A stretch of DNA of 64,000 bases from an uncultured bacterium (GTDB lineage Bacteria; Zhuqueibacterota; QNDG01; CAYUAG01), in assembly GCA_964515295.1 (NCBI GenBank), contig CAZETW010000001.1, positions 367 to 64,366 on the forward strand, given 5' to 3'. The translations under genes and the position numbers were made by a program. The notes below the pieces were generated by a model. The model made no database searches, was not told the DNA's origin, and saw only the letters and a program-made list of their open reading frames with translations. The stretch's first letter is position 1; every line of letters begins with the position of its first letter. This document shows, piece after piece, positions 1 to 64,000 of the stretch.

Positions 1-214
1 TAAGAACTAAACTTATACCAATAAAAAATATCAAATCAGAATCTACCCAGCAAGGAGGCCACTGTTCCGCTGTCATAACATATCCCAATATAGCTACCAA
101 TAGCAGTAATCCTGCATGAGCCATGGTTTCTTTATGATTATGATATGCACCTTTGGCAGTATAAATTGCTCTAATATTGTCGTAATAGTCAAGATTACTA
201 TTATTTTCTCCCAT
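1..214 (-). CDS. Partial CDS (N-terminal part; continues past window start): hypothetical membrane protein
   Basis: ATG at 212-214 on minus strand. Translation MGENNSNLDYYDNIRAIYTAKGAYHNHKETMAHAGLLLLVAILGYVMTAEQWPPCWVDSDLIFFIGISLVL runs to the window edge without a stop and contains a hydrophobic helix. Absent from the ORF track only because it is unterminated inside the window. Confidence 0.35.
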   Translation of the reverse strand, partial: MGENNSNLDYYDNIRAIYTAKGAYHNHKETMAHAGLLLLVAILGYVMTAEQWPPCWVDSDLIFFIGISLVL

Positions 215-360
215 AATTATCACCCATTTCTTTTTTGATAATGAAATATATATTATATTTATTAATAATATATTAAATTTATTTTATTAATGCAAATCTA
301 ATTAATCAAGCATTTATCCTATTTCAACCATGAATTTCAAATTTAACCCAAAAAATCTCC

Positions 361-392
361 TTCTTCTTCGTGCCCTTCGTGTTTTTCGTGGG
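361..392 (+). promoter_or_regulatory. Candidate operator: (TTC)3 then three TTCGTG hexamers at exact 9-bp spacing, about 75 nt upstream of the thioredoxin-panB operon
   Basis: Read directly: ttcttcTTCGTGcccTTCGTGtttTTCGTGgga, with TTCGTG at 367-372, 376-381 and 385-390. Confidence 0.25.
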
Positions 393-466
393 AAAATTTT
401 TTTTAACTTGCATCTCTTTTCTATCCTCTTTATATTTACAAAAACAAATAATAACCGGAGTATCCC

Positions 467-973
467 ATGTTAAACAAAAAATTAAAACAAATAGTGATCT
501 TCACTGTTATTATCATCCAATTGATGTTACTTCTTACTTTATTAATCAACTGCTCCGGCAAGGAAGAATCAACTGGTGAAAATGAGATAAAGAAAATTGC
601 CTGGCTGCATGATATAAAAAAAGCAAAAAAGATGGCAATCTCCCGGAACAAACCGCTTATGATTGACTTTTATGCTGATTGGTGTCCTCCCTGTATCAAA
701 ATGAAAGATTCAACTTTTACAGATCAAAGGATTATAGAAAAATCTGATCAATTCATCCCGGTTAAAATTGATGTGGATAAACAGGGAGAAATTGCCAACA
801 AGTATCAATCTAATGCATCAAAATACGGAGGAATTGGAATACCCAATATCCTTTTTATTTCTCCGGACAGCACAAAGTTAGCTCATCCTATCGGATATAA
901 GAATCCAGAAACATTTATCATGATTATGGATTCAGTGCTTACAAAATTTAATCTGAAACACCATGATCTGTAA
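467..973 (+). CDS. Thioredoxin-fold thiol:disulfide oxidoreductase (secreted or lipoprotein)
   Basis: N-terminal hydrophobic signal and a WCPPC redox motif in a thioredoxin-like context (DFYADWCPPCIKMK). Confidence 0.7.
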   Translation: MLNKKLKQIVIFTVIIIQLMLLLTLLINCSGKEESTGENEIKKIAWLHDIKKAKKMAISRNKPLMIDFYADWCPPCIKMKDSTFTDQRIIEKSDQFIPVKIDVDKQGEIANKYQSNASKYGGIGIPNILFISPDSTKLAHPIGYKNPETFIMIMDSVLTKFNLKHHDL

Positions 974-1012
974 TTTATTTTTAATGAAAACAGATTAAGG
1001 GGGAGTATATTT

Positions 1013-1816
1013 ATGGAAAGAAAAAAAATTACAGTTCCTGCTATAAAAAAAATGAAACAGAAAAATGAGAAGATCACCTGCCTTACTGCTTATGACTGGT
1101 GTCTTGCTTCCCTGCTCGATTCAGCTGGTATTGAACTTATTTTAGTAGGAGATTCAGCTTCAATGGTTTTTGCAGGGAATAAAACCACTCTACCAGCGAC
1201 CATGGATCAGATGATGTATCACAGTCAAGTTGTGAGCCGGGGAGTGGAATACGGTCTGGTAATTACAGATATGCCTTTTTTATCCTATCAAATTTCTCCG
1301 GAAACTGCCCTAAAAAATGCAGGGCGATTTATAAAAGAATGTGAAGTTGAAGGAGTAAAAATTGAGGGTGGTGAACATATAGCTGAAACTGTTCGTAAAA
1401 TTGTCAATTCAGGTATTCCGGTTATGGGGCATCTGGGTCTCACTCCTCAATCCATCCATCAATTTGGCAGTTATAAAACCCAGGGAAAAGACAAAAAAAC
1501 TGCCAAAAAATTAGTGAAAGATGCAAATATATTAGAAGAAGCAGGAGTATTTTCTATAGTACTTGAAAAAATACCTGCTGCAGTTGCTCAGGAAGTTACT
1601 CTTTCTGTGTCCGTGCCTACTATTGGTATTGGAGCTGGCCCTTATTGCGACGGACAGATTCTTGTTACTCATGATATGCTGGGTCTGTTTGAAACCTTTA
1701 AACCAAAATTTGCAAGAAAATATGCAGATATCGGACCTGAAATAAAAAAATCTGTTGAAAAATATATTCAGGATATTAAAAATAATAAATTCCCAGATCA
1801 AAAGGAAAGCTTCTAA
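1013..1816 (+). CDS. panB: 3-methyl-2-oxobutanoate hydroxymethyltransferase (ketopantoate hydroxymethyltransferase)
   Basis: Full-length match to PanB family: KITCLTAYDW..LILVGDSASMV..GN..TLP.T.DQM.YH, 267 aa. Confidence 0.9.
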   Translation: MERKKITVPAIKKMKQKNEKITCLTAYDWCLASLLDSAGIELILVGDSASMVFAGNKTTLPATMDQMMYHSQVVSRGVEYGLVITDMPFLSYQISPETALKNAGRFIKECEVEGVKIEGGEHIAETVRKIVNSGIPVMGHLGLTPQSIHQFGSYKTQGKDKKTAKKLVKDANILEEAGVFSIVLEKIPAAVAQEVTLSVSVPTIGIGAGPYCDGQILVTHDMLGLFETFKPKFARKYADIGPEIKKSVEKYIQDIKNNKFPDQKESF

Positions 1817-2292
1817 TGGAATCTATATTCTTATATATTATAATCGGAGTAAGTTTTTATCTCATAAATATAGCCACTAAAAAAAGCCGCCAGATATTTA
1901 AACTCCTGGCATACTTGGAAACCGGTTTTATTTTAGGATTGATTCTCGGTTTTATCACAGATTTTCCTCTTACTTCTCATATCAGACTGCCGTGGTTAGC
2001 GCTTGCTATTATTGGATTAATAGCAGGACTAATTCTTTACAGCGCTGAAAAAATTAATTTTTTTAATTTATCAGGATTAAAATACCTTGCTACATTACTG
2101 TTAGGATTCATTCATGCTGTAATATCTTATTTCTTCATGAAATTATACATAATAATTTCAACTGTCGGACTCACGGAATCCGAATCAGTAACCCTGCATC
2201 CCCTGATATTTCTTCTTCTGGGTTTTCTTATATTTTTTGGTTATACACTGCCTAAGCGATTGTTTAAAAATACTATGGAAAATAAAGAATAA
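1816..2292 (+). CDS. Hypothetical polytopic membrane protein
   Basis: Four or more hydrophobic helices. Start overlaps the panB stop (ATGA-type coupling). Confidence 0.45.
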   Translation: MESIFLYIIIGVSFYLINIATKKSRQIFKLLAYLETGFILGLILGFITDFPLTSHIRLPWLALAIIGLIAGLILYSAEKINFFNLSGLKYLATLLLGFIHAVISYFFMKLYIIISTVGLTESESVTLHPLIFLLLGFLIFFGYTLPKRLFKNTMENKE

Positions 2293-2297
2293 TTAAT

Positions 2298-3677
2298 ATG
2301 CCTCAAACACCTAAATATTGTAAAAATCATCCTGATATTGTAGCTGAGCATATATGTCATCAATGCTATCAACCAATCTGTTTTAACTGCTTGATAAATT
2401 TTTTGGATCATAAGTTTTGCAGTATTAAGTGTATTTTTCTGTTTTGTGCTAAAGAAATAGGAAAAGCGATGTATGCTGTATTTCGATTTCTGTTCTTAAT
2501 GGTGCTCTGGCCTTTTTCAAAAATCAATAAAATTAATAAGCATATTTTATTCGAGCTGATTTTACTCTGTGGATTGATTATTGGCTTGTTTTTTATTTTT
2601 CAAATGAAGAATGAAGTACACATGCTTAAGCAAATACAAGAAAAAAACATTGAAGAATCGTTAGTTGATACAACTTATTCACCGCAATCTTTTGTTTCCT
2701 CACCCCAAAAAAGCGGCATGGTCTATTCTAATACCATAACCATTGATGGACAGTGCAATGAAAATAAAATTGTTGCTTTATATATTGATACAACTCTTAT
2801 AGAAGCATTTTTACCAAAAAACAACAAATTCACTTTTGAAAATATAACATTAAACCGTGGTAAAAATAAATTAAAAGTAAAGACAATATCACCAAATGGT
2901 ATTATTCATACCATTCAAACTCTTACTTTCAATTATGCACCTCCTTCTTTTTTTTATCTTAGCAAAAGCTTTTCCCGTGGATCCAGGAATATCAAACAAA
3001 TTGCTCTTACCTTTGATGGGGGTTCAACCAACAATATTTCTCAGGAAATACTGGATATTCTAAAAAATGAAAAAGTCAAAGCAACTTTTTTCCTTACAGG
3101 TCAGTTTATTAAGAATTATACCAATACGGTTAAACGAATAATAAAAGACGGTCACGAAGTAGGCAATCATACCTGGAGTCATCCGCATCTTACCACCTTT
3201 GCTGATAATTTTAAACATAACACTAAAGAAGGAATAAATGAAGAAGTAATTTACAAACAATTAGTTAAAACAAATCATCTATTTCAGATAGTTACCGGGG
3301 AAAAAATGTCTCCTTTTTGGAGAGCTCCCTACGGAGAATATAATAATGAAATACTCCAATGGGCTGCAAAATCCGGATATAAGCATATTGGATGGACTCA
3401 TGGAAATGGATGGGAAGAAACTATGGATACCTTCGACTGGGTTGCAGATACAAGTTCGAAAATTTATAAAACAGCAGATGAAATAATAGAAAAAATTCTA
3501 ACTTATGATAAAAAACCTAACAAAACACTTAATGGTATAATCATTTTGATGCATATGGGAAGTGAACGTAACAAAGATTATCCTCACCAGAAATTACCTG
3601 AACTCATTGATGGTTTACGGAATAAAGGACTTGAATTAGTAACTATTTCAGAACTTCTGGAAAATATCAGAAAATAA
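2298..3677 (+). CDS. Polysaccharide deacetylase (NodB/CE4 domain) with N-terminal Cys-rich zinc-ribbon and transmembrane anchor
   Basis: N-terminal CKNHPD..HICHQCYQPICFNC..CSIKC followed by TM helices. C-terminal NodB motifs: LTFDGG, KATFFLTGQ, GHEVGNHTWSHPHL, and a later ILMH block. Confidence 0.75.
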   Translation: MPQTPKYCKNHPDIVAEHICHQCYQPICFNCLINFLDHKFCSIKCIFLFCAKEIGKAMYAVFRFLFLMVLWPFSKINKINKHILFELILLCGLIIGLFFIFQMKNEVHMLKQIQEKNIEESLVDTTYSPQSFVSSPQKSGMVYSNTITIDGQCNENKIVALYIDTTLIEAFLPKNNKFTFENITLNRGKNKLKVKTISPNGIIHTIQTLTFNYAPPSFFYLSKSFSRGSRNIKQIALTFDGGSTNNISQEILDILKNEKVKATFFLTGQFIKNYTNTVKRIIKDGHEVGNHTWSHPHLTTFADNFKHNTKEGINEEVIYKQLVKTNHLFQIVTGEKMSPFWRAPYGEYNNEILQWAAKSGYKHIGWTHGNGWEETMDTFDWVADTSSKIYKTADEIIEKILTYDKKPNKTLNGIIILMHMGSERNKDYPHQKLPELIDGLRNKGLELVTISELLENIRK

Positions 3678-3679
3678 AA

Positions 3680-4720
3680 ATGAAAATAATAAAAAACATA
3701 ATACTTATCTTGTTTTTTCTATCCATAATTTCACTTTATGCCCAAACTCCATTTACAGACAAAACAGATTCATTGATTTTAAATGGTATAAATCAAACTT
3801 TTCAATGTAATTTCGATTCAGCAATGAATCTGTTTCAACAGGTAATAGAAAAATATCCTGATCATCCTGTAGGATATTTTTATCAGGCTGCAACATTGCA
3901 ATCAAAAATGATGGACGAAGAATCAGACAACCTAAAAGAGGAATTTTATAACGCTATTGACACCGCAATCCATATAGGGTCGAACCGTCTTAACGAGAAA
4001 GATGCATGGATATATTTCTATCTCGGAACTTCTTACAGTTATAAAGGACTTTTTCTGGGCAAACAGAACAGCATCATTCCTGCTGTTATTACAGCCAAAA
4101 AAGGAGTAAAACATCTTAAGAAGTCTTTAAGGCTCGACCCCACACTGTATGATGCCTGGCTTGGGCTGGGAAGCTATATGTACTGGTCGGGTTATTTTTA
4201 CCGGTATCTGAAATGGCTTCCCTGGATCAGTGATGATAGAAAAGAAGGAATCGAAAAAATTCGTTTATCTATATCTAAAGGAAGCTTTTCTTACTGGGTC
4301 GGAATCAACAGTTTAGGATGGATTGAATATAACCGGGATAACTTTACGGAAGCCCTTGAACTTTTTCAAAAAGGATTAAAAAAATATCCGGACAGCCGTT
4401 TTTTTCTCTGGGGTGGGGGGGATTGTTATTTTAAGATGGGTGAATTCAATAAAGCTGTAAGAATATACGAAAAATTACTCCAGTCAATTATACATAATAC
4501 CTCAAATAATGGTTATAATGAAATAGAATGCAGAACCCACCTGATGGTATCTTACTTTTATCTGGAACAGTATGAAAAATGTTATCATCATAGTTCAGCT
4601 ATCCTCTCCAGAAAAACAGATGAATCAATTGCTAAAAGACTTAAAAAACACTATAAAACTGCTGAAGATTTCCGCTTAAAATGTCTGGCCTATCTTCAGC
4701 CCGCAGTATCTTCTGAATAA
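3680..4720 (+). CDS. Secreted TPR-repeat protein
   Basis: Signal peptide followed by multiple 34-aa TPR-like units rich in W/Y/G/A. Confidence 0.65.
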   Translation: MKIIKNIILILFFLSIISLYAQTPFTDKTDSLILNGINQTFQCNFDSAMNLFQQVIEKYPDHPVGYFYQAATLQSKMMDEESDNLKEEFYNAIDTAIHIGSNRLNEKDAWIYFYLGTSYSYKGLFLGKQNSIIPAVITAKKGVKHLKKSLRLDPTLYDAWLGLGSYMYWSGYFYRYLKWLPWISDDRKEGIEKIRLSISKGSFSYWVGINSLGWIEYNRDNFTEALELFQKGLKKYPDSRFFLWGGGDCYFKMGEFNKAVRIYEKLLQSIIHNTSNNGYNEIECRTHLMVSYFYLEQYEKCYHHSSAILSRKTDESIAKRLKKHYKTAEDFRLKCLAYLQPAVSSE

Positions 4721-4844
4721 ATTCTGGATATTTATAAATTCATTCAATTACTTAAGTAAACAAAATTTAACAAGTTATGGCCTAATTTTTGCAACTTTAA
4801 TGATGAATAAAATTTTATAGGAACCATATCAAAATGTAATACTT

Positions 4845-5273
4845 ATGGATACTAATAAATTAAAAATTGCAATCATCGAAGATTCTGAAACCAGTCGATT
4901 TTTTTACAAAGTTAACTTGCAAAAATGGGGTTTCGAGGTCTTTGAAGCTGAGACAGGCGCAGAAGGTTGGAAAATAATTCAACAAGTAAATCCTGAACTT
5001 ATTATACTCGATATGATGCTCCCGGATACTAATGGATTTGAGATACTTAAAAAAATCAGGGGCTGTAATTCCACTAAAAATCTTCCTGTGCTTGTACTTA
5101 CGTCTGATAAAGAAATAACGCATGTACAAAGAGCTCTTCAATTAGGTGCAAATCATTATAGTGTTAAAGGAAAAGACTCTTTGGAAAAAATTAAAAACAT
5201 GATTTTTAAATTGCTTAAAAGAGCTTTTGAACAGCAAATAGAATTTTCTGACCCTCCTTCCTCTAAGAATTAG
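4845..5273 (+). CDS. Single-domain response regulator (CheY-like receiver)
   Basis: IAIIEDSE...LIILDMMLPDTNGFEIL...VLVLTS...K matches the receiver fold, with the phospho-acceptor Asp in ILDMMLP. Confidence 0.8.
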   Translation: MDTNKLKIAIIEDSETSRFFYKVNLQKWGFEVFEAETGAEGWKIIQQVNPELIILDMMLPDTNGFEILKKIRGCNSTKNLPVLVLTSDKEITHVQRALQLGANHYSVKGKDSLEKIKNMIFKLLKRAFEQQIEFSDPPSSKN

Positions 5274-5310
5274 CCGCAGTCAAACAACTTGTTGTTTTAA
5301 ATTAATCACA

Positions 5311-5356
5311 GTACAAAAAAGTAATACCCTCCTGTAATTGTTTTCAGAAGGGTATT
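5311..5356. terminator. Rho-independent terminator between convergent genes (response regulator + strand, pckA - strand)
   Basis: Stem AATACCCT/AGGGTATT (5323-5330 / 5349-5356) plus an inner CTG/CAG extension. On the minus strand it is followed by TTTTTTGT. The plus-strand side is A/T rich. Confidence 0.65.
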
Positions 5357-5387
5357 TTAATATTATTAATCTGATCAAAATAATAGT

Positions 5388-7034
5388 CTACTTACCAGGG
5401 CACTGCTCTGCTACCTTGGGATCTATATTTTTATTACCATAAGCTTTATCAAAATGATTCTTAAAATCTCTGGCAAGCTTAACAGCTCTTTGTTCATAAG
5501 ATTGTTTACCCTTCCAGGATTTTTTTGGATTTAAAATATTTTTAGGCACTTCAGGACATGATTTTGGTATCCAAACCTTAAAATATTCATCCTGTTCATA
5601 CTCGACTTTTACCAATTTTCTGTTTAAAGCTGCTTTTACCATTGCTCTGGTTAAATTTATATCCATTCTGTCACCTTCTCCATAGGGGGCGCCACTCCAT
5701 CCTGTATTAATCAGGTATACCTGTGAACCATGTTCTTTCATCTTCTCTCCCAGCATACCGGCATAAATATCAGGATTAAGAGGCATAAACGGTTCACCAA
5801 AAAAACGGCTGAAAGTAGAGACCGGTTCTACAATACCTGTCTCAGTACCAGCCAATTTACTGGTATATCCCATTAAAAACCAAAGCATAGCCTGTTCCGG
5901 TGTCAGTTTGGAAACTGGTGGAATTACCCCGTTTGCATCTGCTGTCAGGAACAAAATGGTTTTAGGATGGTCTGCAGTTGAGGCAGGTTTAATATTGGAT
6001 AGATACCGTAAAGGATAACTAGCACGTGAATTAGGAGTAAATCGGTCATCATCAAAATCAAATATGCCATTCGGATAAATCATAGCATTTTCAACAATAG
6101 CACCATGTTTTAAATAATCATCTTTATGCATTACTGCATTATAGATCTCAGATTCTTTCTCAGGATTAATATTAATAAATTTTGCGTAGCATCCGTTTTC
6201 AAAATTAGCTATCCCCTTATCAGACCAGCCATGTTCATCATCACCCAGTAATGCACGGCTCGGATCAGCAGAAAGAGAAGTTTTTCCTGTCCCGGATAAT
6301 CCTAAAAGCAAAGCAGAATCATTATCTTCACCTTCATTCGCTGAACAGTGAAGGGGAAGTATTTTTTCCATGGGTAAATAATAATTCATCACTGTAAAGA
6401 TCAATTTTTTCACACTACCTCCGTAAGCAGAACCGATTACCACACCGAGATGTCTGTCCATATCCATAGCAACGATCATATTAGTGGTCTGCCCGTCAGG
6501 CAACTGACGCAAATGTCCTTTGTATCTTTTTCTGGTAAGTTTATCATAAGGCAATACAATTAAAGTAAAGGGGCGCTTATAAAAACAACTTTTTTCAATA
6601 TCATCAGGCACTGATCTGAACATATTATCTGTGAACAAAACTGTTGTTGCCTTATCAGTAATTGTCTTAACAGGAAGAGCAAAGGAGGTGTCAGCTCCAA
6701 CCACACGATTAGTAATAAATATAGTTTCTTTTTTGTTGAGTAAGGATAGTCCGTCCTCCATGGCCATATCAAAAGTTTTTTCAGTAATGGGTATATTATT
6801 AGGACTATCCCAGTCAATATTGGATTCACTTTCTTTTCTTTTAACTATAACAGTATCCTTAGGGCTACGGCCAGTAGATTCCGGAGGTGTCCAGGTAGCT
6901 AAAGCACCATTAGCTGAGACTACAGTTTCTTTCCGTTCTACTGAGAGACGGATCATTTCCTCTCGCGGTAAATCTTCTTTTACCAAACTGGCTTTCTTTT
7001 CTAAAACCTTATTAATCTCTTTTTCCCAATTCAA
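5388..7034 (-). CDS. pckA: Phosphoenolpyruvate carboxykinase (ATP)
   Basis: 548 aa with kinase-1a-type loop LLGLSGTGKTSLSADP and conserved PEPCK-ATP blocks (GDDEHGW, NTGWSG). Confidence 0.95.
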   Translation of the reverse strand: MNWEKEINKVLEKKASLVKEDLPREEMIRLSVERKETVVSANGALATWTPPESTGRSPKDTVIVKRKESESNIDWDSPNNIPITEKTFDMAMEDGLSLLNKKETIFITNRVVGADTSFALPVKTITDKATTVLFTDNMFRSVPDDIEKSCFYKRPFTLIVLPYDKLTRKRYKGHLRQLPDGQTTNMIVAMDMDRHLGVVIGSAYGGSVKKLIFTVMNYYLPMEKILPLHCSANEGEDNDSALLLGLSGTGKTSLSADPSRALLGDDEHGWSDKGIANFENGCYAKFININPEKESEIYNAVMHKDDYLKHGAIVENAMIYPNGIFDFDDDRFTPNSRASYPLRYLSNIKPASTADHPKTILFLTADANGVIPPVSKLTPEQAMLWFLMGYTSKLAGTETGIVEPVSTFSRFFGEPFMPLNPDIYAGMLGEKMKEHGSQVYLINTGWSGAPYGEGDRMDINLTRAMVKAALNRKLVKVEYEQDEYFKVWIPKSCPEVPKNILNPKKSWKGKQSYEQRAVKLARDFKNHFDKAYGNKNIDPKVAEQCPGK

Positions 7035-7090
7035 TGTTACCTCCTTATTTTATTGACATAGTTATATAAAAAATTATTTATTATAATATC

Positions 7091-7810
7091 TTACTTTCTC
7101 CATAATCCCATCCGAAGAACATCTTTATACTCCCCATCTACAAAAACTTCATTATGCAATATTCCTTCTACTCTAAATCCGACTTCCTCATTCAAACGTA
7201 TATTTCGTATATTAGTATCAAAAGTATTTAAATAAATCTTCTTCAAATCTAAATTGCAAAAGCCATATTTAATCCATAATTTGGTGGCCTCTTTTGCATA
7301 ACCTTTGCCTCTAAATTTTATATTTCCTATCAACTTTCTTAGTTCAGTTTTTAAATGATTAACATCATAATTTAAAAATGCTACAGAGCCAATGGGAGTT
7401 TCATCTTTTAAAGTTATTATACCAATAATATTACTGTCTGCATTTAACAGCTCATCAATGCTCATTTCTCTGGCAGTTATCCGGGATAAAAGAAATCTTT
7501 TACCAGCATCATCTTTTAACCATTTCTCAAATAATCCTCTGTCCTTATTCCTATCCAATAATCTTACTATAATATTTTTACCAATTAAGGGCGGGGTTAC
7601 TAATTCATTTAAATTCTCCTCAATCCTGTTGAATTTTAAATTGGAACTTAATTTTTTCGAATTCTCCTCTCCCATGACATTATCCAGAAGTACATTTACA
7701 AATCTAACATAATCGATTTGTTTAAATCCATAAGAAGTACCTTCTTTAACAAAACTCCTGGCAAGAGCCTCTAAAGTAGGTTCAGGTACATTTGAATCAG
7801 TGAATTTCAT
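7091..7810 (-). CDS. GNAT-family N-acetyltransferase with an N-terminal extra domain
   Basis: C-terminal half has GNAT motifs (IGIITLKD..GSVAF..RGKGYAKEATKLWIKYGF..L..I.L.T...N..NIRLNEEVGF). Confidence 0.65.
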   Translation of the reverse strand: MKFTDSNVPEPTLEALARSFVKEGTSYGFKQIDYVRFVNVLLDNVMGEENSKKLSSNLKFNRIEENLNELVTPPLIGKNIIVRLLDRNKDRGLFEKWLKDDAGKRFLLSRITAREMSIDELLNADSNIIGIITLKDETPIGSVAFLNYDVNHLKTELRKLIGNIKFRGKGYAKEATKLWIKYGFCNLDLKKIYLNTFDTNIRNIRLNEEVGFRVEGILHNEVFVDGEYKDVLRMGLWRK

Positions 7811-7816
7811 ATAATA

Positions 7817-8302
7817 TTACCCAATTTTGTAACCGATTTTTCTTAAAAATTCAATTCTTTCTTGTTTATCTGCATCTGTCTCAAATCCCTTTGGCGGGCT
7901 TCCGTCAACCACTCCAATGATACCTCTGCCCAAATCAGTTTCTACGATTAATACTTGAGTAGGATTTGCTGTAGCACAAAATATTCTGCAAATCTCAGGA
8001 ATATTACGGAGTGAATTCATAACATTTATTGGAAAAGCATTTTTTAAAAAAATAATAAAACTATGCCCGGCACTAATATTAGAAGCATTCTTTTTGGCTA
8101 ATTCAATAAGCATATCATCGGTTCCTGTGAATCGGATCAAGCAATCAGCTGAGGCTTCACAAAAAGCAAGACCAAACTTTATATCCGGAACTGTTTGTAC
8201 CAACGCTTCATGGACGTCTTCTACAGTCTTAATGAAATGGGATTGCCCAAGAATAAAATTAAAATTTTCCGGATTTTCAATCTCTACTTTCTCAATATCC
8301 AC
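7817..8302 (-). CDS. Conserved 160-aa protein, possibly adenosine-specific-kinase-like family (PF04008-like)
   Basis: Size and motif resemblance only (GTDDMLIEL...HSFIIFL...VVDGSPPKG). Weak recall of the family; treat as a hypothetical conserved protein. Confidence 0.3.
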   Translation of the reverse strand: MDIEKVEIENPENFNFILGQSHFIKTVEDVHEALVQTVPDIKFGLAFCEASADCLIRFTGTDDMLIELAKKNASNISAGHSFIIFLKNAFPINVMNSLRNIPEICRIFCATANPTQVLIVETDLGRGIIGVVDGSPPKGFETDADKQERIEFLRKIGYKIG

Positions 8303-8396
8303 ATATCCTCCTTAATTATTTCTTCAATAATTACAGGACCTGCTCAAACCCATCTTCTCAAATAATTAAACTAATTCAATATACATTTGAAAACAT

Positions 8397-8603
8397 TTAT
8401 TTCTTATTGTTTTTTTTATCTGAATTTACATCATCCTCTATTTTATCAAATTCGTCCTCTACTTCTTTTGTTGCATTTTTGAACTCTCTTATACCTTTAC
8501 CTAGACCTCTGGCTAATTCAGGTAATTTTTTTGCTCCGAATAAAAGCAAAATTACAAGAAAGATCAACATTATTTCTACAGGACCAATTGAACTGAAACC
8601 CAT
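8397..8603 (-). CDS. tatA: Twin-arginine translocase subunit TatA/E
   Basis: 68 aa: N-terminal TM helix GPVEIMLIFLVILLLFGAKKLPELARGLGKGIREFK followed by an acidic tail. Canonical TatA. Confidence 0.85.
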   Translation of the reverse strand: MGFSSIGPVEIMLIFLVILLLFGAKKLPELARGLGKGIREFKNATKEVEDEFDKIEDDVNSDKKNNKK

Positions 8604-8616
8604 CGATGCCTCCTCT

Positions 8617-9315
8617 TTACTTTTTTAATATAACTGATTTAATCACCCATTTTACTACACCATATAAAATAAAAATCATTAACAAAGGAAACAAGTACTT
8701 TTTCGGAAATAAAATCATAATTCCTGTCCCTAAAAGTAATGAAATTGACATAATGCTGGTTTTTAATCCTTTTTTAAAGCTGACTACAGGCCAATTATAT
8801 GGTACAGGACTGACCATAACAACTGATAAGATGAATATTATGTATATCCACCAGCATGAAATATCAATAGTTATATAAGGAGGGTCAAAAATCCACAAGG
8901 CTGAAATTGTAACAGCACTAACCGGAAGAGGAAGACCAATATATCCTTTACTATTTCTCATAGTATGTAATATATTAAATCTGGAAAGTCGATAACTTCC
9001 TGAAAAAACATAAATAAAACATATAATTACTGCCCAGAATTCATAATTATCTGCAATTGATGAGTAGATTAAAAGAGACGGTGCTAAGCCCGAAGAAATA
9101 AGATCTGCAAATGAATCAAAAACAAATCCAAAGTTTGACTCTAATTTTGTGATTCGAGCTATAGCTCCATCCCAGGCATCAAAAATAACAGCAAATATAA
9201 TAAACCAAGCTGCAATATTAAATTCTCCAACACTGATCTTAACTACAGCTAAAAACCCAAAAAATAAATTTAATAAAGTAAATAAATTTGGAATAAAATA
9301 CAGTCTATTTTTCAT
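8617..9315 (-). CDS. pssA: CDP-diacylglycerol--serine O-phosphatidyltransferase (CDP-alcohol phosphatidyltransferase family)
   Basis: CDP-OH transferase signature D-G-x2-A-R-x8-G-x3-D-x3-D (DAWDGAIARITKLESNFGFVFDSFADLISSG). Polytopic. Overlaps psd downstream. Confidence 0.8.
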   Translation of the reverse strand: MKNRLYFIPNLFTLLNLFFGFLAVVKISVGEFNIAAWFIIFAVIFDAWDGAIARITKLESNFGFVFDSFADLISSGLAPSLLIYSSIADNYEFWAVIICFIYVFSGSYRLSRFNILHTMRNSKGYIGLPLPVSAVTISALWIFDPPYITIDISCWWIYIIFILSVVMVSPVPYNWPVVSFKKGLKTSIMSISLLLGTGIMILFPKKYLFPLLMIFILYGVVKWVIKSVILKK

Positions 9316-9949
9316 AAAATTCCCCCACTATGGATTCACCGCCCCTGAGAACATCTCCTTTCGAAACAGTTAATTCAATATCATTCGGCAAAAAAAGTTC
9401 TACCCGTGATCCAAATCTTATCATACCAAATCTTTGACCTTTACAGACTTCATCTCCAATGTTTACAGTACTTATTATACGTCGGGCTATAATTCCGGCA
9501 ATTTGTTTTACAAAAACTTCTCCTGTCTTAGTTTTAATCCCAATTAAATTTGACTCATTATTTTGTGAAGCTTTATTTTTAAAGGCAGGATAGAATTTTC
9601 CTTTGTTGTATTTCTGAAATATTATTTCACCATCAATTGGAATACGATTAATATGAACATCCCATAAAGATAAATATATTGAAACTTTAATAAATTTCTT
9701 ATCAAAATATAAAAGTTCCTGATCAGATTTAATCTCGATTACTTTTCCATCTGAAGGTGAAATAATAATATTTTTTTCATGCGGCACTTGTCTATCGGGA
9801 TCACGAAAAAAGTGAAGTATAAATAAAAAAAGTAAAAACAGAATTATACCAATCATTAATAAAAAAACTTTTTTATTAATGATCCATAAAATTACTGTAA
9901 CAGCAAACAAAAGAAAAATAACAAGTAAAATTATTATTGGCTGTGTCAA
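9305..9949 (-). CDS. psd: Phosphatidylserine decarboxylase (short proenzyme type)
   Basis: N-terminal TM then Psd-family blocks (FVKQIAGIIARRI.., GQRFGMIRFGSRVELFLP with GS self-cleavage site). Operonic with pssA. Confidence 0.8.
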   Translation of the reverse strand: MTQPIIILLVIFLLFAVTVILWIINKKVFLLMIGIILFLLFLFILHFFRDPDRQVPHEKNIIISPSDGKVIEIKSDQELLYFDKKFIKVSIYLSLWDVHINRIPIDGEIIFQKYNKGKFYPAFKNKASQNNESNLIGIKTKTGEVFVKQIAGIIARRIISTVNIGDEVCKGQRFGMIRFGSRVELFLPNDIELTVSKGDVLRGGESIVGEFYEK

Positions 9950-10161
9950 TGAATCAACTCCTGCATTTTACAGCAACCTTTCGATTAATTATTTATAAGC
10001 ATCAGAAATCTGTCTTCTGTTAAGATAGAACCATGTGCTGCCAGGTTCTTTCACATCCCACGATCGACAATTATCAGGTGTTATATCACTCGCCAGAACT
10101 ATCTCATTATCTAATTTTTCAAATTCTACTTCAAAATAACCTAATTTATATCCTTTGAATC

Positions 10162-11457
10162 TTATAGAATACCAACTCTTTTAAAAATATTATCAACATT
10201 ACGTAACTGATATTTTAGATCAAAGCATCTATTAATCTCTTCTCGTGATAGATATTGATTAATATCTTTATCAATTTCTACCATTTCTTTAAAATCTTTA
10301 TTATTTTCCCAGCATTCCATAGCTGTCTTTTGTACAAGACTATAAGCTTCTTCACGGGTAATATTTTTTCTGGTCAAAGCTAAAAGTAATGCTTGAGAAA
10401 AAATCAAACCTCTGGTGATCTGAAGATTGTCTTGCATTTTCTGAGAATCAACCATAAGATTTTTTACAATGTCAGTAGTTTTATATAACATATAATCCCC
10501 AATAATATTACTATCAGGCAAAATAATTCTTTCTACAGATGAATGGGAGATATCTCTTTCATGCCATAAGGCCATATTCTCCAAAGCAGCCATTAAATTT
10601 GAACGCAGCAGTCTTGCCATACCCGAAACTCTCTCACAGGTTATAGGATTCTTTTTATGAGGCATTGCTGAAGATCCTTTTTGGCCTTTGGAAAAAAATT
10701 CCGATGCTTCACCTACTTCCGTTCTCTGCAGATGCCGTATTTCAACTGTTATTTTTTCCAGTAACCCTCCAATTATCGCTAAAGTAGATAAATACTCTGC
10801 ATGTCTGTCCCGTTGAACAATTTGGGTTGATACCGGTGCAGGATTAATACCCAGCTTTCGGCAGGCAGACTCTTCTACTTCCACATCAAGATGTGCAAAA
10901 GTTCCAACTGCTCCTGATATTTTCCCTACGGATACTGAATCGATACTCTTTTTTAGTCTGTCAATATTTCTTCCTGTCTCATCATACCATAAAGCAAATT
11001 TTAACCCGAATGTTGTAGGTTCTGCATGGATACCGTGAGAACGTCCTATACACACTGTATCTTTAAACTCAAGTGCCCGTTGCTTTAATACTTTTCTGAA
11101 TTCTTTAAGTTTGTTCAAAATGAGCATTCCTGCTTCTTTTAACTGCAGAGATGTTGCTGTATCCAGTACATCTGATGAAGTCATCCCCTGATGAATATAG
11201 CGAGAATCTTCACCAACTTTTTCAGCGACACTGGTTAAGAAAGCAATCACATCATGCTTGACAACTGCCTCAATCTCATCGATCCTATCAATATCAAAAT
11301 CAGCTTTTTGGTTAATATTTTCCCATGCTTTCTGAGGAATCTCTCCCCTCTCTGCCTGAACTTCACAAACTGCCAGCTCCACTTCAAGCCATTTTCTAAA
11401 ACGATTCTCCCGGGTCCATATTTTCCCCATTTCAGGAAGTGTATATCGTTTGATCAT
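10162..11457 (-). CDS. purB: Adenylosuccinate lyase
   Basis: 431 aa with fumarate-lyase signature GSSAMPHKKNP and PurB-type N- and C-terminal blocks. Confidence 0.95.
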   Translation of the reverse strand: MIKRYTLPEMGKIWTRENRFRKWLEVELAVCEVQAERGEIPQKAWENINQKADFDIDRIDEIEAVVKHDVIAFLTSVAEKVGEDSRYIHQGMTSSDVLDTATSLQLKEAGMLILNKLKEFRKVLKQRALEFKDTVCIGRSHGIHAEPTTFGLKFALWYDETGRNIDRLKKSIDSVSVGKISGAVGTFAHLDVEVEESACRKLGINPAPVSTQIVQRDRHAEYLSTLAIIGGLLEKITVEIRHLQRTEVGEASEFFSKGQKGSSAMPHKKNPITCERVSGMARLLRSNLMAALENMALWHERDISHSSVERIILPDSNIIGDYMLYKTTDIVKNLMVDSQKMQDNLQITRGLIFSQALLLALTRKNITREEAYSLVQKTAMECWENNKDFKEMVEIDKDINQYLSREEINRCFDLKYQLRNVDNIFKRVGIL

Positions 11458-11489
11458 AGTTACCCTCTTTTCCTTAACTGGTAGATTAC

Positions 11490-12707
11490 TTAATCTTCAT
11501 CATTTAAAATCAATTTTACTTCTTTTAATTTTCCATTACGATACACTATCAACTCTATTTCATTGTTTTCCCTGATATCAATACGATTTATTACTTGCTT
11601 TACATCATACGTAGAAGTGACTCTTTCTTTATTGATCATAACCACTACATCACCAATCTTGATATCTGTATTGTCAGCAGGTGATTCTTTCTCAACATTA
11701 GAGACAATCACTCCATCTCCTGGTGATATCCCCAAACGTAAAGCTTGCATAAATGAAAGATTATTTACCTCCAGACCGGTTGAGAATGATCTGTCGATCA
11801 TACCAATCCTTTTTAACTCCGGTAATATCTCCTTAGCTTTGTTGACAGGAATAGCAAAACCAATTCCAATGGAAGTTTTTTCATACTGACTGCCAGAAAA
11901 AATAAATGTATTAATACCAATGCATTCACCTAAACTGTTTACCAGAGGACCTCCGCTATTTCCTCCATTAATAGAAGCATCAGTCTGAATCATACCTGTA
12001 TAGGATCTGCCTTGTATAGCATATTCACCCTGAAAATCCATATCAGCAGCACTTACAACTCCAACCGTTACTGATGGTTTAGCACTAACATCAAATAATC
12101 CAAAAGGATTACCTAACGCTATCACCCACTCTCCAATAATTATATCATCAGAATCCCCAAGAGGGATATAGGGAAGATTCTTTCCGTCTATCTTTAATAA
12201 AGCCACATCATATTTTTTATCACTGCCGACCAGCTCAGCATTGAATTTTTTACCATCTGTCATAGTAACCACGATCTCTGTTGCCTCATGCACTACATGT
12301 TCGTTGGTCAATATATACCCATCAGAGGAAATTAAAAAACCTGATCCAAGCCCTTTGACTTTTTGCTCATATTCATATGGTTTAAAATAAAATTTAAAAA
12401 ATGAATCAAAATCTCGTGCATAATAACGTTTTATTTGAATAACATTAATTCCCACAATGGCCGGACTGGCTTTGGTAACAGCATTTGTTATGGCGTTCCG
12501 CCTGGACATATAAATATCATCATCATATAAAGCATTCTGCTCCTCATCAAGAGTAGTGAAAATTTTATCAGATGCTTTTCCTGTATTCTTACTATCCTGT
12601 TTTGGTGAACAAAAAAGCAGCAAAATTAAAATCGAAAAAATTATCATTGATAATAAAAATCGTTTAATATACATTTGTATATCCTCTAATTTTTTCTGAT
12701 TACACAA
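11490..12707 (-). CDS. htrA: Periplasmic serine endoprotease HtrA/DegP family (S1C) with PDZ domain
   Basis: Signal/TM anchor; catalytic triad context (TNEHVV, D..L.KID, GNSGGPLVN); C-terminal PDZ-like region. Confidence 0.9.
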   Translation of the reverse strand: MCNQKKLEDIQMYIKRFLLSMIIFSILILLLFCSPKQDSKNTGKASDKIFTTLDEEQNALYDDDIYMSRRNAITNAVTKASPAIVGINVIQIKRYYARDFDSFFKFYFKPYEYEQKVKGLGSGFLISSDGYILTNEHVVHEATEIVVTMTDGKKFNAELVGSDKKYDVALLKIDGKNLPYIPLGDSDDIIIGEWVIALGNPFGLFDVSAKPSVTVGVVSAADMDFQGEYAIQGRSYTGMIQTDASINGGNSGGPLVNSLGECIGINTFIFSGSQYEKTSIGIGFAIPVNKAKEILPELKRIGMIDRSFSTGLEVNNLSFMQALRLGISPGDGVIVSNVEKESPADNTDIKIGDVVVMINKERVTSTYDVKQVINRIDIRENNEIELIVYRNGKLKEVKLILNDED

Positions 12708-12780
12708 ATTTTTTCTTTAAAATTCATAATTTTTACAATGGTATCTTTTTACTTAATATTAATATAGTTGTGCCGCTATT

Positions 12781-13434
12781 CTACTTCACTTTCTTCCAAT
12801 CTGCTAAAAATTTATCAATACCAATATCAGTAAGAGGATGTTTGACAATCTGGTCAATTACTTTAAAAGGAATGGTTGCAATATGCGCTCCCATTAACGC
12901 AGCATCAACTACATGGAGAGGATTTCTAATACTTGCAACGATAACTTCTGCATCAAACCCAAAATTATCATAAATAGTGACAATACTGCTTACTAATTCC
13001 ATACCCATATGACTAATATCATCCAGTCTTCCCACAAAAGGACTGACATAGGTAGCACCAGCTTTTGCAGCAAGTAAAGCCTGTGAAGGTGAGAAAATCA
13101 GGGTCATATTAGTTTTAACATTTTCTCCTGAGAGCTGTTTGACTGCTTTTAATCCGTCTTTTGTTATCGGGATTTTAATTACCATATGCTCATCAAGTTC
13201 AGCAAGATCTTTTGCTTCCTTTACCATCCCTTTATAATCCAATGCTACTACTTCTCCGCTCACAGGTCCTTTGACAATTTCGCAAATTTCCTTTAGAATA
13301 TCTCTGAATTTCGCTCCGGTTCTTTCTACTTCTCTGGAAATTAAGGTAGGATTGGTTGTAACTCCGTCCAAAACACCAAGACTTGCAGCTTCTCTGATGT
13401 CATCAACATTAGCTGTATCAATAAAAAATTTCAT
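12781..13434 (-). CDS. tal: Fructose-6-phosphate aldolase / short transaldolase (TalC/Fsa family)
   Basis: 217 aa. [16 protein letters not shown]...[11 protein letters not shown] and Schiff-base lysine context [10 protein letters not shown]. Confidence 0.9.
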
Positions 13435-13564
13435 TTAAGCCTCCCATTTGTTAATACAGAATGAATAGATTTTTCTGTAGTTGATTTAAAATTAATTTCA
13501 ATTACATATTTATATTATGCCATCAATTTAATTCTTTTCCATAATTTAACATATTTCAGAAATA

Positions 13565-14323
13565 CTAATTTTTATAATGTACTTTAATCAGATACAATCC
13601 ATACGGTGGAGCAGTAGGTCCGGCAAGTTCTCTGTTCCTAGCCTCCAGTATTTGCTTAAAATCTTCAGGAGTGAGATTCCCCTTCCCAACCTCAATGAAT
13701 GTACCTATAATAATCCGGATCATATTATGAAAAAATCTTACCGCATTTATTTGAAAAATTATTTCATCCCCAATGGATTTCCATTCTATTGTATGAACTG
13801 TAGAAATATTATCATAGTACCCTTCACTTTCTTTTTTACAAAAAGAAGCAAAATTATGCTCTCCTTTGAGATATTCTGAAGCCATCATAATAGGATGTAA
13901 CTGAAAATCACATTGCGGATACCAGCAATACTGTCTGCCAATAACCTTCGGTCGTGTTGAGATAATATATCTATATGTACGGTTAATTGCATCTTTTCTG
14001 GCATCAAATTTCTCTGTTTTCATCTCTGCGTCAATAACCCGAATATCTTCAGGAAGATAACTGTTTAATCCCTTACTAAACGCTGTGATTGGTAATGAAC
14101 TGTCAGTCTTAAAACTAAGAACCTGACCCAACGCATGCACCCCTGCATCTGTTCTTCCGGAGGCTGTAACCCTGATTTCCTTTTTTGTCATTTTAAACAA
14201 TCCTGTTTCAATTTCCTTTTGGACTGTTCTTTGGTCAGGTTGTATCTGCCATCCAGCAAAATCTGTCCCTTCGTATTCGATTGTCATCTTAATATATCGA
14301 TATTGTTCTGTGTCTCTGTTCAT
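13565..14323 (-). CDS. truA: tRNA pseudouridine(38-40) synthase
   Basis: RTDAGVHALGQV catalytic Asp block. The track ORF starts at 14416 and overlaps ecfT; the likely true start is the internal Met at 14323 (MNRDTEQYRYIKMTIEYEGT..) or 14287 (MTIEYEGTDFAGWQ, typical TruA N-terminus). Confidence 0.88.
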   Translation of the reverse strand: MNRDTEQYRYIKMTIEYEGTDFAGWQIQPDQRTVQKEIETGLFKMTKKEIRVTASGRTDAGVHALGQVLSFKTDSSLPITAFSKGLNSYLPEDIRVIDAEMKTEKFDARKDAINRTYRYIISTRPKVIGRQYCWYPQCDFQLHPIMMASEYLKGEHNFASFCKKESEGYYDNISTVHTIEWKSIGDEIIFQINAVRFFHNMIRIIIGTFIEVGKGNLTPEDFKQILEARNRELAGPTAPPYGLYLIKVHYKN

Positions 14324-14364
14324 TTTGAATTTTTTTCTTACGAACTGTTCTAATATAATACTAT

Positions 14365-15165
14365 TTATCCATAAATTATTATAAGTAAAGTTAGGGAAAA
14401 AAGCATACATAAACAAATAAAATCATTTTTCCTTAACTCTAAATATAAATAGCTGCTTCTGCCTTCACCTCCCCTATAGCCTCTTGCTTCCATTGCCAGG
14501 GATAATTCATGAGCTTTTCTGAAACCTGAAATAAAAAGAGGAACTACTAAAGGTATTATACTTCTTGTTCTATTAATAATATTTCCATCAAACTTAGCAC
14601 CACGGGAAATCTGAGCCTTTTTGATTCTTTCAGATTCTTCAATCAGAATAGGTATAAAACGCATGGCAATAGAAATAGTCATTGCTATCTCATGAGCTGG
14701 TAACCCGAGTTTAGCAAAGGGCTTCAAAAAATGCTCAATTCCATCCGTTAAACTCATTGGAGATGTAGATAAAGTCAGTAAACCTGCTAAAATAATTAAA
14801 ATAATTAATCTAAAAGTATAAAAAAACCCTTTATATAAACCTTCCAGAGATATATCCGCATCAATAACAGGAATAGTGACTAAAATTTTTCCTGGTGTAA
14901 AAAATCCGTGAAGTAATAAAGTCAGTAAAAAAAGTAAAATGAACGGTCTGATATTCCCAAATGCCAAGGTGAGTCTGAATTTAGCTAAATAATAAAAAAT
15001 AAAAATAATAATTGACAAAAAGAGAAGTATTTCAATTCTGGCTGTAAAAAAAATCAAGAACATCATAATCAAACAGGAAATAATCTTGATCCGGGGATCC
15101 AGAGCATGAACAACAGAATCTCTGGGAGCATATTGTCCTAAATTTATATTTTTTATACCTGCCAT
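14365..15165 (-). CDS. ecfT: Energy-coupling-factor transporter transmembrane component EcfT (CbiQ family)
   Basis: 266 aa polytopic. N-terminus (LGQYAPRDSVVHALDPRIKII) and ARGY..G consensus typical of EcfT/CbiQ. Confidence 0.7.
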   Translation of the reverse strand: MAGIKNINLGQYAPRDSVVHALDPRIKIISCLIMMFLIFFTARIEILLFLSIIIFIFYYLAKFRLTLAFGNIRPFILLFLLTLLLHGFFTPGKILVTIPVIDADISLEGLYKGFFYTFRLIILIILAGLLTLSTSPMSLTDGIEHFLKPFAKLGLPAHEIAMTISIAMRFIPILIEESERIKKAQISRGAKFDGNIINRTRSIIPLVVPLFISGFRKAHELSLAMEARGYRGGEGRSSYLYLELRKNDFICLCMLFSLTLLIIIYG

Positions 15166-15324
15166 AATCTGAAAAATAATAAAATATTTAGAAAACTACT
15201 GGGAAATTATATATTTTTTTTAAAAAAGTCAATGTAAAAGCAGGTTATTTTTCTATTTTTTTTCTTGACTTTTTTAAAGGATAGAATTATTTTAAAATTA
15301 TAGTATCTCATCTAATATTAATTC

Positions 15325-16290
15325 ATGGGTAATTTAATGGTTGAACTCCATCATGCAATTATTTCAATTTTGAAAGATTGCTTTAAAATAAAAAAAAATG
15401 AAAAAATACTTATACTTGCTGATGAGCCACAAAGTAAATTAGCCTATGAATTTTATTTAAAAGCAAAATGCCTGTCACATAATCCATCTTTATATATTTT
15501 ACCAAAAATCATAAAAAGAAATTACAGACCTTCCCTAACAATTAAACAGATCCTGCAATGTTCAGATTGTGCTATTCTTATTACCAGTAAATCAATCTCA
15601 CATATGAAAGCTCGCAGAAAAGCTTCCCGGTCCGGTACACGTATAGCCAGTATGCCGCAAATTAATGAAGATATATTAAAAAGAAATTTAGTAGGCAATT
15701 ATTCCGGTTTAATAAATACAAGCAGAAAAATTGCTGATATTCTTACTATTGGGAAAAAAATATACCTTACTACCCCCAAAGGAACAGAGCTATATTGTTC
15801 CATATCCCGGAAAAAAGGGTATTCAGATACTGGTATGATCCACAAACCTGGTAACTTTTCCAATATTCCTGCTGGTGAAGCCTGTGTCAGCCCGGTTCCT
15901 AATTCTACCCAGGGAACCATCATTATTGACGGTTCTTTTCCTGAGATCGGATTAATAAAGAATCCCGTTAAGATCTCTGTAAAAGACGGTTACGGAGTTC
16001 GGATCACCGGCGGTATTGAAGTTGAAAAGATCAGAAAAATTCTCCGGCCCTATGGCAGAGAAAGCAGAAATATTGCTGAGATTGGGATAGGAACAAACCC
16101 GCATGCGAAATTAACCGGTATTACACTTGAAGATGAGAAAGTTGAAGGGACTGTTCACATCGGACTCGGAAACAACATCTCTTTCGGAGGCACTAATAGC
16201 ATCCCGTGCCATAATGATGCAGTACTGCTTAATCCCACCATGGTGATTGACGGGAAAACTATTTTGAAGGATGGGAAGATAGTGGTGTAA
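15325..16290 (+). CDS. M29-family (thermophilic metalloprotease / aminopeptidase T-like) protein, short form
   Basis: Resembles Peptidase_M29 blocks (..EIGIGTNPHA.., ..HIGLGNN..CHND). 321 aa is shorter than classic AmpS, so the assignment is moderate. Confidence 0.5.
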   Translation: MGNLMVELHHAIISILKDCFKIKKNEKILILADEPQSKLAYEFYLKAKCLSHNPSLYILPKIIKRNYRPSLTIKQILQCSDCAILITSKSISHMKARRKASRSGTRIASMPQINEDILKRNLVGNYSGLINTSRKIADILTIGKKIYLTTPKGTELYCSISRKKGYSDTGMIHKPGNFSNIPAGEACVSPVPNSTQGTIIIDGSFPEIGLIKNPVKISVKDGYGVRITGGIEVEKIRKILRPYGRESRNIAEIGIGTNPHAKLTGITLEDEKVEGTVHIGLGNNISFGGTNSIPCHNDAVLLNPTMVIDGKTILKDGKIVV

Positions 16291-16465
16291 ATTCCCCTCA
16301 ATCATATTCTGAATGACATAATTGTATTCCAATGCTATGAGACTGAACAAGGCTGCAGTTTTTGAGCGGATGTATTCATCGACTGGTATCTTGAATATAT
16401 CATACCTATGTTTTTTGTGTGGTACCACCTTTTGGTCTTGTTAATGATACCTAATAAGACCATAA

Positions 16466-17626
16466 TTATTTAAAAATCACATCATGCAATCGTTCAACAG
16501 CTTTTCTCATATCGTTTTTATCAAAAATAAAAGTCAGCACATCAGTACTTTGATTTTTATCCGGAGTGAAAGAAAATTCTGTTATCTGTTCTGTAAGATC
16601 CTGTATAAATTTTTTTTTCCGGGCAATCCCCTGTCCAATCAGTGAAATCAAAACCTTATCATTTACAATTTTACAGGCTATCGATTTTATGCTGTAATCT
16701 TCAGCAATCCTATTGTTGCTGATCAAAGTCCCCCCCTCTTCCGCGTTAGCTGAATTTTTGATCCGTATAGGGATTTCTTTTTCTGCTGCAGGAGTTGTGG
16801 TACGGGGATGAAGCACTTTTGCCCCTGCTTTGGAAAGCTCATAAGCTTCTTTAAAACTAATAGCATCAATTGTTCTCGCCTTGCAACAAATACATGGGTC
16901 CGCAGTCATGATCCCAGAAACATCCTTCCATATCTGTATTTCATCCGCATTCAGAGCTGCACCTATAAGTGAAGCAGTTAAATCTGAACCCTCAAATCCC
17001 AAGGTAGTTATTTCTCCCCGTAAATCAGAGCCGATAAATCCCTGGATCACCGGTATCTCTCCGTTTTCAAGGATTTTGGGGATCATTCTGTTGATTTGTT
17101 CATACGTCTGCTCAATCAATGGTTTTGCACAGGTAAATGAACTGTCAGTGATAATAAAATCCCTGGAATTCATTAATCGCGCATTAAGTCCCTGCGACCT
17201 CATTGCACTGGTCATAATGCTCGTTGATAGTAATTCTCCATAGCTTAACATTGCATCCTGCATCTTTGCATCCAGTTTTTTCCCCTGTTGAATCCTTTCA
17301 CCCGATTCTTTTATCTGGTTAAAATAAAATTCCAGTAAAGGAATTACCATTTTAATTTCTTTAGCAGAGATCAGACTTTTTGTTAAGTCATTATGAAATA
17401 TACGGATATCATTGAAAATTTTTTTTACTGCTGTTTTCTTTTGTTCACCATAACTCTCAGACAGAGCAAGAAGTTTTCTGGTTGTTTTCCCCATTGCAGA
17501 AAAAACAATGATTTTTTGAGTATCAGAAGTACTCGAAATAATATTTATTACTTTCTTACAAACTTCAGGATTTTGGATCGAAGTGCCGCCGAATTTCATC
17601 ACTACCATTTTAATTTCTAACCTCAT
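16466..17626 (-). CDS. lysC: Aspartate kinase (monofunctional)
   Basis: VMKFGGTSI nucleotide-binding start, amino-acid-kinase fold, C-terminal ACT-like region. Start overlaps the upstream M20 gene. Confidence 0.85.
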   Translation of the reverse strand: MRLEIKMVVMKFGGTSIQNPEVCKKVINIISSTSDTQKIIVFSAMGKTTRKLLALSESYGEQKKTAVKKIFNDIRIFHNDLTKSLISAKEIKMVIPLLEFYFNQIKESGERIQQGKKLDAKMQDAMLSYGELLSTSIMTSAMRSQGLNARLMNSRDFIITDSSFTCAKPLIEQTYEQINRMIPKILENGEIPVIQGFIGSDLRGEITTLGFEGSDLTASLIGAALNADEIQIWKDVSGIMTADPCICCKARTIDAISFKEAYELSKAGAKVLHPRTTTPAAEKEIPIRIKNSANAEEGGTLISNNRIAEDYSIKSIACKIVNDKVLISLIGQGIARKKKFIQDLTEQITEFSFTPDKNQSTDVLTFIFDKNDMRKAVERLHDVIFK

Positions 17627-18614
17627 TAGCTAATCTACAATAAAGATCAACTGCCTGTATCAGCTCTTTTTTCAATATGGATTCTTCCATGGTATGTGCC
17701 TTTAAAATGGATCCGGGACCTAATAAAAAAGGTTTCCCCCAGTTAGAAAGAAGAGGTATATCAGTTGCAAATGAAACTACTGTGGTTTCAAAACCTTTGA
17801 CTGATTCCAGTCTTATCGGATCCGCTTCAAACTTATATATAATTTCATCTTTGTTTGTGATGTTTTTTTCTAATAATTCTTTAACAACAGAAACATTGGT
17901 GACTAACCGGTACATCATCTCGGCTCTGGCAAAATCCGGAATAACATTTGCACCAGTACCGCCTTCAATAATACCAATATTCCAGGTGGTTTTCCCCAAA
18001 GTATCATCATCAGGATATTCTTTCTCTCTCCACCTTTGTATAATATCAAATAACCTGATTATAGCCGATTCTCCCTGTCCCGGATAAGCAGAATGACCTG
18101 ACTGGCCGTAAGTTTTTACTTCCACTCTTAATGCACCTTTGCTACCGATTGCCAACTTATTTTCAGTAGGTTCCCCGCAAATAAGAAACCTGCAGTGATT
18201 ATCCATTTGATTGGCTGCCTTGGCTCCGTCACTCCCCCCTTCCTCACCTACCACTATTAATAAACCAATATTTTTCCATCCGGAATGTGTCAGTTTCTCC
18301 ACTGCTTTTATCTGGGCTGCCAGTATTCCTTTAGCATCACACGCGCCTCTTCCGTATATTGCATGTTTATCCTCTTTAATCGCGAGCAGAGGTTTTACAG
18401 TATCTATATGGGTCGAAAAAACAATATCCGGTTTGCCGATTTTTGCAAAAATATTATATCTGTTTTTCTCAACCTTCTGTAAATCTACAGTAAATCCAGA
18501 AGATTCAAAATAATCCTTTACAAACTGTACTGCTTTTTCTTCCTCTCCTGTAGGAGACGGTATCTGCATAAGAGCTTTAGTGAGTTCAAATAGTTCCATT
18601 GGTATCCTGTACAT
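17610..18614 (-). CDS. M20-family metallo-deacylase (DapE/ArgE-like)
   Basis: M20 metal-binding blocks (STHIDTV, GRGACDAKG, EEGG). Co-operonic with lysC (17-nt overlap). Specific substrate (succinyl-DAP vs acetyl-ornithine) cannot be told from sequence. Confidence 0.75.
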   Translation of the reverse strand: MYRIPMELFELTKALMQIPSPTGEEEKAVQFVKDYFESSGFTVDLQKVEKNRYNIFAKIGKPDIVFSTHIDTVKPLLAIKEDKHAIYGRGACDAKGILAAQIKAVEKLTHSGWKNIGLLIVVGEEGGSDGAKAANQMDNHCRFLICGEPTENKLAIGSKGALRVEVKTYGQSGHSAYPGQGESAIIRLFDIIQRWREKEYPDDDTLGKTTWNIGIIEGGTGANVIPDFARAEMMYRLVTNVSVVKELLEKNITNKDEIIYKFEADPIRLESVKGFETTVVSFATDIPLLSNWGKPFLLGPGSILKAHTMEESILKKELIQAVDLYCRLANEVRN

Positions 18615-18733
18615 TAGTATAATAACTTCTTATGATTAAATATATAATGCTAATTCATATAAAAATTTAAAAAAATTGTAATCCTTTAAAACAAACAGGA
18701 AAATTAATTGATTATTCAGCTTTATAAAAAATT

Positions 18734-21700
18734 CTATTTCAATTTAACCATCTTAATAACTTCAAACTTTTCCTTGCTGCTCAATCTGCAAAAATACAAA
18801 CCGCTTACCACCTCATTACCATTATCATCCAATCCGTCCCATTTAATATCATATTTACCCCGATTCTGCATTTTATCAACCAAACATCTGACCATCCTTC
18901 CCTTGGAATTATATATCATCAATTTGATCCAACCACTCTTTTCTATTTGATAATTAATTGTAGTTTCCGGATTAAAAGGATTGGGATAATTGGATATCAA
19001 TTTAAAGTTTAACTGGTTTTCAAAATCATCATTAATACCTGTATGAACAACAAAATTATCTTTATAATATTCAGAATTATTAATACACCAATATTTACAC
19101 TCAATATTAGTCTCCTGTTTCTGTTGAGATATATACCTAAAATAAACTTTTAAAAACTCCTGAATATCTTTAACTGGTTCTAAGCCAAATAAGGCAATTT
19201 TAATTTCACCTGAAACAGAATTATTATATATAAGATGGAATTTTTCAAGAGATGTATTCTTTTCAATATCAACAAATTCAAGAATCGTGGGATCATACTC
19301 TAACCATATATTTGCAGATAAAAGAGAAGATTCATTGGTAACGAGCAAAGGAAGACAGAATTCATCATTCCCGTCAGTTTTTACTATTGTTGGAGAATTA
19401 ACCGTTACAGTTTTTCCAATTTTCTTCTTTTGATTCCAGTCACCATCTATATCACCCAGAATATAAGAAGTAAAGTCTTGATCAGTAATATGTTCCGATA
19501 CATAATTACAGGTCTGGGATTCAGGATAAAAACGCCATGCCCCAGCTTGAGAAGATTCTGAATCAGTAATCCCTATTGATTTTTTGGCAATATAAACAGC
19601 ATCAAGCATATCAATGATGCCGTTTGTGTCTACATCAGCTGCTTTTAATGAATATCCTGACAATGAATCTAATCCAACTGTATGCCGTGCAGCCAAAACT
19701 GCATCATATGCTGAAATTGTAAAATAGTCAATGTCTTCATCTTTTTCTTTATAAGCAGAGACAGTAATACTGTCAGATTTTGAAACTTCAGGAAAAATAT
19801 AATATCCCTTACTATCGGTAATACTCTCTTTGTTTACAGTACCCTGCATCTGAAGTTGTGTGTCTGACACACCTGCACTATCCTGATAATATATTACTTC
19901 ACCAGAAAAAGAATAATCATTGACCCCTGTATCAATTATTATATTATTCTTTTCATATTCTGTGTTGTTAATTCTGAAATACTGCCACCGCAGAGTTGTT
20001 TCTTCAATTTCCTTAGTAATAACTCTAAAAGTGAGAGTGATAAACTGTTCAGTATTTTTCCTATATTTTGTACCGAACATTACGATCTTAAACATTCCCG
20101 GGATAGAATCATTATAAGTCATATGAACATTTGTCAAGTCCTCTGATTTATGTATGTCAATTAATTCAAGAGCAGATTCATTGTATTCACCCCAAATATC
20201 TGCACAACCCAGTGAATCTCCTTCATTAAGGCTCAAAGGAATGCTGAATTCATATGCTGCTGTTAAAATTCTATCAGCTGCAATACTATTCTTATCATGA
20301 ACCTTTTCAAATTTTACAGATTGCGCACTTTGATAATTTAACCAATCACCGTTAACATCTCCAAGTATATAAGCAGTAAAATCTTTTTCAACATTTTCCT
20401 TAATGTTTTCACAGAAGAAAGACACTGGTGAAAACTTCCATTCTCTTGCACCTGAAAACTCCTGATCATCAACATCAACCGCTGCTCTGGCAATGTAGTG
20501 TGCATCCGACATCTCTATACTGCCATTGTTATCAACATCTGCAGCCTCGGCAGCTATCCCATATAAATGTTCTATATTAACTGCATGCCGTGCGGTCAAA
20601 AAAGCATCATAAGAAGAAATGACCAGACCTTCAACATCTTCTGCCTTCTCTTTAGAAGGAGTGACTGATATATTATTACCAGCCTTTATTCCCAGAAACT
20701 GATATATACCGCTATTATTGGTAAATGTTTCATCCTCTTTTCCACCCTGCATTTTCATTCTTACATCAGGAACAAATTTATTGTGTTTAAAATACTTGAC
20801 TTTTCCGTTAAAAGAAAATGTCCTGAGATCAAGTAAGATATCTTCCTTCTCAAACCAAGTATCATTAATTCTGTAATGTTGCCAATACATTTGTGTTGTA
20901 TCATCTATAACATCAGGAATTATATTAAAAATTATCTGTATGAATTCATCTTCTTCCCATACCGACACTGAATTGAACAGAGCGATCTTTAAAATACCGG
21001 GAACACTGCTATTATACACCAATTGAAAATCATCGGTTAATGAAGTAGTTTTAATATCCTGAACTGAGAATAAGGACGGATCGTATTCTAACCATAAATC
21101 AGAAGATAACATCAGCATATTCCCAGGCAAAGTCAGCCCGATAGTAACAGTGCTGTCACCATGATAAACCTCATAATAATCATGGTTATGTATCACCTTA
21201 TTGTTTATTGACCCCTCTGGTGTAGTCCAGTTACCATCCACATCACCTAAAAGCCAGGAAACAAAATTCTGTCCCCCGAAATTTGATTCCATCATTCTTT
21301 CTATATGAATCTGAGGAGGATCAAATTTCCAGTCTCCAGCCCGAGAACCATTGCTGTTGGGCAATCCTACTGCCTTTTTGGCTATCAATAAAGGATCTGT
21401 TTGATCAATAATATTATTTTCATTAACATCTGCTGCCTTTGCAGAAAAACCTGTTAGATTTTTTATCCCTTCAGCTGCACGGGCAGTTAATGCCGCATCA
21501 TAAGCAGAAATTGTACATTCTCCAACATCTGAATCACTGGTCTTGAAAGCTGTTATATTTAAATTGTTGTATCCTCTATCAACCGGAAATTTATATAAAC
21601 CATTATTATTTGAATATGTATCCAATGACTTAGAACCGCTTATCTGAAGCTTAACAGATGGTACGTCTCGGTTTTGCTTATAATAATCGACCTTTCCACT

Positions 21701-23260
21701 AACGATAAAACTATGGTAATACACCCTGTCTTCTTCTGTAATAGTAATAAAGGTATCAGCTGGTACTAACATTTCTCTTTGAACAATACCACTCGGCCAG
21801 TAAATAATCAGACTGTCAACCACACTGTTTCCAGCCAGTCCAAATTCAACCGGTAAACTGTCCATTTTATATCCATCCCCGCCCAAAACCTGCCTCATTT
21901 GCAGCTTTCCGTTTGTATATGCAACTACCCTGGAACTTATTCCGTCTCTGTTGGATTCGTCTCCAACCAGTTTGACATGCAGCCAGTGATTTTCACCACC
22001 TGAATTCTCAAATAATGTTGTATAGTACTTAGGAGGATCTTTATCAGTTCTTGCAAGAAAAATATCAAGATAACCGTCCTGATTATAATCTGCAATCGGG
22101 GCTGAATAATTAAAACGGGTATTTTCTTTGATGTTTGCACTTCCGGCAACATCAGTAAAGGTTCCATCCCCATTATTCCTGTATAAACGAAAACCTGATC
22201 CTAAACTGGAAACTACCAATATATCAATATATCCATCATTATTGAAATCGGCTACAGATAATCCTCCTCCATAAGGGGCACGACCAAGTTTTTCCCATAA
22301 ACCGGATCCCTGGGTCACCTCAGTAAAAGTACCGTCTTTGTTATTCTTGTACAGTATTGATTTATCATCACATCTCCTGGTATAGAGATCAAACCATCCA
22401 TCATTATTGTAATCTAAAAATATTGCTCCATAAAATCTGTTTTGTTTTACTATCCCCCGCTCTTCAGTTTCCTCAGAAAATGTACCATCTCCGTTATTTA
22501 TAAACAGACGACAATCTGTTTCATAATTAGCATCAAAAAAATCCATATAACCATCATTGTTGATATCAGCAAATGCAAATCCCCAGATATCCTTAGAATC
22601 ACGGATATAATCTAAGCCTGCCTCTTTACTTTGAAGTAAAAATTTTGCATTATCAATATTTCTGTAAACCAGTAAAGAAGGATTACTATACCGGGTGTCA
22701 CCAAAACTGAATAAATCCAAAAGACCGTCATTATTATAATCCACAAATGCAACATTTCTTCCTCTGTTTTTATGATACACTTTGGAATTATTGGTAGCAT
22801 TCCAGAAAATACCATCATTATCCTGCCAGTATAACAGTACTTTTTCTGTTGGATAGTGACCATTAGCAATCACAAAATCTGTTTTTCCATTATTATCAAA
22901 ATCTGCTGCTGCAAATCCCTGAGCGCTTGTACGCGGACTGGAGCCCGAAACTCTGGCCTGCTTGGTTACATTTTTAAACGTCCCGTCTCCCATATTCTTG
23001 AGGAGAGCGTGAGGAAGATTCAACCCGGACCAGTCTCCAAAACTTTCATTATGCACTATAAATATATCAGGCAAATTATCTCCGTTATAATCAAAGAAAC
23101 CAGATCCGTGCGTATTGCATACTACATTAGTTTTGGTTTTCCCTCCGACATTTTTAAAATGTATCTTTTGAGTTTGTGAAAAAAGCATCTGATCACCAAA
23201 CAAACTGCAAATCAGGAGTATTGAAACTTTTAAAATTATTTTCTTCATATTACTACCCAT
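18734..23260 (-). CDS. T9SS-secreted 1508-aa protein: CRTAC1-like FG-GAP/VCBS repeats + ASPIC/UnbV domain, three ~300-aa tandem modules with dockerin-like Ca-loops, C-terminal T9SS sorting domain
   Basis: Signal peptide. Seven D-x-N-x-D-G-x-x-D repeats, then the UnbV/ASPIC block (GGENHWLHVKLVGDESNRDGI..GDGY..S.....FGL....V..L.IYWPSG). Three paralogous modules each carry IS(A/S)YDA.L(T/A)AR...AADV(N/D)xNG.I(D/E) and ILGDV(N/D)GDW. The C-terminus NYPNPFNPETTINYQ...KLMIYNSKGRMV is a type-A T9SS CTD. Confidence 0.8.
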   Translation of the reverse strand: MGSNMKKIILKVSILLICSLFGDQMLFSQTQKIHFKNVGGKTKTNVVCNTHGSGFFDYNGDNLPDIFIVHNESFGDWSGLNLPHALLKNMGDGTFKNVTKQARVSGSSPRTSAQGFAAADFDNNGKTDFVIANGHYPTEKVLLYWQDNDGIFWNATNNSKVYHKNRGRNVAFVDYNNDGLLDLFSFGDTRYSNPSLLVYRNIDNAKFLLQSKEAGLDYIRDSKDIWGFAFADINNDGYMDFFDANYETDCRLFINNGDGTFSEETEERGIVKQNRFYGAIFLDYNNDGWFDLYTRRCDDKSILYKNNKDGTFTEVTQGSGLWEKLGRAPYGGGLSVADFNNDGYIDILVVSSLGSGFRLYRNNGDGTFTDVAGSANIKENTRFNYSAPIADYNQDGYLDIFLARTDKDPPKYYTTLFENSGGENHWLHVKLVGDESNRDGISSRVVAYTNGKLQMRQVLGGDGYKMDSLPVEFGLAGNSVVDSLIIYWPSGIVQREMLVPADTFITITEEDRVYYHSFIVSGKVDYYKQNRDVPSVKLQISGSKSLDTYSNNNGLYKFPVDRGYNNLNITAFKTSDSDVGECTISAYDAALTARAAEGIKNLTGFSAKAADVNENNIIDQTDPLLIAKKAVGLPNSNGSRAGDWKFDPPQIHIERMMESNFGGQNFVSWLLGDVDGNWTTPEGSINNKVIHNHDYYEVYHGDSTVTIGLTLPGNMLMLSSDLWLEYDPSLFSVQDIKTTSLTDDFQLVYNSSVPGILKIALFNSVSVWEEDEFIQIIFNIIPDVIDDTTQMYWQHYRINDTWFEKEDILLDLRTFSFNGKVKYFKHNKFVPDVRMKMQGGKEDETFTNNSGIYQFLGIKAGNNISVTPSKEKAEDVEGLVISSYDAFLTARHAVNIEHLYGIAAEAADVDNNGSIEMSDAHYIARAAVDVDDQEFSGAREWKFSPVSFFCENIKENVEKDFTAYILGDVNGDWLNYQSAQSVKFEKVHDKNSIAADRILTAAYEFSIPLSLNEGDSLGCADIWGEYNESALELIDIHKSEDLTNVHMTYNDSIPGMFKIVMFGTKYRKNTEQFITLTFRVITKEIEETTLRWQYFRINNTEYEKNNIIIDTGVNDYSFSGEVIYYQDSAGVSDTQLQMQGTVNKESITDSKGYYIFPEVSKSDSITVSAYKEKDEDIDYFTISAYDAVLAARHTVGLDSLSGYSLKAADVDTNGIIDMLDAVYIAKKSIGITDSESSQAGAWRFYPESQTCNYVSEHITDQDFTSYILGDIDGDWNQKKKIGKTVTVNSPTIVKTDGNDEFCLPLLVTNESSLLSANIWLEYDPTILEFVDIEKNTSLEKFHLIYNNSVSGEIKIALFGLEPVKDIQEFLKVYFRYISQQKQETNIECKYWCINNSEYYKDNFVVHTGINDDFENQLNFKLISNYPNPFNPETTINYQIEKSGWIKLMIYNSKGRMVRCLVDKMQNRGKYDIKWDGLDDNGNEVVSGLYFCRLSSKEKFEVIKMVKLK
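19018..21718 (-). repeat. Intragenic triplication: three ~900-nt tandem modules inside the 1508-aa cargo gene
   Basis: Protein-level periodicity of ~300 aa (module starts near aa 515, 816, 1116) with conserved motif order. DNA identity looks diverged, so the copies are old paralogous modules rather than recent duplicates. Confidence 0.6.
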
Positions 23261-23289
23261 AATATAAATTACATATAATATTTCTTAAT

Positions 23290-24327
23290 TTATGCAAAAG
23301 GTATTTTAGTCATCGTATAATCCGGATCAGGATGTATGGTGGCAGTCCATATCATAGCTTTACGCATAATATTTCCGATCAAAGGCCAGGACTTCATTCT
23401 ATGTACGCTCTGAGCAAGAGATCTGCTGTAATCAAACGGAGGCTGAGAGTAATCATATTCATGCAGTCTCTGATACCGATCACAAAAACCCCATCGTTCA
23501 ACCAATTTATTAGGGGACTGAGTTTTAAATTTCACGATAATTTCTTTTTTCTTCTGTAATTGAGCATCTGTCATTTTTAAATAATAAACCTTGTCATTAC
23601 GCACAGGTTCAGGAGGATAATCATAACTGACTAATGGTATAAATCGTGTAAGTCCTGATAAAATCTTTTCCGGAGTTGTTTTAAAAGACATAAAGAAATT
23701 ATATATTGGCGATTCATAAACAGCGCAACGCAAATCCAGCTTATCTAAAGCTTTACTGACCATATAATTTGTCACATCATGCTGATAATGTCCACCCTCA
23801 TAAAGAGGTATAAATATTGTTTCTGGTCTTGCCCCTTTTATATATGTACTGATCCGATCGATACCTTCATCAATTTCATCTCTGGTGAGAAAACTTTCAT
23901 TATTCGTATAGGGCAAAAATTCTATTGTTACTGAATCTTTCCCTAAAACAGACCAAGCATCTAATGCCTCCTGTTTACGGGTAACCTTATCATCTTTATA
24001 GCCATCAGTAGTATAAAGAATGTTCACATGTCCCCCCTTTTCAACTGTCTGAACTGCATATCCCCCGGCCAAAGCAACACAATCATCCTGATGAGGAGCA
24101 ATAATCAAAATATTCTCACCATGTGACTGAATAAATGTTTTATTTTGATTTCTTATCTTATAGAATAACCACATAACAAATGCTGAATACATCAAAAATA
24201 AAAAACATACACCACACACCAATAATTTTAACCATAATGAGACAGGTATTACAAATACCACAATTAGGATAATTGAAGAAACCAAAATTAAAACTATCAT
24301 TCTTAATGTAAAATTTTTACTTGCCAT
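23290..24327 (-). CDS. PIG-L / LmbE-family (CE14) N-acetylglucosaminyl deacetylase with N-terminal membrane anchor
   Basis: Two N-terminal TM helices, then ILIIAPHQDDCVALAGG (the family HPDDE-type motif) and a downstream His-x-x-Asp metal-ligand block (GGHYQHD). 30 nt upstream of the 1508-aa cargo gene. Confidence 0.78.
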   Translation of the reverse strand: MASKNFTLRMIVLILVSSIILIVVFVIPVSLWLKLLVCGVCFLFLMYSAFVMWLFYKIRNQNKTFIQSHGENILIIAPHQDDCVALAGGYAVQTVEKGGHVNILYTTDGYKDDKVTRKQEALDAWSVLGKDSVTIEFLPYTNNESFLTRDEIDEGIDRISTYIKGARPETIFIPLYEGGHYQHDVTNYMVSKALDKLDLRCAVYESPIYNFFMSFKTTPEKILSGLTRFIPLVSYDYPPEPVRNDKVYYLKMTDAQLQKKKEIIVKFKTQSPNKLVERWGFCDRYQRLHEYDYSQPPFDYSRSLAQSVHRMKSWPLIGNIMRKAMIWTATIHPDPDYTMTKIPFA

Positions 24328-24332
24328 TACCT

Positions 24333-24566
24333 TTAATTCTTTTGAATAACTTTATAAATTTTTTCAATTGTTGAAAAATTATCTTCTGTTATATCCTCAA
24401 TTTGTATCACAACATTCAAATGTTCATCAATATAAGAAAGAAATTCTACAATCCCATAAGAATCAAGTATATTTTTCTCAAACAAATCTTCATCATCCTC
24501 AGGCGAATAATCACTATATTCTTTAAAAAAATCTCTCAATGTCTCTTTAATATGATCTTTATCCAT
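24333..24566 (-). CDS. Stand-alone acyl/aminoacyl carrier protein (ACP/DltC-like)
   Basis: 77 aa, acidic, with a putative phosphopantetheine-attachment serine in the LDSYGIVEFL helix-II context. Sits between the acyltransferase and deacetylase genes with 5-12 nt gaps. Confidence 0.55.
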   Translation of the reverse strand: MDKDHIKETLRDFFKEYSDYSPEDDEDLFEKNILDSYGIVEFLSYIDEHLNVVIQIEDITEDNFSTIEKIYKVIQKN

Positions 24567-24578
24567 TAATCCCTCATA

Positions 24579-25439
24579 TTATAAATTAAATAATACCAGC
24601 TCAGAATACAGATTGTCAATATCATATCTCCTCAGTTCAGAAGACCTGAATAATGGTTTATTTTTTAACTTTAATTTTTTGGAAAAAGCAACTCTCCTGC
24701 CTTCTATAAAACGCTCATCAATGACTATTGCCAGAACTTTAAACTTAGAACATAACCAAAAACGAAATGAATTAAAATACTTGTTAAATACTTCTAAATC
24801 ACTAATATAATGAACTCTGGCCATGAGGAACGGCATTTTTTTTCTTACCATCCTCGTCATTACAATATAACACTTTCCCTTTGAAGTTTTAATTAATATA
24901 TGATGACAATATCTGAATTGATGATCAAGAAAAATACTCCTGTTATGATCATCCAGTTCTTTGTTCACTACTTTTTTATCTTCAATAAAAGAAATATCAG
25001 GAAATCTCTTTATTATATTCGGTAGAGGAAAAATAAATCTGTAATAAGATTCAAGCTGCTTAAATCCAGCTCTCTTTAAAAGATTATACACTTCCTTAGA
25101 TGGAGTAAAATCTGTAATAGTATATGATTTCAGTTTTAGGACAGGCTGAAGCATAAAAATACTCTTACTCCGGTATTTTTCATATACTATCCAAGAGGTT
25201 AAATTACAAAATTTATACTTTTCTCCATTTATTATTCGTTGATTGAATAAAAGCCCTAAAAATCCTACTGCCTCATTCTGATCCATCATAATGTATCCAC
25301 AATACCCTTCATCTGTATCCCAGTTCTGATAAAACAGTCTTTTCCAATCTTTCCGGGTCATATAACGGGCATTGAAATCCTTTAATAAAGGATATATCAA
25401 TTCAAAATCTTCTTTTACAGCTTTTCTTATTTTGGCCAT
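24579..25439 (-). CDS. GNAT-fold / Fem-like acyltransferase (hypothetical)
   Basis: 286 aa. N-terminus MAKIRKAVKEDFELIYPLLKDF is GNAT-like; size and organisation resemble FemXAB/VimA-type aminoacyl or acyl transferases. No strong motif identification. Stop overlaps the decarboxylase start. Confidence 0.4.
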   Translation of the reverse strand: MAKIRKAVKEDFELIYPLLKDFNARYMTRKDWKRLFYQNWDTDEGYCGYIMMDQNEAVGFLGLLFNQRIINGEKYKFCNLTSWIVYEKYRSKSIFMLQPVLKLKSYTITDFTPSKEVYNLLKRAGFKQLESYYRFIFPLPNIIKRFPDISFIEDKKVVNKELDDHNRSIFLDHQFRYCHHILIKTSKGKCYIVMTRMVRKKMPFLMARVHYISDLEVFNKYFNSFRFWLCSKFKVLAIVIDERFIEGRRVAFSKKLKLKNKPLFRSSELRRYDIDNLYSELVLFNL

Positions 25440-25442
25440 GTA

Positions 25443-26690
25443 TTAACTCACACTTGGTATTTTCTTTACGTTATCATAACCATAAACCATAATCTCAACA
25501 GGTTCAGGATGTGATAAAAACAAGAGAGGACTTGCGGTAAGCGCATAGGCTCCTGAATTCATGAATCCGATGTAATTCCCTCTAGTTACCTGAGGTATCT
25601 CTACCTTACTGCCCATAATATCAATTGTTGTACATAAAGGCCCCACAAAAGTAACAAATTCGGATTTTTTATTATCAGGATTAGAAAGATTGATAATTTT
25701 AAAATTCTTTCGTATAACCTGCCCGAAATTCCCACTGGCTGCCAAATGATGGTTCATTCCCCCGTTAAGCACACAATATACTGTATCTCTGGAATTCTTT
25801 TTATCAACCACTTGAGTAATATAATACCCTGCTTCAGCCATTATAAATCTGCCCAGTTCTATAATACCGGTAAGTGTTGGTAAATTTTGCTTTTTTTTAA
25901 AATCAGAAAATACTTTACTTAAAGTAATGGATACATCCTCAGCAGGCAGACTGCTTTGTTCTTTATAATAAGGCACTCCAAATCCGCCTCCGAAATTAAT
26001 CTGCTGAGGCACAACACCGAATCCTTTAATAAATGTTTTTACAATTTTCATTGTATTCTTAAAATTATTTATCAGGGCTTCAGGTATCAGACACTGCGTT
26101 CCGGAATATACATGATACCCGACAAAATTACAGTTACTGCTTTTCTCCAGCAATGCAAAAAATTCTCCGCAGCTCTCTTCATCAATTCCAAACTGTGAGG
26201 ATCTGCCGCCCATTTTAATAGCAAATTCCTTAAATACCTGTGCCGGATTTATTCTCAAAGAAACATTAGCATTAGTATTTAACTCCTCAGCAATCTTCTG
26301 GATTCTTTTCAATTCGTTTATGGATTCTATACTGATAGATCCGATGTTATGTTTAATGGCCTCTTTTAATTCATCATCACTCTTTCCCGGTCCGGCAAAA
26401 CTCATATACTCAGCCTTAAATCCTCCCTTCAGGGAAAGCTGTAATTCTCCCCCTGAAGAAATGTCCGCACCGTCTGTCTCCTGACTGAGCATGTTAAGCA
26501 GTTCTGTATTGGGATTTGCTTTTACTGCATAATATAATTCAATATCATCCCCTAAATTATTTTTTAACATTCTGATCCGATCCCGGACAAAACGCATATC
26601 GTACACATAACAGGGTGTTCCATATTCCATAACAATTCTGATGAGATCAATTCCTTTAAAAGGGGTTGTAATTGTGTCTGCTTTACTCAT
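25443..26690 (-). CDS. PLP-dependent decarboxylase, Orn/DAP/Arg decarboxylase family 2 (LysA/BtrK-like)
   Basis: PLP-lysine motif YYAVKANPN near the N-terminus, TIM-barrel plus beta-sandwich organisation, C-terminal GPLCTTIDIMG and SGAY blocks equivalent to LysA GPLCESGD/GAY. Confidence 0.85.
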   Translation of the reverse strand: MSKADTITTPFKGIDLIRIVMEYGTPCYVYDMRFVRDRIRMLKNNLGDDIELYYAVKANPNTELLNMLSQETDGADISSGGELQLSLKGGFKAEYMSFAGPGKSDDELKEAIKHNIGSISIESINELKRIQKIAEELNTNANVSLRINPAQVFKEFAIKMGGRSSQFGIDEESCGEFFALLEKSSNCNFVGYHVYSGTQCLIPEALINNFKNTMKIVKTFIKGFGVVPQQINFGGGFGVPYYKEQSSLPAEDVSITLSKVFSDFKKKQNLPTLTGIIELGRFIMAEAGYYITQVVDKKNSRDTVYCVLNGGMNHHLAASGNFGQVIRKNFKIINLSNPDNKKSEFVTFVGPLCTTIDIMGSKVEIPQVTRGNYIGFMNSGAYALTASPLLFLSHPEPVEIMVYGYDNVKKIPSVS

Positions 26691-28254
26691 TGTTACACTC
26701 TTGCATAACCTTTGTCCGGTCGATCTTGCCGTTGGAAGTCAAGGGAAAATTGTCCCGCACCACGATATCATCCGGAACCAGATAAAAGGGGAATTCCTGT
26801 TTGCACTTCATGAGGATCTTTTCAGCTGACCACTCAGCATTGTTTAATTGTATAATTGCTCTTAAGTTAATACTATCATTTTCCTCATATCCGGTTACCA
26901 CACATTCTGCCACACCCTCAAAATTATTAATAAGTTCTTCAACTTCACTGGGACTTACCCGATACCCCTTTGTTTTTATCATATTATCTTTCCGGCCTAT
27001 AAAATATAGGAATCCATCCTCATCCTTTTTTACAATATCCCCTGAAAAAACAACCGTTTCCAGATGAGCATTCCTTTTTGAAAGAAAGGGATTAGGTTTA
27101 AATACCTCTCTTGTTTTTTCAGGATTATTCCAGTACCCTTTGGAGATCAAGGCGCCTCTGTGTATAAGTTCTCCCTCTTCATGAGGGCCACATTCTTTGC
27201 CTTTTTTATTGATAACCATTAACTGAACATTCGGAACTGCCTTTCCTATAGAATCAGGACGACTATCGATCTGAGCAGGATCAAGATATGTTGATCTGAA
27301 TGCCTCAGTAAGTCCGTACATAAGATATATCTTTGCCTGCGAAAATAAACTTCTTAGTTTTTTGACTGTAGATACCGGTACTTTTCCACCTGTATTGGTA
27401 ATGACTCTGATCCTGGAAAAATCATAATTTTTAGACAAATCAGTTAATTTAGGATGAAATATCTTAGACCATATAGGTGTCATGCCGGCAAATACAGTTA
27501 TCTGTTTATTATCAAGAATCTGTAAAAGATCATTGGGTAGAAAAAATCTGTGCAGATATATTGTTGCCCCCATATACAGAGTATTGATTAACTGATTAAA
27601 TCCGTAATCAAAATTGAATGGTAAAGCACCGATCATTCGATCATTAGATTTTAAACCGGTATACTGACTGACAATTTTACCACCATCAATTGTGTTCCGA
27701 TGAGAAATCACTATTCCTTTTGGCTGTCCGGTTGAACCGGATGTATATATAATATGTGAAGTATCCTCACTTATACGACAACACTCACTATTATATTCCG
27801 GCAGAGAATCCCAGGTCCCGTCAAATACAATTGTTTTTTTAAAAATATCAGTATTATCTCCATAAAACACTAATGCTCTCTCTACACCTGCGTTTTTAAA
27901 CACTGAAAAATTATTCCTGATCCTTTTATGAGAAGTAATAATAGTTGATATCCCGGCATCCTTGATAATATGGTATATCTGTTTCTCTCTCAGGATTGAG
28001 TTTATGATAATCAGCACAGCACCAGCATAAAATACTCCTAATATAGAAACCACCTGATCTATTGAACGGTCCATGAATACACCAATATGTTCTCCTGGTT
28101 TTACACCCAGATCCTGTAACCTTCCGGCTATTTTCCGGGAATAATCAACAGTCTCTTTATAAGTAAGGCTGTTATCAGCTTCTTCCAGACAGATTTTATC
28201 AGGAAATTTTTTTCCTGATTCTTCCAGTAAATGTTGTATTAAATATGGCCGCAT
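26683..28254 (-). CDS. AMP-dependent synthetase/ligase (adenylate-forming enzyme; DltA / acyl-CoA-synthetase superfamily)
   Basis: IIYTSGSTGQPKGIVISHRN (A3 core), YGLTE, SGD, and GRKDNMIKTKGYRVSPSEVE (A8) motifs. 8-nt overlap with the decarboxylase start. Confidence 0.9.
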   Translation of the reverse strand: MRPYLIQHLLEESGKKFPDKICLEEADNSLTYKETVDYSRKIAGRLQDLGVKPGEHIGVFMDRSIDQVVSILGVFYAGAVLIIINSILREKQIYHIIKDAGISTIITSHKRIRNNFSVFKNAGVERALVFYGDNTDIFKKTIVFDGTWDSLPEYNSECCRISEDTSHIIYTSGSTGQPKGIVISHRNTIDGGKIVSQYTGLKSNDRMIGALPFNFDYGFNQLINTLYMGATIYLHRFFLPNDLLQILDNKQITVFAGMTPIWSKIFHPKLTDLSKNYDFSRIRVITNTGGKVPVSTVKKLRSLFSQAKIYLMYGLTEAFRSTYLDPAQIDSRPDSIGKAVPNVQLMVINKKGKECGPHEEGELIHRGALISKGYWNNPEKTREVFKPNPFLSKRNAHLETVVFSGDIVKKDEDGFLYFIGRKDNMIKTKGYRVSPSEVEELINNFEGVAECVVTGYEENDSINLRAIIQLNNAEWSAEKILMKCKQEFPFYLVPDDIVVRDNFPLTSNGKIDRTKVMQECNNE

Positions 28255-28264
28255 ATTCTCTGTC

Positions 28265-31200
28265 TCATCTTAAGAGTATACATTTTCTTTTCTTTAAGGC
28301 TTTATCCGTTCTTAAAATATAAAAATAAATCCCACTGCTTACATCTCCCCCCGCATCATTAGTGCCATCCCAGATAATAGTATGTTTTCCTCTGCCTTTT
28401 ACTCCCTTACACAATGTTTTAATATGCTGTCCTCTGGTGTTGTATACTGATAGTTCTATAATACAATTATGGGGGACAGAAAACTCAATCATTGTTTCAG
28501 GATTAAAGGGATTCGGCTGATTCTGTTTTAATATATAATCTGCCGGGATCTCACCAGCTTCATCAATATCAGTGGTTTTTCTCATTTCTGCCGTTACATT
28601 TCTCGGAGCACTCATGATAATTTCATCCGGATTATAACTGCCGGTTAAATCTCCCTTCCAGTTAACAAATTCAAATCCCGGTGCAGAGTTGACCTGTACT
28701 GTTACGATTGAATCTTTATAAAACCAGTCCGATTCAGGCAGCATCACACCACCCTCAGGAGGAGTAACAGAAGTTGACAGATAGTATTTTGTCAGAAAAA
28801 ATGCTCTGTATAAACTGTTTACCCCCGCCTCTATTGTCTGTACTCGTTTTCCTTTGTTGTTCCACTCATTAAATATAAATTTCACCCCGCTTAAAGGGCT
28901 GTATGAATCAGTTGTTCCGATTGTATGAATTGTCCCCGAAATCCATTTGAATTGCTTTGGTGATATATAGGTTGTACCATCAACAGTGATTGGAATTCCC
29001 TCCGGATCAGTTGTTACAGTAACTGTACCACGTATAATAAAATGAGCACATATATTTTTGGGATTGTCAATAAAAATGTCAGCCGGATTAGTATTTCCGC
29101 TGAGATCCCCGCTCCAGTAGGAAAATTCATAATCCGTATTCTGTGCAGGTTTTGCAGTTATTGTTACCTGTTCACCTTTATTATACCATTCATTACCACT
29201 GCTGAACTGTATAGATCCTCCCCAGGCTGGAACTGTGGATGTGGTAACTTTATATTGCAAATCCCAGCGAGCTTTCTCAGTCACAGGATTATTAATAATT
29301 ATAGTGTGAGAGATATCCTCTCCACTGTATGCTCCTTTTCCAATTCCGATCCATTCAACAAATACATACTGTGAATCACCTTCCATAGTAATAACAGGAG
29401 GAGCAATGGAAAAAACAGCCTCGGAACCCTCCTTATACCAGCCGTCTCCCTGAGTAATACCATGCCCTGAATTGTCAACTGTAAGATGATGTTGTTTCTG
29501 CCAGTTTGCAGTTACTGTTTTAGGAGAATCCATTATCAATAAAACCACAACTGATGTATCTCCCTGCGCATCATCTGACCAATTGAGGAATTTGTGCCGT
29601 GTTTGATCGTCATAGTGATATCTGTCTACTGAAATAACAGCGGTGGAATCCCGGTTATACCACCTCTCACCTTCAGGGTTGCCGTAGGATGAGTTTACTA
29701 TAAGATAGTATTGAGTGAAATAACGAGCAGTAACCGTACTGTTCGTGAGAGGGACAGTATATAACTGACGCTTTTCTCCCTGGTTGCTCCAGGTGTTAAA
29801 TTTATAGCGGGTTCTATTATCCAGAGATTGCACTGAATCTGCATCAAGATAATGTTCTGAATCTTCTAACCAGGTAAAAGTGTGTGAATCAGTATATAAA
29901 GTATCATCTGCAGTAAATTCCAGTCCCGGCGGATCAGTAGTGATGGTAACCTGGATTTCTTTTTTAAAATTAGCAGTAATATCTTTGGGCTTTGATACAG
30001 TAATGATTACAGAACTTTCAGTACTGGACAGGTCACCGGACCAGCCGGTGAATTTATACCCCTCTGCCGCAGAGGCATTCAGACCTACTTCACTGTCTTC
30101 TTCATACCAGCTACCTGGTGGTGAAGGAGTTATATCTCCCCCCTCATCAGGCTGTTCTGACAGAGAAAGATAATGCCTGGTGATCCAGTGAGCATTAATG
30201 ATCTTGGCATCATCCATGATCACAGAACCGGAAGTTGCAGTCCCGGAATAATCTCCGCTCCAATGGTCAAAAAAATACCTGGTTAAATTATCTCCGATAG
30301 GTGAAGTCAGAGAAAACGAGGCTGTTGTATCTGAGTCATACCATTTTTCACCCTGTGGATTCCCATATGGAGAATTAAGGGTGAGATAATATTGGGTGTC
30401 CCAGGAAGCGGTAATGATTTTGGGGCTTTCCATGGTTACTGAACCGGAAGGATCTGCCCCGCTGTAATCCCCTCCCCAGCTGTTAAACAGATAACGGGTA
30501 GTACTGTCAACATCCGGAGTCGTAACTGAAAAAGATACATTCTGATTTTCATCATACCATCCTTCCCCCTGAGGATTTCCGTGTGGAGTATCAAGTGATA
30601 AATAGTACTGTTCTTTAAAGTTAATGCTCAGATTATCATTAGCACCCGGAACATGATAATTGCGCGCTATATCTTCTGCTCCATCACTCCAGGAAGAAAA
30701 CACATAACGGCTGCCCTGACTGAAAGGCTGAGGAGATTCAGCCTTTAAATAATATATACTGCCTTCAGTCCAGAAAAAAGTATGCGGGGCTGTATATAAT
30801 ACAGCATTAGCGTAAAATTGTAATCCCGGAGGCTGAGTGCTGATGGTAATATAGACTTTTTTACCAAAGTTTGCATAAACATTCTTGGGTTCTGACATGG
30901 AAATGGTAAGAGGATTCTTATCCCCGGATACGCTTCCTGACCACCCGGTAAACTCATAACCACTGAACGAAGCAGCACTCACCGTAATACTACTATCAGC
31001 GTCAACCCATTGTCCGGGAGGTGAAGGGATGATAGTACCGCTGGCATCAGGATTAATTCCGGTAGTTAAGAAATACTGCACAGCCCAGACAGCAAACACA
31101 GTTTTACTTGTGTCCATAACAACAGTTGCAGTAGCAGTAGAATCATAATGATCTCCCATCCAGTTATCAAAAATATATTTAATTGAATAATCTATTACTG

Positions 31201-31672
31201 GTGATGTAACAGAAAAGGTTGCTGAACTATCAGCATCATACCATCCTCCGCCCTGAGTATCCCCGTGAAGTGAAATAACTGTCAGTTTGAACTGTTTTTT
31301 AAAATATACTGTTAAGGTATCATTATAACCCGGAACACTATAGATGTGAGTTTGTTCTCCACCATCTTCCCAGTTTTTATAAACATACTTAAATTCACTG
31401 CTGCTGTCTTGCGGGGATGGTGCAGAAAGCAAATATGTATCCCCCTTGCTCCATTGAAAAGTATAGGGGGCAGTATATTCAACACTGTCAACCTCAAATA
31501 CTAAACCAGCTGGATTTGTATTAATGGTGATTGAATAAGTATCATTTTTTTCAGCCTTAAGCGGATCAATCGGGGGGGCTCGATCGCCAGCAAATAAATT
31601 ACTCACCATGGATACAATGATTAAATATATAAATAATAAAAAAAAATTATAATTTCTATTTAGCAAATACAA
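28265..31672 (-). CDS. T9SS-secreted 1135-aa protein built of divergent InlB B-repeat (Listeria-Bacteroides repeat) units
   Basis: Signal peptide. Repeated Y.LT....P..GG.I.PS.P..W.........A....GY.F.GWSGD.SG..NP..I.M...K...A.F units. C-terminus QNQPNPFNPETMIEF..ELSVYNTRGQHIKTL...GIYFYIL is a T9SS CTD. Confidence 0.8.
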   Translation of the reverse strand: MYLLNRNYNFFLLFIYLIIVSMVSNLFAGDRAPPIDPLKAEKNDTYSITINTNPAGLVFEVDSVEYTAPYTFQWSKGDTYLLSAPSPQDSSSEFKYVYKNWEDGGEQTHIYSVPGYNDTLTVYFKKQFKLTVISLHGDTQGGGWYDADSSATFSVTSPVIDYSIKYIFDNWMGDHYDSTATATVVMDTSKTVFAVWAVQYFLTTGINPDASGTIIPSPPGQWVDADSSITVSAASFSGYEFTGWSGSVSGDKNPLTISMSEPKNVYANFGKKVYITISTQPPGLQFYANAVLYTAPHTFFWTEGSIYYLKAESPQPFSQGSRYVFSSWSDGAEDIARNYHVPGANDNLSINFKEQYYLSLDTPHGNPQGEGWYDENQNVSFSVTTPDVDSTTRYLFNSWGGDYSGADPSGSVTMESPKIITASWDTQYYLTLNSPYGNPQGEKWYDSDTTASFSLTSPIGDNLTRYFFDHWSGDYSGTATSGSVIMDDAKIINAHWITRHYLSLSEQPDEGGDITPSPPGSWYEEDSEVGLNASAAEGYKFTGWSGDLSSTESSVIITVSKPKDITANFKKEIQVTITTDPPGLEFTADDTLYTDSHTFTWLEDSEHYLDADSVQSLDNRTRYKFNTWSNQGEKRQLYTVPLTNSTVTARYFTQYYLIVNSSYGNPEGERWYNRDSTAVISVDRYHYDDQTRHKFLNWSDDAQGDTSVVVLLIMDSPKTVTANWQKQHHLTVDNSGHGITQGDGWYKEGSEAVFSIAPPVITMEGDSQYVFVEWIGIGKGAYSGEDISHTIIINNPVTEKARWDLQYKVTTSTVPAWGGSIQFSSGNEWYNKGEQVTITAKPAQNTDYEFSYWSGDLSGNTNPADIFIDNPKNICAHFIIRGTVTVTTDPEGIPITVDGTTYISPKQFKWISGTIHTIGTTDSYSPLSGVKFIFNEWNNKGKRVQTIEAGVNSLYRAFFLTKYYLSTSVTPPEGGVMLPESDWFYKDSIVTVQVNSAPGFEFVNWKGDLTGSYNPDEIIMSAPRNVTAEMRKTTDIDEAGEIPADYILKQNQPNPFNPETMIEFSVPHNCIIELSVYNTRGQHIKTLCKGVKGRGKHTIIWDGTNDAGGDVSSGIYFYILRTDKALKKRKCILLR

Positions 31673-33074
31673 CCTTTCTCATTTTTATTATATCATCTGC
31701 TTTAAAACTGATAATATAAACACCAGAACTCAGAGAATTATTATAGTTATCCTTTCCGTTCCAAACTACTGAATGACTGCCAGACATCATATACTCATCA
31801 ACTAATTTTTTTATATATCTTCCCTTTAAATCATAAACGTCAATGTTTATATAAGCTGATGTGGGTAAATGATAATCAATTCTGGTCTGAGAGTTAAAAG
31901 GATTGGGATAGTTTTGAAATATTTTAAACCCTTTCACCGGATTAAATTCCGGGTCCCTAATATCCGTATACGGTACAGTTAATGTCCTGTATTTATCATT
32001 GCACCATACTGCATTTCCATTAGTATCTATCGCCTTGACACTCCAGTAATATACGCCTTCTTCAACTGTAAAAATTAATAAAATCGATTCTCTGATAAGT
32101 GATGTATGTTTTCTTAAAATCCCGGATTGAAAAGTTGAATCTGTTCCTAAATAAAATGTATAGGTTATGGAGTCATTCTTGTCTACATTCACCGATTCTT
32201 CCCAAAAAAATTCAATTTCATTCTCTCCACTCTGTATTATAGTATCCTGGGGACTTATTAAGCTGAAGGGAAGAGGATCATCTTCTACGGGAAGAACCGT
32301 TACTTTAAAAGTATCAGAATCAGAGTAATTATAAATATCAGAAACAATTATTATTAAAGTTGCCACCCCACTCCAGTGTGGATCGGGTATTAAGGTTAAA
32401 TTTGGTTTTTCATAAACACAGGTAAAGTAATCACTGCCCTGAATACTTATATCCAATTCATCAATGGTATTATCAGGATCACCTATATGAGAAACAATAT
32501 TAAAAGTATAAGTACTGTCTTCGAAAAATTTTATATCATCAATCGTAGTAATATAAGGCGGTTCGTTGTGAATAATGTTCAGTCTTGCTCCAGATTCGGA
32601 AGAAATTTCCGTTTCGAGCTGTCCCTGAACATCATAGAATAAGGCCTTTTGAATATTAATATCTGTTTTACGCTCTACATCCTTAATAACCCGGACATCT
32701 ATAAATAATAAGGTATCAAGGCTGTCCAGAGCATTAATGAATAATGATTCTGTAGAAAAATTAACTACTCGGAACTCTCCGGTCAAACGATTATAAAATG
32801 GTTCGCCCCAATCTTCGGCTAAGGTACCTTTCTGAGAGACACCGTATATTTCAATAAGTTCAGGGTTATAATTAAACTGCAGATGATACGCCACTATAGT
32901 ATCATCAACTGCAGAACTAAGCTGAACCGGCAGTGAAAACTCATAATTATAACATACCGTTGAATCAGGGATACTAATACTAATTTGACTCATTAATGAT
33001 TCTAAAGTAACCAAAGTATAAAAAAAGACTGATATAACAGCTATTATATTTTTTCTATTAAAATTCATCTTCAA
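31656..33074 (-). CDS. T9SS-secreted 472-aa protein with Ig/FN3-like domains
   Basis: Signal peptide. C-terminus FQNYPNPFNSQTRIDYHL...IDVYDLKGRYIKKL...GVYIISF is a T9SS CTD. Stop overlaps the start of the 1135-aa gene by 17 nt. Confidence 0.75.
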   Translation of the reverse strand: MKMNFNRKNIIAVISVFFYTLVTLESLMSQISISIPDSTVCYNYEFSLPVQLSSAVDDTIVAYHLQFNYNPELIEIYGVSQKGTLAEDWGEPFYNRLTGEFRVVNFSTESLFINALDSLDTLLFIDVRVIKDVERKTDINIQKALFYDVQGQLETEISSESGARLNIIHNEPPYITTIDDIKFFEDSTYTFNIVSHIGDPDNTIDELDISIQGSDYFTCVYEKPNLTLIPDPHWSGVATLIIIVSDIYNYSDSDTFKVTVLPVEDDPLPFSLISPQDTIIQSGENEIEFFWEESVNVDKNDSITYTFYLGTDSTFQSGILRKHTSLIRESILLIFTVEEGVYYWSVKAIDTNGNAVWCNDKYRTLTVPYTDIRDPEFNPVKGFKIFQNYPNPFNSQTRIDYHLPTSAYINIDVYDLKGRYIKKLVDEYMMSGSHSVVWNGKDNYNNSLSSGVYIISFKADDIIKMRKVVFAK

Positions 33075-33340
33075 AATAAATGTATAACAATTTTAATTTG
33101 TTTTCAACCAATTAATCGATATTCTTTTCACTTTTATGTCCACCCTCTTAATATATTAAATTTCTCAGTTCACAACAAAATTTTGCCCACGAAAAACTGT
33201 ATTGTATTAATTATTAAAGTTTTAATTTCCGTGGGCTTCATTTTTAATGATTTTACTCACTTTTTATTTATATTTAAAGTTTCAGCACACTGTATCCCCA
33301 TAAATTTTCTTATGTAAATTCCAATCAATTACATCTATCA

Positions 33341-36300
33341 TTATTTCAGCTTAACCATTCTCTTGATCAATATATTATTCTCTGTGCTTAAACGATAGAT
33401 ATATATACCTGTTGAAACTTCTGCACCCTGTTCGTTTCTGCCGTTCCAATCAACTTCATAAAATCCGGGGGTTTTAAATTCATTTACAAGCACTTTAATC
33501 TGCTGTCCCATCATATTATATATCGCCAAATTAACTGTACCAGCTTCCGGAATCTCATAATGAATTCTGGTTGACGGATTGAAAGGATTGGGATAATTCT
33601 GAGAGAGTATGTATTTCTCCGGTGCCGGGACTTTGATCATTAAAGGAGAGTGTTCGGTGCTGTTTCCATACACATCTATATCAGCGACCTTATAAAAATA
33701 CGTAACACCAACCTGAACTCTGGTATCTTTATAGCGATAAATACCTTCTTCATTTGGCTGAATAAGAGAACTGTTAATCTTATGATACGTACCTGATTCA
33801 GTTATACTGCGCAGAACATTAAATCCCTGATTGTTATTTTCGAAAGAAGTAGACCAATGAATATCAACACAATTACTATTTTTTTCAAATTGGATAAAAT
33901 AAGATGCAAGCTGTATACTGGTTTGAATAATTTCAACTGTCCAGGTATATTCACTGGCAAACGAAACTCCTCCGTCATCACTAATACGTACTTTGACATT
34001 GATATTTTCATCCCCGGAATAATCTTTATCAATTTTATGATAATATACTGCATAATTATGATTCTGGACTATCTGACCATTTACTTCCCATCTGTAGGTT
34101 AGCGGATCTCTATCCGGATCCTCAGCCTCAACCCAGAACATAACCTCGCTGCCGGCATTCACTGTGGTATCTCTTGATACAGGAAGTGTTGATTTAATAG
34201 TTGGGATTCTGTTATTATTTATCACCTCAATGGGTAAGGTAACTGTATCATATCCTCCTTTACCGTCAGTAACTCGTAAAACGATTGAATAAGAACCAGC
34301 CTGTTGATAATTAGGTGTCCAGGTAAAGGTTGCGGTTGTCTCAGTATTTTTAATTATATTTGCACCTTCCGGAAGATCAATAAATCCTTCCTGATATGCC
34401 TGAAAGGATAAAACATCCTGTAGATCATTATCACTTGCATAAACGGCAATAGTAAGTGGCCAGGGATTATTTTCATTTATCTGATAAGGTGAATTATCGA
34501 GTAGATTTTGCTTATTAGAAATTACCGGAAAATATTCATTTTCAACTGCTTCTACATAAAATTCCACTACATTTTGGGAAACAGCTGTTATAACCGCTTC
34601 ACCCGTTGTATTCCCGGCTTTGAACTTAACCATAGCATGACCATTACTGTCAGTCAAAACCGGCTGTGCTCCGATAATTTCACCATCACCTTGTTTTGTA
34701 AAGGTAACAGAAGTTGCTGAAACCGGATTTCCGAATTGATCTACGACTTTAACCATAAGCGGATCTGGCAGAATATGTCCGATAGTACCTTTCTGATTAT
34801 TTCCTCGTACAATTATCATTTCTGCTGCCTGATCTGGCTGCGGGTATATAATAAATTCCAGAGGTGACCCTTTGAGTTGATTATTGGTGGCTTCAATAAT
34901 TATAGTTTCAACCGAACTTCCAATTGCTATAGTAGCACTGGCCACTCCTCCTGTGTTGGTCTTTATCAGATATTCCTGATTTCCCTCAATAGTGGCATCT
35001 CCTTGTATAACAGTAAAAGTAATGGGTACATCTTTTACTTTATTGCCAAATTTATCAGTAACTATTGCTTCAACTGTAATATTCGATTCAAGATATCCTT
35101 GTCTTGTTCTGTCTCCGGAATCAATATAATTAATATTTCTCGGTAAACCGGAACTTACAAAAACTTTAAATTCAACAGGTGAACCCGCTAAATTCCTGTT
35201 TATTGCCTTAACATAATTTTGCGTTCCGCTTTGATCACCAGCAGTAAATAATGTCCAGGCTTGTCCCCATTCATTAGTTTTCATAGAAGTATGTGAGACT
35301 TCACCACCTCCCTCAACTTCAAAACTTACCGGAACACCGTAAACAAATCTGTCATTATTATCAACAACTCTGACTTTTAAGGTATCAGTTAACTGTTCTC
35401 CGGCTTTTCCATTCAAAGCTAAAGAAGTTACATTATCAATCTTATATGCTTCATTATCCTCAGCAGTGGCTTCAAAATTTAAAGAACTTACAATAGAAAC
35501 ATCAGCGGTTACTGATACTATATTCAGTCCTGTCTCTGGACCTAAAATCAGCTGAGACTGTGCTAATCCTTGCTCATTACTAATAACTGGCTGTTTTTCT
35601 ACAATTTCACCTCCACCATCGGAGATTTGAAAAGTAACAGGAATACCTTCTTTGGAATTTTGATTTGCATCAGTCACTTCCACCATCAATGGATACTTAA
35701 GAACTGTATTGATATTCCCCACCTGATGATCAGTGTCTTTTTCATTATATTTCTTGATGTAAGCGGCTTCTGTAGGATTAACATATACAGTATCAACCGT
35801 ATTCAACTGAATGTTTTCATCAGTTACTTGTGCATATACAATCTTCCGACCAGCAGAATAGGAAACAAAGGTGGCATGAGTCTGTCCCTTCTCATCAGTA
35901 GGTTGCTCTGGCCCGTATATATGAATTCTATCCTTAGGAAGCACCTTGATAGTAACACTTTTCCCGAAAATTGGATTACTATATTTATCATACAATGTAA
36001 CCGTTACACCTGCAGAATCCCTCCCGGAAGCTTCTATCGTAGGGGTAGCATCTATCATCGATGAATCCGGATCCACTGAATCTGCTTCTGCAGAGGCATA
36101 AATATATATCGGAGCTCCCTTTAAAGTATTCACTCCATTACTTGCAGAAATCTTTAATATATTATTATCTTCACCTGCCTTTTTCCCCAATACCCAATCT
36201 AGGGAAGCCTTTCCGCTATCATTAGTTGCAACAACAGTGGTAGTATCGCCTAGTCCGTTCAGATGGCCGCCGCCTTTTATTACTGACCAATTTACTGTTA

Positions 36301-39300
36301 CATCTTTCACAGGATTTCCTGGTTTTGTATCATCCAATACCTTAACTTTAACATTTACTGGTTTACCTACGGTTCCTGAAATATGAGAAGGTGAAAGGGC
36401 AAACATGGTATCAGCATTCGAAACTACAGCCGAAAGATGAAATTTGACTTCACGATGATTATAGGCATTATTAAAATATACTGTAACTTCATTATTATAT
36501 TTACCTACTTTCGGTCCCAGGGTTAACCAGGCAGAGGCTAAACCGCTGTGATCAGAATAAAAAACCAATGAATCCTTCGGTGTTTCACCGCTAAAATATC
36601 CATCTCCTGCAGTAACTTTATAGGTGAGCGGTTGATTAACAACTGGTTTTCCCTCACTGTCGATCATTTTTACTTTTAAGGGACCAACTATTTCACCTAC
36701 TACTCCGGAAAGACTATCACCCTCAACTTTTAACAACTTGTCTGCATCTGAGGAAACATACAAGGTAAAACGTTTCGGTGATCCTTTTACCGGATAGAAT
36801 CCATCTGTTGCCGAGGCTTTTATAATATTATTGTATTTACCATGGTACTGGCCGGCTCTTACCCTGATAGATGCAACGCCATCAGGATAATTTGTGGTAT
36901 CAAAGGCTACTTCTCCTCCGGCGCTGAATTTAAAACCATACCCCTCTGTTTCATAAATAATGGGAACACCCCCAGCAGGAGCCCCAGAAGGTGAACTTGC
37001 ATATATCTTTAAAGGAAATTTAAATATGGTTCCTGCCTTTGCTTTCTGATTATCTCCACTCCCCTGAGGTTTATATATCTCAGATATTTTATAAAAAGCT
37101 GTATCAACTAATACAGTATCAAAATGCAGACTGGTCCTGGCGATAACTATCACTTCCTCAGGATCAGGACCCATGGTAATATTTCCTTTGGCAATTCCCA
37201 GATTATCTGTATAAAACCGATGTTCTGCAACTGACGCTTTTCCTTTTATCACCTCAAAAGTAACAGGAGTATTCTTAATTGGCAGAGGCGGAGTTGCATC
37301 ATCCAAAACCTGTACCTGTAAAATCTCTTTGAACGTTTCATTAATATAGAGTTTTTGATCTGCCTGAAGTGAGACCGGGAGCAGCTTACCCACTAAACCA
37401 GTCCCTTTGTTTACCCGGCCTGTAAACTTAATTTGCTGACCTGTATATCCTTCAAAAGTTGCCAGCACTTCATATAAAGTATCCTGACGTCCAAGCGTTA
37501 AATACGTCGATGCTTTTCCATACTCATCAGAAAAAACACTTGTATCAGAGAGGCTTCCGTCTAAAGAATTTACAATCTCAAAATTGACCTTATGATTAGG
37601 TACTTTATTCTGATATGCATCCAGCAGAGTAATGACAAACTGTTTTGGCAGTGTGGTACCTGCATCACCATATTGGTTATCATTTAATTTTAATAATGAA
37701 CTCGGAACATCCGGTAAAGCTTCAGCTTCAAAAGCCACTGAATTTTCAGCTCCTAAAGGTCTGGCAATAATCCTATTAAGTCCTTCATTTATATCAGGAG
37801 TACTTTTATCATCAGCAGTGGTGCCCAGGGTCCAGGTAGCAGTAGCTATTCCATTGTCATTGGTTAAAACCGCATTATTGGGTTCAGTATCCGGAACATT
37901 TATATACCCTTCTTCTCTGGTCAGCAGCAACTTGTCCAGGGGAACATCTGCATGGACAGTTTTGATTTTCAGCGTATGCATCCCTTTACTGAGTTGCCGG
38001 GTAAAATTCTCACCTTTGTATCCTACCTGTACTACATCCCATATCCAGTTAGGACTTCCACCCTGTTTCTGCTGAATATACCACGTAAATTCTTCTTCAT
38101 TGGCTGTACCTTCATCAAAAACAACAGCAAAATTCCACCCCTTATAATCATTCTGCGCCCACTTGGTGCGAGCATAGAGCGTATACGTACCTGCCTGATC
38201 AATATATATCTTGTATTCAGCATATCCGGTTCTATCCGGGGTTTCCTGGGATGATTTAATATACTTCCCGCCTGAGGCAGTCTGATCTTCAATCTCAACC
38301 ATGGGCGTTTCTATGGAGGTATACCACTCTGCCTCAATATACAGCCTGTCATTATTGATTTCTCCTGATCCGATACTTCCGTTACCTTTTGTTACATTAA
38401 AATATACCGGCCAGTCAGGAAGGAAAATATTATTTTTATCATATACCCGGACCTGCAGCTCTTGCTCTAATTCTTTATTTACTGTATCGGAAGGTAATGA
38501 AACCGGACCTACAGCTTCAATATATTCTGCATTCATTCTCATAAATGAAGTTGAAAAAGAATTTACTGCGTTATAACGGTTATTTGCCTTCTGAGTGAGC
38601 ATTATACCTGCATAGTTTTCTTCCTTATTCCCGAATAACTTCTTATAATCATACAATGCAAACCTGGATGCTGCCCGCCAGGATGAGCCGCTTATTCCTC
38701 TTTTTATAAATAAATCAAATCTGTTATAGGCATTATTATCAGTATTGATAATTACTGCTAAGGTATCCCCTGCTCCCGGATATCCGCCTAAATTTTCAAT
38801 ATCTAAAGGAACAGCATCTAATCGTGAATTAGTAGGATCAGCAATAATACCATTATCTATACGAAACAGATATATTACATCCAGCTGATTACGGATAAAT
38901 AACAAGTAACCATTTGCTGATGTGCTTGTATCACTGGCCAGCAAAACAAATCCTCCGTTTGCATTTTCTCCGCTTTGAGGATCCTGTACACTGTTGCCCC
39001 ATACCATTCTGACTTCAGAGGGATTTGTCCCGCTTTTATAGATTGCCATACTCCCCCAGTCTCCGGTCTGATAATCATTATACAGCTCTCCGTTGTCTTC
39101 ATCAATTTTGTATTCATCCGGATTATATACCCAGTTACTGGTAAACACATCACTTTCATCCAATTCATCAGTAATCAGATTTCTCTTTGCTGTTCTGGAT
39201 GATACTGTCGGAGACAAGTCTCCGCTGTTTCCCCAGTCATCAATGGTTTTAATGGCAAAATAATAATCAGTATTCGCTAACAGACCTTCAACTGTGACAC

Positions 39301-40999
39301 TCTGGGTAGGACGGGATGAACCGTCACCGCAATCTGCAGGCTGCGGAATACTCCCGACAACATTGGCATCCTTAAAATTATCTGTCGTTATTGACTCAGT
39401 GGAGTATCTTATGTCATAACTGGATGCCTGACCGGTAAATCCATCATCTCCCACTGCAGTCCACTGGAGTGTAATACTGGAGGCTGATTTGGAAATCGGG
39501 GTAATATCAGTAATTCTGTTGGGAGAAACCAGATCCTCATATGATGTTGACACTTTAACAAAATCTATCTTCAGATCTTTTTCAGGAGTACTGCCGCGAA
39601 AAGTCACTCCGGAATAATAATTTGTATCAGGATTTAAAGGAGGTTTATTTGCATAATCGCTCAATTCAAAAATCACTTCTTTTGGGTTTGAAGGAGGCGG
39701 ATTTACTTCATTCATAAGCTTTACACTGAAGTTAGTTCTGGTTTCAGTTATGATATAGGTAACTGACAAACTGTCGCCATTACGAGGATTCAGAAACGCT
39801 TTCCTCTCAATCTGATCGGAAATTATTCCATTCACCACTTTATGCAGTCTGGCATATCCACTATATACAAACACCATATATCCGTTTACTATTGATATAT
39901 CAGTGGTATCACATGCCACTAACAATCCCACTCCGCTGGTTATACTGTTATCAGAGCTCGATTGCTCATGATATCCCATGGTAATAGAATTAAATCCTCT
40001 GGATTTATGCCAGATAGCTAAATCCTGCCAGGAAGAACCCTCATCAAAAGTATATATATACCCCCCATTTGCATTAGTAGTTAAAATTGATCTGCTTGCA
40101 GTCCAATTCTGCAAATCACCTAAACGTCCTGGCATAGTAGAAAATTCATCTCTTATGGAAAGAGCAAGTTCATTTTCTATATACATACTGAATACATCTG
40201 CCATTTTTATATATCCATCTTCATTGGGATGAATATGATCTTCATTAGGACTGATAGGACCGTCATCCTGTCCGTAATATTTATTCTGGTTACTGTAAAG
40301 GGCAGCGTGCATATTTATAATTGTCACTCTGGCCTGTTCATCATTGCTTAAATTATTATATATAATATCAATTTTAGAATTATAATCTAAAATCCTGGCA
40401 TTAACACCAGGATAATCATTAAACGGTGCTCTGGGTATTATTTTACATAAGAATATATTATCAACTGTGTTACCGCCTGCGTCATAATCCAGCAGGGCCT
40501 GTAAGAGATTCTCCAGTTCTTCCTGAACAGAAACTCGAAAACCACCCGAAATCGGCTGGTCTGAGCCCATATCATTTGTTCCGATATGGAGCAGTATAAT
40601 ATCAGGAAATTTTCCTGCCATACGTAGATTATCAAGAGTAACTTCAACATCAAAGGGATTATTAGGCTGAGGCTGCAGATCCGGACTGTATGAAGGGAAA
40701 TAGGCATCGGGGATAAACTGTTCTATGGTTGCTCCGTCATGCCATTCACCATCATAAAACCCATCATCCTGTGGACCTACCATCTCGATAGTAAACCCTG
40801 CATTGCTAAGGTTATCATAAAGATGGTCCCTGTACCCATGTTCACCGGGTATGGGAGCAGCATTATGCGCTTTACCCCAGGTAATTGAATTCCCCAAAGG
40901 CATTACTTTAATTTGAGCTTGTATGGTTCCTGATAATAAGCAAGTAAATACTATACTTAAAAACCAGATTCTTCTCATTCTATGTATGATAGCCTCCAT
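33341..40999 (-). CDS. Giant (2552 aa) T9SS-secreted adhesin-like protein: N-terminal SGNH/GDSL hydrolase domain, 10 or more invasin/intimin-type Big_1 Ig-like repeats, FN3/cadherin-like domains, C-terminal T9SS CTD
   Basis: Signal peptide (probable start at internal [11 protein letters not shown], ~40978). SGNH blocks GNSITWG (block I Ser), LHIGTNDMG (III), [10 protein letters not shown] (V). Repeated V.V.D..GNPV....VTF.V..G.G Big_1 units. C-terminus [38 protein letters not shown]...GIYIYRL. Confidence 0.85.
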   Translation of the reverse strand: [2552 protein letters not shown]

Positions 41000-41243
41000 A
41001 AATCTATTCCTCCTCAGGCATTAAAATAATATTTTTATTCATGATTTATTAACTGAGCAAAAAAAATGCCAGAAAAATACTATTCGAATATAAGTTGTTG
41101 CTTCTAATAAATTTAAGCATAAAAAATAATATTTTCATTATTAAATATAGCATAATTCTAACAAATATCAACCGAAATTAATCCAACTGAACAAATTTCT
41201 ACCAATTACAGAAAAATAAACATTTTGCAAATACTAAATATTT

Positions 41244-42380
41244 TTGTATATTTACTGCATGAAAAAACACTCAAATAACCCGAAAAAAGTCCCTGTCGGC
41301 ATTCTGGGAGCAACCGGAACTGTAGGACAAAAATTTATATCTTTGTTATCTCGCCATCCCTGGTTCAAAGTAAGCTGTGTTGCTGCATCACCCAGATCAG
41401 CTCAAATGCCTTTCTCAGACGCTGTAAGAGGACGCTGGATAGATAATACTGCCATACCTAAACCTATAAAAAACTTAACAGTATATAATGTAAATACTGA
41501 TATTGATACGATATCTGAAAAAATAAATTTACTGTTTTCAGCAGTCAGTATGGATAAATCAATTGTCAGAAGACTGGAAGAAAATTATGCCGCAAATGGG
41601 ATCCCAGTTGTATCCTGTAATTCAGCACACAGATGGACAGCAGATGTTCCTATGGTAATTCCTGAAATAAACCCTCATCATTTAGATGTTATTGCTATAC
41701 AGAAAAAAAACAGAAATTGGGATCAGGGTTTTATTGCTGTAAAACCGAATTGTTCTATACAATCCTATGTCCCGGTTCTGCATGCCTTAAAAACATTTCA
41801 CATTGAAAGGGTTGTGGTATCAACCTATCAGGCTGTTTCTGGAGCAGGCAAGACTCTGAAAACCTGGCCAGAGATGGCTGATAATGTCATCCCCTATATT
41901 TCCGGTGAAGAAGAAAAATCCGAACAGGAACCTCTGAAAATATGGGGTGACATTGAGAACAATAAAATCGTTAGCAGTAAAACACCTGTTATTTCATCTA
42001 CCTGTATCCGTGTACCAGTCAGTGACGGTCATCTTGTCTCTGTCAGTGTAAAATTCAAAAAAAATCCTCAAAAAAAAGAAATCATTGATGCCATTAATTC
42101 CTTTGATAATCCTCTGGATAACCTTAATCTTCCTTCATCACCTGAAAAGTTCCTTTACTATTTTGAAGATGACAGCAGACCGCAGACCAAACTGGACAGG
42201 GATCTGGACAAGGGTATGGCGATCAGTGTTGGCCGCTTACGAAAAGATCCGGTACTGGACTGGAAATTTGTAGCGTTATCCCATAATACTATCCGGGGTG
42301 CTGCCGGAGGAGCTGTCTTGATAGCAGAACTTTTGTATAAAAAAAATTACTTATCAACAAGGTTTACTAATGAAAAATAG
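41244..42380 (+). CDS. asd: Aspartate-semialdehyde dehydrogenase
   Basis: N-terminal Rossmann VGILGATGTVGQKFISLL, active-site Cys in KPNCSIQSY, C-terminal dimerisation domain. True start is probably the MKKHS Met a few codons in. Confidence 0.85.
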   Translation: MYIYCMKKHSNNPKKVPVGILGATGTVGQKFISLLSRHPWFKVSCVAASPRSAQMPFSDAVRGRWIDNTAIPKPIKNLTVYNVNTDIDTISEKINLLFSAVSMDKSIVRRLEENYAANGIPVVSCNSAHRWTADVPMVIPEINPHHLDVIAIQKKNRNWDQGFIAVKPNCSIQSYVPVLHALKTFHIERVVVSTYQAVSGAGKTLKTWPEMADNVIPYISGEEEKSEQEPLKIWGDIENNKIVSSKTPVISSTCIRVPVSDGHLVSVSVKFKKNPQKKEIIDAINSFDNPLDNLNLPSSPEKFLYYFEDDSRPQTKLDRDLDKGMAISVGRLRKDPVLDWKFVALSHNTIRGAAGGAVLIAELLYKKNYLSTRFTNEK

Positions 42381-43671
42381 ATATCATCCAGAGGCTTTAG
42401 AATTAAATCAAATTCTAAATGAAAGATCTGATACAGTTTATTTTCTTCTTTCTGACAAAGGAAAATCGATCTATTTCCCAAAGCATGGTATAGTAAAACA
42501 GGGAAAAGAAGCTAAAAATGCCAGTTTCAATGGCTCAATTGGAATGGCTATGGAAAATAACGGTGACCCTGTCTGTCTCACTTCTATACAAAATACTGTT
42601 TCACTTTCTCCTGAAGATATTGTTCCCTACGCTCCCAGTTATGGAATCCCTGAGTTAAGAAAAAAATGGAAAGAATTATTATTTGAAAAAAATCCAACTC
42701 TTAAAGACTCAATAAGTCTGCCACTTATTACCAACGGACTTACTCATGCTTTGAATATAGCAGGATTTCTATTTCTGGACCCTGGCGATAAAATTATTTT
42801 AAGTAATATATACTGGGGTAATTATAACCTTATCTACAAATCCTGCTATAATGCAGAATTTATAACATTTAACACCTTTAAAAACGGATTCGATACCAAA
42901 GACTTTGAAAAAAAATTACAAATAAACCAGGGAAAACAAATAATTCTTCTAAATTTTCCCCACAATCCAACAGGGTATACTGTAACCGAAAAAGAAGCAG
43001 CCACTCTTAAACAAATAATCCTGAACAGTGCTGAAAGAGGAAATAAAATCGTTATCATACTCGATGATGCTTATTTCGGATTAGCATATGAAAAAAATAC
43101 TATAAAGGAATCCTTTTTCTCTCACCTTTATAATTTACATGAAAATATTTTGTCTGTAAAAATCGATGGTGCCACGAAAGAATATTATGCCTGGGGATTC
43201 CGCATAGGATTTATAACCTATAATTCAAAATCCATGGACAAAGAGACTTATACTGCGCTTGAACATAAAACTGCCGGAGTTATCAGAGCCAGTATATCCA
43301 GTGTTAACCGAATATCCCAGAGTCTGCTTATCAATACCTTAAATACAAATAATTATAAAAAAGAAATGCAGGAAAAATTTGATTTATTATATTCAAGATA
43401 TCTCAGAGTTAAAAAGATACTGGAATTTAGAGAAAAGAAATATAACAATTTTTTCACTGCCTACCCATATAACTCCGGATACTTTATGTGTGTGAAAATT
43501 AAAGATGGTATTGATACTGAAGCCTTAAGAAAAATATTACTTCAGAAATACAATACGGGATTAATCGCTGAAGACAAATATCTGAGAATTGCATTTTCCA
43601 GCCTGAATGAAAAAGACATTGCCCAGGTGTTTGAAAATATATATAAGGCATGTGAAGAGCTGGACAGGTAG
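42370..43671 (+). CDS. Class I/II PLP aminotransferase (possibly LL-diaminopimelate/aspartate aminotransferase-like)
   Basis: LNFPHNPTGYT motif and PLP-lysine block DGATKEYYAWGFRIG (S-x-S/T-K...G-x-R-x-G). Start overlaps the asd stop by 11 nt, suggesting a lysine-pathway role. Confidence 0.75.
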   Translation: MKNRYHPEALELNQILNERSDTVYFLLSDKGKSIYFPKHGIVKQGKEAKNASFNGSIGMAMENNGDPVCLTSIQNTVSLSPEDIVPYAPSYGIPELRKKWKELLFEKNPTLKDSISLPLITNGLTHALNIAGFLFLDPGDKIILSNIYWGNYNLIYKSCYNAEFITFNTFKNGFDTKDFEKKLQINQGKQIILLNFPHNPTGYTVTEKEAATLKQIILNSAERGNKIVIILDDAYFGLAYEKNTIKESFFSHLYNLHENILSVKIDGATKEYYAWGFRIGFITYNSKSMDKETYTALEHKTAGVIRASISSVNRISQSLLINTLNTNNYKKEMQEKFDLLYSRYLRVKKILEFREKKYNNFFTAYPYNSGYFMCVKIKDGIDTEALRKILLQKYNTGLIAEDKYLRIAFSSLNEKDIAQVFENIYKACEELDR

Positions 43672-43714
43672 ATCGAAAATTATAAATTAATATTTACAAA
43701 TTTTGCTATAAACA

Positions 43715-44887
43715 TTACAATAAACCGGCACAAAACCGATCAGCAGAAATAATTCTAACCCCATTCTTAATTATATCTATAAATGGTTTTTTTACAACTT
43801 GGTAACAATAAGGAATGTTTAATCGATCTCTAAAATAAAAAATTGAAGGTGATATAGAAGTATCTTGAAGTTTTGCTTCAACACAAAACCAAGGTTTTCC
43901 ATCAGCAGTTACAAAAAAATCTACTTCTTTTTTATCCACATTTCTTAAATAGTTAAGCTTAACGTTATACCCCTCATATTCATATAAATAGTGAACTAAT
44001 TTTAATAAATGAGAAGCTAACATATTTTCAAATCTTGCAGATTCATCTTGCACTTCTGACCAATCAAATAAATATAATTTAGGTTCCTTTTTTATAGACC
44101 TAATTTGTTTTTTATGGTATGGATAAATCCTAAAATGATAGTAAAATAGTTCTAATATATTTAGCCAATTTGTTACTGCTCTATGACTTACTTCCAAATC
44201 TTCTCTTAAGCTATTAATAGATAAGGGAGATCCTACTCTTTCAGGCAATAAATCACTTAATAACTGCATACTGCTGATATCTCTCACTGATTCCAAATCC
44301 CTTATATCTTCCCGAAACAATCTTTCAATTCTTTCATTATGCCATCTTCGTAAAGTTCTTTCATCCTGTTTAATGAAAATCTCAGGAAACCCACCAAAGC
44401 GTTCTAAAGTATTAAAATCATTATTGTTATTATTACTTGGAAAGAATAATTCTTCTGAAATAGAAATAGTATTCTTTATCATAAGAATTTCAGCCAAAGA
44501 AAATGGATGTAGAGTATAATAATGATATCTCCCCAAAAGAGAATCTCCTCCTTTACGATAAATATTAAATCTGGCGCTTCCGGTAATCAGAAATCTTATT
44601 GTATCGCTATAAACATCATACTTACCTTTAACAAAATTTTTCCATTTTTTATATTTATGTATCTCATCAAAAATAATAAAATCACAATTTCCAGGTAATT
44701 CTCCCTGGATAATCTTTTTCCGATCTGTCCTATTATCCCAGTTAAAATAAAATGGATTTTGGAAAGAAGGTGCAACTAATTTTCTGGCAAGAGTAGTTTT
44801 ACCTACTTGTCTTGCACCTCCTAAAAATACCATTTTTTCAGATAAATCTTTTAAAATATTTCCAGTTAAATATCTATTTATTAACAT
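43715..44887 (-). CDS. AAA-family ATPase with C-terminal DUF4143 domain
   Basis: Walker A GGARQVGKTTLARKL, Walker B IIFDEIH, and a C-terminal region typical of AAA_14 + DUF4143 orphan ATPases. Confidence 0.75.
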   Translation of the reverse strand: MLINRYLTGNILKDLSEKMVFLGGARQVGKTTLARKLVAPSFQNPFYFNWDNRTDRKKIIQGELPGNCDFIIFDEIHKYKKWKNFVKGKYDVYSDTIRFLITGSARFNIYRKGGDSLLGRYHYYTLHPFSLAEILMIKNTISISEELFFPSNNNNNDFNTLERFGGFPEIFIKQDERTLRRWHNERIERLFREDIRDLESVRDISSMQLLSDLLPERVGSPLSINSLREDLEVSHRAVTNWLNILELFYYHFRIYPYHKKQIRSIKKEPKLYLFDWSEVQDESARFENMLASHLLKLVHYLYEYEGYNVKLNYLRNVDKKEVDFFVTADGKPWFCVEAKLQDTSISPSIFYFRDRLNIPYCYQVVKKPFIDIIKNGVRIISADRFCAGLL

Positions 44888-44987
44888 ACTATAATCTCAG
44901 AGTTATCAACTGTTTTTTACTAAATAAAAATAACAAAAAAATTAATAAAATACAAGTATATTTTTGCTTGTAGTCAAAAATATTCGC

Positions 44988-45012
44988 TTTTTTTTTTGCT
45001 TATAAGCAAAAA
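44988..45012. terminator. Palindromic T10-GCTTATAAGC-A5 element between the methyltransferase stop and the ATPase start; probable intrinsic terminator
   Basis: tttttttttt GCTTA|TAAGC aaaaa is a perfect 20-nt palindrome flanked by T/A runs (44988-45012). An imperfect copy TTTTTGCTTGTAGTCAAAAA lies at 44961-44980. Confidence 0.4.
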
Positions 45013-45079
45013 TATTATAATATCAAATCATCAAAATTACTAAAATCAAACTTAATGTAAACAACTGGTTTAACATAGC

Positions 45080-45910
45080 TTAACCTTGTGCTACAATTAC
45101 AAAACCGGTACCTGTCTTATTAGGCAAGTAATAATCCATCACCATGAGCAAAAACACCAGAGGAAAAATCACAATAAAATATAAAAAAGCAAAAATTTTA
45201 CCTGCTGATCCGGACTCAGAAAGTTTCATAAAATTTCTGATGCCCAGTCTCCAGGACAAATCTCCAAATATACCATAGGTATAAGTAATATCAATGTTAG
45301 AAAAACCGCTGTTTTTCAATTTTCTCATAATATCCTCTTCTGCATACCCTTCTCTTTCATGCTCATCCACAAACATCCCGTCCTTTTTATGTTTTCTGTA
45401 AATTGTAGGAGTGGAGATTATAATAAATCCACCTGGTTTGACTGCTATCTTAAGCAGATACAAAAGCCGGACATCATCCTTAATGTGTTCCAGTACATCT
45501 ACAGATAATATCAAATCAAACCTGTTTTTATAATTAATTGCTGTCAGATCTTGTTTTCGAAATTTTAATCCTTCAATTCCTGCTTTTCCTGCAAACTGAT
45601 TACATTCATCAATATAATTTTTATTAATATCTATACCTAAAATTTCAGCTTCCGGAAATTTTCTTCTGCAATAATAACAGTACTGACCGAAACCGGAACC
45701 AGCATCCAGTATATCCTTAACACTATTTTTATCCGGAAATATGGTGAGAACTTTCCTTTTAATATACCATTCCCGTAAAAAAACGATACCGGTTACCCTG
45801 TAAAAAAATTTCCGTATCAGAACACTGTTCCGCATTAAGTCTGCAATCTTATCTTTTACAGATGTATATTCCAAAATATTCTCCCTTGAAATAAATAACC
45901 CATCAAACAA
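45080..45910 (-). CDS. Class I SAM-dependent methyltransferase with C-terminal transmembrane helices
   Basis: Motif I ILDAGSGFGQY, motif post-I LGIDIN, and two hydrophobic helices at the C-terminus. No DPPY/NPPW DNA-methylase motif. Confidence 0.8.
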   Translation of the reverse strand: MFDGLFISRENILEYTSVKDKIADLMRNSVLIRKFFYRVTGIVFLREWYIKRKVLTIFPDKNSVKDILDAGSGFGQYCYYCRRKFPEAEILGIDINKNYIDECNQFAGKAGIEGLKFRKQDLTAINYKNRFDLILSVDVLEHIKDDVRLLYLLKIAVKPGGFIIISTPTIYRKHKKDGMFVDEHEREGYAEEDIMRKLKNSGFSNIDITYTYGIFGDLSWRLGIRNFMKLSESGSAGKIFAFLYFIVIFPLVFLLMVMDYYLPNKTGTGFVIVAQG

Positions 45911-45988
45911 TTTTTACTTGACAAATTAAAAAAAATTTTTTATCTTTTTATAGTAAAAAAATATTATTGTTAATAATAATCGGATTAA

Positions 45989-46066
45989 ACGAAAACCAGC
46001 AGAGCCCCTTTAAAGTCCTACCTTTAATAAATATTTTTAAAATATTTTTTCTCTGCTGGTTTTCGT
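45989..46066. repeat. Perfect 16-bp inverted repeat ACGAAAACCAGCAGAG / CTCTGCTGGTTTTCGT separated by a 46-nt AT-rich spacer
   Basis: Arms at 45989-46004 and 46051-46066 are exact reverse complements. Lies in the 192-nt gap between the GT4 stop (46103) and the methyltransferase start (45910). Confidence 0.7.
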
Positions 46067-46102
46067 GCATTAAATAAAACATCAATTCAATTTATTTTTC
46101 GA

Positions 46103-47224
46103 TTATACCATAAAGTCTTCAATAGCTTCAGTCATTCTGTCCCAGGAATATTTCTGTTTTTCTGCTCCGATATTTTTTCTGAACTCAGTTTCTTTATCCT
46201 TCTGAAAAAATCTCTTTACTTTCTCAGCAATAGCTGCCGGATCGCGCGGTTTAACGACATAACCGCATTTACCGTCTGGGACAACTTCCGGAAGTCCGCC
46301 CACAGAGGTAACCACAACCGGTTTTTGATAATGGTATGCAATTTGTACAATGCCACTCTGCGTAGCTGTCACATAAGGAAGAACAACCAGATCGGCAGCA
46401 CAAAAATAGTGGCCCACTTTTTCATTCGGAATAAATGAATCATATACCTTAACATTATCTTTGACATTCAACTCCTCTATTAAGGTAAAAATTTCTTCCC
46501 TGCCCTCATAAAACTCACCACATATCAAGAGTTTAACATCCATAGAATCAAGTATCAAAGGCATGGCTTTTATAAGATATCTGATCCCTTTATAATTACG
46601 AATAAATCCAAAATAAAGAATTACTCTTTTATCTTTTATTTGTAATATTTCTCTTGATTTTTCTTTGGATACTGCCGGAGGAAAAATCTCATATACCGGA
46701 TGGGGTATCTCTTTATATTCAGCATCAGGGCGGAATTGTAAAAGGTCAGCCAGGACTGATGCAGACTGAGCAATAAAAAAATCAATGAATTTCAGTCCTG
46801 TTCGGGTTAACAAGGTATCTCCTATTCTTCGCTCATGAGGAATAACATTATCAAGAATATACAGTATTTTTATATTCAGAAATGTCTTACAGAGGTACGA
46901 AATTGTTGCATAACAGGGAGCAAAGAAAGGCATCCAGTATTTAAATATCAGTAGGTGTGGACAAAATTTCTTTATCCAGAAAAAAGCCTTAATCCAGGTG
47001 ATTGGGTTAATTGAATCAAGTAAAGGCGCAGATTCTATATGTATGAGTTCTTTACCAGTATCCTGTTGAGTTTTACCAGGAAAAAAAAGATCTGGATATT
47101 GTCTTTTAAAGGAAAGAACTTTTACTGTATGTCCTCTTTTCTTTAAATTCTTAAATAGAAGAGCGATATAATGAGCAATCCCGCCCCGCAAAGGAAATGC
47201 AGTCCCGATCAGAACAATACGCAC
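46103..47224 (-). CDS. Glycosyltransferase family 4 (GT-B, group 1)
   Basis: 373 aa. N-terminal GGIA-type start and C-terminal E-x7-E-like region typical of GT4. Directly downstream of the GT2 gene. Confidence 0.75.
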   Translation of the reverse strand: MRIVLIGTAFPLRGGIAHYIALLFKNLKKRGHTVKVLSFKRQYPDLFFPGKTQQDTGKELIHIESAPLLDSINPITWIKAFFWIKKFCPHLLIFKYWMPFFAPCYATISYLCKTFLNIKILYILDNVIPHERRIGDTLLTRTGLKFIDFFIAQSASVLADLLQFRPDAEYKEIPHPVYEIFPPAVSKEKSREILQIKDKRVILYFGFIRNYKGIRYLIKAMPLILDSMDVKLLICGEFYEGREEIFTLIEELNVKDNVKVYDSFIPNEKVGHYFCAADLVVLPYVTATQSGIVQIAYHYQKPVVVTSVGGLPEVVPDGKCGYVVKPRDPAAIAEKVKRFFQKDKETEFRKNIGAEKQKYSWDRMTEAIEDFMV

Positions 47225-47225
47225 G

Positions 47226-48191
47226 TTATACTCCCAGTTTTTTACTGATAGGAAAGCTGCTGTTGGTACTGTGTGTTCTGGTTATCATTTCTCCGATCAA
47301 TCCTATGGAAATAAACTGAACACCGATAATCAAAAGCATAACTCCGATAAATAATAAAGGTCTGTTGCTGAGATAGGAAATTTTCTTCAGTTTTAAAATA
47401 GCCAGATAAATAATAATCGCAGCTCCGGAAAATGAAGATAACAATCCTATTATGCCAAAAAAATGCAGCGGTCGTTTCATATATTTGGTGAGGAAAAGCA
47501 CAGTAATAAAATCAAATAATCCTTTAAAAAAACGGCTGAATCCATACTTAGTTTTACCAAATCGTCTCTTCCTGTGATTTACTTTTACTTCTCCAATGGA
47601 AAATCCCTCCCATTTAGCCAATACAGGAATAAATCTATGTAATTCACCGTATAATCTCAGTTTTTCAATTACTTCTCTGCGGTAAATCTTCAATCCACAG
47701 TTAAAATCATGTATAGGGATTCCTGATAATAAAGAGGTAACTGTATTATATATACGAGAAGGAATACGTTTTGATAACGGATCTTTCCTTTTTACTTTCC
47801 ACCCCGAAACCAGATCATACCCTTGATCCAGTGTTTTTAGTAAAGACGGTATTTCCGCCGGATCATCCTGTAAATCCCCGTCCATAGTGACAATAAAGTT
47901 ACCTCTGGAAACGGAGAAACCTGCAGCCAGAGCCGCTGCTTTTCCCTTATTTTTTCTGAATTTAATTGCTTTCACTCTGTTATCTGATCTATGAATATTT
48001 TCTATGATCCTGAATGTTCTGTCAGTTGAACCATCATCAACATAAATAATTTCGAACTCAATATTGTTTTCTTTCCCTGCCTGACAAATTTCTGAATAGA
48101 GTTGTTTTATGGATCCCTCCTCGTTAAAAACAGGAATCACAATGGACAAAAGATTACCTTTATTTATTTTATCATTTGCATTAAAGTTCAA
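47226..48191 (-). CDS. GT2 polyprenyl-phosphate glycosyltransferase (DPM1/ArnC/GtrB-like) with C-terminal TM helices
   Basis: LSIVIPVFNEEGSI, YVDDGSTDRT, DGDLQDDP (DxD) blocks and two C-terminal TM segments. Confidence 0.85.
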   Translation of the reverse strand: MNFNANDKINKGNLLSIVIPVFNEEGSIKQLYSEICQAGKENNIEFEIIYVDDGSTDRTFRIIENIHRSDNRVKAIKFRKNKGKAAALAAGFSVSRGNFIVTMDGDLQDDPAEIPSLLKTLDQGYDLVSGWKVKRKDPLSKRIPSRIYNTVTSLLSGIPIHDFNCGLKIYRREVIEKLRLYGELHRFIPVLAKWEGFSIGEVKVNHRKRRFGKTKYGFSRFFKGLFDFITVLFLTKYMKRPLHFFGIIGLLSSFSGAAIIIYLAILKLKKISYLSNRPLLFIGVMLLIIGVQFISIGLIGEMITRTHSTNSSFPISKKLGV

Positions 48192-48984
48192 TTTCTTCTA
48201 CTCCCTCCGGAATTTTCATTTTATACCAATCTTCCGGTAACTTTTGATTTATATCCATTATCTCATAATATAAGGTTATTCTCTGACTGGGATTATACTG
48301 GGTTATCTGAATAAATTTTGGGAGCCGTAATCTGCCCCTTTTATAAAACATATTCCCTTCCCAAACCCATAAGGGATCTCCATATCTATTTCTTCTCTCC
48401 CACCTGCTTACTACAGGTCCTCTGGGTTTAATCCAGATTTTCTCTTTAACCTCTCCGGTATTTAAAGGGATAATATAAGCATCTTCCCGGGATGAATACA
48501 CAATGGTTGAATCAGACCTAGTATCAGGGGGATCTATTACCCCTAAAAATGACTGAATAATATCTGAAATCTCTACATTCCAGGGAACTAAATTCAATTC
48601 TCGTAAACGGTCCACTGATCCTGTATATAAAATTTTCTCTGAAGGAATATAATACTGCATTTCTTTTCCCTTTGTCCGGACCAAAGCAACATCTATTCCC
48701 ATTGGTCCTTCAAACTTCATCCATAAAGAATCAGGGTTTTTCATGCATATTTTAATATTTCCTTTGAACATATATTCACTGGAGAGCATTCGCAATTTTG
48801 CTTTTCCCTGAAAGCTTTTTAATGACCGAACATTTTGGTGAATTTTATTAACTAATGTATGAGATGATACAACTGGTGCAACTTTCGAGGATAAAAATGG
48901 TATTCCGCATTCTGAAAAAAGAAGCACGATAAAAATAAAACATAACCAAAACCAAATCCAGGAACCTGCCCTTAGTATCTTCAT
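48181..48984 (-). CDS. Hypothetical secreted/lipoprotein (LolA-like/DUF4292-like size and context)
   Basis: N-terminal signal/anchor, 267 aa, no catalytic motifs. Overlaps the GT2 start; follows the TPR gene with a 5-nt gap. Confidence 0.35.
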   Translation of the reverse strand: MKILRAGSWIWFWLCFIFIVLLFSECGIPFLSSKVAPVVSSHTLVNKIHQNVRSLKSFQGKAKLRMLSSEYMFKGNIKICMKNPDSLWMKFEGPMGIDVALVRTKGKEMQYYIPSEKILYTGSVDRLRELNLVPWNVEISDIIQSFLGVIDPPDTRSDSTIVYSSREDAYIIPLNTGEVKEKIWIKPRGPVVSRWERRNRYGDPLWVWEGNMFYKRGRLRLPKFIQITQYNPSQRITLYYEIMDINQKLPEDWYKMKIPEGVEEIEL

Positions 48985-48988
48985 AGGA

Positions 48989-50695
48989 CTATTCCATAAT
49001 CTGGTTTATTTTATTCTTTATAACTGAATTATTCGGTTCCAGTTCCAGAGCTTTTTCCCAGCTCATTTTCGCTTTTTCCTCCATCCCCAATTTTTTATAC
49101 ACATCTCCTAAATGGTCAGCCACCTCAGCACTATCCTGACGTTTGGAAAATGCTTTTCCTAAATAATCCAACGCTTCCTTATAGTTACCTTTTTTATAAA
49201 GAATCCACCCCATAGTATCAAGAAATGAACCATTTTCAGGATTTATTGAGATAGCTTTTTTAGCCATACTCAGCGCTTTATCAAGCTGAATTCCCCTGAC
49301 TGAAAGACTATATCCATAATTATTTAATGCAGTAGCATTATCTGGTTCAATCTCCAGTATTTTCTGATACAGACTGTCTGCAATAGAATACTGTTCAATA
49401 CTTTCATAGGAATTTGCCAATGACATTAATGCTGGTATCCAGTTTGAATTAAAAACAAGAGCATTTTTGAGATGAGGTATTGCCTCTCCGGGACGTTCCT
49501 TTTGAATATAAAGTATTCCCAGGTAATAATTCCCCAGAGGATTATTGGGAGAAAGCTCTAAAGCTTTTTGAAGATCCTTTACTGCAGCGTCTAAACTATC
49601 CATTTGAATTAAATTTATTCCCTGCCAAAGCCAGCCTGCAGAATTTTCAGGACTTTTGTTCTGTATTTCTTTAAATTCATGAAAAGCTGCCTGATTATCA
49701 TTACTATCAAGGTAGAGTCTTCCCAGTTCTGCTCTTATCTGCATTTCATCAGGAAATATTTTTTTCATATTTTCATATACATCTATTGCTTTTAAAGTAT
49801 CGCCTTTCTCCTGATATAAATCACTAAGTACATACCAATTTTGAATTGTACTGGAATCCTGTTTTATCTGTTCTTTAAAAAATTCTATACCTTTATCAAT
49901 CTTTTTCTCTTTCAGAAAAAGGTTTCCTAATCGGTTTGAAACCTGCTCCAGATCTGGAGATAGCTGAAGCGATTTCTTATAATTTGCTATCGCCATTGTA
50001 GTATCTTTCAAAGCCTCTCTGACCAAACCTAAGCCGTAATATCCATGACCGTCAAAATGATTAATTTTATTAAAGTCATAAAAAGCCTTTTCTGCATTCT
50101 CATACTGACCTAATTCAAAATATAGATCACCCAATCGCAGTAACAGTTCTGGACTGGGTGAATCACTGACCTCAAGAATATGATTATACATTTCTACAGC
50201 TTTTTCTGTTTTTCTTTGTTTTAAATAAATCAAAGCAAGATTATATAAAGATTCAACATTAGTACTGTCCAGAGAAATAATTTTTTCCAGATATTTTTCC
50301 GCTTCCTTGATTTTATTTTGCCGGATCATCACATTTGAAAGCAGTTCCAGCGCTTTAATATTATCAGGATCTAACTTGATAATCCTGTCCAGAAATCTTT
50401 TACCGCTCTCATCTTTGCCTAAAAGAAGATAATCTCTGGCGATGGCCAGATTGATTTCTGCAGAAGTGGAGTCATAGAGTAAAGCTTCCTGGTACGCTAA
50501 CAGTGCACCTGCATAATTTCCCTGTAAGTCCAGTATTACTCCATCTGTGAATTTATTAACAGCCCTCTGATCAGGCTTTTGGTTTTGCTGTACTCTCTTT
50601 GATAAAACCGGATTCATATGACTACAACTTACTGTCATGATACCAATTGCAGATATGATCCATAATAATAACACTGATTTTCTCACAATAATCAC
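48989..50695 (-). CDS. TPR-repeat lipoprotein
   Basis: Signal with a Cys lipobox-like site (MTVSCSH) followed by 12 or more TPR units. Confidence 0.7.
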   Translation of the reverse strand: MIIVRKSVLLLWIISAIGIMTVSCSHMNPVLSKRVQQNQKPDQRAVNKFTDGVILDLQGNYAGALLAYQEALLYDSTSAEINLAIARDYLLLGKDESGKRFLDRIIKLDPDNIKALELLSNVMIRQNKIKEAEKYLEKIISLDSTNVESLYNLALIYLKQRKTEKAVEMYNHILEVSDSPSPELLLRLGDLYFELGQYENAEKAFYDFNKINHFDGHGYYGLGLVREALKDTTMAIANYKKSLQLSPDLEQVSNRLGNLFLKEKKIDKGIEFFKEQIKQDSSTIQNWYVLSDLYQEKGDTLKAIDVYENMKKIFPDEMQIRAELGRLYLDSNDNQAAFHEFKEIQNKSPENSAGWLWQGINLIQMDSLDAAVKDLQKALELSPNNPLGNYYLGILYIQKERPGEAIPHLKNALVFNSNWIPALMSLANSYESIEQYSIADSLYQKILEIEPDNATALNNYGYSLSVRGIQLDKALSMAKKAISINPENGSFLDTMGWILYKKGNYKEALDYLGKAFSKRQDSAEVADHLGDVYKKLGMEEKAKMSWEKALELEPNNSVIKNKINQIME

Positions 50696-50799
50696 TCCAT
50701 CTTGATTTCTTTTACATTACCATGCAATGTACTATATATTAAAGAGTTTTTCAAGAAAAAGATAATGATTTTTTTATTTTTGTTTACTATATTTATTTT

Positions 50800-53037
50800 A
50801 TGACTTATGCTGATAACAACAGATGGGTGAATATTATTTTCCCTCATCCCCCCTATCAAACATTTACTTATACAGTTCCGGAAAAATTCAGGAAGCAGAT
50901 AAAAAAGGGGCAAAGAGTACTGGTGCCTCTTGGTAAAAGACAAGTATATGGATTAATTGAAAGTTTTTCTGAAAAGCCTGCGCTGAAAAACATGCGGGAA
51001 ATAATCAATATTACTGATACTGAGCCCATTTTGACTACTGATGTATTTGAACTTACTAAATGGATAGCTTCTTACTATCTGACTCCCTGGGGAATGGTTG
51101 TGAAAACAGCTCTCCCCCCCGGAACATTTAACAAAAATAAAGTAAAGATTCAATATGAGCAATCCATTCATCTTACCAGGACAATTCATGCTGAGGAAAT
51201 AGCTGAGCTGAAAAAGAAAGCACCGGTTCAGGCGCGGGTATTGAAAATCCTTTTAGAAAACAAAGAAGGGGTGAAACGAAAAAAGATCAAAGAAAGAATT
51301 GATGTTCTCAATCGTCTTCAGCAAAAAGGATTAATAAACTTTACAGAATCAGAAGTTATACGGGATCCATATAAGAATACACCTATCATCCCCCCCAAAT
51401 CCATCAAAATTACAAAAGAACAAAATTCTGCTTTAATGACCATTAAAGATGCTACTGATAAAAATCAATTTAATCCTATATTACTTCACGGTATTACTTC
51501 AAGCGGTAAAACTCAAGTTTATATTGAAGCTATTAAACATATTTTTGAAAGAGGGAATACAGCACTTGTGCTAATCCCGGAAATATCTTTAACTCCACAG
51601 GCAGTGCAGAGATATAAAAGTCACTTCGGTGATCAGGTGGCAGTTCTTCACAGTCGTATGTCAACCGGTGAAAGATATGATACTTGGCGTAAAATAAAAG
51701 ACGGCACTTTTAAAATTACTATAGGACCCAGATCAGCCTTATTTGCTCCGCTGGATAATCTCGGTATCATTATTGTCGATGAAGAACATGATGCATCCTA
51801 TAAACAAAAAAATCCCGCACCTCGTTATCATGCCCGGGATTCAGCTATAGTAAGAGCAAAAATCAATAACTGTGTCATTATTCTTGGTTCTGCCACTCCC
51901 AGTCTGGAATCATATCATAATGCCATAAAAGGCAAATACTCACTCTGTACACTCAGTCAACGCATTGATGATCTACCGCTGCCGAAAGTTACTCTTATTG
52001 ACCATAAAAAAACAATAATAAAAAAAGAAACCCGGGTTTTCTGTCCTGTCCTGAAAGAAAACATACTCCTGAGACTGGAAAACGGGGATCAGATAATTCT
52101 ACTCCAGAACAGAAGGGGATATTCCACATTTTTGCGGTGTTCGAGCTGCGGAAATATAGAATCCTGTCCCAACTGTGATATAAGCTTAACCTATCATCAG
52201 AAGAATCATTTACTTATGTGTCATACATGCAATTTTCAGAAAAAAGCTCCCGATTCATGTCCTGCCTGCGGAGGAACCATTATCTCCTACCGGGGAATCG
52301 GCACTCAGAGGGTTGAAGAAGAACTTATAAGACTATTCCCGGATTCAAAAATCACCAGAATGGATCAGGATACTACCAGAAGAAAGGGAACCCATGATAA
52401 AATTATTACTGATTTTGAAAATAAAAATAGCGATATTCTGTTCGGCACTCAGATGATTGCCAAGGGACATGATTTTCCGGGCGTCAATCTGGTGGGAATT
52501 ATTTCTGCCGACACCGGACTGTATTTCCCTGATTTCCGCTCCGGTGAAAAAACTTTTCAGTTATTAACTCAGGCTGCAGGAAGAGCCGGAAGAAAGGGGA
52601 TGCCGGGTGAAGTAATAATCCAGACTATGAATCCTGAACATCCTGTACTGCAATTTGCAGTCGACCACGACTATGAAAAATTTTTTAAGTATGAATCCAG
52701 ACAACGTCGGGAACTTCAATATCCTCCCTGGGGCAGGATCATCATAGTAAGATTCCGTTCCAGAATTAATGATGATGCAGCAAAGGCAGCACAGTTATTT
52801 TATCAGAACATAACAAAAAATAAATCTGTCATCACTCTGGGACCGGCTGTCTGCCCTATCAGCCGCATAAAAAACTACTACCGTTATCAGATCATGTTCC
52901 GCAGCAGTAAAGCAAAGGATCCTTCAGGCAGGATTCTAAGAGATAACGTAAGGGAGACAATGAAACGCTACCTTGGAAAAAGAAAATTTCCCAATGTTAA
53001 AATAGCCATTGATGTGGATCCTGTGGATGTGATGTGA
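50800..53037 (+). CDS. priA: Primosomal protein N' (replication-restart helicase)
   Basis: Walker A GITSSGKTQVY, DEEHD box, and Cys-rich zinc ribbons CSSCGNIESCPNCD...CHTCNF...CPACGG. Confidence 0.92.
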   Translation: MTYADNNRWVNIIFPHPPYQTFTYTVPEKFRKQIKKGQRVLVPLGKRQVYGLIESFSEKPALKNMREIINITDTEPILTTDVFELTKWIASYYLTPWGMVVKTALPPGTFNKNKVKIQYEQSIHLTRTIHAEEIAELKKKAPVQARVLKILLENKEGVKRKKIKERIDVLNRLQQKGLINFTESEVIRDPYKNTPIIPPKSIKITKEQNSALMTIKDATDKNQFNPILLHGITSSGKTQVYIEAIKHIFERGNTALVLIPEISLTPQAVQRYKSHFGDQVAVLHSRMSTGERYDTWRKIKDGTFKITIGPRSALFAPLDNLGIIIVDEEHDASYKQKNPAPRYHARDSAIVRAKINNCVIILGSATPSLESYHNAIKGKYSLCTLSQRIDDLPLPKVTLIDHKKTIIKKETRVFCPVLKENILLRLENGDQIILLQNRRGYSTFLRCSSCGNIESCPNCDISLTYHQKNHLLMCHTCNFQKKAPDSCPACGGTIISYRGIGTQRVEEELIRLFPDSKITRMDQDTTRRKGTHDKIITDFENKNSDILFGTQMIAKGHDFPGVNLVGIISADTGLYFPDFRSGEKTFQLLTQAAGRAGRKGMPGEVIIQTMNPEHPVLQFAVDHDYEKFFKYESRQRRELQYPPWGRIIIVRFRSRINDDAAKAAQLFYQNITKNKSVITLGPAVCPISRIKNYYRYQIMFRSSKAKDPSGRILRDNVRETMKRYLGKRKFPNVKIAIDVDPVDVM

Positions 53038-53096
53038 GAGTGATGTAAAATTTATTTGAATTTAAATATAAATTTTTGTATTATTGATTAATTAAA

Positions 53097-53915
53097 ATGA
53101 ATACTGTACATAAAAAATATCATACACTTCAGGAAATTCTGGAGAATCTGCAATCAGCTGTCATTGCTTTTTCCGGCGGTGTGGACAGTACATTTCTGCT
53201 CCGGGTTGCAAAAAATATTCTTAAGGAAAATATCATTGCAGTTACGTTCAGATCAGAAATAATTCCTCAGTCTGAAATTGAAGAGGCACAATCCCTGGTA
53301 TCGGAATTCGGTGTAAGACATATTATTATCGGTTCAGATATTCTCCATCACGAACCATTTATTGCCAATGATAAGCAACGATGTTATTACTGCAAAAAAA
53401 TTATTTTTTCTGACCTATCAGAAATTGCCAAAGAACATAATCTTAAACATATCATAGAAGGTTCAAATGCAGATGATGCCCATGATTACCGTCCCGGCAG
53501 AAAAGTACTCAAAGAAATGAACATTTTGAGCCCTCTTGCCCAGGCAGGACTTACTAAGGAGGAAATAAGGAAACTATCCCGGAAAATGGGACTTCCGACC
53601 TGGAACAAACCTGCTCTGGCCTGTCTTGCCACCCGCATCCCCTATGGAACGCCCATCACTAAAGAGAAGATAAAAAGGATCAGTAAATGTGAACAGTTTC
53701 TGCATGAATTGGGGTTTGAACAGGTCCGGGTCAGAGATCATGAAACTATAGCCCGGATAGAAATACCACTATCGGATATCAGTGAGCTCATAAAAGAAGA
53801 AAAATCTTCTGCAGTTACTGCCGCCTTTAAAAACCAGGGTTTTAAATACATATGTGCTGATATCGAAGGGTACAGAACCGGAAGCATGAATGAGGTACTG
53901 AACAATGAAAAGTGA
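53097..53915 (+). CDS. larE: ATP-dependent sacrificial sulfur transferase LarE (PP-loop ATPase)
   Basis: PP-loop AFSGGVDSTFLL, 272 aa, and position immediately upstream of larB-larC. Confidence 0.8.
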   Translation: MNTVHKKYHTLQEILENLQSAVIAFSGGVDSTFLLRVAKNILKENIIAVTFRSEIIPQSEIEEAQSLVSEFGVRHIIIGSDILHHEPFIANDKQRCYYCKKIIFSDLSEIAKEHNLKHIIEGSNADDAHDYRPGRKVLKEMNILSPLAQAGLTKEEIRKLSRKMGLPTWNKPALACLATRIPYGTPITKEKIKRISKCEQFLHELGFEQVRVRDHETIARIEIPLSDISELIKEEKSSAVTAAFKNQGFKYICADIEGYRTGSMNEVLNNEK

Positions 53916-54660
53916 ACAGATCAAAAGGTTACTTGAAGATATTCAGACTGGAAAGATGAACATCAATGGCGCCATGGAAAAACTTAGATCCCTTCCTTAT
54001 GAAGATCTGGGGTTTGCCAAAATCGATACTCACCGGGCTTTCCGGAGGGGATTTCCAGAAGTCATCTTTTGTGAGGGTAAAACCCCTGAACAGGTACAAA
54101 AAATCGTGGAAAAAATGACCATTGATAATCAGACTGTCCTGGCCATGAGAGCAGAAAAACATATCTTTACCGCTGTTACAAAAGTCACTGACAAGGCTCA
54201 CTATTATGAACAGGCACGAGCAATTGTAATAGGACAAATCCCAAAAATAAAGAACAAAAATAAAATACTCATTATTTCCGCTGGCACAGCAGATATGGGA
54301 GTGGCTGAAGAAGCAGCAATCACGGCTCAGTGCATGGGAAATGCTATTGACCGGCTCTACGATGCCGGGGTTGCCGGCGTGCACCGCCTGCTGCAGAATC
54401 GAGAACAGATTTATTCTGCTCAGGTTATTATTGTGGTTGCAGGAATGGAGGGAGCTCTTCCCGGCGTAGTAGGAGGATTAGTTGACAAACCGGTGATTGC
54501 AGTGCCCACAAGTATTGGCTATGGAGCCAGCTTTAAAGGAATTTCTGCACTGCTCACCATGCTTAACTCCTGTGTGCCGGGAATCGGTGTGGTAAATATT
54601 GATAATGGATTCGGGGCAGGATATCTGGCCAGTATGATCAACAATCTGAACAGCAAATAG
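53905..54660 (+). CDS. larB: Nickel-pincer cofactor biosynthesis protein LarB (PurE-like pyridinium-3,5-biscarboxylic acid mononucleotide synthase)
   Basis: N-terminal LarB block GFAKIDTHRAFRRGFPEVIFCEGKT plus PurE-like ILIISAGTADMGVAEEA...VIIVVAGMEGALPGVV. Confidence 0.85.
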   Translation: MKSEQIKRLLEDIQTGKMNINGAMEKLRSLPYEDLGFAKIDTHRAFRRGFPEVIFCEGKTPEQVQKIVEKMTIDNQTVLAMRAEKHIFTAVTKVTDKAHYYEQARAIVIGQIPKIKNKNKILIISAGTADMGVAEEAAITAQCMGNAIDRLYDAGVAGVHRLLQNREQIYSAQVIIVVAGMEGALPGVVGGLVDKPVIAVPTSIGYGASFKGISALLTMLNSCVPGIGVVNIDNGFGAGYLASMINNLNSK

Positions 54661-54708
54661 TTTTTACTGGTTCAAGATATAACTCATTTTAATTCGAAGG
54701 AGTGTATA

Positions 54709-55887
54709 ATGAAAATTGGCTATTTCGACTGTATAGCCGGTGCCAGCGGTGACATGATACTGGGAAGCCTGCTCGATTGCGGACTTGATTTTGAGTATTT
54801 AAAAACTGAACTGGATAAACTTGATCTGAAAAATGTCTCCATAAAAAAACATAAAGACCAAAAAAACCAAATCAGCGGAACAAAATTTGAGGTTTCCTAT
54901 AAAGAAAGTCGCCATCATCATCGTGGATTGCACAATGTACTGGATATCATCGACAGCAGCAATCTGAACAAAAAAGTAAAAACCAACACCAAGAATATTT
55001 TTAACAGGCTTGCAGAGGCTGAAGCTAAGATACATGCAAAGTCTGTGGATGAAATACATTTTCATGAAGTAGGTGCAGTTGATGCCATTGTTGACATAAC
55101 CGGTGCAGCCATAGGTTTCGACTATTTTAATATTGAGCAAATAGCTGCATCCCGAATACATATCGGGACCGGTACTTTAAAATGTGCTCATGGAATACTT
55201 CCTGTTCCGGCTCCGGCTACCCTTGAAATGCTGAAATCCATCCCTGTATATTCCACCAATATTCAGCAGGAACTGCTCACCCCTACCGGAGCTGCAATTC
55301 TCTCCACTCTGGGAACCCATTTCGGGGGCATGCCAGCCATGACCATTGAAAGAACCGGATATGGATTAGGCAGCCGTGATCTTGATATTCCCAATATTTT
55401 ACGTCTCACCATAGGCAATAAATCTGCCGAGTTTGAACATGATATAGTACAAATGATAGAAACCAATATAGATGATATGAATCCCCAGTTTTATGAACAT
55501 TTAATGGATACTCTGTTCAAAAACGGAGCCAAGGATGTTTTTCTTACCTCTGTGATCATGAAGAAAAATCGGCCCGGAGTCGTTCTTAACGTCCTTTCTG
55601 ATCCCGGTAAGATTGATCAGTTGTCAGAAATTATTTTCAAGCAGACCACCACTCTGGGAGTAAGAATATCTGATATAAAAAAAAGAAATATCCTCCACAG
55701 AGAACTGATAACCGTACCTACCCCCTGGGGTAAAGTACGGGTAAAAGTACGGTCTCTTGATGCACATAATAAAAATATCTCACCTGAATATGATGACTGT
55801 AAAAAAATAGCAAATGAAAAAAATATTCCCATACAAATTATATACGATAAAGTAAAACAAATTGCCCAGGAAAGAATTTCTTCCTAA
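54709..55887 (+). CDS. larC: Nickel insertion protein LarC (DUF111 family)
   Basis: Hallmark N-terminus MKIGYFDCIAGASGDMILGSLLDCG, HFHEVGAVDAIVDI, and a C-terminal domain. 392 aa. Confidence 0.88.
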   Translation: MKIGYFDCIAGASGDMILGSLLDCGLDFEYLKTELDKLDLKNVSIKKHKDQKNQISGTKFEVSYKESRHHHRGLHNVLDIIDSSNLNKKVKTNTKNIFNRLAEAEAKIHAKSVDEIHFHEVGAVDAIVDITGAAIGFDYFNIEQIAASRIHIGTGTLKCAHGILPVPAPATLEMLKSIPVYSTNIQQELLTPTGAAILSTLGTHFGGMPAMTIERTGYGLGSRDLDIPNILRLTIGNKSAEFEHDIVQMIETNIDDMNPQFYEHLMDTLFKNGAKDVFLTSVIMKKNRPGVVLNVLSDPGKIDQLSEIIFKQTTTLGVRISDIKKRNILHRELITVPTPWGKVRVKVRSLDAHNKNISPEYDDCKKIANEKNIPIQIIYDKVKQIAQERISS

Positions 55888-56032
55888 AAGCAAAACTGTA
55901 ACTTTTAAATCTATCAAAACAAATGCGATCAGAATGTTTAATATCAATTACTTTCATGCTTCTCAATCGTAAGCAGATTTCTGCCTCTGAACTTGCCGAA
56001 AATTCAATGTCTCAGTTCGTACCATCCTAGAT

Positions 56033-56058
56033 CGCCCTGGATTTCCCAATCCAGGGCG
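56033..56058. terminator. GC-rich perfect hairpin CGCCCTGGAT-ttccca-ATCCAGGGCG with no flanking U-run
   Basis: 10-bp stem, 6-nt loop, 145 nt downstream of the larC stop. No T-tract on either strand, so its function is unclear: rho-dependent or structural element, or an RNase site. Confidence 0.35.
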
Positions 56059-56060
56059 CA

Positions 56061-56084
56061 TAAAAAATGAGCTTTGTAGCTCAT
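56061..56084 (-). terminator. Rho-independent terminator for the minus-strand DUF72 remnant
   Basis: Stem TGAGCT/AGCTCA (56068-56073 / 56078-56083), loop TTGT. On the minus strand it is followed by TTTTTTA (complement of the A6 at 56062-56067). Confidence 0.55.
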
Positions 56085-56101
56085 ACAATAATATAATAAA
56101 A

Positions 56102-56458
56102 TCATGAATTGGTTATCCAATAATCACAGTAACATCCTGTTCTGTCTTCAAGAATGCTGGCTGACTGATAAAATCGGTTCAGAAGATCGTCACCCTGTTT
56201 CAATTTATAGAAATGAGTGATTCTTCTATTGGCCTTCAACGTCATTTGAAATCCGTCTGGAAGTTTATTCCTCCAGCCTTTCAGCATGTTTGCAAAAGGA
56301 AAGCGATAAAAAGACATATTCAGTTCAACTGTATTAAAATACTGAGCCAGATATATGATCCACTCCGATCGCTTTAATTCATCAGGATAGAATTTTCCTA
56401 CCCAGTCATCATAACTCCAGCCGCTGGTACCAATAAAATATTCAGGATGTTGAATCAT
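56102..56458 (-). pseudogene. Truncated DUF72 (UPF0759/YecE-like) gene: only the N-terminal ~118 aa remain
   Basis: Begins with family hallmark IGTSGWSYDDWVGKFYP...TVELNMSFYRFP but stops at 118 aa; full-length DUF72 proteins are ~250-280 aa. No continuing ORF downstream. Confidence 0.5.
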
Positions 56459-56634
56459 TATAACAATAAAATTTGAGATTGTTTAATAAATTAAAAAACA
56501 AAAAACTATAAAAATATCAGAGACACAAAAATATTATAAAACAATTTATTTTTCAAGGTTGTCATACAAAACTCTGTAAACTCTGTAGTTTATTGAGGTT
56601 GGAGATATATTCAGAATTATTATACTGCTAATTA

Positions 56635-57192
56635 TCAAAAATGGAACGACAGCATCACTCTTTTGTAGGAATAATTTGCACTCATTTTTATGGGGCCAAT
56701 GGGGATGGTTACTTCCATGGGTTTAAAAGAAATGTAAATCGACCCCAGACTTAAAAGTCCGGATCCTATACACAGGGCAAGATGCTCCCAGGATTTATCA
56801 TCTATATTTCTTAGTTCAGGATCAGCCTGGTTTTGCTCATCAATTTTTTTGATGCGGTCCCTTTCATCCCGATAATCACCAAATTTTTTTATACTGTAAG
56901 CCCCTGAAGAAATCCCCAGCACCAGTAAAGGTAAAAACGGGTGGTGCACTTCTTTATAGTAACGCATCTTTTTTTCAAGATCTATTATCATCTTCCCCCG
57001 ATGAATTTCCGAAATATCACTTTTGGGCACAACAATAATAGTCCCGTCAATTAATCGAAGGATAAATCCTTTCTCGGTTAATTTGACTACCTCGCCTCTA
57101 TACTTCTTATTCTGTTTGGTAATAATAATATCTTGACCGAAACAGTGAACTGCCATCACTAAAAAAACAACTAATAATAACATTTTTTTCAT
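56635..57192 (-). CDS. Hypothetical secreted/membrane protein
   Basis: Signal peptide (MKKMLLLVVFLVMAVHCFGQ) and a C-terminal hydrophobic segment. No recognisable domain. Confidence 0.4.
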   Translation of the reverse strand: MKKMLLLVVFLVMAVHCFGQDIIITKQNKKYRGEVVKLTEKGFILRLIDGTIIVVPKSDISEIHRGKMIIDLEKKMRYYKEVHHPFLPLLVLGISSGAYSIKKFGDYRDERDRIKKIDEQNQADPELRNIDDKSWEHLALCIGSGLLSLGSIYISFKPMEVTIPIGPIKMSANYSYKRVMLSFHF

Positions 57193-57403
57193 AATTTTAA
57201 AAAACCTATTATATTCTTATAAACCAAAAGGCTTAAATCTTATATAAATTCTGCAATTTTTATGCCTTCAATAAAATATGTTTAGATATAATATTAATTT
57301 TCTTTTATTCTTTTCCTTAAAAAAATTACTTCTCTTTTTATCCTCTTTAGGAACAATAATTTATATAATTTAACAATAAAACAAATATCACAGAAAAAGA
57401 ATT

Positions 57404-60334
57404 TTACTCATATTCTCTGTACAGCAGCACCATAATCCGTCTGTTTAGATAACGACCAACAGGTGAACTATTATTACCAATGAGTTTCTCTTCTCTTCCC
57501 CGTAACTTTAAACGAAGAGGAACATTTTCACCAAAACCTTCCGGTTCATCAATTCTTCTCCATAAATCCTGATAATTCTGAGGATAATTATTCTTTACCC
57601 GCTGTTTGAAGGCATCGGTAAAACGTTGTGCCCGCCGATATGATAACCGTTCATTTACCTGATCAGAACCGATCTCACAGGCATGCCCCTCAAATTTTAC
57701 CCTCATATCAAAGTTACGGGCTAATTCTTCTGCAATAATCATCAGACGGTCCCAGTAAAACTGATAGGTCGGTTCTGCTTTTGCAAATTTTGCAGCACCA
57801 AATACTTCTCTTTTTCGTATAGTTCTTTTTTCTTTCAAATACATGGTTTCTGGATGAGTATAAAATTTTCTTCCTATACTGTCAGTCATTACCAGAGAAA
57901 ACTCATACTGCCGGTTTCGTTTAACTAATTTGCCGCTTTTTCCTGTACCATCCCATTTAATAACCCCCTGTAATGAATCTTCACTAATAAATCCTTCAGG
58001 ATTAAATGTTACAATGTCTGAACGTTCACCTAAATACCACTGTTCAACTCCGGTAGGTGTAACAATATTAACATCAATATTTATTATATTTCTCATAGTG
58101 GTGTCAACCGGCACAGTTAAGGGACCAAAAACTTTCTCTTCATACTTCTGGTCAGTTTCAAAAGCAACAACCCTGTATTGCTGCATGATCATTTTCGCAT
58201 CCTGGGGATCACTGGGTATTCTTCTGTCTCCCTTGATCTTCTCAGAATGATCATACTGAATATTTAACTGAGATTCCGGAGCTCCCAGGTCTGTCAGGAT
58301 TTCTTTAACAGATTCAGCTCGTCTGTCTGCCAATTCAACATCCTCTTCACCTGTCAGCTTATCTATTGAACCTTTAATGCTTAAAGTAATATCCGGATTA
58401 TTCTTTAATCTTCTTGCTATTACAACTAACGCTGGTTCCGGTACCTGACTTTGATCATAATATTCCTTAGATACTTTATCCGAGAATGGCTCAAAATAAA
58501 TATGAGGCACGATTGGGATATCAGTTGAATCATAGCCTGTTGCCATTACTTCTACTGTATCAGGGAGAGTAAACTTTCCTTTGGGAATAGAATATAATAG
58601 CTGATTCAATACATTATTAGCACTGTTTACCTCCAGATCCATATTGACCGGTCTGACTGTACCTCTGATCCTGTGCTTTCCTGGCTTGGATGTTTCCCAC
58701 ATAAAAGAAATTGTCGTATCTTCTCCTGCTGACAACCCATTACTTTGTACATTATGAATTTCTGTCTCAACAGTTTTTTCTGAAGAATCATTTTCAAACA
58801 CATCAAAGATTTTCATACGGAATCCGATTGTACTTCTCACACCAATATTTGTAATTTTAAAAGAGATCATACCCTGCTCTGGTGTGGTGGTTATCCATTT
58901 TTCCGGAATAAAATTAAAATCTCCTACAGCTAAATCATGGGTGGCAATTACAAACCGGTTAACATAAGAAACACGTTTACCGCCCTTTTGAGCTAACTGA
59001 ACATGCTTACTTAAATCATAGGCAGCAACTGCCCAGTAATAAATTCCCCCCTCATTAACCTGCAGAGAACATGAAGTATCAGCAGTAGACATACTGAAAA
59101 ATAAAGAACCGATCAGATCAGAACTTACAAAATCGCTGAAATTCCTGGAGATCATAGATACTGCTTTTTCCACAAGAAGACTATCCTTACTTACCATAAC
59201 ATAGTAATTCACCTGATCAAATGGATCCGGATCATACGAATTTTCCCAGTTCAGCCTGACAGTTGATGACTCATCCAATACCAGGGAAGAAGAAATATAC
59301 GGTGTCATTATTTTAAAAGGTTCTGGTGCAAGTGGGTAGTGAATGATTGAACCCCGATAACTGCTTTCCAGAGCCTCTCCATAACCAACATTGGCAAAAT
59401 CTATATCAAAACCATCCCCATATCTTGTATTTAGCTTTAAAAATGAACTCAATATATCATCACATCTGAATCCTACCCCAAAACTGAAATCTCCCAGGTC
59501 ATCACTGTTAAATTTATATCCTGCCCGTACTCCAATCATATCATGCCACCAGAATTCAGTACCTAAACCCACCATCCATTGTTTTTCTTCAATCTGGTTT
59601 ACATCCACTCCAATAAGCATACTGCTAATTTTATATTTTCCCAGGAGCAATGATGCACCAAAACGTTTGGTCAGAGGTAATGAAGTTTTCTGTTTATCAA
59701 AGGTAATGTCTGGCCCAACGTTTAAAAGGGAGGCTCCAAAACTAACAATCCCAAAATCAAATATACTGGTATTAATTTTAAAACGCTCAGGCCTGACAAG
59801 AACTCCAATATCACCAGCATAAGCAGTGGATGAATACGTATCAAAATTGGTGGATATATATTTCACTGAAGCTCCGATAGATATCATTCGACTTAACCAA
59901 TCCAGCCTGTATCCCAGAGAGAACATCCCTACCAAATGATCAGCACTGACTTTAGGCTGCATCCCGTCTGTTGCATCCCAGGGAGGCATTCCCAGATAAT
60001 TAATTAATACACCTAGTGAGGTTTTTCTGCTCCCTAAAAATCTGAACTGTTTGCAAAATCCGATATTAGCCTGATAAATATCAGCAAACCATTTATTATA
60101 AGATACGCCCCACTGCCATCTTCTTATATGTCCAAGACCTCCGGGATTCCAGTATATAGTAAAAAGATCATTGCCAACACCTGTAAATGCATTTCCCATC
60201 CCCGCTTGTCTCGCTCCCAATCCAATTTTTAAAAATGGAAGTCCTGTATTTTGCTGAGCAGATAAACAAATAGGAAATAAAATAATACTCAATAGTATTA
60301 CACTTACCAGTATATTTTTCTTCTTCATTGTCAT
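57404..60334 (-). CDS. 976-aa outer-membrane protein: N-terminal FadL/PorV-like beta-barrel, FN3/CARDB-like middle, two C-terminal OmpA-like peptidoglycan-binding domains
   Basis: Signal peptide. FadL/PorV-type N-terminal motif LKIGLGARQAGMGNAFTGVGNDLFTIYWNPGGLG with alternating amphipathic strands through ~aa 330. OmpA-C-like blocks LADRRAESVKEIL and ERLSYRRAQRFTDAF. Ends in an aromatic residue. Confidence 0.55.
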   Translation of the reverse strand: MTMKKKNILVSVILLSIILFPICLSAQQNTGLPFLKIGLGARQAGMGNAFTGVGNDLFTIYWNPGGLGHIRRWQWGVSYNKWFADIYQANIGFCKQFRFLGSRKTSLGVLINYLGMPPWDATDGMQPKVSADHLVGMFSLGYRLDWLSRMISIGASVKYISTNFDTYSSTAYAGDIGVLVRPERFKINTSIFDFGIVSFGASLLNVGPDITFDKQKTSLPLTKRFGASLLLGKYKISSMLIGVDVNQIEEKQWMVGLGTEFWWHDMIGVRAGYKFNSDDLGDFSFGVGFRCDDILSSFLKLNTRYGDGFDIDFANVGYGEALESSYRGSIIHYPLAPEPFKIMTPYISSSLVLDESSTVRLNWENSYDPDPFDQVNYYVMVSKDSLLVEKAVSMISRNFSDFVSSDLIGSLFFSMSTADTSCSLQVNEGGIYYWAVAAYDLSKHVQLAQKGGKRVSYVNRFVIATHDLAVGDFNFIPEKWITTTPEQGMISFKITNIGVRSTIGFRMKIFDVFENDSSEKTVETEIHNVQSNGLSAGEDTTISFMWETSKPGKHRIRGTVRPVNMDLEVNSANNVLNQLLYSIPKGKFTLPDTVEVMATGYDSTDIPIVPHIYFEPFSDKVSKEYYDQSQVPEPALVVIARRLKNNPDITLSIKGSIDKLTGEEDVELADRRAESVKEILTDLGAPESQLNIQYDHSEKIKGDRRIPSDPQDAKMIMQQYRVVAFETDQKYEEKVFGPLTVPVDTTMRNIINIDVNIVTPTGVEQWYLGERSDIVTFNPEGFISEDSLQGVIKWDGTGKSGKLVKRNRQYEFSLVMTDSIGRKFYTHPETMYLKEKRTIRKREVFGAAKFAKAEPTYQFYWDRLMIIAEELARNFDMRVKFEGHACEIGSDQVNERLSYRRAQRFTDAFKQRVKNNYPQNYQDLWRRIDEPEGFGENVPLRLKLRGREEKLIGNNSSPVGRYLNRRIMVLLYREYE

Positions 60335-60343
60335 TCCCTATTT

Positions 60344-63271
60344 TCAGCGAATCAAAATAAATTTTTGATATTTATTATAACCGCCTGATGAAATGATAGC
60401 TAAATATATACCGCTCCCTACAGGTTTACCTTGTTCATTAGTCCCATCCCAGGTAGTAAAGTTCCATCCGGCAATTCCCGGTTTATCGTAGACATTTTTC
60501 ACAAAATGTCCAGCAATATCATAAATATTTACCTCTGCAGAACGATTGGAACTCAATTTAAAATGTAAACCAAGTTCATTATGTTCTGATGGTTTATATG
60601 TATTATAGTCCAGATAAAATTTATTACTGCTGGCAATAGTGACAAATGCCGTATCATAGTAAGAAACATGCCAAAAATCTTCTGTTTTTATAATAAATCC
60701 TATTTTTTCTTTTTCTGACGAAGTTACCATGCGGGTATCTTTAAAAATAGGAGATAATTCTGCCCATTCATCTGGCTCAAGTGAATTATGTTGAATAAAA
60801 TTATCCCAATATGTATTTTCTGTACTTCCATCACCAAATAAAACAATCATATCCCAGCTGAAAATTTTTATAGGAGTCATTACAGAAACCTGTATACTGT
60901 CAAAGGGTTCTATTTTACCCGGGACAGCCATAACCTGCGGACTGGGAGGCACAATCCCCGCAGCCCAGACTGTATCCTGAGCAGTGTTATTATGATATAT
61001 CGTATCATCAGCACTGCTGATCATCACTGTATTGATTAATGGCTCGTCCCAGGGAGGCATAAATGTATCAACTTTACAGGTATACACAAATTCAACAGTA
61101 CCACCATTAGAGGCAACCTCCTCAACATGCCACATCAGACTGTCATCTGAAAAAGAATATGCGACTGGAAAATCGACTAATGTTACTTTTTCCGACAGCT
61201 TATCCTTGACTGTTATATCATGACAGGTTAATTGTCCATTATTAACTAATCGAACCTGATACTCAATAGTATCTCCGGGGTACACATACCAGGTGGAGTC
61301 ACTCCCGGAAACCAAAAGTGAATCTCCGATACCTTTCTTTTTAACAACAATATCCGGAGCGTTGAGAGGAACATAATATAGAGTATCGCTTGCACTGTTG
61401 TTTGACAATATCGTATCTGCCTTGGATTCTGTTATAACCTGATTGACAACAGGAAGTATATCCGGTATAAGCAAGGTGTCAATATAACATGTATATAAAA
61501 AACTCTTTTTATCTCCCCTCGATTCTAATCTGTCAATATTCCAAATGAGCGAATCCTCATATACAGTAAAGGACTCCGGAACATCGATCGGTTTAATAAA
61601 GGACGGTAATATATCCTTTACTTTAATATTATCACAGGGAAGCTCACCCTTATTTTTTATCAGAACATTATAGTAAAAGGTATCTGTTGAAAATATATAC
61701 CATAAAGAATCACCTTTTGATACAGCTAATGAATCACTGGTCGCTCTTTTGATAACCGTAAGATCCGGAGCTTTTAAGGGAGAATAATATACTGTATCAA
61801 TTGCAGTATTATTATAATCTGTATAATCCAGCGAATCAGGATAACATCTGATAGACACCGTATTTATTCTGGGCAATAGATGATTAGTAAAAACAGTATC
61901 AGCATAAAATTTACACTCCCAGCTTATTTTTTGCTGAGGTTCGATTGAAGGAAAATTCCATATAATAGAATCCCCGGTCACACTATCTGGTTCAATATCC
62001 GATTCAGAGAAAATAAAAGATCCTGGATAATAATCTGTTACAGAAAGCGGACCAACTATATTGGGTCCATTATTATAGGCAGTAATTGTATAGGTAACTA
62101 TATGATCAGTTACCGCAATATTGGCTGTATCGGAATCAGTAACTATAACTGAATCAGTAACAGAATTTTTGACAATCCCAATATCAACTGGAATAAAGGG
62201 AACCTGGTAATACCCCTGCCCCAGCCCTACTGTTGTATCATAATTAACTGTCACATCTACTGTACGCCAGGTACCGTTTCTCACTGGATCCGTTGTAGTA
62301 TGAGCTAAAACATAGTACCCTTGTATTAAACCATAAATCCCCAGGTAGATATCACCTAAATCCTCACCTGTACTTGTATAGGTATAATAGCCACCTGTTT
62401 TGTTAGCTATTTCAGTTAAAACATCTGTAGGTGACTCTTCTCCCAGACCAATAGTGAAAACAGGAATTTTGTTGTCTTTTGCATAATTAATAATATCCTG
62501 TTTTGAACGTCCCCCCTGCGCTAAATTTCTTCCGTCTGAATAAGCAATAACTGCTCTTCGACCTTCTTCTTCCACAGTTAATTGAAGCGCCTTATAAATA
62601 CCATCATATAATCTTGTTCCCCGCCAATATCTGTAATCCCTGTCAATTGCCTCGTTTAATAAGGTGGTATCACTGGTAAATTCCTGGAAAACTTCTACTT
62701 CACCGGCAAATTTAATGATACTGGTCCGGTCATCCTTGGTCATATTTCTGATATATTTCTTAGCAGATTTCTCTACAGTCTGTATTACATGAAACATACT
62801 TCCGCTGTAATCCATAGCCAGAGCAACTGATATTCCTTCTCCCTGGACATTTGAAACTTCAGTAACCATGTACTGAGGAGTCATATCCTTTGCATTTGGA
62901 TTCTCCGGAAAAGAAGGATTATATCTATGAAACTCCATAATATCTTTCCACACCTCATCAACCGTAAGACTGTCACCCCTCATAATGAAATCCTGAGGAG
63001 CAAGCCATTTGGAAGTATCGGCTAAACCATGAAAAAATAAATTGTTTTTTGTGTCTTTAATTTCAATTAAAGATAGAACTGGGAAGGGAAAGTCTGCTCT
63101 CAAATCACGATAAGATACTGTATCATTAATTGATATTTTTTTAAATATAATATCCAGTGTATCTACTTGAGAAAAACTAACTAAGGGGAATAGTACAATA
63201 CAAATTATAAATAATAATTTTGTATTATATTTATAAATTATATTTCTCCCTTTCATGAAATTTTCCTTCAA
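60344..63271 (-). CDS. 975-aa T9SS-secreted protein with vWA (MIDAS) domain and DUF11-type repeats
   Basis: Signal peptide. vWA with MIDAS VALAMDYSGSM...IAYSDGRN...TIGLG. Repeated DUF11-like units (TITAYNNGPNIVGPLSVTD...). C-terminal beta-rich tail NIYDIAGHFVKNV...GSGIYLAI is a T9SS CTD. The downstream 976-aa gene starts 10 nt after its stop. Confidence 0.7.
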   Translation of the reverse strand: MKENFMKGRNIIYKYNTKLLFIICIVLFPLVSFSQVDTLDIIFKKISINDTVSYRDLRADFPFPVLSLIEIKDTKNNLFFHGLADTSKWLAPQDFIMRGDSLTVDEVWKDIMEFHRYNPSFPENPNAKDMTPQYMVTEVSNVQGEGISVALAMDYSGSMFHVIQTVEKSAKKYIRNMTKDDRTSIIKFAGEVEVFQEFTSDTTLLNEAIDRDYRYWRGTRLYDGIYKALQLTVEEEGRRAVIAYSDGRNLAQGGRSKQDIINYAKDNKIPVFTIGLGEESPTDVLTEIANKTGGYYTYTSTGEDLGDIYLGIYGLIQGYYVLAHTTTDPVRNGTWRTVDVTVNYDTTVGLGQGYYQVPFIPVDIGIVKNSVTDSVIVTDSDTANIAVTDHIVTYTITAYNNGPNIVGPLSVTDYYPGSFIFSESDIEPDSVTGDSIIWNFPSIEPQQKISWECKFYADTVFTNHLLPRINTVSIRCYPDSLDYTDYNNTAIDTVYYSPLKAPDLTVIKRATSDSLAVSKGDSLWYIFSTDTFYYNVLIKNKGELPCDNIKVKDILPSFIKPIDVPESFTVYEDSLIWNIDRLESRGDKKSFLYTCYIDTLLIPDILPVVNQVITESKADTILSNNSASDTLYYVPLNAPDIVVKKKGIGDSLLVSGSDSTWYVYPGDTIEYQVRLVNNGQLTCHDITVKDKLSEKVTLVDFPVAYSFSDDSLMWHVEEVASNGGTVEFVYTCKVDTFMPPWDEPLINTVMISSADDTIYHNNTAQDTVWAAGIVPPSPQVMAVPGKIEPFDSIQVSVMTPIKIFSWDMIVLFGDGSTENTYWDNFIQHNSLEPDEWAELSPIFKDTRMVTSSEKEKIGFIIKTEDFWHVSYYDTAFVTIASSNKFYLDYNTYKPSEHNELGLHFKLSSNRSAEVNIYDIAGHFVKNVYDKPGIAGWNFTTWDGTNEQGKPVGSGIYLAIISSGGYNKYQKFILIR

Positions 63272-63442
63272 TTGATAAAAAAAAGAACTATATATATTTA
63301 TTAATTTTTTAAAAAATAATAATAATAAGTTTTAATGTCAAGCATTATTTTAATATTTTCGTAAACCATAATATAATCATTATCCTTTCATGGATCAATA
63401 AAAATAAATACATACAAATTGTTTTAGCAAATTCCATACCAT

Positions 63443-63483
63443 AAAAATAGCCCTGAGGGAATATTTCCACTCAGGGCTATTTC
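63443..63483 (-). terminator. Strong rho-independent terminator for the partial upstream minus-strand gene
   Basis: Perfect 13-bp stem AAATAGCCCTGAG / CTCAGGGCTATTT (63445-63457 / 63470-63482), 12-nt loop. On the minus strand it runs into TTTTTATGG. Confidence 0.75.
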
Positions 63484-63514
63484 GATTTATGATAGATGAT
63501 CAGAATTTCTAAAA

Positions 63515-64000
63515 TCAAAACATTCTGGCTATACTTACTCCGATAAAATAATCATCATATCCAGCCAGGGTATTCAGGGAATTAACCCATAAAGGATAAT
63601 TTTCTGATTTATTCTGTACAAAAGTATCTTCATTATAGGAAAACTTCAGGTTGAGATTTTTAGTCATATGATAAGATAATTCTGTACCGTAAGCCCAATC
63701 CTTTAATCCGATTTTGTAGGCAGTAAAAAAATTAATTTTAAAATTTTTTAAAATCCGCTGTTTATATTCTATTCCCAGATGAAAACCATCCACCCTGTTA
63801 AAACGGAAAAGAGGACTCAGTTTTTGTAATACATTATTCGAAACCTTACCCCCTTTTATTTCTGTAGTATCAGTACCGGAAACAATTGCTATTGTAGCTA
63901 AATCCGCCAGGAAGCCACGAGGCTTAAACGCTTTATCAAGGGTCATGGTACTGTCTAGATTTGTATATGCTTCTTTTTCATCCTCAGTTAAGGGGATTAC
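63515..64000 (-). CDS. Partial CDS (C-terminal part; start lies beyond window end): probable outer-membrane beta-barrel protein
   Basis: The ORF track starts it at Met 63946, but the frame stays open to position 64000 (..VIPLTEDEKEAYTNLDSTMTLDKAF..). Alternating hydrophobic pattern and C-terminal ...ARMF aromatic end. Confidence 0.4.
   Translation of the reverse strand, partial: VIPLTEDEKEAYTNLDSTMTLDKAFKPRGFLADLATIAIVSGTDTTEIKGGKVSNNVLQKLSPLFRFNRVDGFHLGIEYKQRILKNFKINFFTAYKIGLKDWAYGTELSYHMTKNLNLKFSYNEDTFVQNKSENYPLWVNSLNTLAGYDDYFIGVSIARMF

Follow-up and report, generated by a model that had tools for sequence, protein, structure and literature searches.

A conserved locus of four type IX secretion cargo genes and a predicted sugar-tailoring cassette in an uncultured bacterium

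[quoted passage not shown] These linking sugars are made by VimE de-acetylation followed by VimA aminoacyl transfer, with the amidotransferase WbpS, in a Wbp/Vim pathway known from Porphyromonas gingivalis and Tannerella forsythia, and the N-alanyl variant is that of Prevotella intermedia (PMC7468200; PMC11969387). In antibiotic biosynthesis, the trios BtrJ/I/K, FlvN/L/O and CtaD/E/F, each comprising a ligase, an acyl carrier protein (ACP) and a PLP-dependent decarboxylase, convert side-chain-tethered glutamate or aspartate to GABA- or β-alanyl-S-ACP (PMC11350588; PMC7857480). The products of these trios and of VinN/VinL/VinO are butirosin (Btr), macrolactams (Vin and Flv) and closthioamide (Cta). 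Transfer of the acyl group in the Btr and macrolactam pathways is carried out by BtrH or by a PKS loading enzyme. Finally, DltABCD and AlmEFG are responsible for the D-alanylation of teichoic acid and the addition of glycine to lipid A, respectively; they include no decarboxylase, use transferases of the MBOAT/DltD or lipid A acyltransferase types, and form ester linkages.

Here, we describe a block of nine genes from an uncultured bacterium, located in the window, the whole 64-kb stretch of DNA that was analysed, in which genes for T9SS cargo are interleaved with those of a predicted five-gene tailoring cassette. The locus resembles the Wbp/Vim systems in that it encodes cargo with T9SS type-A C-terminal domains (CTDs), that an amino sugar is predicted to be de-N-acetylated and then N-acylated with an amino-acid-derived group bearing a free amine, and that related loci contain an AsnB-type amidotransferase (compare WbpS) and a protein with weak similarity to UDP-GlcNAc 3-dehydrogenase. 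It differs from them in possessing a PIG-L deacetylase where VimE is a CE4 enzyme, and an unnamed tandem GNAT in place of TIGR03019/VimA; the predicted donor is a carrier-protein thioester produced by a ligase/decarboxylase pair, which would supply an omega-amino acid rather than Ser, Gly or Ala, and the genes lie among the cargo genes rather than scattered. With the Btr, Vin, Flv and Cta trios it shares a ligase, a small carrier and a PLP decarboxylase of the alanine-racemase fold, but its setting is a predicted surface glycan and secreted proteins instead of an antibiotic, its putative transferase is a GNAT, and it has no hydroxylase or obvious protecting-group enzymes, unless a neighboring M20 deacylase serves. 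It has in common with DltABCD and AlmEFG an adenylating ligase, a DltC-like carrier and a predicted transfer to a cell-envelope glycopolymer, whereas the predicted linkage is an amide. Like the type of locus to which the TIGR03098 and TIGR03099 families belong, it appears to join polysaccharide synthesis with the sorting of proteins by their C-termini, although the sorting signal is the T9SS CTD and exosortase and PEP-CTERM proteins are absent nearby.

Organization of the locus and its cargo proteins

The ORF list of the window places nine minus-strand genes in positions 18734-40999, which they span (Table 1). The intergenic spacings from cargo A to cargo D are 266, -17, 10, -8, 3, 12, 5 and 29 nt, with every gap from cargo B to cargo D no longer than 29 nt. 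The first-pass annotation had described exactly such an operon-like arrangement, with all genes on one strand and short gaps or overlaps, including a 17-nt overlap of the 472-aa and 1135-aa genes, interrupted by a single long gap containing a long-spacer hairpin. The 251-nt stretch 24328-24578 does not count as a gap only because the 77-aa carrier-protein ORF sits inside it. Alignment with two relatives revealed that the TTG at 33074 is not kept; ATG 33068 is the likely start of cargo B, giving a protein of ~470 aa, a gene at 31656-33068 and a spacer of 272 nt rather than 266 nt. The same annotation had bounded the block at 18734, but the minus-strand run continues through genes for an M20 deacylase and an aspartate kinase to 16466. 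Co-directionality is by itself weak evidence for a functional unit, because the minus strand carries 32 of the 45 window genes and GC skew stays negative throughout. An assembly artefact is ruled out by two independent assemblies that match 13.8 kb of the sequence at ~100% identity. The block is flanked on the cargo A side by asd (plus strand) and an aminotransferase gene at 41244-43671, and a GT2/GT4 pair lies 5-7 kb upstream of it within the window; no tRNA or tmRNA was found.

Table 1. Features of the locus, listed from the upstream end of the minus-strand run
Feature	Positions	Strand	Remarks
AT-rich divergent intergenic region, asd (+) / cargo A (-)	41000-41243	.	21% GC
Cargo A, 2552 aa	33341-40999	-	
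Conserved spacer, cargo A/cargo B	33069-33340	-	Long-loop hairpin and ~60-nt block
Cargo B, 472 aa as first called (TTG start)	31656-33074	-	
Cargo C, 1135 aa	28265-31672	-	
ANL-family ligase (predicted), 523 aa	26683-28254	-	
BtrK-like PLP decarboxylase, 415 aa	25443-26690	-	
Tandem-GNAT acyltransferase, 286 aa	24579-25439	-	
Carrier protein, 77 aa	24333-24566	-	
PIG-L deacetylase, 345 aa	23290-24327	-	
Cargo D, 1508 aa	18734-23260	-	
ArgE/DapE-family M20 deacylase	17610-18614	-	NCBIfam; 119 nt after cargo D
Aspartate kinase	16466-17626	-	NCBIfam; 17-nt overlap with M20 gene
First terminator-like hairpin past the run	16433-16462	.	11-pair stem (terminator scan)

All four cargo proteins, encoded by a total of 5,667 codons, pass the curated threshold of 23 bits for the T9SS type-A CTD (TIGR04183), with 38.1 bits for cargo A, 32.8 for B, a borderline 23.2 for C and 28.7 for D, in agreement with the earlier count of four CTD cargo proteins and more than 5,600 codons. 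The matches end within 6 residues of the C-terminus in each case, and the four CTDs align with one another and have a PNPFN motif in common. Each protein also begins with a hydrophobic, signal-peptide-like segment following basic residues, as read from the sequence. In order, the Pfam domains of cargo A comprise an SGNH/GDSL esterase after the putative signal peptide, fn3, a GH115_C-like domain, at least six Big_1/invasin Ig domains, a Big_9/cadherin-like domain and the CTD; its ortholog in the relative L043 has 2551 aa. Cargo B consists of a cohesin-like domain (Pfam Cohesin, 24.7 bits against a cut-off of 24.1), Big_9 and the type-A CTD (Por_Secre_tail, 28.6 bits), and cargo C of many InlB B-repeat (Flg_new_2) modules (165 bits) and the type-A CTD. 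Cargo D contains a CRTAC1-type FG-GAP β-propeller with ASPIC, three CarboxypepD_reg-dockerin-cohesin units and a type-A CTD (Pfam); the three internal repeats are 34-39% identical to each other. An AlphaFold2 (AF2) model of this protein (pLDDT 89) matches murine CRTAC1 (9etn) with an E value of 2e-29 and a TM score of 0.78 over the first 520 residues, which thus have the fold of the CRTAC1 family (FG-GAP propeller plus ASPIC/UnbV). This family is very large in bacteria. Cargo D departs from it in being fused to the dockerin-cohesin units and a T9SS CTD and in being genetically tied to a sugar deacetylase, and a literature search returned no paper tying CRTAC1 to type IX secretion. The cohesin, dockerin, Big_1, InlB B-repeat and CRTAC1-type propeller content would fit a surface structure, as had been proposed for the locus. 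No core T9SS genes, including those for PorU and PorZ, were seen within the window, and the one PorV-like match, at 57404-60334, is weak (22 bits to PF19572, whose cut-off is 27).

Enzymes of the predicted tailoring cassette

The genes between cargo C and cargo D encode a ligase, a decarboxylase, a tandem GNAT, a 77-aa carrier protein and a PIG-L protein; their domain and family matches bear out the tailoring cassette first noticed beside the cargo genes. The ligase is predicted to be an amino acid-adenylating enzyme of the ANL family. It scores 258 bits to the amino-acid adenylation domain model, among PDB entries it most resembles NRPS A domains, VinN-type β-aminoacyl-ACP synthetases and DltA, and it keeps both the FD motif (equivalent to the amino-binding Asp235) and a C-terminal GKIDR motif. 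The decarboxylase has as its best PDB match BtrK (2j66/7ru7; E value of 1e-81, 278 bits, 37% identity), labelled there 'L-glutamyl-[BtrI ACP] decarboxylase', and reaches at most 172 bits to solved diaminopimelate (DAP) decarboxylases in the same search. Its AVKAN, GGGFGVPY, ELGR and GPLCT segments align with their BtrK equivalents, so that the PLP-Lys, GGGFG and Cys motifs are present. The gene overlaps that of the ligase by 8 nt and the carrier-protein gene lies two genes downstream, and the predicted substrate of the enzyme is an amino acid bound to a carrier. The nearest curated families are those of an 'exosortase A system-associated' ligase (TIGR03098, 572.5 bits) and of the decarboxylase TIGR03099 (436.9 bits). 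Since these scores fall under the curated cut-offs of 592.35 and 478.45, the two proteins are close relatives of these families rather than members. Neither the XrtA exosortase nor PEP-CTERM proteins were found in the window or in the related loci examined. Within the window, the only resemblances to the XrtA system are a TPR-repeat match to PrsT that falls far below its cut-off and weak similarity of GT4 proteins to models of XrtA-system glycosyltransferases. A literature search yielded nothing relevant on the function of TIGR03098/TIGR03099, or on exosortases together with a ligase, decarboxylase and ACP.

The acyltransferase has an AF2 model of high confidence (pLDDT 92) whose best fold matches are Eis-like and N-myristoyltransferase-like double GNATs. 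Eis N-acylates amino sugars. Although 149 homologous clusters were found, the protein has only a sub-threshold Pfam match (Acetyltransf_1) and belongs to no named family, there being no NCBIfam match at E≤1 for the window protein or 29 homologues. An assignment to VimA/TIGR03019 (pepcterm_femAB) was rejected on the same basis, as none of these 30 aligned sequences has an NCBIfam match. The carrier protein possesses an LDS motif and is DltC-like by both NCBIfam (38.5 bits) and PDB sequence search; its gene is called in all relatives. The deacetylase, of the PIG-L/LmbE family, scores 57.6 bits to PF02585 (gathering score 28.2), has a hydrophobic N-terminus with two membrane helices, and belongs to a subfamily of 70 clusters. 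Its APHQDD motif and His/Asp residues further along (H79, D81 and D82; H183 and D184) are invariant across 35 homologues, and PDB sequence search found no close solved relative. Enzymes of the PIG-L family de-acetylate GlcNAc-type sugars. Signal peptides are absent from the ligase, carrier protein, decarboxylase and GNAT.

Conservation of the locus and its probable transcription

The comparison of synteny that the first-pass annotation had called for demonstrated that the entire gene order is kept in relatives at 79-87% protein identity. Linkage of the cassette, PIG-L and a CRTAC1-like CTD cargo gene is found throughout the lineage of the window (L003/L043/L044, L046, L004 and L009) and, at 40-59% identity, in a second lineage (L008, L050, L074 and L075) that also keeps the ligase/carrier/decarboxylase trio. 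In the second lineage the genes lie in glycan-synthesis loci and are flanked by genes for a Wzx flippase, GT4 enzymes, an AsnB-type, WbpS-like amidotransferase and ArnC-like GT2s. In the window itself neither a flippase nor an amidotransferase gene adjoins the block; the window GT4 (46103-47224) shares 19% identity with that of the second lineage, and a functional tie between them was therefore rejected, while one between the ArnC-like GT2s of the two lineages, at 43%, is suggestive only. A further locus, L077, combines PIG-L and cargo with AsnB, GT2s and a hexapeptide acetyltransferase, and encodes a protein that weakly resembles UDP-GlcNAc 3-dehydrogenase, at 118 bits where the cut-off is 450. 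The trio is missing from the 8 kb covered upstream in L077 and is thus not obligatory for the cargo. Among PIG-L members of at least 45% identity with available flanking DNA, every one has a CRTAC1-like cargo gene beside it or, in one fragment, ~1.2 kb off. The pair conserved across lineages is therefore PIG-L and the CRTAC1-like cargo of the 1508-aa type, usually with the rest of the cassette, and not a cluster of four cargo genes. In every close relative the cargo D ortholog is succeeded by the M20 and aspartate kinase genes (only 3 nt away in L009 and ~41 nt in L004), which the second-lineage loci lack. Outside these lineages, GNAT homologues adjoin a CE4 deacetylase in L005, L006, L007, L020 and L023; the loci of this kind in Acidobacteriota, Desulfobacterales and a third metagenome contig are rich in glycosyltransferases. 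GNAT, ligase and decarboxylase genes stand together beside KdtA/LpxL in a deltaproteobacterium and beside Wzc, Wzt and a DesI-like aminotransferase in a cyanobacterium; in these LPS/EPS loci of other phyla the homologues occur without such cargo.

The main promoter region is probably the intergenic region upstream of cargo A, which is 92% identical to that of L043, compared with 81-89% for the flanking coding DNA, and whose best σ70-like match is TTGATA-16-TATATT with an upstream TG (41171-41144). Matches of the σ70-like and terminator-like kinds are about as numerous as in shuffled sequence, and none of the three intergenic regions contains the Bacteroidota-type -7 motif TAnnTTTG. The spacer between cargo A and cargo B contains a hairpin (33236-33185; fold z-score -2.6) of 11 pairs with stems at 33236-33226 and 33195-33185 and a ~30-nt loop, followed directly upstream of cargo B by the ~60-nt block, which includes a weak σ70-like match, TTGAAA-17-TACATT, at 33107-33079. 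When three genomes are aligned, the stems prove invariant, the loop variable and the ~60-nt block nearly invariant, so that the two together look like an internal regulatory element. The hairpin corresponds to no known RNA, as an Rfam scan of the whole window returned no family.

The close spacing from cargo B through cargo D makes it very likely that these eight genes share a transcript. A single transcript for the whole block is plausible, and might extend over the genes for M20 and aspartate kinase as well. The terminator scan called no canonical intrinsic terminator in the spacer or after cargo A or cargo D, and made no intergenic call within the block. The first terminator-like hairpin past the run lies between the convergent aspartate kinase and 15325-16290 genes and has a T-rich tail on the plus strand only. 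Against this stands the division of the block into cargo A alone, a unit from cargo B to cargo D driven by a promoter in the spacer, and M20 and aspartate kinase genes with their own promoter, for which the odds fall only a little short of even. The conserved stems and near-invariant, weakly σ70-like block of the 272-nt spacer argue for such a division, as does the 15% GC content of the 119-nt gap ahead of M20. Conversely, the missing terminators after cargo A and cargo D, the distance of just 3-41 nt between cargo D and M20 in relatives, and the lack of enrichment of promoter-like matches over shuffled sequence favor read-through.

Predicted pathway, alternatives and relation to cargo anchoring

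We propose, at a probability of about one half, that this is a conserved surface locus in which four proteins exported by Sec and the T9SS are encoded together with a cytoplasmic and membrane-associated sugar-tailoring pathway whose product serves the display of the cargo. From the gene content, the homologies and the conserved linkage we infer which substrates are used, in what order the reactions run and how they relate to anchoring, as follows. The ligase would adenylate Glu or Asp and load it onto the 77-aa carrier through the side-chain carboxyl, and the BtrK-like enzyme would then remove the α-carboxyl to leave a 4-aminobutyryl- (GABA) or β-alanyl-S-carrier protein. The membrane-anchored PIG-L protein would de-N-acetylate a residue of the HexNAc type, probably within a polyprenyl-linked intermediate, and the tandem GNAT would transfer the omega-aminoacyl group to the freed sugar amine, yielding a surface glycan with a flexible primary amine. 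We favor the view that this glycan would help to display at the surface the proteins encoded alongside the cassette, chiefly the CRTAC1-like cohesin/dockerin protein, and it could function either as the amine acceptor for a T9SS sortase joining the cargo C-terminus or as a ligand of the propeller.

The first-pass annotation had supposed that the cargo proteins are themselves modified by the cassette. GNAT enzymes can acylate protein amines, and the cassette is tightly packed among the cargo genes. Direct acylation or aminoacylation of the cargo is nonetheless quite improbable, given that the ligase, carrier, decarboxylase and GNAT have no signal peptides whereas the cargo is exported by Sec and the T9SS, that the PIG-L family acts on GlcNAc-type sugars, and that homologues of the ligase, decarboxylase and GNAT reside in LPS/EPS loci next to a CE4 deacetylase. 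The cytoplasmic or membrane-anchored character of the enzymes and the occurrence of those homologues without such cargo point to a sugar, rather than the proteins, as the most likely target of the cassette. Such a sugar need not concern the cargo at all: the cassette might tailor LPS or EPS for charge or antimicrobial-peptide resistance, on the model of D-alanylation or of glycine or aminoarabinose addition, with the cargo genes as ordinary neighbors in a CTD-rich genome. The cyanobacterial and proteobacterial glycan loci that carry ligase, decarboxylase and GNAT without such cargo are consistent with this view, as are the shared strand of most window genes and a fifth CTD protein elsewhere in the window, which suggests that CTD genes are frequent. 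We consider mere adjacency unlikely, however, because PIG-L and the CRTAC1-like cargo are interleaved and have stayed linked through rearrangements at 40-59% identity, which chance would hardly bring about. The asd and aminotransferase genes on one side of the block and the M20 and aspartate kinase genes on the other, along with a score of 265 bits to the LysA model, raise the question of whether the decarboxylase is LysA in a lysine (DAP) cluster into which cargo genes were inserted. This reading is the least probable of all and was rejected on scores and gene context: 265 bits is below the LysA cut-off of 298 and far below the 437 bits to TIGR03099, BtrK (278 bits) outscores the DAP decarboxylases (at most 172), and the gene overlaps that of the ligase by 8 nt and travels with ligase, carrier and GNAT in loci that have no aspartate kinase, asd or M20.

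Returning to the proposal of a display locus built on sugar tailoring, a more specific and tentative version, to which we give roughly one chance in four, is that the cassette constitutes an unrecognised route to the T9SS linking sugar, in which a BtrK-type carrier-protein pathway would place a GABA or β-alanyl arm on a de-acetylated amino sugar, and the terminal amine of this arm would be the nucleophile for sortase attachment of the C-termini of the CRTAC1-like and other cargo encoded here. Because the curated families closest to the ligase and decarboxylase are the exosortase A-associated ones, PEP-CTERM proteins, too, could be sorted onto an acceptor made in this way. To our knowledge, the anchoring chemistry of T9SS cargo has been worked out in three oral Bacteroidota only, with an N-aminoacyl sugar as the acceptor in all three, and we know of no acceptor yet described for the exosortase/PEP-CTERM system. 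Because T9SS cargo genes here lie directly among sugar-tailoring genes with a predicted amine-tipped sugar product, the locus is a concrete and testable candidate for anchor chemistry outside the model organisms. It also offers a first suggestion as to the function of TIGR03098 and TIGR03099, the ligase and decarboxylase families associated with exosortase, and it singles out bacterial CRTAC1-like propellers that carry cohesin and dockerin modules as likely components of glycan-linked surface lattices. If the link to anchoring is wrong, what remains is an ordinary, well-conserved locus for surface proteins and glycan modification. If a GABA or β-alanyl linking sugar is indeed made, and serves PEP-CTERM proteins as well, two unrelated C-terminal sorting systems would share one type of aminoacyl-sugar anchor.

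Organization and transcription of the block

The genes at 18734-40999 form an unbroken minus-strand series, as the ORF map bears out, in which four genes encoding large, predicted exported proteins of the T9SS type (cargo A to D) are accompanied by a five-gene cassette set between cargo C and D. Intergenic distances from cargo A to cargo D are 266, -17, 10, -8, 3, 12, 5 and 29 nt. The shared strand alone is unremarkable, because 32 of the 45 window genes lie on the minus strand and GC skew is negative throughout; the stronger signal is how unusually tightly the eight genes encoding the 472-aa through 1508-aa products are packed. The tight spacing claimed in the first-pass annotation holds for these eight genes only because the 77-aa carrier protein ORF occupies an otherwise empty stretch of 251 nt. 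Two independent assemblies recovered 13.8 kb of the block. The minus-strand run extends past cargo D, where a 119-nt gap is followed by an M20 deacylase gene and an overlapping aspartate kinase gene ending at 16466. At the start of cargo B, the TTG at 33074 reads TCG or CCA in relatives and the ATG at 33068, two codons downstream, is kept; the protein probably begins at this ATG and comprises 470 aa.

Features of the block (ORF map) and of its surroundings in the window
Feature	Position	Strand	Product	Description
Fifth cargo gene	60344-63271	-		T9SS-type; VWA, DUF11 repeats, FlgD_ig-type CTD
Fifth cargo gene with 976-aa protein gene	57404-63271	-	976 aa (second gene)	Second gene 9 nt downstream of fifth cargo; weakly PorV-like N-terminal barrel, CARDB and OmpA domains
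Three adjacent genes	53097-55887	+		PP-loop ATPase, AIR-carboxylase-like protein, nickel-insertion protein
Upstream genes	45080-50695	-		TPR protein, DUF4292 (LolB-like), ArnC-like polyprenyl-phosphate GT2, GT4, methyltransferase
ATPase gene	43715-44887	-		AAA_14/DUF4143
Aspartate-family genes	41244-43671	+		asd and PRK08637-type aminotransferase
Divergent upstream region	41000-41243
Cargo A gene	33341-40999	-	2552 aa	SGNH/GDSL esterase, fn3, GH115_C-like module, at least 6 Big_1 Ig domains, cadherin-like domains
Spacer	33069-33340			272 nt (266 by TTG start)
Cargo B gene	31656-33074	-	472 aa	Cohesin-like domain and Big_9
Cargo C gene	28265-31672	-	1135 aa	InlB B-repeat array
Ligase gene	26683-28254	-	523 aa
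Decarboxylase gene	25443-26690	-	415 aa
GNAT acyltransferase gene	24579-25439	-	286 aa
Carrier protein gene	24333-24566	-	77 aa
PIG-L deacetylase gene	23290-24327	-	345 aa
Cargo D gene	18734-23260	-	1508 aa	520-residue FG-GAP propeller and ASPIC domain, then three CarboxypepD_reg-dockerin-cohesin units
Aspartate-family genes	16466-18614	-		DapE/ArgE-type M20 deacylase and aspartate kinase
Terminator-like hairpin	16433-16462

A terminator scan called no intrinsic terminators in the intergenic spaces of the block, and the first terminator-like hairpin lies downstream of the run. Cargo B through cargo D very probably constitute one transcript. The divergent upstream region, which contains a sigma70-like match (the best within that region), is more conserved than coding DNA (92% compared with 81-89%). 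Within the spacer separating cargo A from cargo B (214 nt in close relatives, by gene calls), the hairpin stems are invariant, the loop is variable, and the last 60 nt or so before cargo B are almost invariant; this pattern points to regulation at the site, whether by attenuation, by RNA processing or from an internal promoter. Conservation of the gap before the M20 gene is poor (67%), and in relatives this gap measures only 3-41 nt.

All close relatives have the M20 and aspartate kinase genes directly after cargo D; a second, more distant lineage lacks both. The aspartate-family genes on the two flanks may supply or process the cassette amino acid, or may represent a split lysine cluster. The three adjacent plus-strand genes resemble the larE-larB-larC genes of the nickel-pincer cofactor.

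Cargo proteins and cassette enzymes

The proposal that all four cargo bear a CTD is upheld: each ends in a TIGR04183 T9SS type-A sorting domain scoring above the curated cut-off of 23 bits (38.1, 32.8, 23.2 and 28.7 bits), their tails share a PNPFN motif, and a signal-peptide-like segment is found at each N-terminus. The cargo D propeller (AF2 model, pLDDT 89) resembles murine CRTAC1 (TM 0.78, E 2e-29); second among its structural matches comes a propeller lectin from a fungus that binds GlcNAc. The three C-terminal units of cargo D are 34-39% identical to one another. The presence of cohesin and dockerin modules within one cargo and in its neighbours suggests a self-assembling surface lattice. 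In the related locus L004 (1-5240), the gene upstream of the ligase, truncated by the contig end, encodes a protein of at least 1745 aa that joins a CRTAC1-like/cohesin N-terminal part to a C-terminal part with InlB repeats like those of cargo C; modules have evidently been shuffled among cargo genes. The fifth cargo and the 976-aa protein encoded beside it could be a cargo with a dedicated outer-membrane partner.

The decarboxylase is the key enzyme of the cassette. Its nearest solved relative is BtrK, an 'L-glutamyl-[BtrI acyl-carrier protein] decarboxylase' (E 1e-81, 278 bits, 37% identity), compared with at most 172 bits for DAP decarboxylases. The ligase is A-domain-like (amino-acid adenylation model, 258 bits; DltA, 209 bits), has NRPS A domains, VinN-type beta-aminoacyl-ACP synthetases and DltA as neighbours in the PDB, and retains the FD motif, which contacts the amino group of the substrate. 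The carrier protein is DltC-like, with an LDS serine. Published trios of ligase, ACP and PLP-decarboxylase are BtrJ/I/K, FlvN/L/O and CtaD/E/F, in which the side-chain carboxyl of Glu or Asp is tethered and the amino acid is alpha-decarboxylated to yield GABA- or beta-alanyl-S-ACP (PMC11350588; PMC7857480). The acyltransferase has a tandem-GNAT fold like that of Eis and N-myristoyltransferase (AF2 model, pLDDT 92), and no named family was found for it. The deacetylase belongs to the PIG-L/LmbE de-N-acetylases; its APHQDD motif is invariant, and two membrane helices lie at its N-terminus.

These assignments predict a pathway of two branches. The ligase, carrier protein and decarboxylase would make an omega-aminoacyl carrier-protein thioester, PIG-L would de-N-acetylate a HexNAc at the membrane, and GNAT would then move the aminoacyl group onto the freed sugar amine. 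A B12-binding radical SAM gene lies in or beside the cassette of two second-lineage loci (L075, 3678-5105, between ligase and decarboxylase; L074, 1091-2542), which suggests an extra modification of the carrier-bound amino acid, for example methylation.

Conservation and glycan context

In the closest relatives (L003/L043/L044 and L046), the gene order of the window is kept exactly and GNAT identity is 79-87%. In L004 and L009 (GNAT identity 66-69%), the cassette is followed by a cargo D ortholog, M20 and aspartate kinase, and the upstream cargo differ. The second lineage (L008, L050, L074, L075; identity 40-59%) has the order carrier protein, ligase, decarboxylase, GNAT, CRTAC1-like CTD cargo, PIG-L and a second CRTAC1-like CTD cargo, flanked by GT4, Wzx flippase, AsnB-type amidotransferase (TIGR03108-like, about 290 bits), YdjM and ArnC-like GT2 genes. 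Locus L077 carries PIG-L, CRTAC1-like cargo, AsnB, YdjM, GT2s and a hexapeptide acetyltransferase, together with a protein weakly matching UDP-GlcNAc 3-dehydrogenase (118 bits, cut-off 450); the aminoacyl trio was not found in the L077 DNA covered. PIG-L homologues below about 41% identity had neither partner. On these linkage patterns, PIG-L and the CRTAC1-like cargo form the conserved core, which lies within a glycan locus and in most cases is accompanied by the aminoacyl trio and GNAT. The other three cargo (A, B and C) are lineage-specific additions.

Homologues of GNAT adjoin CE4 polysaccharide deacetylases within glycosyltransferase-rich loci in Acidobacteriota, Desulfobacterales and a third metagenome contig. 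GNAT, ligase and decarboxylase together adjoin KdtA, LpxL, a CE4 deacetylase and glycosyltransferases in a deltaproteobacterial MAG, and in a Symploca MAG they accompany Wzc, a Wzt-type ABC exporter, a DesI-like sugar aminotransferase, a CE4 deacetylase and glycosyltransferases. Across several phyla, then, ligase, decarboxylase and GNAT recur beside a deacetylase as a unit for glycan tailoring.

In the window, a group of genes that includes glycosyltransferases lies 4-10 kb upstream of the block. Its GT2 shares 43% identity with the one after the AsnB-like gene in L050, and its GT4, at 19% identity, was ruled out as a relative of the second-lineage GT4. The AAA_14/DUF4143 ATPase gene is absent from the otherwise syntenic L043, a difference due to a recent insertion or deletion.

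Relation to known systems

The locus follows the same logic as the Wbp/Vim system, in which VimE (CE4) removes the 2-N-acetyl group, VimA (GNAT, TIGR03019) attaches an amino acid and the AsnB-like WbpS forms a uronamide (PMC7468200). An N-alanyl sugar is used by P. intermedia (PMC11969387). The window locus, however, has PIG-L in place of the CE4 deacetylase and, in place of VimA, a tandem GNAT outside named families that falls outside TIGR03019 when tested; it also adds a carrier-protein pathway with a predicted supply of omega-amino acid. It would work like Wbp/Vim without being a member of that system. PEP-CTERM/exosortase loci have been noted to hold VimA-like, deacetylase and AsnB genes (PMC7468200). 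The top curated families of the window ligase and decarboxylase are TIGR03098 ('exosortase A-associated' ligase; 572 bits, cut-off 592) and TIGR03099 (437 bits, cut-off 478), of which they are near-members just below the cut-offs, without exosortase context; the literature searched gave no published function for either family.

The original observation of a co-directional cargo block is confirmed, and there is partial support for its interpretation as one operon-like surface-structure locus. What the block represents is a conserved locus for surface proteins and glycan tailoring. A plausible reading, to which we give roughly one chance in four, is that a BtrK-type pathway builds the amine-bearing sugar on which T9SS cargo are anchored; extended further, the same might hold for PEP-CTERM cargo.

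Follow-up and report, generated by a model that had tools for sequence, protein, structure and literature searches.

The linking sugars known so far are N-aminoacyl amino sugars, and their synthesis has been proposed to require a deacetylase and an acyltransferase (VimE and VimA), sometimes joined by the amidotransferase WbpS (PMC7468200; PMC11969387). A precedent for carrier-dependent processing of an amino acid is given by VinN/VinL/VinO and by FlvN, where adenylation is followed by carrier loading and PLP-dependent decarboxylation on the carrier (PMC11284099). Here we analysed a 64,000-nucleotide stretch of DNA (the window) in which a five-gene cassette lies between genes for T9SS cargo. 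From the encoded proteins and their relatives we propose, with moderate confidence, that the cassette specifies a cytoplasmic, carrier-dependent module which exchanges the N-acetyl group of an amino sugar for a short omega-aminoacyl group in a surface glycan. A sequence-only reading of this DNA had proposed a carrier-based variant of the linking-sugar pathway; that interpretation is partly supported, and a role of the cassette in cargo anchoring is plausible. The layout, the family and fold assignments, the conserved catalytic motifs and the genomic associations reported below are direct observations.

The cassette and its flanking cargo genes

The cassette encodes an adenylate-forming ligase predicted to load the carrier with an amino-group-bearing acid (26683..28254, 523 aa), a PLP-dependent decarboxylase whose predicted substrate is the amino acid on the carrier (25443..26690, 415 aa), a tandem-GNAT acyltransferase that belongs to an uncurated family and is predicted to N-acylate a freed sugar amine (24579..25439, 286 aa), a stand-alone carrier protein (24333..24566, 77 aa) and a membrane-anchored de-N-acetylase of the PIG-L/LmbE (CE14) type (23290..24327, 345 aa). 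All five are minus-strand genes and lie at exactly the coordinates given by the sequence-only reading. The first 8 nt of the decarboxylase gene overlap the end of the ligase gene, and gaps of 3 nt (decarboxylase/GNAT), 12 nt (GNAT/carrier) and 5 nt (carrier/PIG-L) follow. The stop of a 1135-aa cargo gene lies 10 nt from the ligase ATG, as had been described along with the overlap, but the distance from the PIG-L stop to the ATG of a 1508-aa cargo gene is 29 nt rather than the 30 nt reported. From this spacing we infer that the cassette and the cargo genes are co-transcribed; a promoter and terminator scan performed no better than on shuffled sequence. Given that this set of genes is found together again in about 12 related contigs, the arrangement is not due to chance, and as these loci are phylogenetically close, conserved adjacency is partly a matter of inheritance.

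The 1508-aa protein (18734..23260, minus strand), a conserved neighbour of the cassette, is a beta-propeller protein of the FG-GAP/ASPIC type that also carries cohesin and dockerin modules (Pfam FG-GAP_3, UnbV_ASPIC, Cohesin and Dockerin_1), a signal peptide, a T9SS type A sorting domain (TIGR04183, 28.7 bits; cut-off 23) and the tail NYPNPFNP. Directly upstream of the ligase is a Flg_new_2-repeat cargo protein (28265..31672, minus strand, 1135 aa; Flg_new_2 165 bits, TIGR04183 23.2 bits against the cut-off of 23), homologues of which also adjoin the cassette in related loci L003, L004 and L052 and are absent from the arrangement in L009, L053 and L060. Two more cargo genes, for proteins of 472 and 2552 aa (31656..40999, minus strand; TIGR04183 32.8 and 38.1 bits), complete the cargo block; they accompany the cassette together only in L003, L054 and L056, an association limited to the closest relatives. 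Among the other products of the window is a PorV/PorQ-family protein (150.6 bits against a cut-off of 90). Lysine-type genes occur elsewhere in the window: aspartokinase (16466-17626), an M20 deacylase (17610-18614), asd (41244-42380) and an aminotransferase (42370-43671).

Activation, carrier loading and decarboxylation

The ligase matches Pfam AMP-binding at 255 bits, and its top NCBIfam match is TIGR03098 ('acyl-CoA ligase, exosortase A system-associated'; 572.5 bits, cut-off 592.35). Its solved relatives comprise NRPS A domains, beta-aminoacyl-carrier synthetases, FadD and DltA. In adenylating enzymes an Asp of the A4 motif binds the amino group of the substrate (PMC11284099). This Asp is kept in the cassette enzyme, which supports its assignment as a putative amino-acid-type adenylating enzyme. 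Two pocket motifs, FNFDYGxNQ (with Asp216) and MYGLTEAFRS (with Arg320), show no variation among 119 homologues that are 45-100% identical, and the constancy of the two residues implies a single, constant substrate.

By overall similarity, fatty-acyl-CoA ligases are about as near to the cassette enzyme as amino-acid A domains, with nearly equal scores for the respective models (277.7 vs 257.9 bits). This is a point in favour of an N-acyl-amine lipid pathway, in which the ligase would form fatty-acyl-AMP, the GNAT would serve as an N-acyl amino acid synthase and a free amine would come from the decarboxylase. N-acyl amino acid synthases are, moreover, linked to PEP-CTERM/exosortase systems. We nevertheless regard this pathway, the alternative offered by the sequence-only reading, as very improbable: the FDxG Asp typical of amino-group-binding enzymes is invariant, the decarboxylase is nearest to a carrier-dependent enzyme, BtrK, and the neighbouring genes encode glycosyltransferases, a flippase and sugar deacetylases, a glycan context rather than a lipid one.

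The 77-aa protein had been taken for a carrier, and its conserved serine and likeness to DltC bear this out, although its match to Pfam PP-binding (19.1 bits) falls just below the cut-off of 20.8. It matches the DltC model NF003464 at E 9e-10 and the solved DltC structures 8jf2 and 6bug at E 1e-5, with the serine of its LDSYG motif (Ser36, the predicted phosphopantetheine site) in register with that of LDSMG in DltC. Asp35-Ser36-x-Gly38 is invariant across 10 orthologues.

The decarboxylase contains Orn/DAP decarboxylase domains (Orn_Arg_deC_N and Orn_DAP_Arg_deC, 132 and 62 bits). Its nearest solved structure is BtrK (E 1e-81, 278 bits, residues 17-402), an L-glutamyl-[BtrI carrier] decarboxylase whose substrate is glutamate attached to the carrier; diaminopimelate decarboxylase structures, in contrast, reach at most 171 bits. 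The carrier-protein logic proposed earlier thus gains support. A housekeeping LysA with four unrelated neighbours would be in keeping with the lysine-type genes in the window, but this we consider extremely improbable, since the lysA model scores 265 bits (cut-off 297.9) against 436.9 bits for TIGR03099 ('exosortase A system-associated'; cut-off 478.45), and since the decarboxylase is still fused to the ligase in relatives' loci that have no lysine genes. Ligase, decarboxylase and carrier each score slightly under the curated cut-off of their own best family. As ligase and decarboxylase are near-members of the uncharacterised TIGR03098/TIGR03099 pair, the core of the cassette is already described, and the claim that it was 'previously undescribed' falls.

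These data allow us to propose the first half of a mechanism. The ligase would take an acidic alpha-amino acid (aspartate or glutamate), adenylate it at the side-chain carboxyl and pass it as a thioester to the phosphopantetheine on Ser36 of the carrier, where the BtrK-like enzyme would strip the alpha-carboxyl to leave a beta-alanyl- or gamma-aminobutyryl-S-carrier.

Transferase and deacetylase

The transferase has a weak GNAT sequence score (18.6 bits), and its structural model is a confident tandem-GNAT fold (pLDDT 92). No Pfam or NCBIfam family was reached at cut-off, which also speaks against the N-acyl amino acid synthase required by the lipid pathway. It had been called 'GNAT/Fem-like', and the first half of that label stands; for the second, there was no sequence match to the Fem or VimA families and Fem structures were absent from the top matches of the fold search. 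Some members of the GNAT family are found without carrier, ligase or decarboxylase, so that reliance on a carrier-bound donor need not hold throughout the family.

A CE4 deacetylase is encoded within 6 kb of the GNAT-family gene at 26 of 37 loci of other phyla, often only 14-73 nt away. These cytoplasmic CE4 proteins are without signal peptides or transmembrane segments. At cassette loci of the FG-GAP-linked clade CE4 is absent and PIG-L stands in its place. The cassette PIG-L matches PF02585 at 57.6 bits (cut-off 28.2), its motifs APHQDDC and (H/N)YQHD are invariant in 7 orthologues, and a hydrophobic segment (residues 3-58) with basic residues at either end fits two helices. The pairing with CE4, its substitution by PIG-L and the Wzx/glycosyltransferase clusters of relatives lend contextual support to the earlier idea that an amino sugar is deacetylated and then re-acylated, though PIG-L could have a substrate other than the sugar. 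VimE had been cited in that connection as a CE14/LmbE enzyme, but it belongs to CE4 (PMC7468200).

In the remainder of the proposed mechanism, the membrane-anchored PIG-L would de-N-acetylate a membrane-bound HexNAc, probably polyprenyl-linked, at the cytoplasmic face, and the tandem GNAT would move the aminoacyl group onto the freed amine. The completed glycan would then be flipped (by Wzx in relatives) and displayed, with a flexible arm that bears a free primary amine. We infer all of these steps from homology and context, and with them the identity of the substrate, the step order, the acceptor sugar and the coupling to cargo.

Genomic context and the target of the modification

In L051, L052, L053 and L060 the cassette sits amid genes for an epimerase, GT2 and GT4 glycosyltransferases, a Wzx flippase and an Asn-synthase-type amidotransferase. 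Together with the GNAT-CE4 pairing, and with the surroundings of the module in L024 (beside a Kdo transferase and an LpxL-type acyltransferase) and L028 (a polysaccharide cluster), these clusters point to a surface glycan as the target. In the window itself no glycosyltransferase or flippase lies beside the cassette, the nearest glycosyltransferases being a GT4 and an ArnC-like GT2 about 18 kb off.

A different target would be expected of a Dlt- or Alm-like system, in which lipid A, the LPS core or another polymer is aminoacylated for positive charge (for example in cationic-peptide resistance) and the adjacency of cargo genes is functionally meaningless. The likeness of the carrier to DltC, its nearest, fits such a role, as do the deltaproteobacterial locus L024, where the beginning of the GNAT gene overlaps one for an LpxL-type lipid A acyltransferase, with a Kdo transferase adjoining, and L042, where kdsC, kdsB and kdsD follow the GNAT. 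We judge this role unlikely. The nearest relatives have the cassette in Wzx/glycosyltransferase clusters with cargo genes inside, FG-GAP/ASPIC adjacency outlasts three rearrangements, and no DltB/MBOAT or AlmG/LpxL-type match was seen among the window ORFs in a scan not aimed at these families.

A surface-glycan module of the kind we favour is genetically coupled to T9SS-exported FG-GAP/ASPIC proteins in this KSB1-like lineage. Each of the 12 informative loci in the FG-GAP-linked clade has a sorting-domain gene of this family beside the cassette or interleaved with it, across three different gene orders. The link to cargo proposed earlier is therefore real for FG-GAP/ASPIC proteins, whereas other cargo is not consistently linked. 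Given this coupling, the FG-GAP/ASPIC proteins probably act on, bind or attach to the glycan, and the linkage hints that the modified sugar is the attachment point of sorted proteins.

That last option corresponds to a linking-sugar pathway, in which the aminoacylated sugar would come first in the glycolipid that the T9SS sortase PorU joins to the C-termini of cargo through an amide bond, the terminal amine of beta-alanyl or gamma-aminobutyryl replacing the seryl, glycyl or alanyl amine of Porphyromonas, Tannerella and Prevotella. We hold this to be possible, if doubtful. A primary amine is expected at the end of the product, sorting-domain cargo always adjoins the cassette, and both a deacetylase and a tandem GNAT are present in the clade. 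A general anchor, however, would serve all cargo, and the consistent link is limited to FG-GAP/ASPIC. Furthermore, VimE is a CE4 enzyme and VimA matches TIGR03019, whereas the cassette, with its PIG-L (CE14) and tandem GNAT, matches neither family; nor were wbpA/B/D/E-type genes seen in the window. The carrier-ligase-decarboxylase-GNAT core also occurs in cyanobacteria and in delta- and gammaproteobacteria, phyla not known to have a T9SS, an occurrence of the kind that the sequence-only reading had named as counting against its proposal. The core is found, too, in LPS and polysaccharide clusters with no sorted-protein gene nearby; in L028 it lies inside an ABC-transporter-type polysaccharide cluster.

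Two further associations are in line with cargo anchoring. The ligase, decarboxylase and GNAT families also flank a PEP-CTERM protein gene, with PrsT alongside, at an XrtA locus of a gammaproteobacterium. An Asn-synthase-type gene is also present in L009, as in L053, L060 and L051; the L009 gene, the one tested, has TIGR03108 as its best match, which is reported to be the top conserved-domain match of the Asn synthases of PEP-CTERM loci and the family of WbpS (PMC7468200/PMC11969387).

Cassette layout and neighbouring genes

The five-gene layout described in the sequence-only reading was confirmed, with ORF coordinates exact. By its adenylosuccinate lyase homologues, the uncultured source bacterium has its nearest named relatives in candidate division KSB1. 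All five genes lie on the minus strand: the adenylate-forming ligase (26683-28254), the PLP decarboxylase (25443-26690), its first 8 nt lying within the end of the ligase gene, the GNAT-like protein (24579-25439) after a 3-nt gap, the 77-aa carrier (24333-24566) after a 12-nt gap and the PIG-L protein (23290-24327) after a further 5 nt. The upstream 1135-aa cargo gene stops 10 nt ahead of the ligase ATG, and the downstream 1508-aa cargo gene starts 29 nt past the PIG-L stop. A scan of 16000-35900 for consensus promoters and terminators gave counts equal to those of shuffled sequence, neither favouring nor disfavouring read-through, so it is from gene spacing alone that we predict co-transcription of the cassette with the cargo genes.

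Four large flanking proteins match TIGR04183 (cut-off 23 bits) at 28.7, 23.2, 32.8 and 38.1 bits, and all four combine a hydrophobic N-terminus (signal peptide) with an NYPNPFNP tail, identifying them as T9SS type A cargo. The largest of the neighbouring cargo proteins (2552 aa; 33341-40999, minus) has a GDSL lipase/esterase at its N-terminus, together with a GH115 C-terminal-like domain, fn3, six Big_1/invasin repeats and the type A sorting domain. A PorV/PorQ-family protein is encoded in the window as well, which indicates that a T9SS is present. This 976-aa protein is an unusual fusion: it starts with a PorV/PorQ-family barrel (NF033709, 150.6 bits, cut-off 90) and continues into CARDB and OmpA-like domains. 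Its gene is directly downstream of one for a VWA/DUF11 protein that bears a T9SS sorting domain (the pair at 57404-60334 and 60344-63271, both minus).

The cargo-plus-cassette block spans 22 kb and is flanked on both sides by aspartate-family genes. At 16466-18614 (minus) an aspartokinase gene and that of an M20 ArgE/DapE-type deacylase overlap by 17 nt, and at 41244-43671 (plus) lie genes for aspartate-semialdehyde dehydrogenase and a PRK08637-type aminotransferase. Among close relatives (L003, L004, L012) the M20/aspartokinase pair always comes after the FG-GAP gene; it is absent from that position in three other related loci (L052, L053, L060). An Rfam scan of the whole window (1-64000) returned no family at gathering score, and hence no riboswitch ahead of the aspartate-family genes.

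Predicted on-carrier decarboxylation and amino sugar N-acylation

The best family for the ligase is TIGR03098 (ligase_PEP_1, 'acyl-CoA ligase, exosortase A system-associated'), aligned over the full length (residues 5-517 on model positions 1-515 of 517) at 572.5 bits, just under the curated cut-off of 592.35 bits. The decarboxylase likewise falls just short of TIGR03099 (dCO2ase_PEP1; 436.9 against 478.45 bits), with lysA at 265.2 bits. The two genes adjoin and overlap as they do for bona fide members in L042, an XrtA locus whose ligase reaches 780 bits, and many ligase homologues are named exosortase A-associated by JGI or NCBI. A small carrier gene precedes the ligase in an exosortase-type locus (L072), in a deltaproteobacterial one (L024) and in two relatives of the cassette (L052, L053). 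The sequence-only reading had called the cassette previously undescribed, which for its core these families contradict: the ligase/decarboxylase pair is already curated, uncharacterised, as exosortase A-associated. Searches of the literature on exosortase with ligase, decarboxylase or carrier, and on TIGR03098/TIGR03099, found no functional study. The window differs from such loci in its context, which is T9SS cargo and not exosortase/PEP-CTERM, and in the PIG-L and FG-GAP partners specific to its clade.

The ligase pocket motifs FNFDYGxNQ and MYGLTEAFRS, with Asp216 and Arg320 among their residues, are invariant in the top 119 homologues (45-100% identity). In amino-acid adenylating enzymes the counterpart of Asp216 binds the substrate amino group (PMC11284099), and the invariance of the pocket implies one constant, amino-group-bearing and probably acidic substrate. 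Solved relatives of the ligase are mixed, comprising NRPS adenylation domains, beta-aminoacyl-carrier synthetases (~155 bits), FadD and DltA. A seemingly special likeness to the glycine-activating domain of LgrA (295 bits) was rejected, as that score is the sum of two A-domain matches (129 and 157 bits).

Among solved structures the decarboxylase comes closest to BtrK (E 1e-81, 278 bits), which decarboxylates L-glutamyl-[BtrI carrier], while the best diaminopimelate decarboxylase reaches only 171.6 bits. From this closeness the enzyme is predicted to act on a carrier-tethered aminoacyl group, and its reading as a LysA was rejected on the scores and on gene contexts in relatives. The alternative that the ligase activates fatty acids and the transferase is an N-acyl amino acid synthase was rejected because of the Asp in the ligase pocket, the BtrK-like partner enzyme and the setting among glycan genes; no Pfam or NCBIfam profile of N-acyl amino acid synthases (exosortase-associated acyltransferases) matched the GNAT protein or its homologues.

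The carrier resembles DltC. Ser36 of its LDSYG motif aligns with the serine of the DltC LDSMG motif, and D35, S36 and G38 are invariant in 10 orthologues, giving an Asp-Ser site at the start of helix 2. Two features had been proposed as marks of a carrier in the 77-aa ORF; the conserved serine is present, whereas a Pfam PP-binding match lies just under the cut-off (PF00550, 19.1 against 20.8 bits), and the DltC model NF003464 is also below its cut-off (38.5 against 68 bits). The L024 orthologue passes PF00550 at 26.7 bits.

The deacetylase belongs to PIG-L/LmbE (PF02585, CE14; 57.6 bits, cut-off 28.2), and its His/Asp motifs AP-H79-Q-D81-D82 and Q182-H183-D184 are invariant in 7 orthologues. 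Its N-terminus is a hydrophobic segment consistent with two helices and bounded by basic residues at both ends, a topology that would have the catalytic domain face the cytoplasm from the inner membrane. The transferase has a tandem GNAT fold, whose top fold matches are GlcN N-acetyltransferase-like, Eis-like and NMT structures. Membership of the Fem/VimA group, as first suggested for this protein, was rejected by sequence and by the top fold matches: no Pfam Fem family matched (PF13480 and PF02388 considered) and Fem structures are absent from the top 50-60 fold matches. Neither the protein nor its 39 homologues matched any NCBIfam family at E<=1, TIGR03019 included.

These data allow us to propose a mechanism. 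By analogy, the ligase would attach an acidic amino acid to the stand-alone carrier through the side-chain carboxyl, and the PLP decarboxylase would strip the alpha-carboxyl from the tethered residue. A ligase pocket that stays constant, a DltC-like carrier and a decarboxylase of BtrK type together predict a single product, which should be beta-alanyl- or gamma-aminobutyryl-S-carrier. PIG-L would free the amine on a membrane-bound HexNAc, and the aminoacyl group would be moved to it by the tandem GNAT, yielding a glycan with a primary amine on a flexible arm. As substrate, a polyprenyl-phosphate HexNAc from an ArnC/PgfS-like type of enzyme would suit the membrane-anchored deacetylase. The biochemistry first proposed finds support for the most part, is sharpened to on-carrier decarboxylation, a glycan target and a deacetylase/GNAT pairing, and loses its Fem-type transferase. 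Some 18 kb from the cassette, genes at 45080-48191 (minus) encode a methyltransferase, a GT4 and an ArnC/PgfS-like GT2 of the polyprenyl-phosphate sugar transferase type, which scores 196 bits with the ArnC model, below its cut-off.

The predicted carrier-bound product draws on two published precedents, in both of which an acidic amino acid is joined to a stand-alone carrier via the side-chain carboxyl before a PLP enzyme takes off the alpha-carboxyl. In butirosin biosynthesis (BtrI/BtrJ/BtrK/BtrH) carrier-bound glutamate is decarboxylated to gamma-aminobutyryl and then moved to an amino sugar amine; the cassette shares the BtrK-type decarboxylase, the stand-alone carrier and, as its predicted end point, amino sugar N-acylation. 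BtrJ is an ATP-grasp ligase, whereas loading here would fall to an adenylate-forming ligase and transfer to a tandem GNAT; the hydroxylase and the gamma-glutamyl protecting-group enzymes are lacking, and the predicted product is a cell-surface glycan, not an antibiotic. VinN/VinL/VinO and FlvN, which make macrolactam starter units, combine adenylation of (3-methyl)aspartate (aspartate for FlvN), carrier loading and on-carrier PLP decarboxylation (PMC11284099). Their three-part logic, with an adenylate-forming enzyme, is that proposed here, but the cassette lies among glycan genes in its relatives and has no polyketide synthase, second aminoacylation enzyme or dipeptidyl transferase. DltA/DltC and AlmE/AlmF/AlmG also use an adenylating enzyme and a small DltC-like carrier to bring an aminoacyl group to an envelope polymer. 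The cassette adds a decarboxylase and a deacetylase to this scheme, its final transfer is predicted to be cytoplasmic, GNAT-catalysed and to an amine and not a hydroxyl, and none of the scanned window ORFs fell in a family of DltB/DltD or AlmG type.

Distribution of the module and of its cargo partners

A genome scan with the GNAT alignment retrieved 39 loci, from Omnitrophota, Ignavibacteria, Chloroflexota, Cyanobacteria, Nitrospinota, Latescibacterota, Verrucomicrobiota, Acidobacteriota, Chlorobiota, Gemmatimonadota and delta/gammaproteobacteria. In 26 of the 37 loci beyond the window's lineage, the GNAT gene has a CE4 deacetylase gene no more than 6 kb away, often only 14-73 nt, and none of five CE4 proteins examined has a signal peptide or transmembrane segment. 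The window's clade has no CE4 by the GNAT gene and PIG-L in its place, which makes the conserved unit a cytoplasmic sugar deacetylase with a tandem GNAT, the same logic as proposed for VimE/VimA. The window's own CE4 polysaccharide deacetylase (459 aa; 2298-3677, plus), next to a TPR protein, has an N-terminal extension of ~225 aa without family match.

Loci where both ligase and decarboxylase accompany the GNAT are cyanobacterial (L022, L028, L046), deltaproteobacterial (L024) or gammaproteobacterial (L042, L044); the ligase comes without the decarboxylase in cyanobacterial L032, a short contig, in deltaproteobacterial L019 and in gammaproteobacterial L038. The core module is therefore not confined to T9SS organisms, and the sequence-only reading had taken such an occurrence as evidence against it. 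In L024 the module adjoins Kdo transferase and LpxL-type acyltransferase genes, with CE4, GT2 and carrier present, which suggests that its target in this lineage may be LPS core or lipid A; there, at 8977-10855 in an uncultured deltaproteobacterium, the LpxL-type lipid A acyltransferase gene follows the Kdo transferase gene and overlaps the start of the GNAT homologue. The cyanobacterial L028 holds the module in an ABC-transporter-type polysaccharide cluster, again with CE4. In one Pyrinomonadaceae MAG (L005, 697-3983) a MaoC-dehydratase/short-chain-dehydrogenase fusion stands ahead of the GNAT homologue and a CE4 deacetylase 14 nt after it; carrier and ligase are absent from this locus, which hints that other GNAT-family members use a CoA-bound, non-acetyl acyl donor.

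A genuine XrtA locus is found in L042 (gammaproteobacterial MAG, 1356-10831), where PrsT and a PEP-CTERM protein gene directly adjoin full-scoring TIGR03099 and TIGR03098 members, after which come a radical SAM gene, a GNAT-family member and kdsC/B/D. A scan of all retrieved loci for the PEP-CTERM motif found it only there, with a variant in L038, so PEP-CTERM linkage is not general among them; the variant, a SEP-type PEP-CTERM-like tail in a second MAG (7027-7974), lies 2.5 kb from the GNAT gene. The exosortase-type locus L072, with EpsI, includes the carrier, the ligase and the decarboxylase, but its candidate transferases are of other kinds. Neither exosortase nor PEP-CTERM genes occur in the 64-kb window, in which only part of the genome is visible, or in the retrieved parts of related contigs.

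Close relatives (66-90% GNAT identity) share the entire synteny, housekeeping neighbours included, so that conservation among them proves little. The informative loci are more distant relatives with 58-68% identical ligases. In L052 the order is methyltransferase, oxidoreductase, radical SAM, epimerase, GT2, GT4, Wzx flippase, methyltransferase, carrier, ligase, decarboxylase, GNAT, PIG-L, FG-GAP/ASPIC cargo and Flg_new_2 cargo. L053, L009 and L060 have GT4, Wzx, carrier, ligase, decarboxylase, GNAT, FG-GAP cargo, PIG-L, FG-GAP cargo and an Asn-synthase-type gene, after which L060 has five further glycosyltransferases; in L051, Asn synthase, epimerase, GT4 and Wzx genes stand ahead of the cassette. 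The cargo genes of these relatives therefore sit inside a glycan gene cluster.

PIG-L-linked loci were collected by a PIG-L-seeded metagenome scan, then tblastn. An FG-GAP/ASPIC sorting-domain gene is adjacent in all loci whose PIG-L is at least 47% identical and whose flank is usable, and in 12 of 12 informative loci when GNAT-anchored loci are included, in three gene orders. The link between cargo and cassette has outlasted rearrangement. PIG-L homologues of 41% identity or less (L062-L071) lack the cassette.

Relation to linking sugars and protein sorting

The T9SS linking sugars described in the literature are amino sugars with an N-seryl, N-glycyl or N-alanyl group, and an amide bond joins their free amine to the C-terminus of the cargo (PMC7468200; PMC11969387). 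They are proposed to be made by VimE and VimA with an optional amidotransferase, WbpS, a reported TIGR03108 member (PMC7468200; PMC11969387). The Wbp/Vim route of Porphyromonas and Tannerella resembles the scheme predicted for the cassette in deacetylation followed by N-aminoacylation of an amino sugar and in its tie to C-terminally sorted cargo. An Asn-synthase-type gene in relatives of the cassette recalls WbpS; where tested, in L009, its product best matches TIGR03108, 'XrtA/PEP-CTERM system amidotransferase'. The two also differ. VimE is a CE4 enzyme (PMC7468200) and not CE14/LmbE as first stated, whereas the cassette deacetylase is CE14; VimA matches TIGR03019 (pepcterm_femAB), whereas the cassette GNAT matches no Fem model; the Wbp/Vim pathway as described names no carrier protein, ligase or decarboxylase (PMC7468200); and the group predicted here is omega-aminoacyl, not alpha-aminoacyl. 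The cassette is best seen as a variant on two established themes, carrier-dependent aminoacylation and linking-sugar-type glycan tailoring.

Could the cassette, then, make the aminoacyl group of a T9SS linking sugar, to which PorU joins cargo C-termini? The idea is attractive, since the module is predicted to give the same kind of product as the Vim route by a different, carrier-based route, and since the enzyme set neighbours T9SS cargo in one phylum and PEP-CTERM cargo in another. However, a consistent link exists for the FG-GAP/ASPIC family only, the core module is also found at loci with no sorted-protein gene close by, and none of the defining Vim/Wbp families matched in the window, the WbpA/B/D/E-type families for 2,3-diacetamido uronic acid synthesis being absent from the ORFs scanned. 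We therefore advance this anchoring role as a tentative hypothesis, and a somewhat doubtful one. It is equally economical to suppose that the FG-GAP/ASPIC propellers bind or process the modified glycan. PorZ, a T9SS beta-propeller with a sorting domain, presents A-LPS to PorU, a precedent that makes a glycan-presenting or -binding role possible for the propellers.

The authors who described the linking sugars noted Vim-like genes in PEP-CTERM loci and speculated that such enzymes make the unknown exosortase acceptor (PMC7468200). A bolder proposal, which we consider unlikely, is that the amine-tipped sugar of the module is the covalent acceptor in two unrelated sorting systems: T9SS, through PorU, in the KSB1-like lineage, and exosortase A/PEP-CTERM in proteobacteria. 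If true, it would explain 'exosortase A-associated' enzymes beside T9SS cargo, identify the long-sought exosortase acceptor and join two protein-sorting systems through one glycan chemistry. The cassette as a whole is of value because it offers a concrete link, open to test, from T9SS to exosortase sorting. The function of a widespread 'exosortase A-associated' ligase and decarboxylase, curated for years, is now directly testable, as is the attachment partner of sorted surface proteins outside Bacteroidia. For unusual N-acyl groups on surface-glycan amino sugars, a candidate route of general reach is the large tandem-GNAT family, which is uncurated, with its CE4 or CE14 deacetylase partners.

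Elsewhere in the window, 53097-55887 (plus) encodes LarE (sacrificial sulfur transferase, 328 bits), a 251-aa ORF and the nickel insertion protein LarC; LarE and LarC serve the nickel-pincer cofactor of lactate racemase-type enzymes.

Follow-up and report, generated by a model that had tools for sequence, protein, structure and literature searches.

A PorV/PorQ-family barrel protein with a double OmpA-like foot, paired with a vWA cargo: a probable cell-wall anchor for an adhesin in an uncultured bacterium

Organization of the cargo and barrel genes

A 64-kb stretch of DNA from an uncultured bacterium (the window, meaning the whole stretch that was analysed) contains two adjacent genes on its minus strand, both located where the initial annotation placed them. 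[quoted passage not shown] The downstream gene (57404-60334) encodes a 976-aa protein (the barrel protein) composed of a signal peptide, a PorV/PorQ-family barrel, a pair of beta-sandwich spacers and, towards the C-terminus, a pair of OmpA-like domains; the identical NCBI record (P0001) is 974 aa long and begins at the second ATG. The cargo stop codon is separated from the first barrel ATG by 9 nt (AAATAGGGA, 60335-60343), not by 10 nt as initially reported, and from the second by 15 nt, and a purine-rich GGGA stretch lies 5' of the barrel start region (ATG ACA ATG). Promoter and terminator signals in the junction did not exceed chance, and the spacing suggests that the two genes may be translationally coupled. 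The next gene downstream (56635-57192, also on the minus strand, as are all features described below) encodes a 185-aa protein that has a signal peptide and combines a small beta-domain with two hydrophobic segments; its only family match (Lepto_7_Nterm, 27.4 bits) is below the threshold of 43. In 26 related loci, all with at least 43% barrel identity, the barrel gene is directly followed by a homologue of this gene, which is a possible third member of the module.

The barrel protein begins with a signal peptide of low conservation (residues 1-26; 60257-60334), modelled by AF2 as a helix at residues 3-23, followed by a plug-like segment (residues 27-72) and a 14-strand barrel (73-334) that together occupy residues 27-340 (59315-60256). 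The plug-like segment is highly conserved. Residues 30-303 match the NCBIfam PorV/PorQ family model NF033709 (150.6 bits against a cutoff of 90), and a profile built from 42 sequences of the barrel family matches Flavobacterium johnsoniae PorV (6h3i_F) in the PDB with E=1.6e-16. The AF2 model of the protein (mean pLDDT 85.3) has N-terminal helices at 33-69 and 14 long strands at 73-334, and its two highest-ranking Foldseek matches are PorV structures (8gl6_F and 6h3i_F; TM on target 0.66-0.68), with FadL at rank 40 (TM 0.52). The initial assignment of a FadL/PorV-type 14-strand barrel, and not a member of a non-FadL family, is thus borne out by HMM, PDB profile and fold. The more specific models are matched poorly, with scores of 74.5 for the PorV equivalog (NF033710, cutoff 250), 60.8 for the PorQ equivalog (NF033711, cutoff 220) and 32.7 for PorV2 (cutoff 325), and Pfam PorV (PF19572) is sub-threshold (22.1 against 27). 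By these scores the barrel is a member of the PorV/PorQ family that is orthologous to neither named component, and because the equivalog and Pfam PorV cutoffs are missed, functional equivalence to PorV or PorQ would be an extrapolation. Neither Pfam nor NCBIfam scans gave a match to PorP_SprF (PF11751).

The remainder of the barrel protein is predicted to be periplasmic. An FN3-like beta-sandwich spacer with a helical insert (residues 341-465, 58940-59314; AF2 secondary structure at 346-465) is kept throughout the barrel family, and is followed by a CARDB spacer (residues 466-582; 58589-58939) with a Pfam CARDB match at 481-577 (25.6 bits against 22.7) and CARDB-like PDB profile matches at 487-580. 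A linker and the first OmpA-like domain (residues 583-735; 58130-58588), a further beta-sandwich (residues 736-846, 57797-58129; AF2 strands at 739-846) and the second OmpA-like domain (residues 847-976; 57407-57796) complete the protein. Pfam OmpA (PF00691) matches in two stretches (37 bits against 27.2), the 42-sequence profile matches OmpA-like domains in the PDB at about 610-723 and 848-970, and Foldseek aligns these domains with OprF and Acinetobacter baumannii OmpA at TM 0.71-0.77, so that the spacers and the pair of OmpA-C-like domains first described are recovered by Pfam, PDB profile and AF2. We take the diaminopimelate-binding residues of this fold to be Asp271 and Arg286 of A. baumannii OmpA (PDB 3td3-3td5). 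The corresponding Asp/Arg pair is kept in the first domain (D658 in 39 of 42 sequences, R672 in all 42), but in the second a cysteine (Cys886) replaces the Asp in 41 of 42 sequences while the arginine (R901) is present in all 42; the 'GHAC' at this position aligns with 'GHTD' in RmpM. Because the second domain lacks the Asp, just one of the two has a textbook peptidoglycan-binding site, and the conserved cysteine might point to an unusual way of attaching to the wall.

The start region and Sec signal peptide of the cargo (residues 1-35; 63167-63271, with the TTG at 63271) include residues 12-32, which AF2 models as a hydrophobic helix. The head consists of an N-terminal beta-domain without family assignment (residues about 36-140, 62852-63166; AF2 strands at 39-139) and a vWA domain (residues about 141-360; 62192-62851) matching Pfam VWA (56.5 bits) and TIGR03436 (82.3 bits). 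The MIDAS residues are D154-x-S156-x-S158, T219 and D246, and D154, S156, T219 and D246 are present in 20 of 20 sequences and S158 in 17 of 20. The modelled vWA domain has an alpha/beta fold that matches integrin I-domain ectodomains, SpaC, PrgB and Mfa5. The stalk (residues about 361-775; 60947-62191) contains three DUF11/CLIPPER Ig-like domains, matched by Pfam DUF11 (PF01345) in three stretches (97.2 bits) and modelled as beta-sandwiches at 364-496, 504-634 and 641-770. Isopeptide domains of this family are characterised by a Lys-Asn bond with a catalytic acid; when the stalk was compared with PDB sequences by phmmer, nothing matched. CLIPPER has been described as a stalk domain of fibrillar adhesins (bioRxiv 10.1101/2025.04.25.650565), and the kept MIDAS, the adhesin-like fold matches and the CLIPPER stalk together point to an adhesin character for the cargo.

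The C-terminal module of the cargo comprises a pre-CTD beta-domain (residues about 776-882, 60626-60946; modelled strands at 779-880) and a CTD (residues about 883-975; 60347-60625) that are conserved jointly. The CTD matches TIGR04183 at residues 901-972 with 27.0-29.6 bits (cutoff 23), in agreement with the initial description of a 975-aa cargo with a MIDAS vWA domain, DUF11 repeats and a T9SS CTD, although it aligns only from about position 10 of the model, and its orthologues score 18.8-24.7 bits, several of them below the cutoff. Two generic CTDs of the window, scanned as C-terminal pieces, score 35-47 bits and align from position 2. The NYPNPFNP motif of the window's four generic T9SS CTD proteins is absent from the cargo CTD and its relatives, which have FKLSSNR, YDxxG and KKxIxVR motifs in the subclass alignment. 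A glycine in the beta3-beta4 loop and a lysine in the last strand are motifs on which T9SS export in Porphyromonas gingivalis depends (PMC11285876); G921 and K970 of the cargo family, each at least 90% conserved, correspond to these export-critical residues by position only. A type-B CTD is not indicated (CHU_C, PF13585, 18.3 against 27). By alignment and model scores the cargo tail is a distinct, divergent type-A-like CTD subclass, and we regard it as the putative barrel-binding module. The four generic proteins have strong, canonical type-A CTDs, which implies a working T9SS, and none of them adjoins the barrel gene. Neither T9SS core genes (SprA/Sov, GldK-N, PorU and PorV) nor a second PorV-family gene were seen within the window.

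Conservation of the pair and head-foot fusions

In each of 52 distinct related loci from KSB1, Calditrichota and unnamed MAGs, the ORF directly upstream of the barrel gene and on its strand carries a CTD; the cargo-barrel gap does not exceed 30 nt in 45 of them, and such recurrence is far beyond chance. The pair is never split by another locus among these 52. An apparent exception is locus L019, where a 480-aa ORF is inserted between the cargo and barrel genes. Some genomes or loci have two pairs: L037 and L052 are from one MAG, and L051 holds a second pair. Cargo length is variable (266-1932 aa), and no more than 28 of the 52 loci have a detectable vWA head. Their conserved part is the C-terminal ~175 aa, made up of the pre-CTD domain and the divergent CTD, and a BLAST piece covering cargo residues 801-895 is found in most of the upstream ORFs. 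On this evidence the conserved partner of the barrel is the C-terminal module of the cargo and not the vWA head, which corrects the earlier proposal of a barrel dedicated to one vWA cargo.

Two distant relatives, P0213 and P0315, have a cargo-type vWA head and an OmpA foot in a single chain. Their heads, in which the N-terminal beta-domain and vWA domain are conserved jointly as in the cargo orthologues, share 41% identity with the cargo (E=1e-70), and their feet, with CARDB-OmpA-Ig-OmpA architecture, share 33-36% identity with the barrel protein (E=1e-78 and 2e-69) and include the GH(T/A)C motif. Barrel, stalk and CTD are all absent, with the head joined directly to the foot, and P0213 has a lipobox-like signal. 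Because head and OmpA domains are in one chain, both have to be in the periplasm in these proteins, and the vWA head of the cargo may likewise act inside the envelope.

Relationships to known anchoring systems

Retention of a secreted protein by a PorV/PorQ-family barrel through an unremoved CTD is known from PorZ on PorQ and PorU on PorV, where the CTDs stay on and the pairing is cognate with 1:1 stoichiometry (PMC5562754, PMC12365241, PMC11285876). OmpA domains do not extend those barrels into the periplasm, the proteins that they retain are machinery components (a sortase and an A-LPS carrier) and not adhesins, and their genes do not form a conserved adjacent pair of the kind described here. 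PorV on the SprA translocon (6h3i, 8gl6) is the closest solved structure and sequence relative, and both are 14-strand FadL-type barrels. However, the barrel domain here is about 310 aa, compared with about 370-400 aa in PorV, and about 640 additional periplasmic residues end in predicted wall-binding domains; moreover, PorV is a mobile carrier for many cargos, whereas the barrel protein is paired with one.

A closer parallel to the tether is found among type-B CTD proteins, which are anchored by PorE(OmpA_C)-PorP-PG1035 in P. gingivalis and by SprF-SprB (PMC9143113). In the former, and in the porP-like/porE-like pairs of F. johnsoniae, a CTD protein is kept at the cell surface by its own adjacent barrel, which has an OmpA_C-type tie to peptidoglycan, and anchoring by barrel plus OmpA_C has been postulated for non-mobile cargo (PMC9143113). 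The pair would work like PorE-PorP without belonging to that system. Shared with PorE-PorP are the adjacent cargo and barrel genes (52/52) and a predicted link from the barrel to peptidoglycan through OmpA_C-type domains, but here the barrel is of the PorV/PorQ family, the CTD is type-A-like, not type B, and the OmpA tether is in cis and doubled, whereas PorE is a separate TPR/beta-propeller lipoprotein. The arrangement was initially considered novel; cognate barrel-CTD anchoring and OmpA_C tethering are both documented (PMC5562754, PMC9143113), the anchoring principle being already known from Bacteroidota, and what is new is that a PorV/PorQ-family barrel carries its predicted wall tether in cis.

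Envelope-anchored adhesins outside the T9SS offer further comparisons. In Acinetobacter sp. [quoted passage not shown] AtaA belongs to the trimeric autotransporters (type Vc) and supplies its own barrel; TpgA acts in the periplasm and is not a barrel; and neither a T9SS nor a CTD is involved. The overall logic is also that of intimin and invasin (type Ve), which combine a periplasmic peptidoglycan-binding domain and an outer membrane barrel with an Ig-like stalk that ends in an adhesive tip, but these are single polypeptides threaded through a 12-strand barrel, with LysM and not OmpA domains, and depend on BAM and not on the T9SS. Similarly, all domains of the CLIPPER-stalk fibrillar adhesin B9T28_05395 of Acinetobacter silvestris are in one chain (bioRxiv 10.1101/2025.04.25.650565), whereas here they are divided between two proteins, which we infer to be joined by CTD-barrel contact.

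A proposed wall-tethered anchor and its alternatives

We propose that the products of the gene pair form a fibrillar adhesin in two pieces, which would cross the outer membrane and be anchored to the cell wall. The cargo would be exported by Sec and then by the T9SS via its CTD, and a metal-dependent vWA head would be displayed at the surface on a stalk of CLIPPER Ig-like domains. The divergent CTD and the beta-domain preceding it would not be passed on for cleavage and lipid attachment, and both would remain on the extracellular face of the cargo's own 14-strand barrel, like PorZ on PorQ and PorU on PorV. In the periplasm, two beta-sandwich spacers would lead to the double OmpA-like foot, which is predicted to bind peptidoglycan, and load would pass from head to stalk, CTD, barrel and cell wall such that the barrel is not pulled from the membrane. 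Because the load would be carried to the wall, the barrel is expected to stay in place as an anchor dedicated to its cargo and not to diffuse as a shuttle. With moderate confidence, we favour this reading of the pair as a dedicated peptidoglycan-tethered anchor that holds the uncleaved CTD of the adhesin, over that of a mobile PorV shuttle; the fixed docking site or outer-membrane-to-peptidoglycan strut envisaged initially appears to be the reading best supported by comparative genomics.

The strict pairing and distinct CTD subclass would suit a specificity factor as well as an anchor, and the barrel could be a cognate secretion helper that collects the CTD from the SprA translocon, with the adhesin then cleaved, released or attached elsewhere; the barrel would be needed for export, and the OmpA domains would merely place it near the secretion machine. 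PorP-like proteins have been proposed to collect their own cargo at the translocon (PMC9143113), and the closest solved fold is that of PorV, a carrier. However, shuttling is not possible for a barrel that one or two OmpA domains fix to peptidoglycan, and the head-foot fusions argue for head and wall anchor as one permanent structure; we consider this alternative unlikely, while noting that helper and anchor roles are compatible and not mutually exclusive. That the barrel is the general PorV of the organism, merely fused to OmpA domains in this lineage and next to the adhesin gene without meaning, seems very unlikely to us. A PorV equivalog score of 74.5 is far under the cutoff of 250, the generic CTD proteins of the window have a different, canonical CTD and do not adjoin the barrel, synteny is with one CTD subclass in 52 of 52 loci, two paralogous pairs are present in single MAGs or loci, and a wall-tethered barrel contradicts the PorV shuttle mechanism (PMC5562754). 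These points are to be set against PorV being the top match both among the HMM equivalogs and by fold, and against the absence of a second PorV-family gene from the 64-kb window.

The single-chain proteins P0213 and P0315 also raise the question of where the head acts, as they combine head and OmpA foot without barrel, stalk or CTD, and one has a lipobox-like signal. The CTD-like domain might dock on the periplasmic part of the barrel protein in a T9SS-independent assembly, with the vWA head working inside the envelope, and the subclass does lack the N-terminal motif of the generic window CTDs, with several orthologues below the TIGR04183 cutoff. We nonetheless regard this as quite unlikely. 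The CLIPPER stalk, with three domains in the window cargo and with cargos of 266-1932 aa, is variable in a way typical of surface fibrils and unfit for the periplasm, the CTD of the window cargo scores above the curated T9SS cutoff, G921 and K970 coincide by position with two export-critical motifs (PMC11285876), and the partner barrel is from the one family known for CTD binding at the cell surface.

The anchor reading can be extended, tentatively and with some doubt, to a hitherto unrecognised class of split envelope-spanning adhesins in which the load-bearing joint across the outer membrane is a non-covalent contact between a T9SS CTD and a PorV-like barrel, the barrel is wired to peptidoglycan, and the arrangement arose by insertion of T9SS parts. 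The ancestor would have been a wall-bound vWA protein in a single chain, surviving as P0213 and P0315, and the stalk, CTD and barrel would have come to lie between its head and its foot. As it stands, the pair probably lets this uncultured bacterium bolt an adhesin through the outer membrane to the cell wall; and if the split-adhesin origin is correct, PorV-family barrels outside the Bacteroidota would repeatedly have been turned into permanent surface anchors for specific cargos.

Architecture of the gene pair and its products

The two genes lie within the coordinates given in the initial annotation, at 60344-63271 and 57404-60334, both on the minus strand. The upstream ORF (the cargo) encodes 975 aa from a TTG codon, or 970 aa from an ATG at codon 6, and the downstream ORF (the barrel protein) encodes 976 aa. 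At the junction 9 nt (AAATAGGGA) separate the TGA stop codon of the cargo gene from ATG ACA ATG, whose second ATG is the start used in the identical NCBI protein P0001. A promoter and terminator scan of 56000-64000 gave counts not above those of shuffled sequence, so it is from the spacing that we infer co-transcription and translational coupling of the two genes. Around the pair are housekeeping genes without relation to it (priA, larE, larB and larC, on the other strand) and a truncated DUF72 fragment, and there is no T9SS core gene anywhere in the 64-kb window. The DUF72 fragment is a 118-aa ORF (56102-56458, minus strand) that matches only the first ~100 of the 272 positions of the DUF72-type model PRK10302, and is probably a gene remnant adjoining the module. 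A 185-aa gene (56635-57192, minus strand) is located 211 nt downstream of the barrel gene, a position kept in the 26 loci of the closer clade; its product, which gave no family assignment, combines a signal peptide with a small beta-domain and two hydrophobic segments and ends in a conserved C-terminus of the ...LALHF type.

The N-terminal barrel was proposed to be PorV-like, and this is borne out by both sequence and structure comparisons. Residues 30-303 match the PorV/PorQ family model NF033709 of NCBIfam (150.6 bits; cutoff 90), a 42-sequence family profile matches the solved F. johnsoniae PorV (E=1.6e-16), and the best Foldseek matches are PorV of the SprA-PorV translocon structures (8gl6_F and 6h3i_F; TM on target 0.66-0.68). 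The NCBIfam equivalog models score far under their cutoffs (PorV 74.5 against 250; PorQ 60.8 against 220). A PorP/SprF identity was rejected, there being no PorP_SprF match in Pfam or NCBIfam, as was that of a plain FadL transporter, FadL ranking only 40th with a TM of 0.52, far below PorV. In the AlphaFold2 model (mean pLDDT 85.3) a signal peptide and short helices (residues 33-69) precede 14 long strands (73-334), after which come a beta-sandwich (346-465) that has a helical insert, a CARDB sandwich, an OmpA-like domain, a further beta-sandwich (739-846) and a second OmpA-like domain. Pfam identifies the CARDB domain at residues 481-577 and two OmpA stretches, the family profile places the OmpA-like domains at ~610-723 and 848-970, and the peptidoglycan-binding domains of OprF and A. 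baumannii OmpA give TM values of 0.71-0.77 to the barrel protein in Foldseek. Because a 14-strand outer-membrane barrel has both of its ends in the periplasm, the 640-residue C-terminal extension is predicted to be periplasmic, where OmpA-like domains act. The first OmpA-like domain keeps the canonical Asp/Arg pair (D658 in 39 and R672 in all of 42 sequences). The second (57407-57796) has a cysteine, C886, at the usual position of the diaminopimelate-binding Asp in 41 of 42 sequences (alignment A1); its motif GHAC, which is GHAC or GHTC in the relatives, aligns with GHTD of RmpM, and the partner Arg is invariant. C886 is the only cysteine of the barrel protein conserved in at least 90% of the sequences.

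The cargo contains a vWA domain (56.5 bits), three DUF11 repeats (97.2 bits) and a T9SS type-A C-terminal domain (CTD; TIGR04183, 27 bits against a cutoff of 23), as assigned with Pfam and NCBIfam. DUF11, now named CLIPPER, has been described as a stalk domain of fibrillar adhesins that carries isopeptide bonds (bioRxiv 10.1101/2025.04.25.650565); a phmmer search of PDB sequences with the CLIPPER stalk gave no match. The MIDAS residues of the vWA domain are conserved among 20 orthologues. In the AlphaFold2 model (pLDDT 82.7) the signal peptide is followed by an N-terminal beta-domain, the vWA domain, three Ig-like domains, a further beta-domain ahead of the CTD (pre-CTD, 779-880) and the CTD itself (884-973). 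Among solved structures, the closest folds are those of adhesins and receptors with a vWA head and an Ig stalk (integrins alpha-X and alpha-M, the pilus tip adhesin SpaC, PrgB, and the type-V pilus tip protein Mfa5). From its domains, MIDAS, model and nearest folds the cargo thus has the make-up of a fibrillar adhesin carrying a T9SS-type tail.

Conservation of the pair and a divergent CTD subclass

Public data contain ~80 full-length relatives of the barrel protein (42-88% identity) as well as remoter ones (25-32%), some of them named 'PorV/PorQ family protein' or 'OmpA-like', and an exhaustive search of 1.84 billion representatives yielded 931 proteins at E<=1e-30, including dozens of full-length clusters of ~960-1100 aa. 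The relatives are labelled KSB1, Calditrichota, 'Cytophagia' or 'bacterium' MAGs; a scan of species-representative genomes gave 56 loci, most labelled candidate division KSB1 and others Calditrichota or unclassified MAGs. In keeping with the dedicated pairing proposed at the outset, the genes stay together in the related loci: a same-strand upstream ORF with a C-terminus homologous to the cargo CTD is present in all 52 distinct loci that have upstream DNA, with a gap of no more than 30 nt in 45 of them. Locus L019 was rejected as an exception, since it does contain the cargo gene, separated from the barrel gene by an inserted ORF of ~480 aa (6327-7766); this ORF has no similarity to the module, and L019 is the sole locus in which the two genes are non-contiguous. 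The upstream ORFs, where complete, vary in length between 266 and 1932 aa, and BLAST detects the vWA head in only 28 of the 52 loci; the conserved partner of the barrel is therefore the C-terminal module of the cargo, of ~175 aa. One MAG carries two pairs (L037 and L052). At the edge of L051, which already holds one pair, there is a second, smaller pair (2-1257, minus strand), composed of a 302-aa ORF ending in a CTD of the divergent subclass described below and the start of a PorV-family barrel.

Four other proteins in the window (2552, 1508, 1135 and 472 aa) have a clear type-A CTD, and none adjoins a barrel gene. Alignment of the C-termini shows that NYPNPFNP is common to these four generic CTDs and absent in all barrel-linked CTDs, which share FKLSSNR, YDxxG, GW-N...WDG, VGSGVY and a terminal W/A-KK-x-I-x-V-R. 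The barrel-linked CTDs match TIGR04183 only from model position ~10, with 19-30 bits, whereas two of the generic CTDs, scanned as C-terminal pieces, match from position 2 with 35-47 bits. Two CTD motifs are needed for T9SS export in P. gingivalis (PMC11285876), and the Gly of the YDxxG loop (G921) and the Lys of the last strand (K970), both kept in the barrel-linked CTDs, correspond to these by position, which suggests that the divergent CTD may still be a genuine export signal. The genes for the four canonical CTD proteins are clustered at 18734-40999 (minus strand; 1508, 1135, 472 and 2552 aa), and between those for the 1508-aa and 1135-aa proteins there are genes resembling an exosortase-A-associated acyl-CoA ligase (TIGR03098, 572 bits, just below the cutoff) and decarboxylase (TIGR03099).

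Head–foot fusions and other variants

The search for cargo homologues unexpectedly gave two single-chain proteins in which a cargo-like head (N-terminal domain and vWA) is joined directly to the CARDB-OmpA-Ig-OmpA foot of the barrel protein. P0213 (859 aa; L069, 853-3432, in a MAG labelled Thermodesulfobacteriota) aligns with cargo residues 9-361 (41% identity, E=1e-70) and with barrel-protein residues 471-976 (33% identity over 513 aa, E=1e-78). P0315 (887 aa) has the same head joined to barrel-protein residues 585-972 (36% identity, E=2e-69). Neither has a barrel, a CLIPPER stalk or a CTD. An assembly artefact was rejected, and we regard the two as a real family rather than chimeras because they have diverged (43-49% identity), differ in their junctions and both keep GHTC. 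Since each unites a head as in the cargo with a foot as in the barrel protein, they provide classical gene-fusion evidence for a functional connection between the two window genes. P0213 has a lipobox-like signal, LMASC, and the next gene encodes a PD40 and OmpA protein.

Further variants were seen in the family. P0165 and P0176 are full barrel-OmpA proteins with a C-terminal 'two-component regulator propeller' (Reg_prop) region, and in P0243 a BNR-like N-terminus of 947 aa precedes the OmpA foot; the foot resembles a mobile cassette. P0113, P0115 and P0117 are PorV-family barrels of ~422-426 aa with a FlgD_ig (CTD-like) domain in the same chain, another uncharacterised fusion in the PorV/PorQ family. 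In the distant-clade loci L005 and L006 (13486-17096) a type-B pair of classical appearance comes directly after the adhesin-barrel pair, a CARDB and CHU_C protein and then an unusually long PorP_SprF protein of 602 aa, and beyond these lies an ExbB/ExbD cluster in which the MotA_ExbB protein is fused to Ig-like domains.

A putative wall-tethered anchor and its alternatives

Analogy with three documented systems makes a fixed, cargo-dedicated anchor the most likely role of the barrel. PorU and PorZ retain their CTDs and are anchored at the cell surface by PorV and PorQ (PMC5562754, PMC12365241, PMC11285876). Proteins with a type-B CTD are bound by PorP/SprF barrels of their own, and for non-mobile cargo of this type a link of the barrel to peptidoglycan through the OmpA_C protein PorE has been postulated (PMC9143113). 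The AtaA adhesin has a partner that binds peptidoglycan, TpgA, which reinforces the membrane anchor of the adhesin against pulling forces (PMC13082670). In the corresponding scheme the T9SS would export the adhesin, its CTD would stay bound to the barrel, and the periplasmic spacers and OmpA domains of the barrel protein would join the whole fibre to the cell wall. The scheme builds on the observed domain identities, folds, gene pairing, CTD subclass and fusions; binding of the CTD, its retention, exposure at the surface, peptidoglycan binding and the mechanical role are inferred.

Most of the data are compatible with a barrel that is a cognate export helper rather than a permanent anchor, and the two roles are not mutually exclusive. 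Another rival reading is a periplasmic, T9SS-independent assembly. The head and foot of P0213 and P0315 must share one compartment, presumably the periplasm, and this is the main unexplained point for a surface anchor; the divergence of the CTD points the same way. Against such an assembly are the long variable CLIPPER stalk, a CTD match that passes threshold, and a partner barrel of the PorV family.

The barrel could also be the general PorV of the organism, fused to OmpA by chance. No unfused PorV was detected in the 64-kb window with a barrel-domain HMM, which was run on all ORFs of the window and of 68 loci (952 kb). Homology searches did retrieve unfused PorV-family proteins (P0098 and P0099), which come from other assemblies. 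Arguments against a general PorV come from the equivalog scores, from the canonical CTDs present separately in the window, from the paralogous pairs, and from the wall tether, which would be incompatible with shuttling. In L065 (846-5155) an unfused 343-aa PorV-family gene directly follows a 1085-aa gene with no Pfam match, a layout reminiscent of porU-porV.

The initial annotation considered a fixed anchor of this kind a novel arrangement. The principle of a cognate barrel anchor with an OmpA wall tether is known, and in this respect the arrangement is less novel than proposed; what is new is the barrel family, the fusion in cis with a doubled OmpA foot, and the dedicated type-A-like CTD subclass. 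We found no published description of a PorV/PorQ-family barrel fused to OmpA domains, the databases already giving such proteins generic names, and no published link between KSB1 and T9SS; T9SS is said to occur possibly in further FCB phyla (PMC11285876). In practice the gain is modest: some 100 or more protein clusters that now carry only the label 'PorV/PorQ family' or 'OmpA-like' could be annotated better.

The surface retention of T9SS cargos with a persisting CTD, and the transfer of force from large adhesins to the wall, are only partly understood and have been studied almost only in Bacteroidota. The locus offers a compact, genetically self-contained test case, with one cargo, one matching PorV-family barrel and a predicted wall tether in two adjacent genes, conserved in every examined locus of KSB1-like, Calditrichota and other uncultured bacteria, and with the natural single-chain relatives as an evolutionary control. 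A specific CTD-barrel interface is predicted and is open to modelling, mutation and transplanting. The fixed, cargo-dedicated anchor would extend the idea of cognate barrel anchoring from PorP/SprF and type-B CTDs to barrels of the PorV/PorQ family, and beyond Bacteroidota to other phyla.
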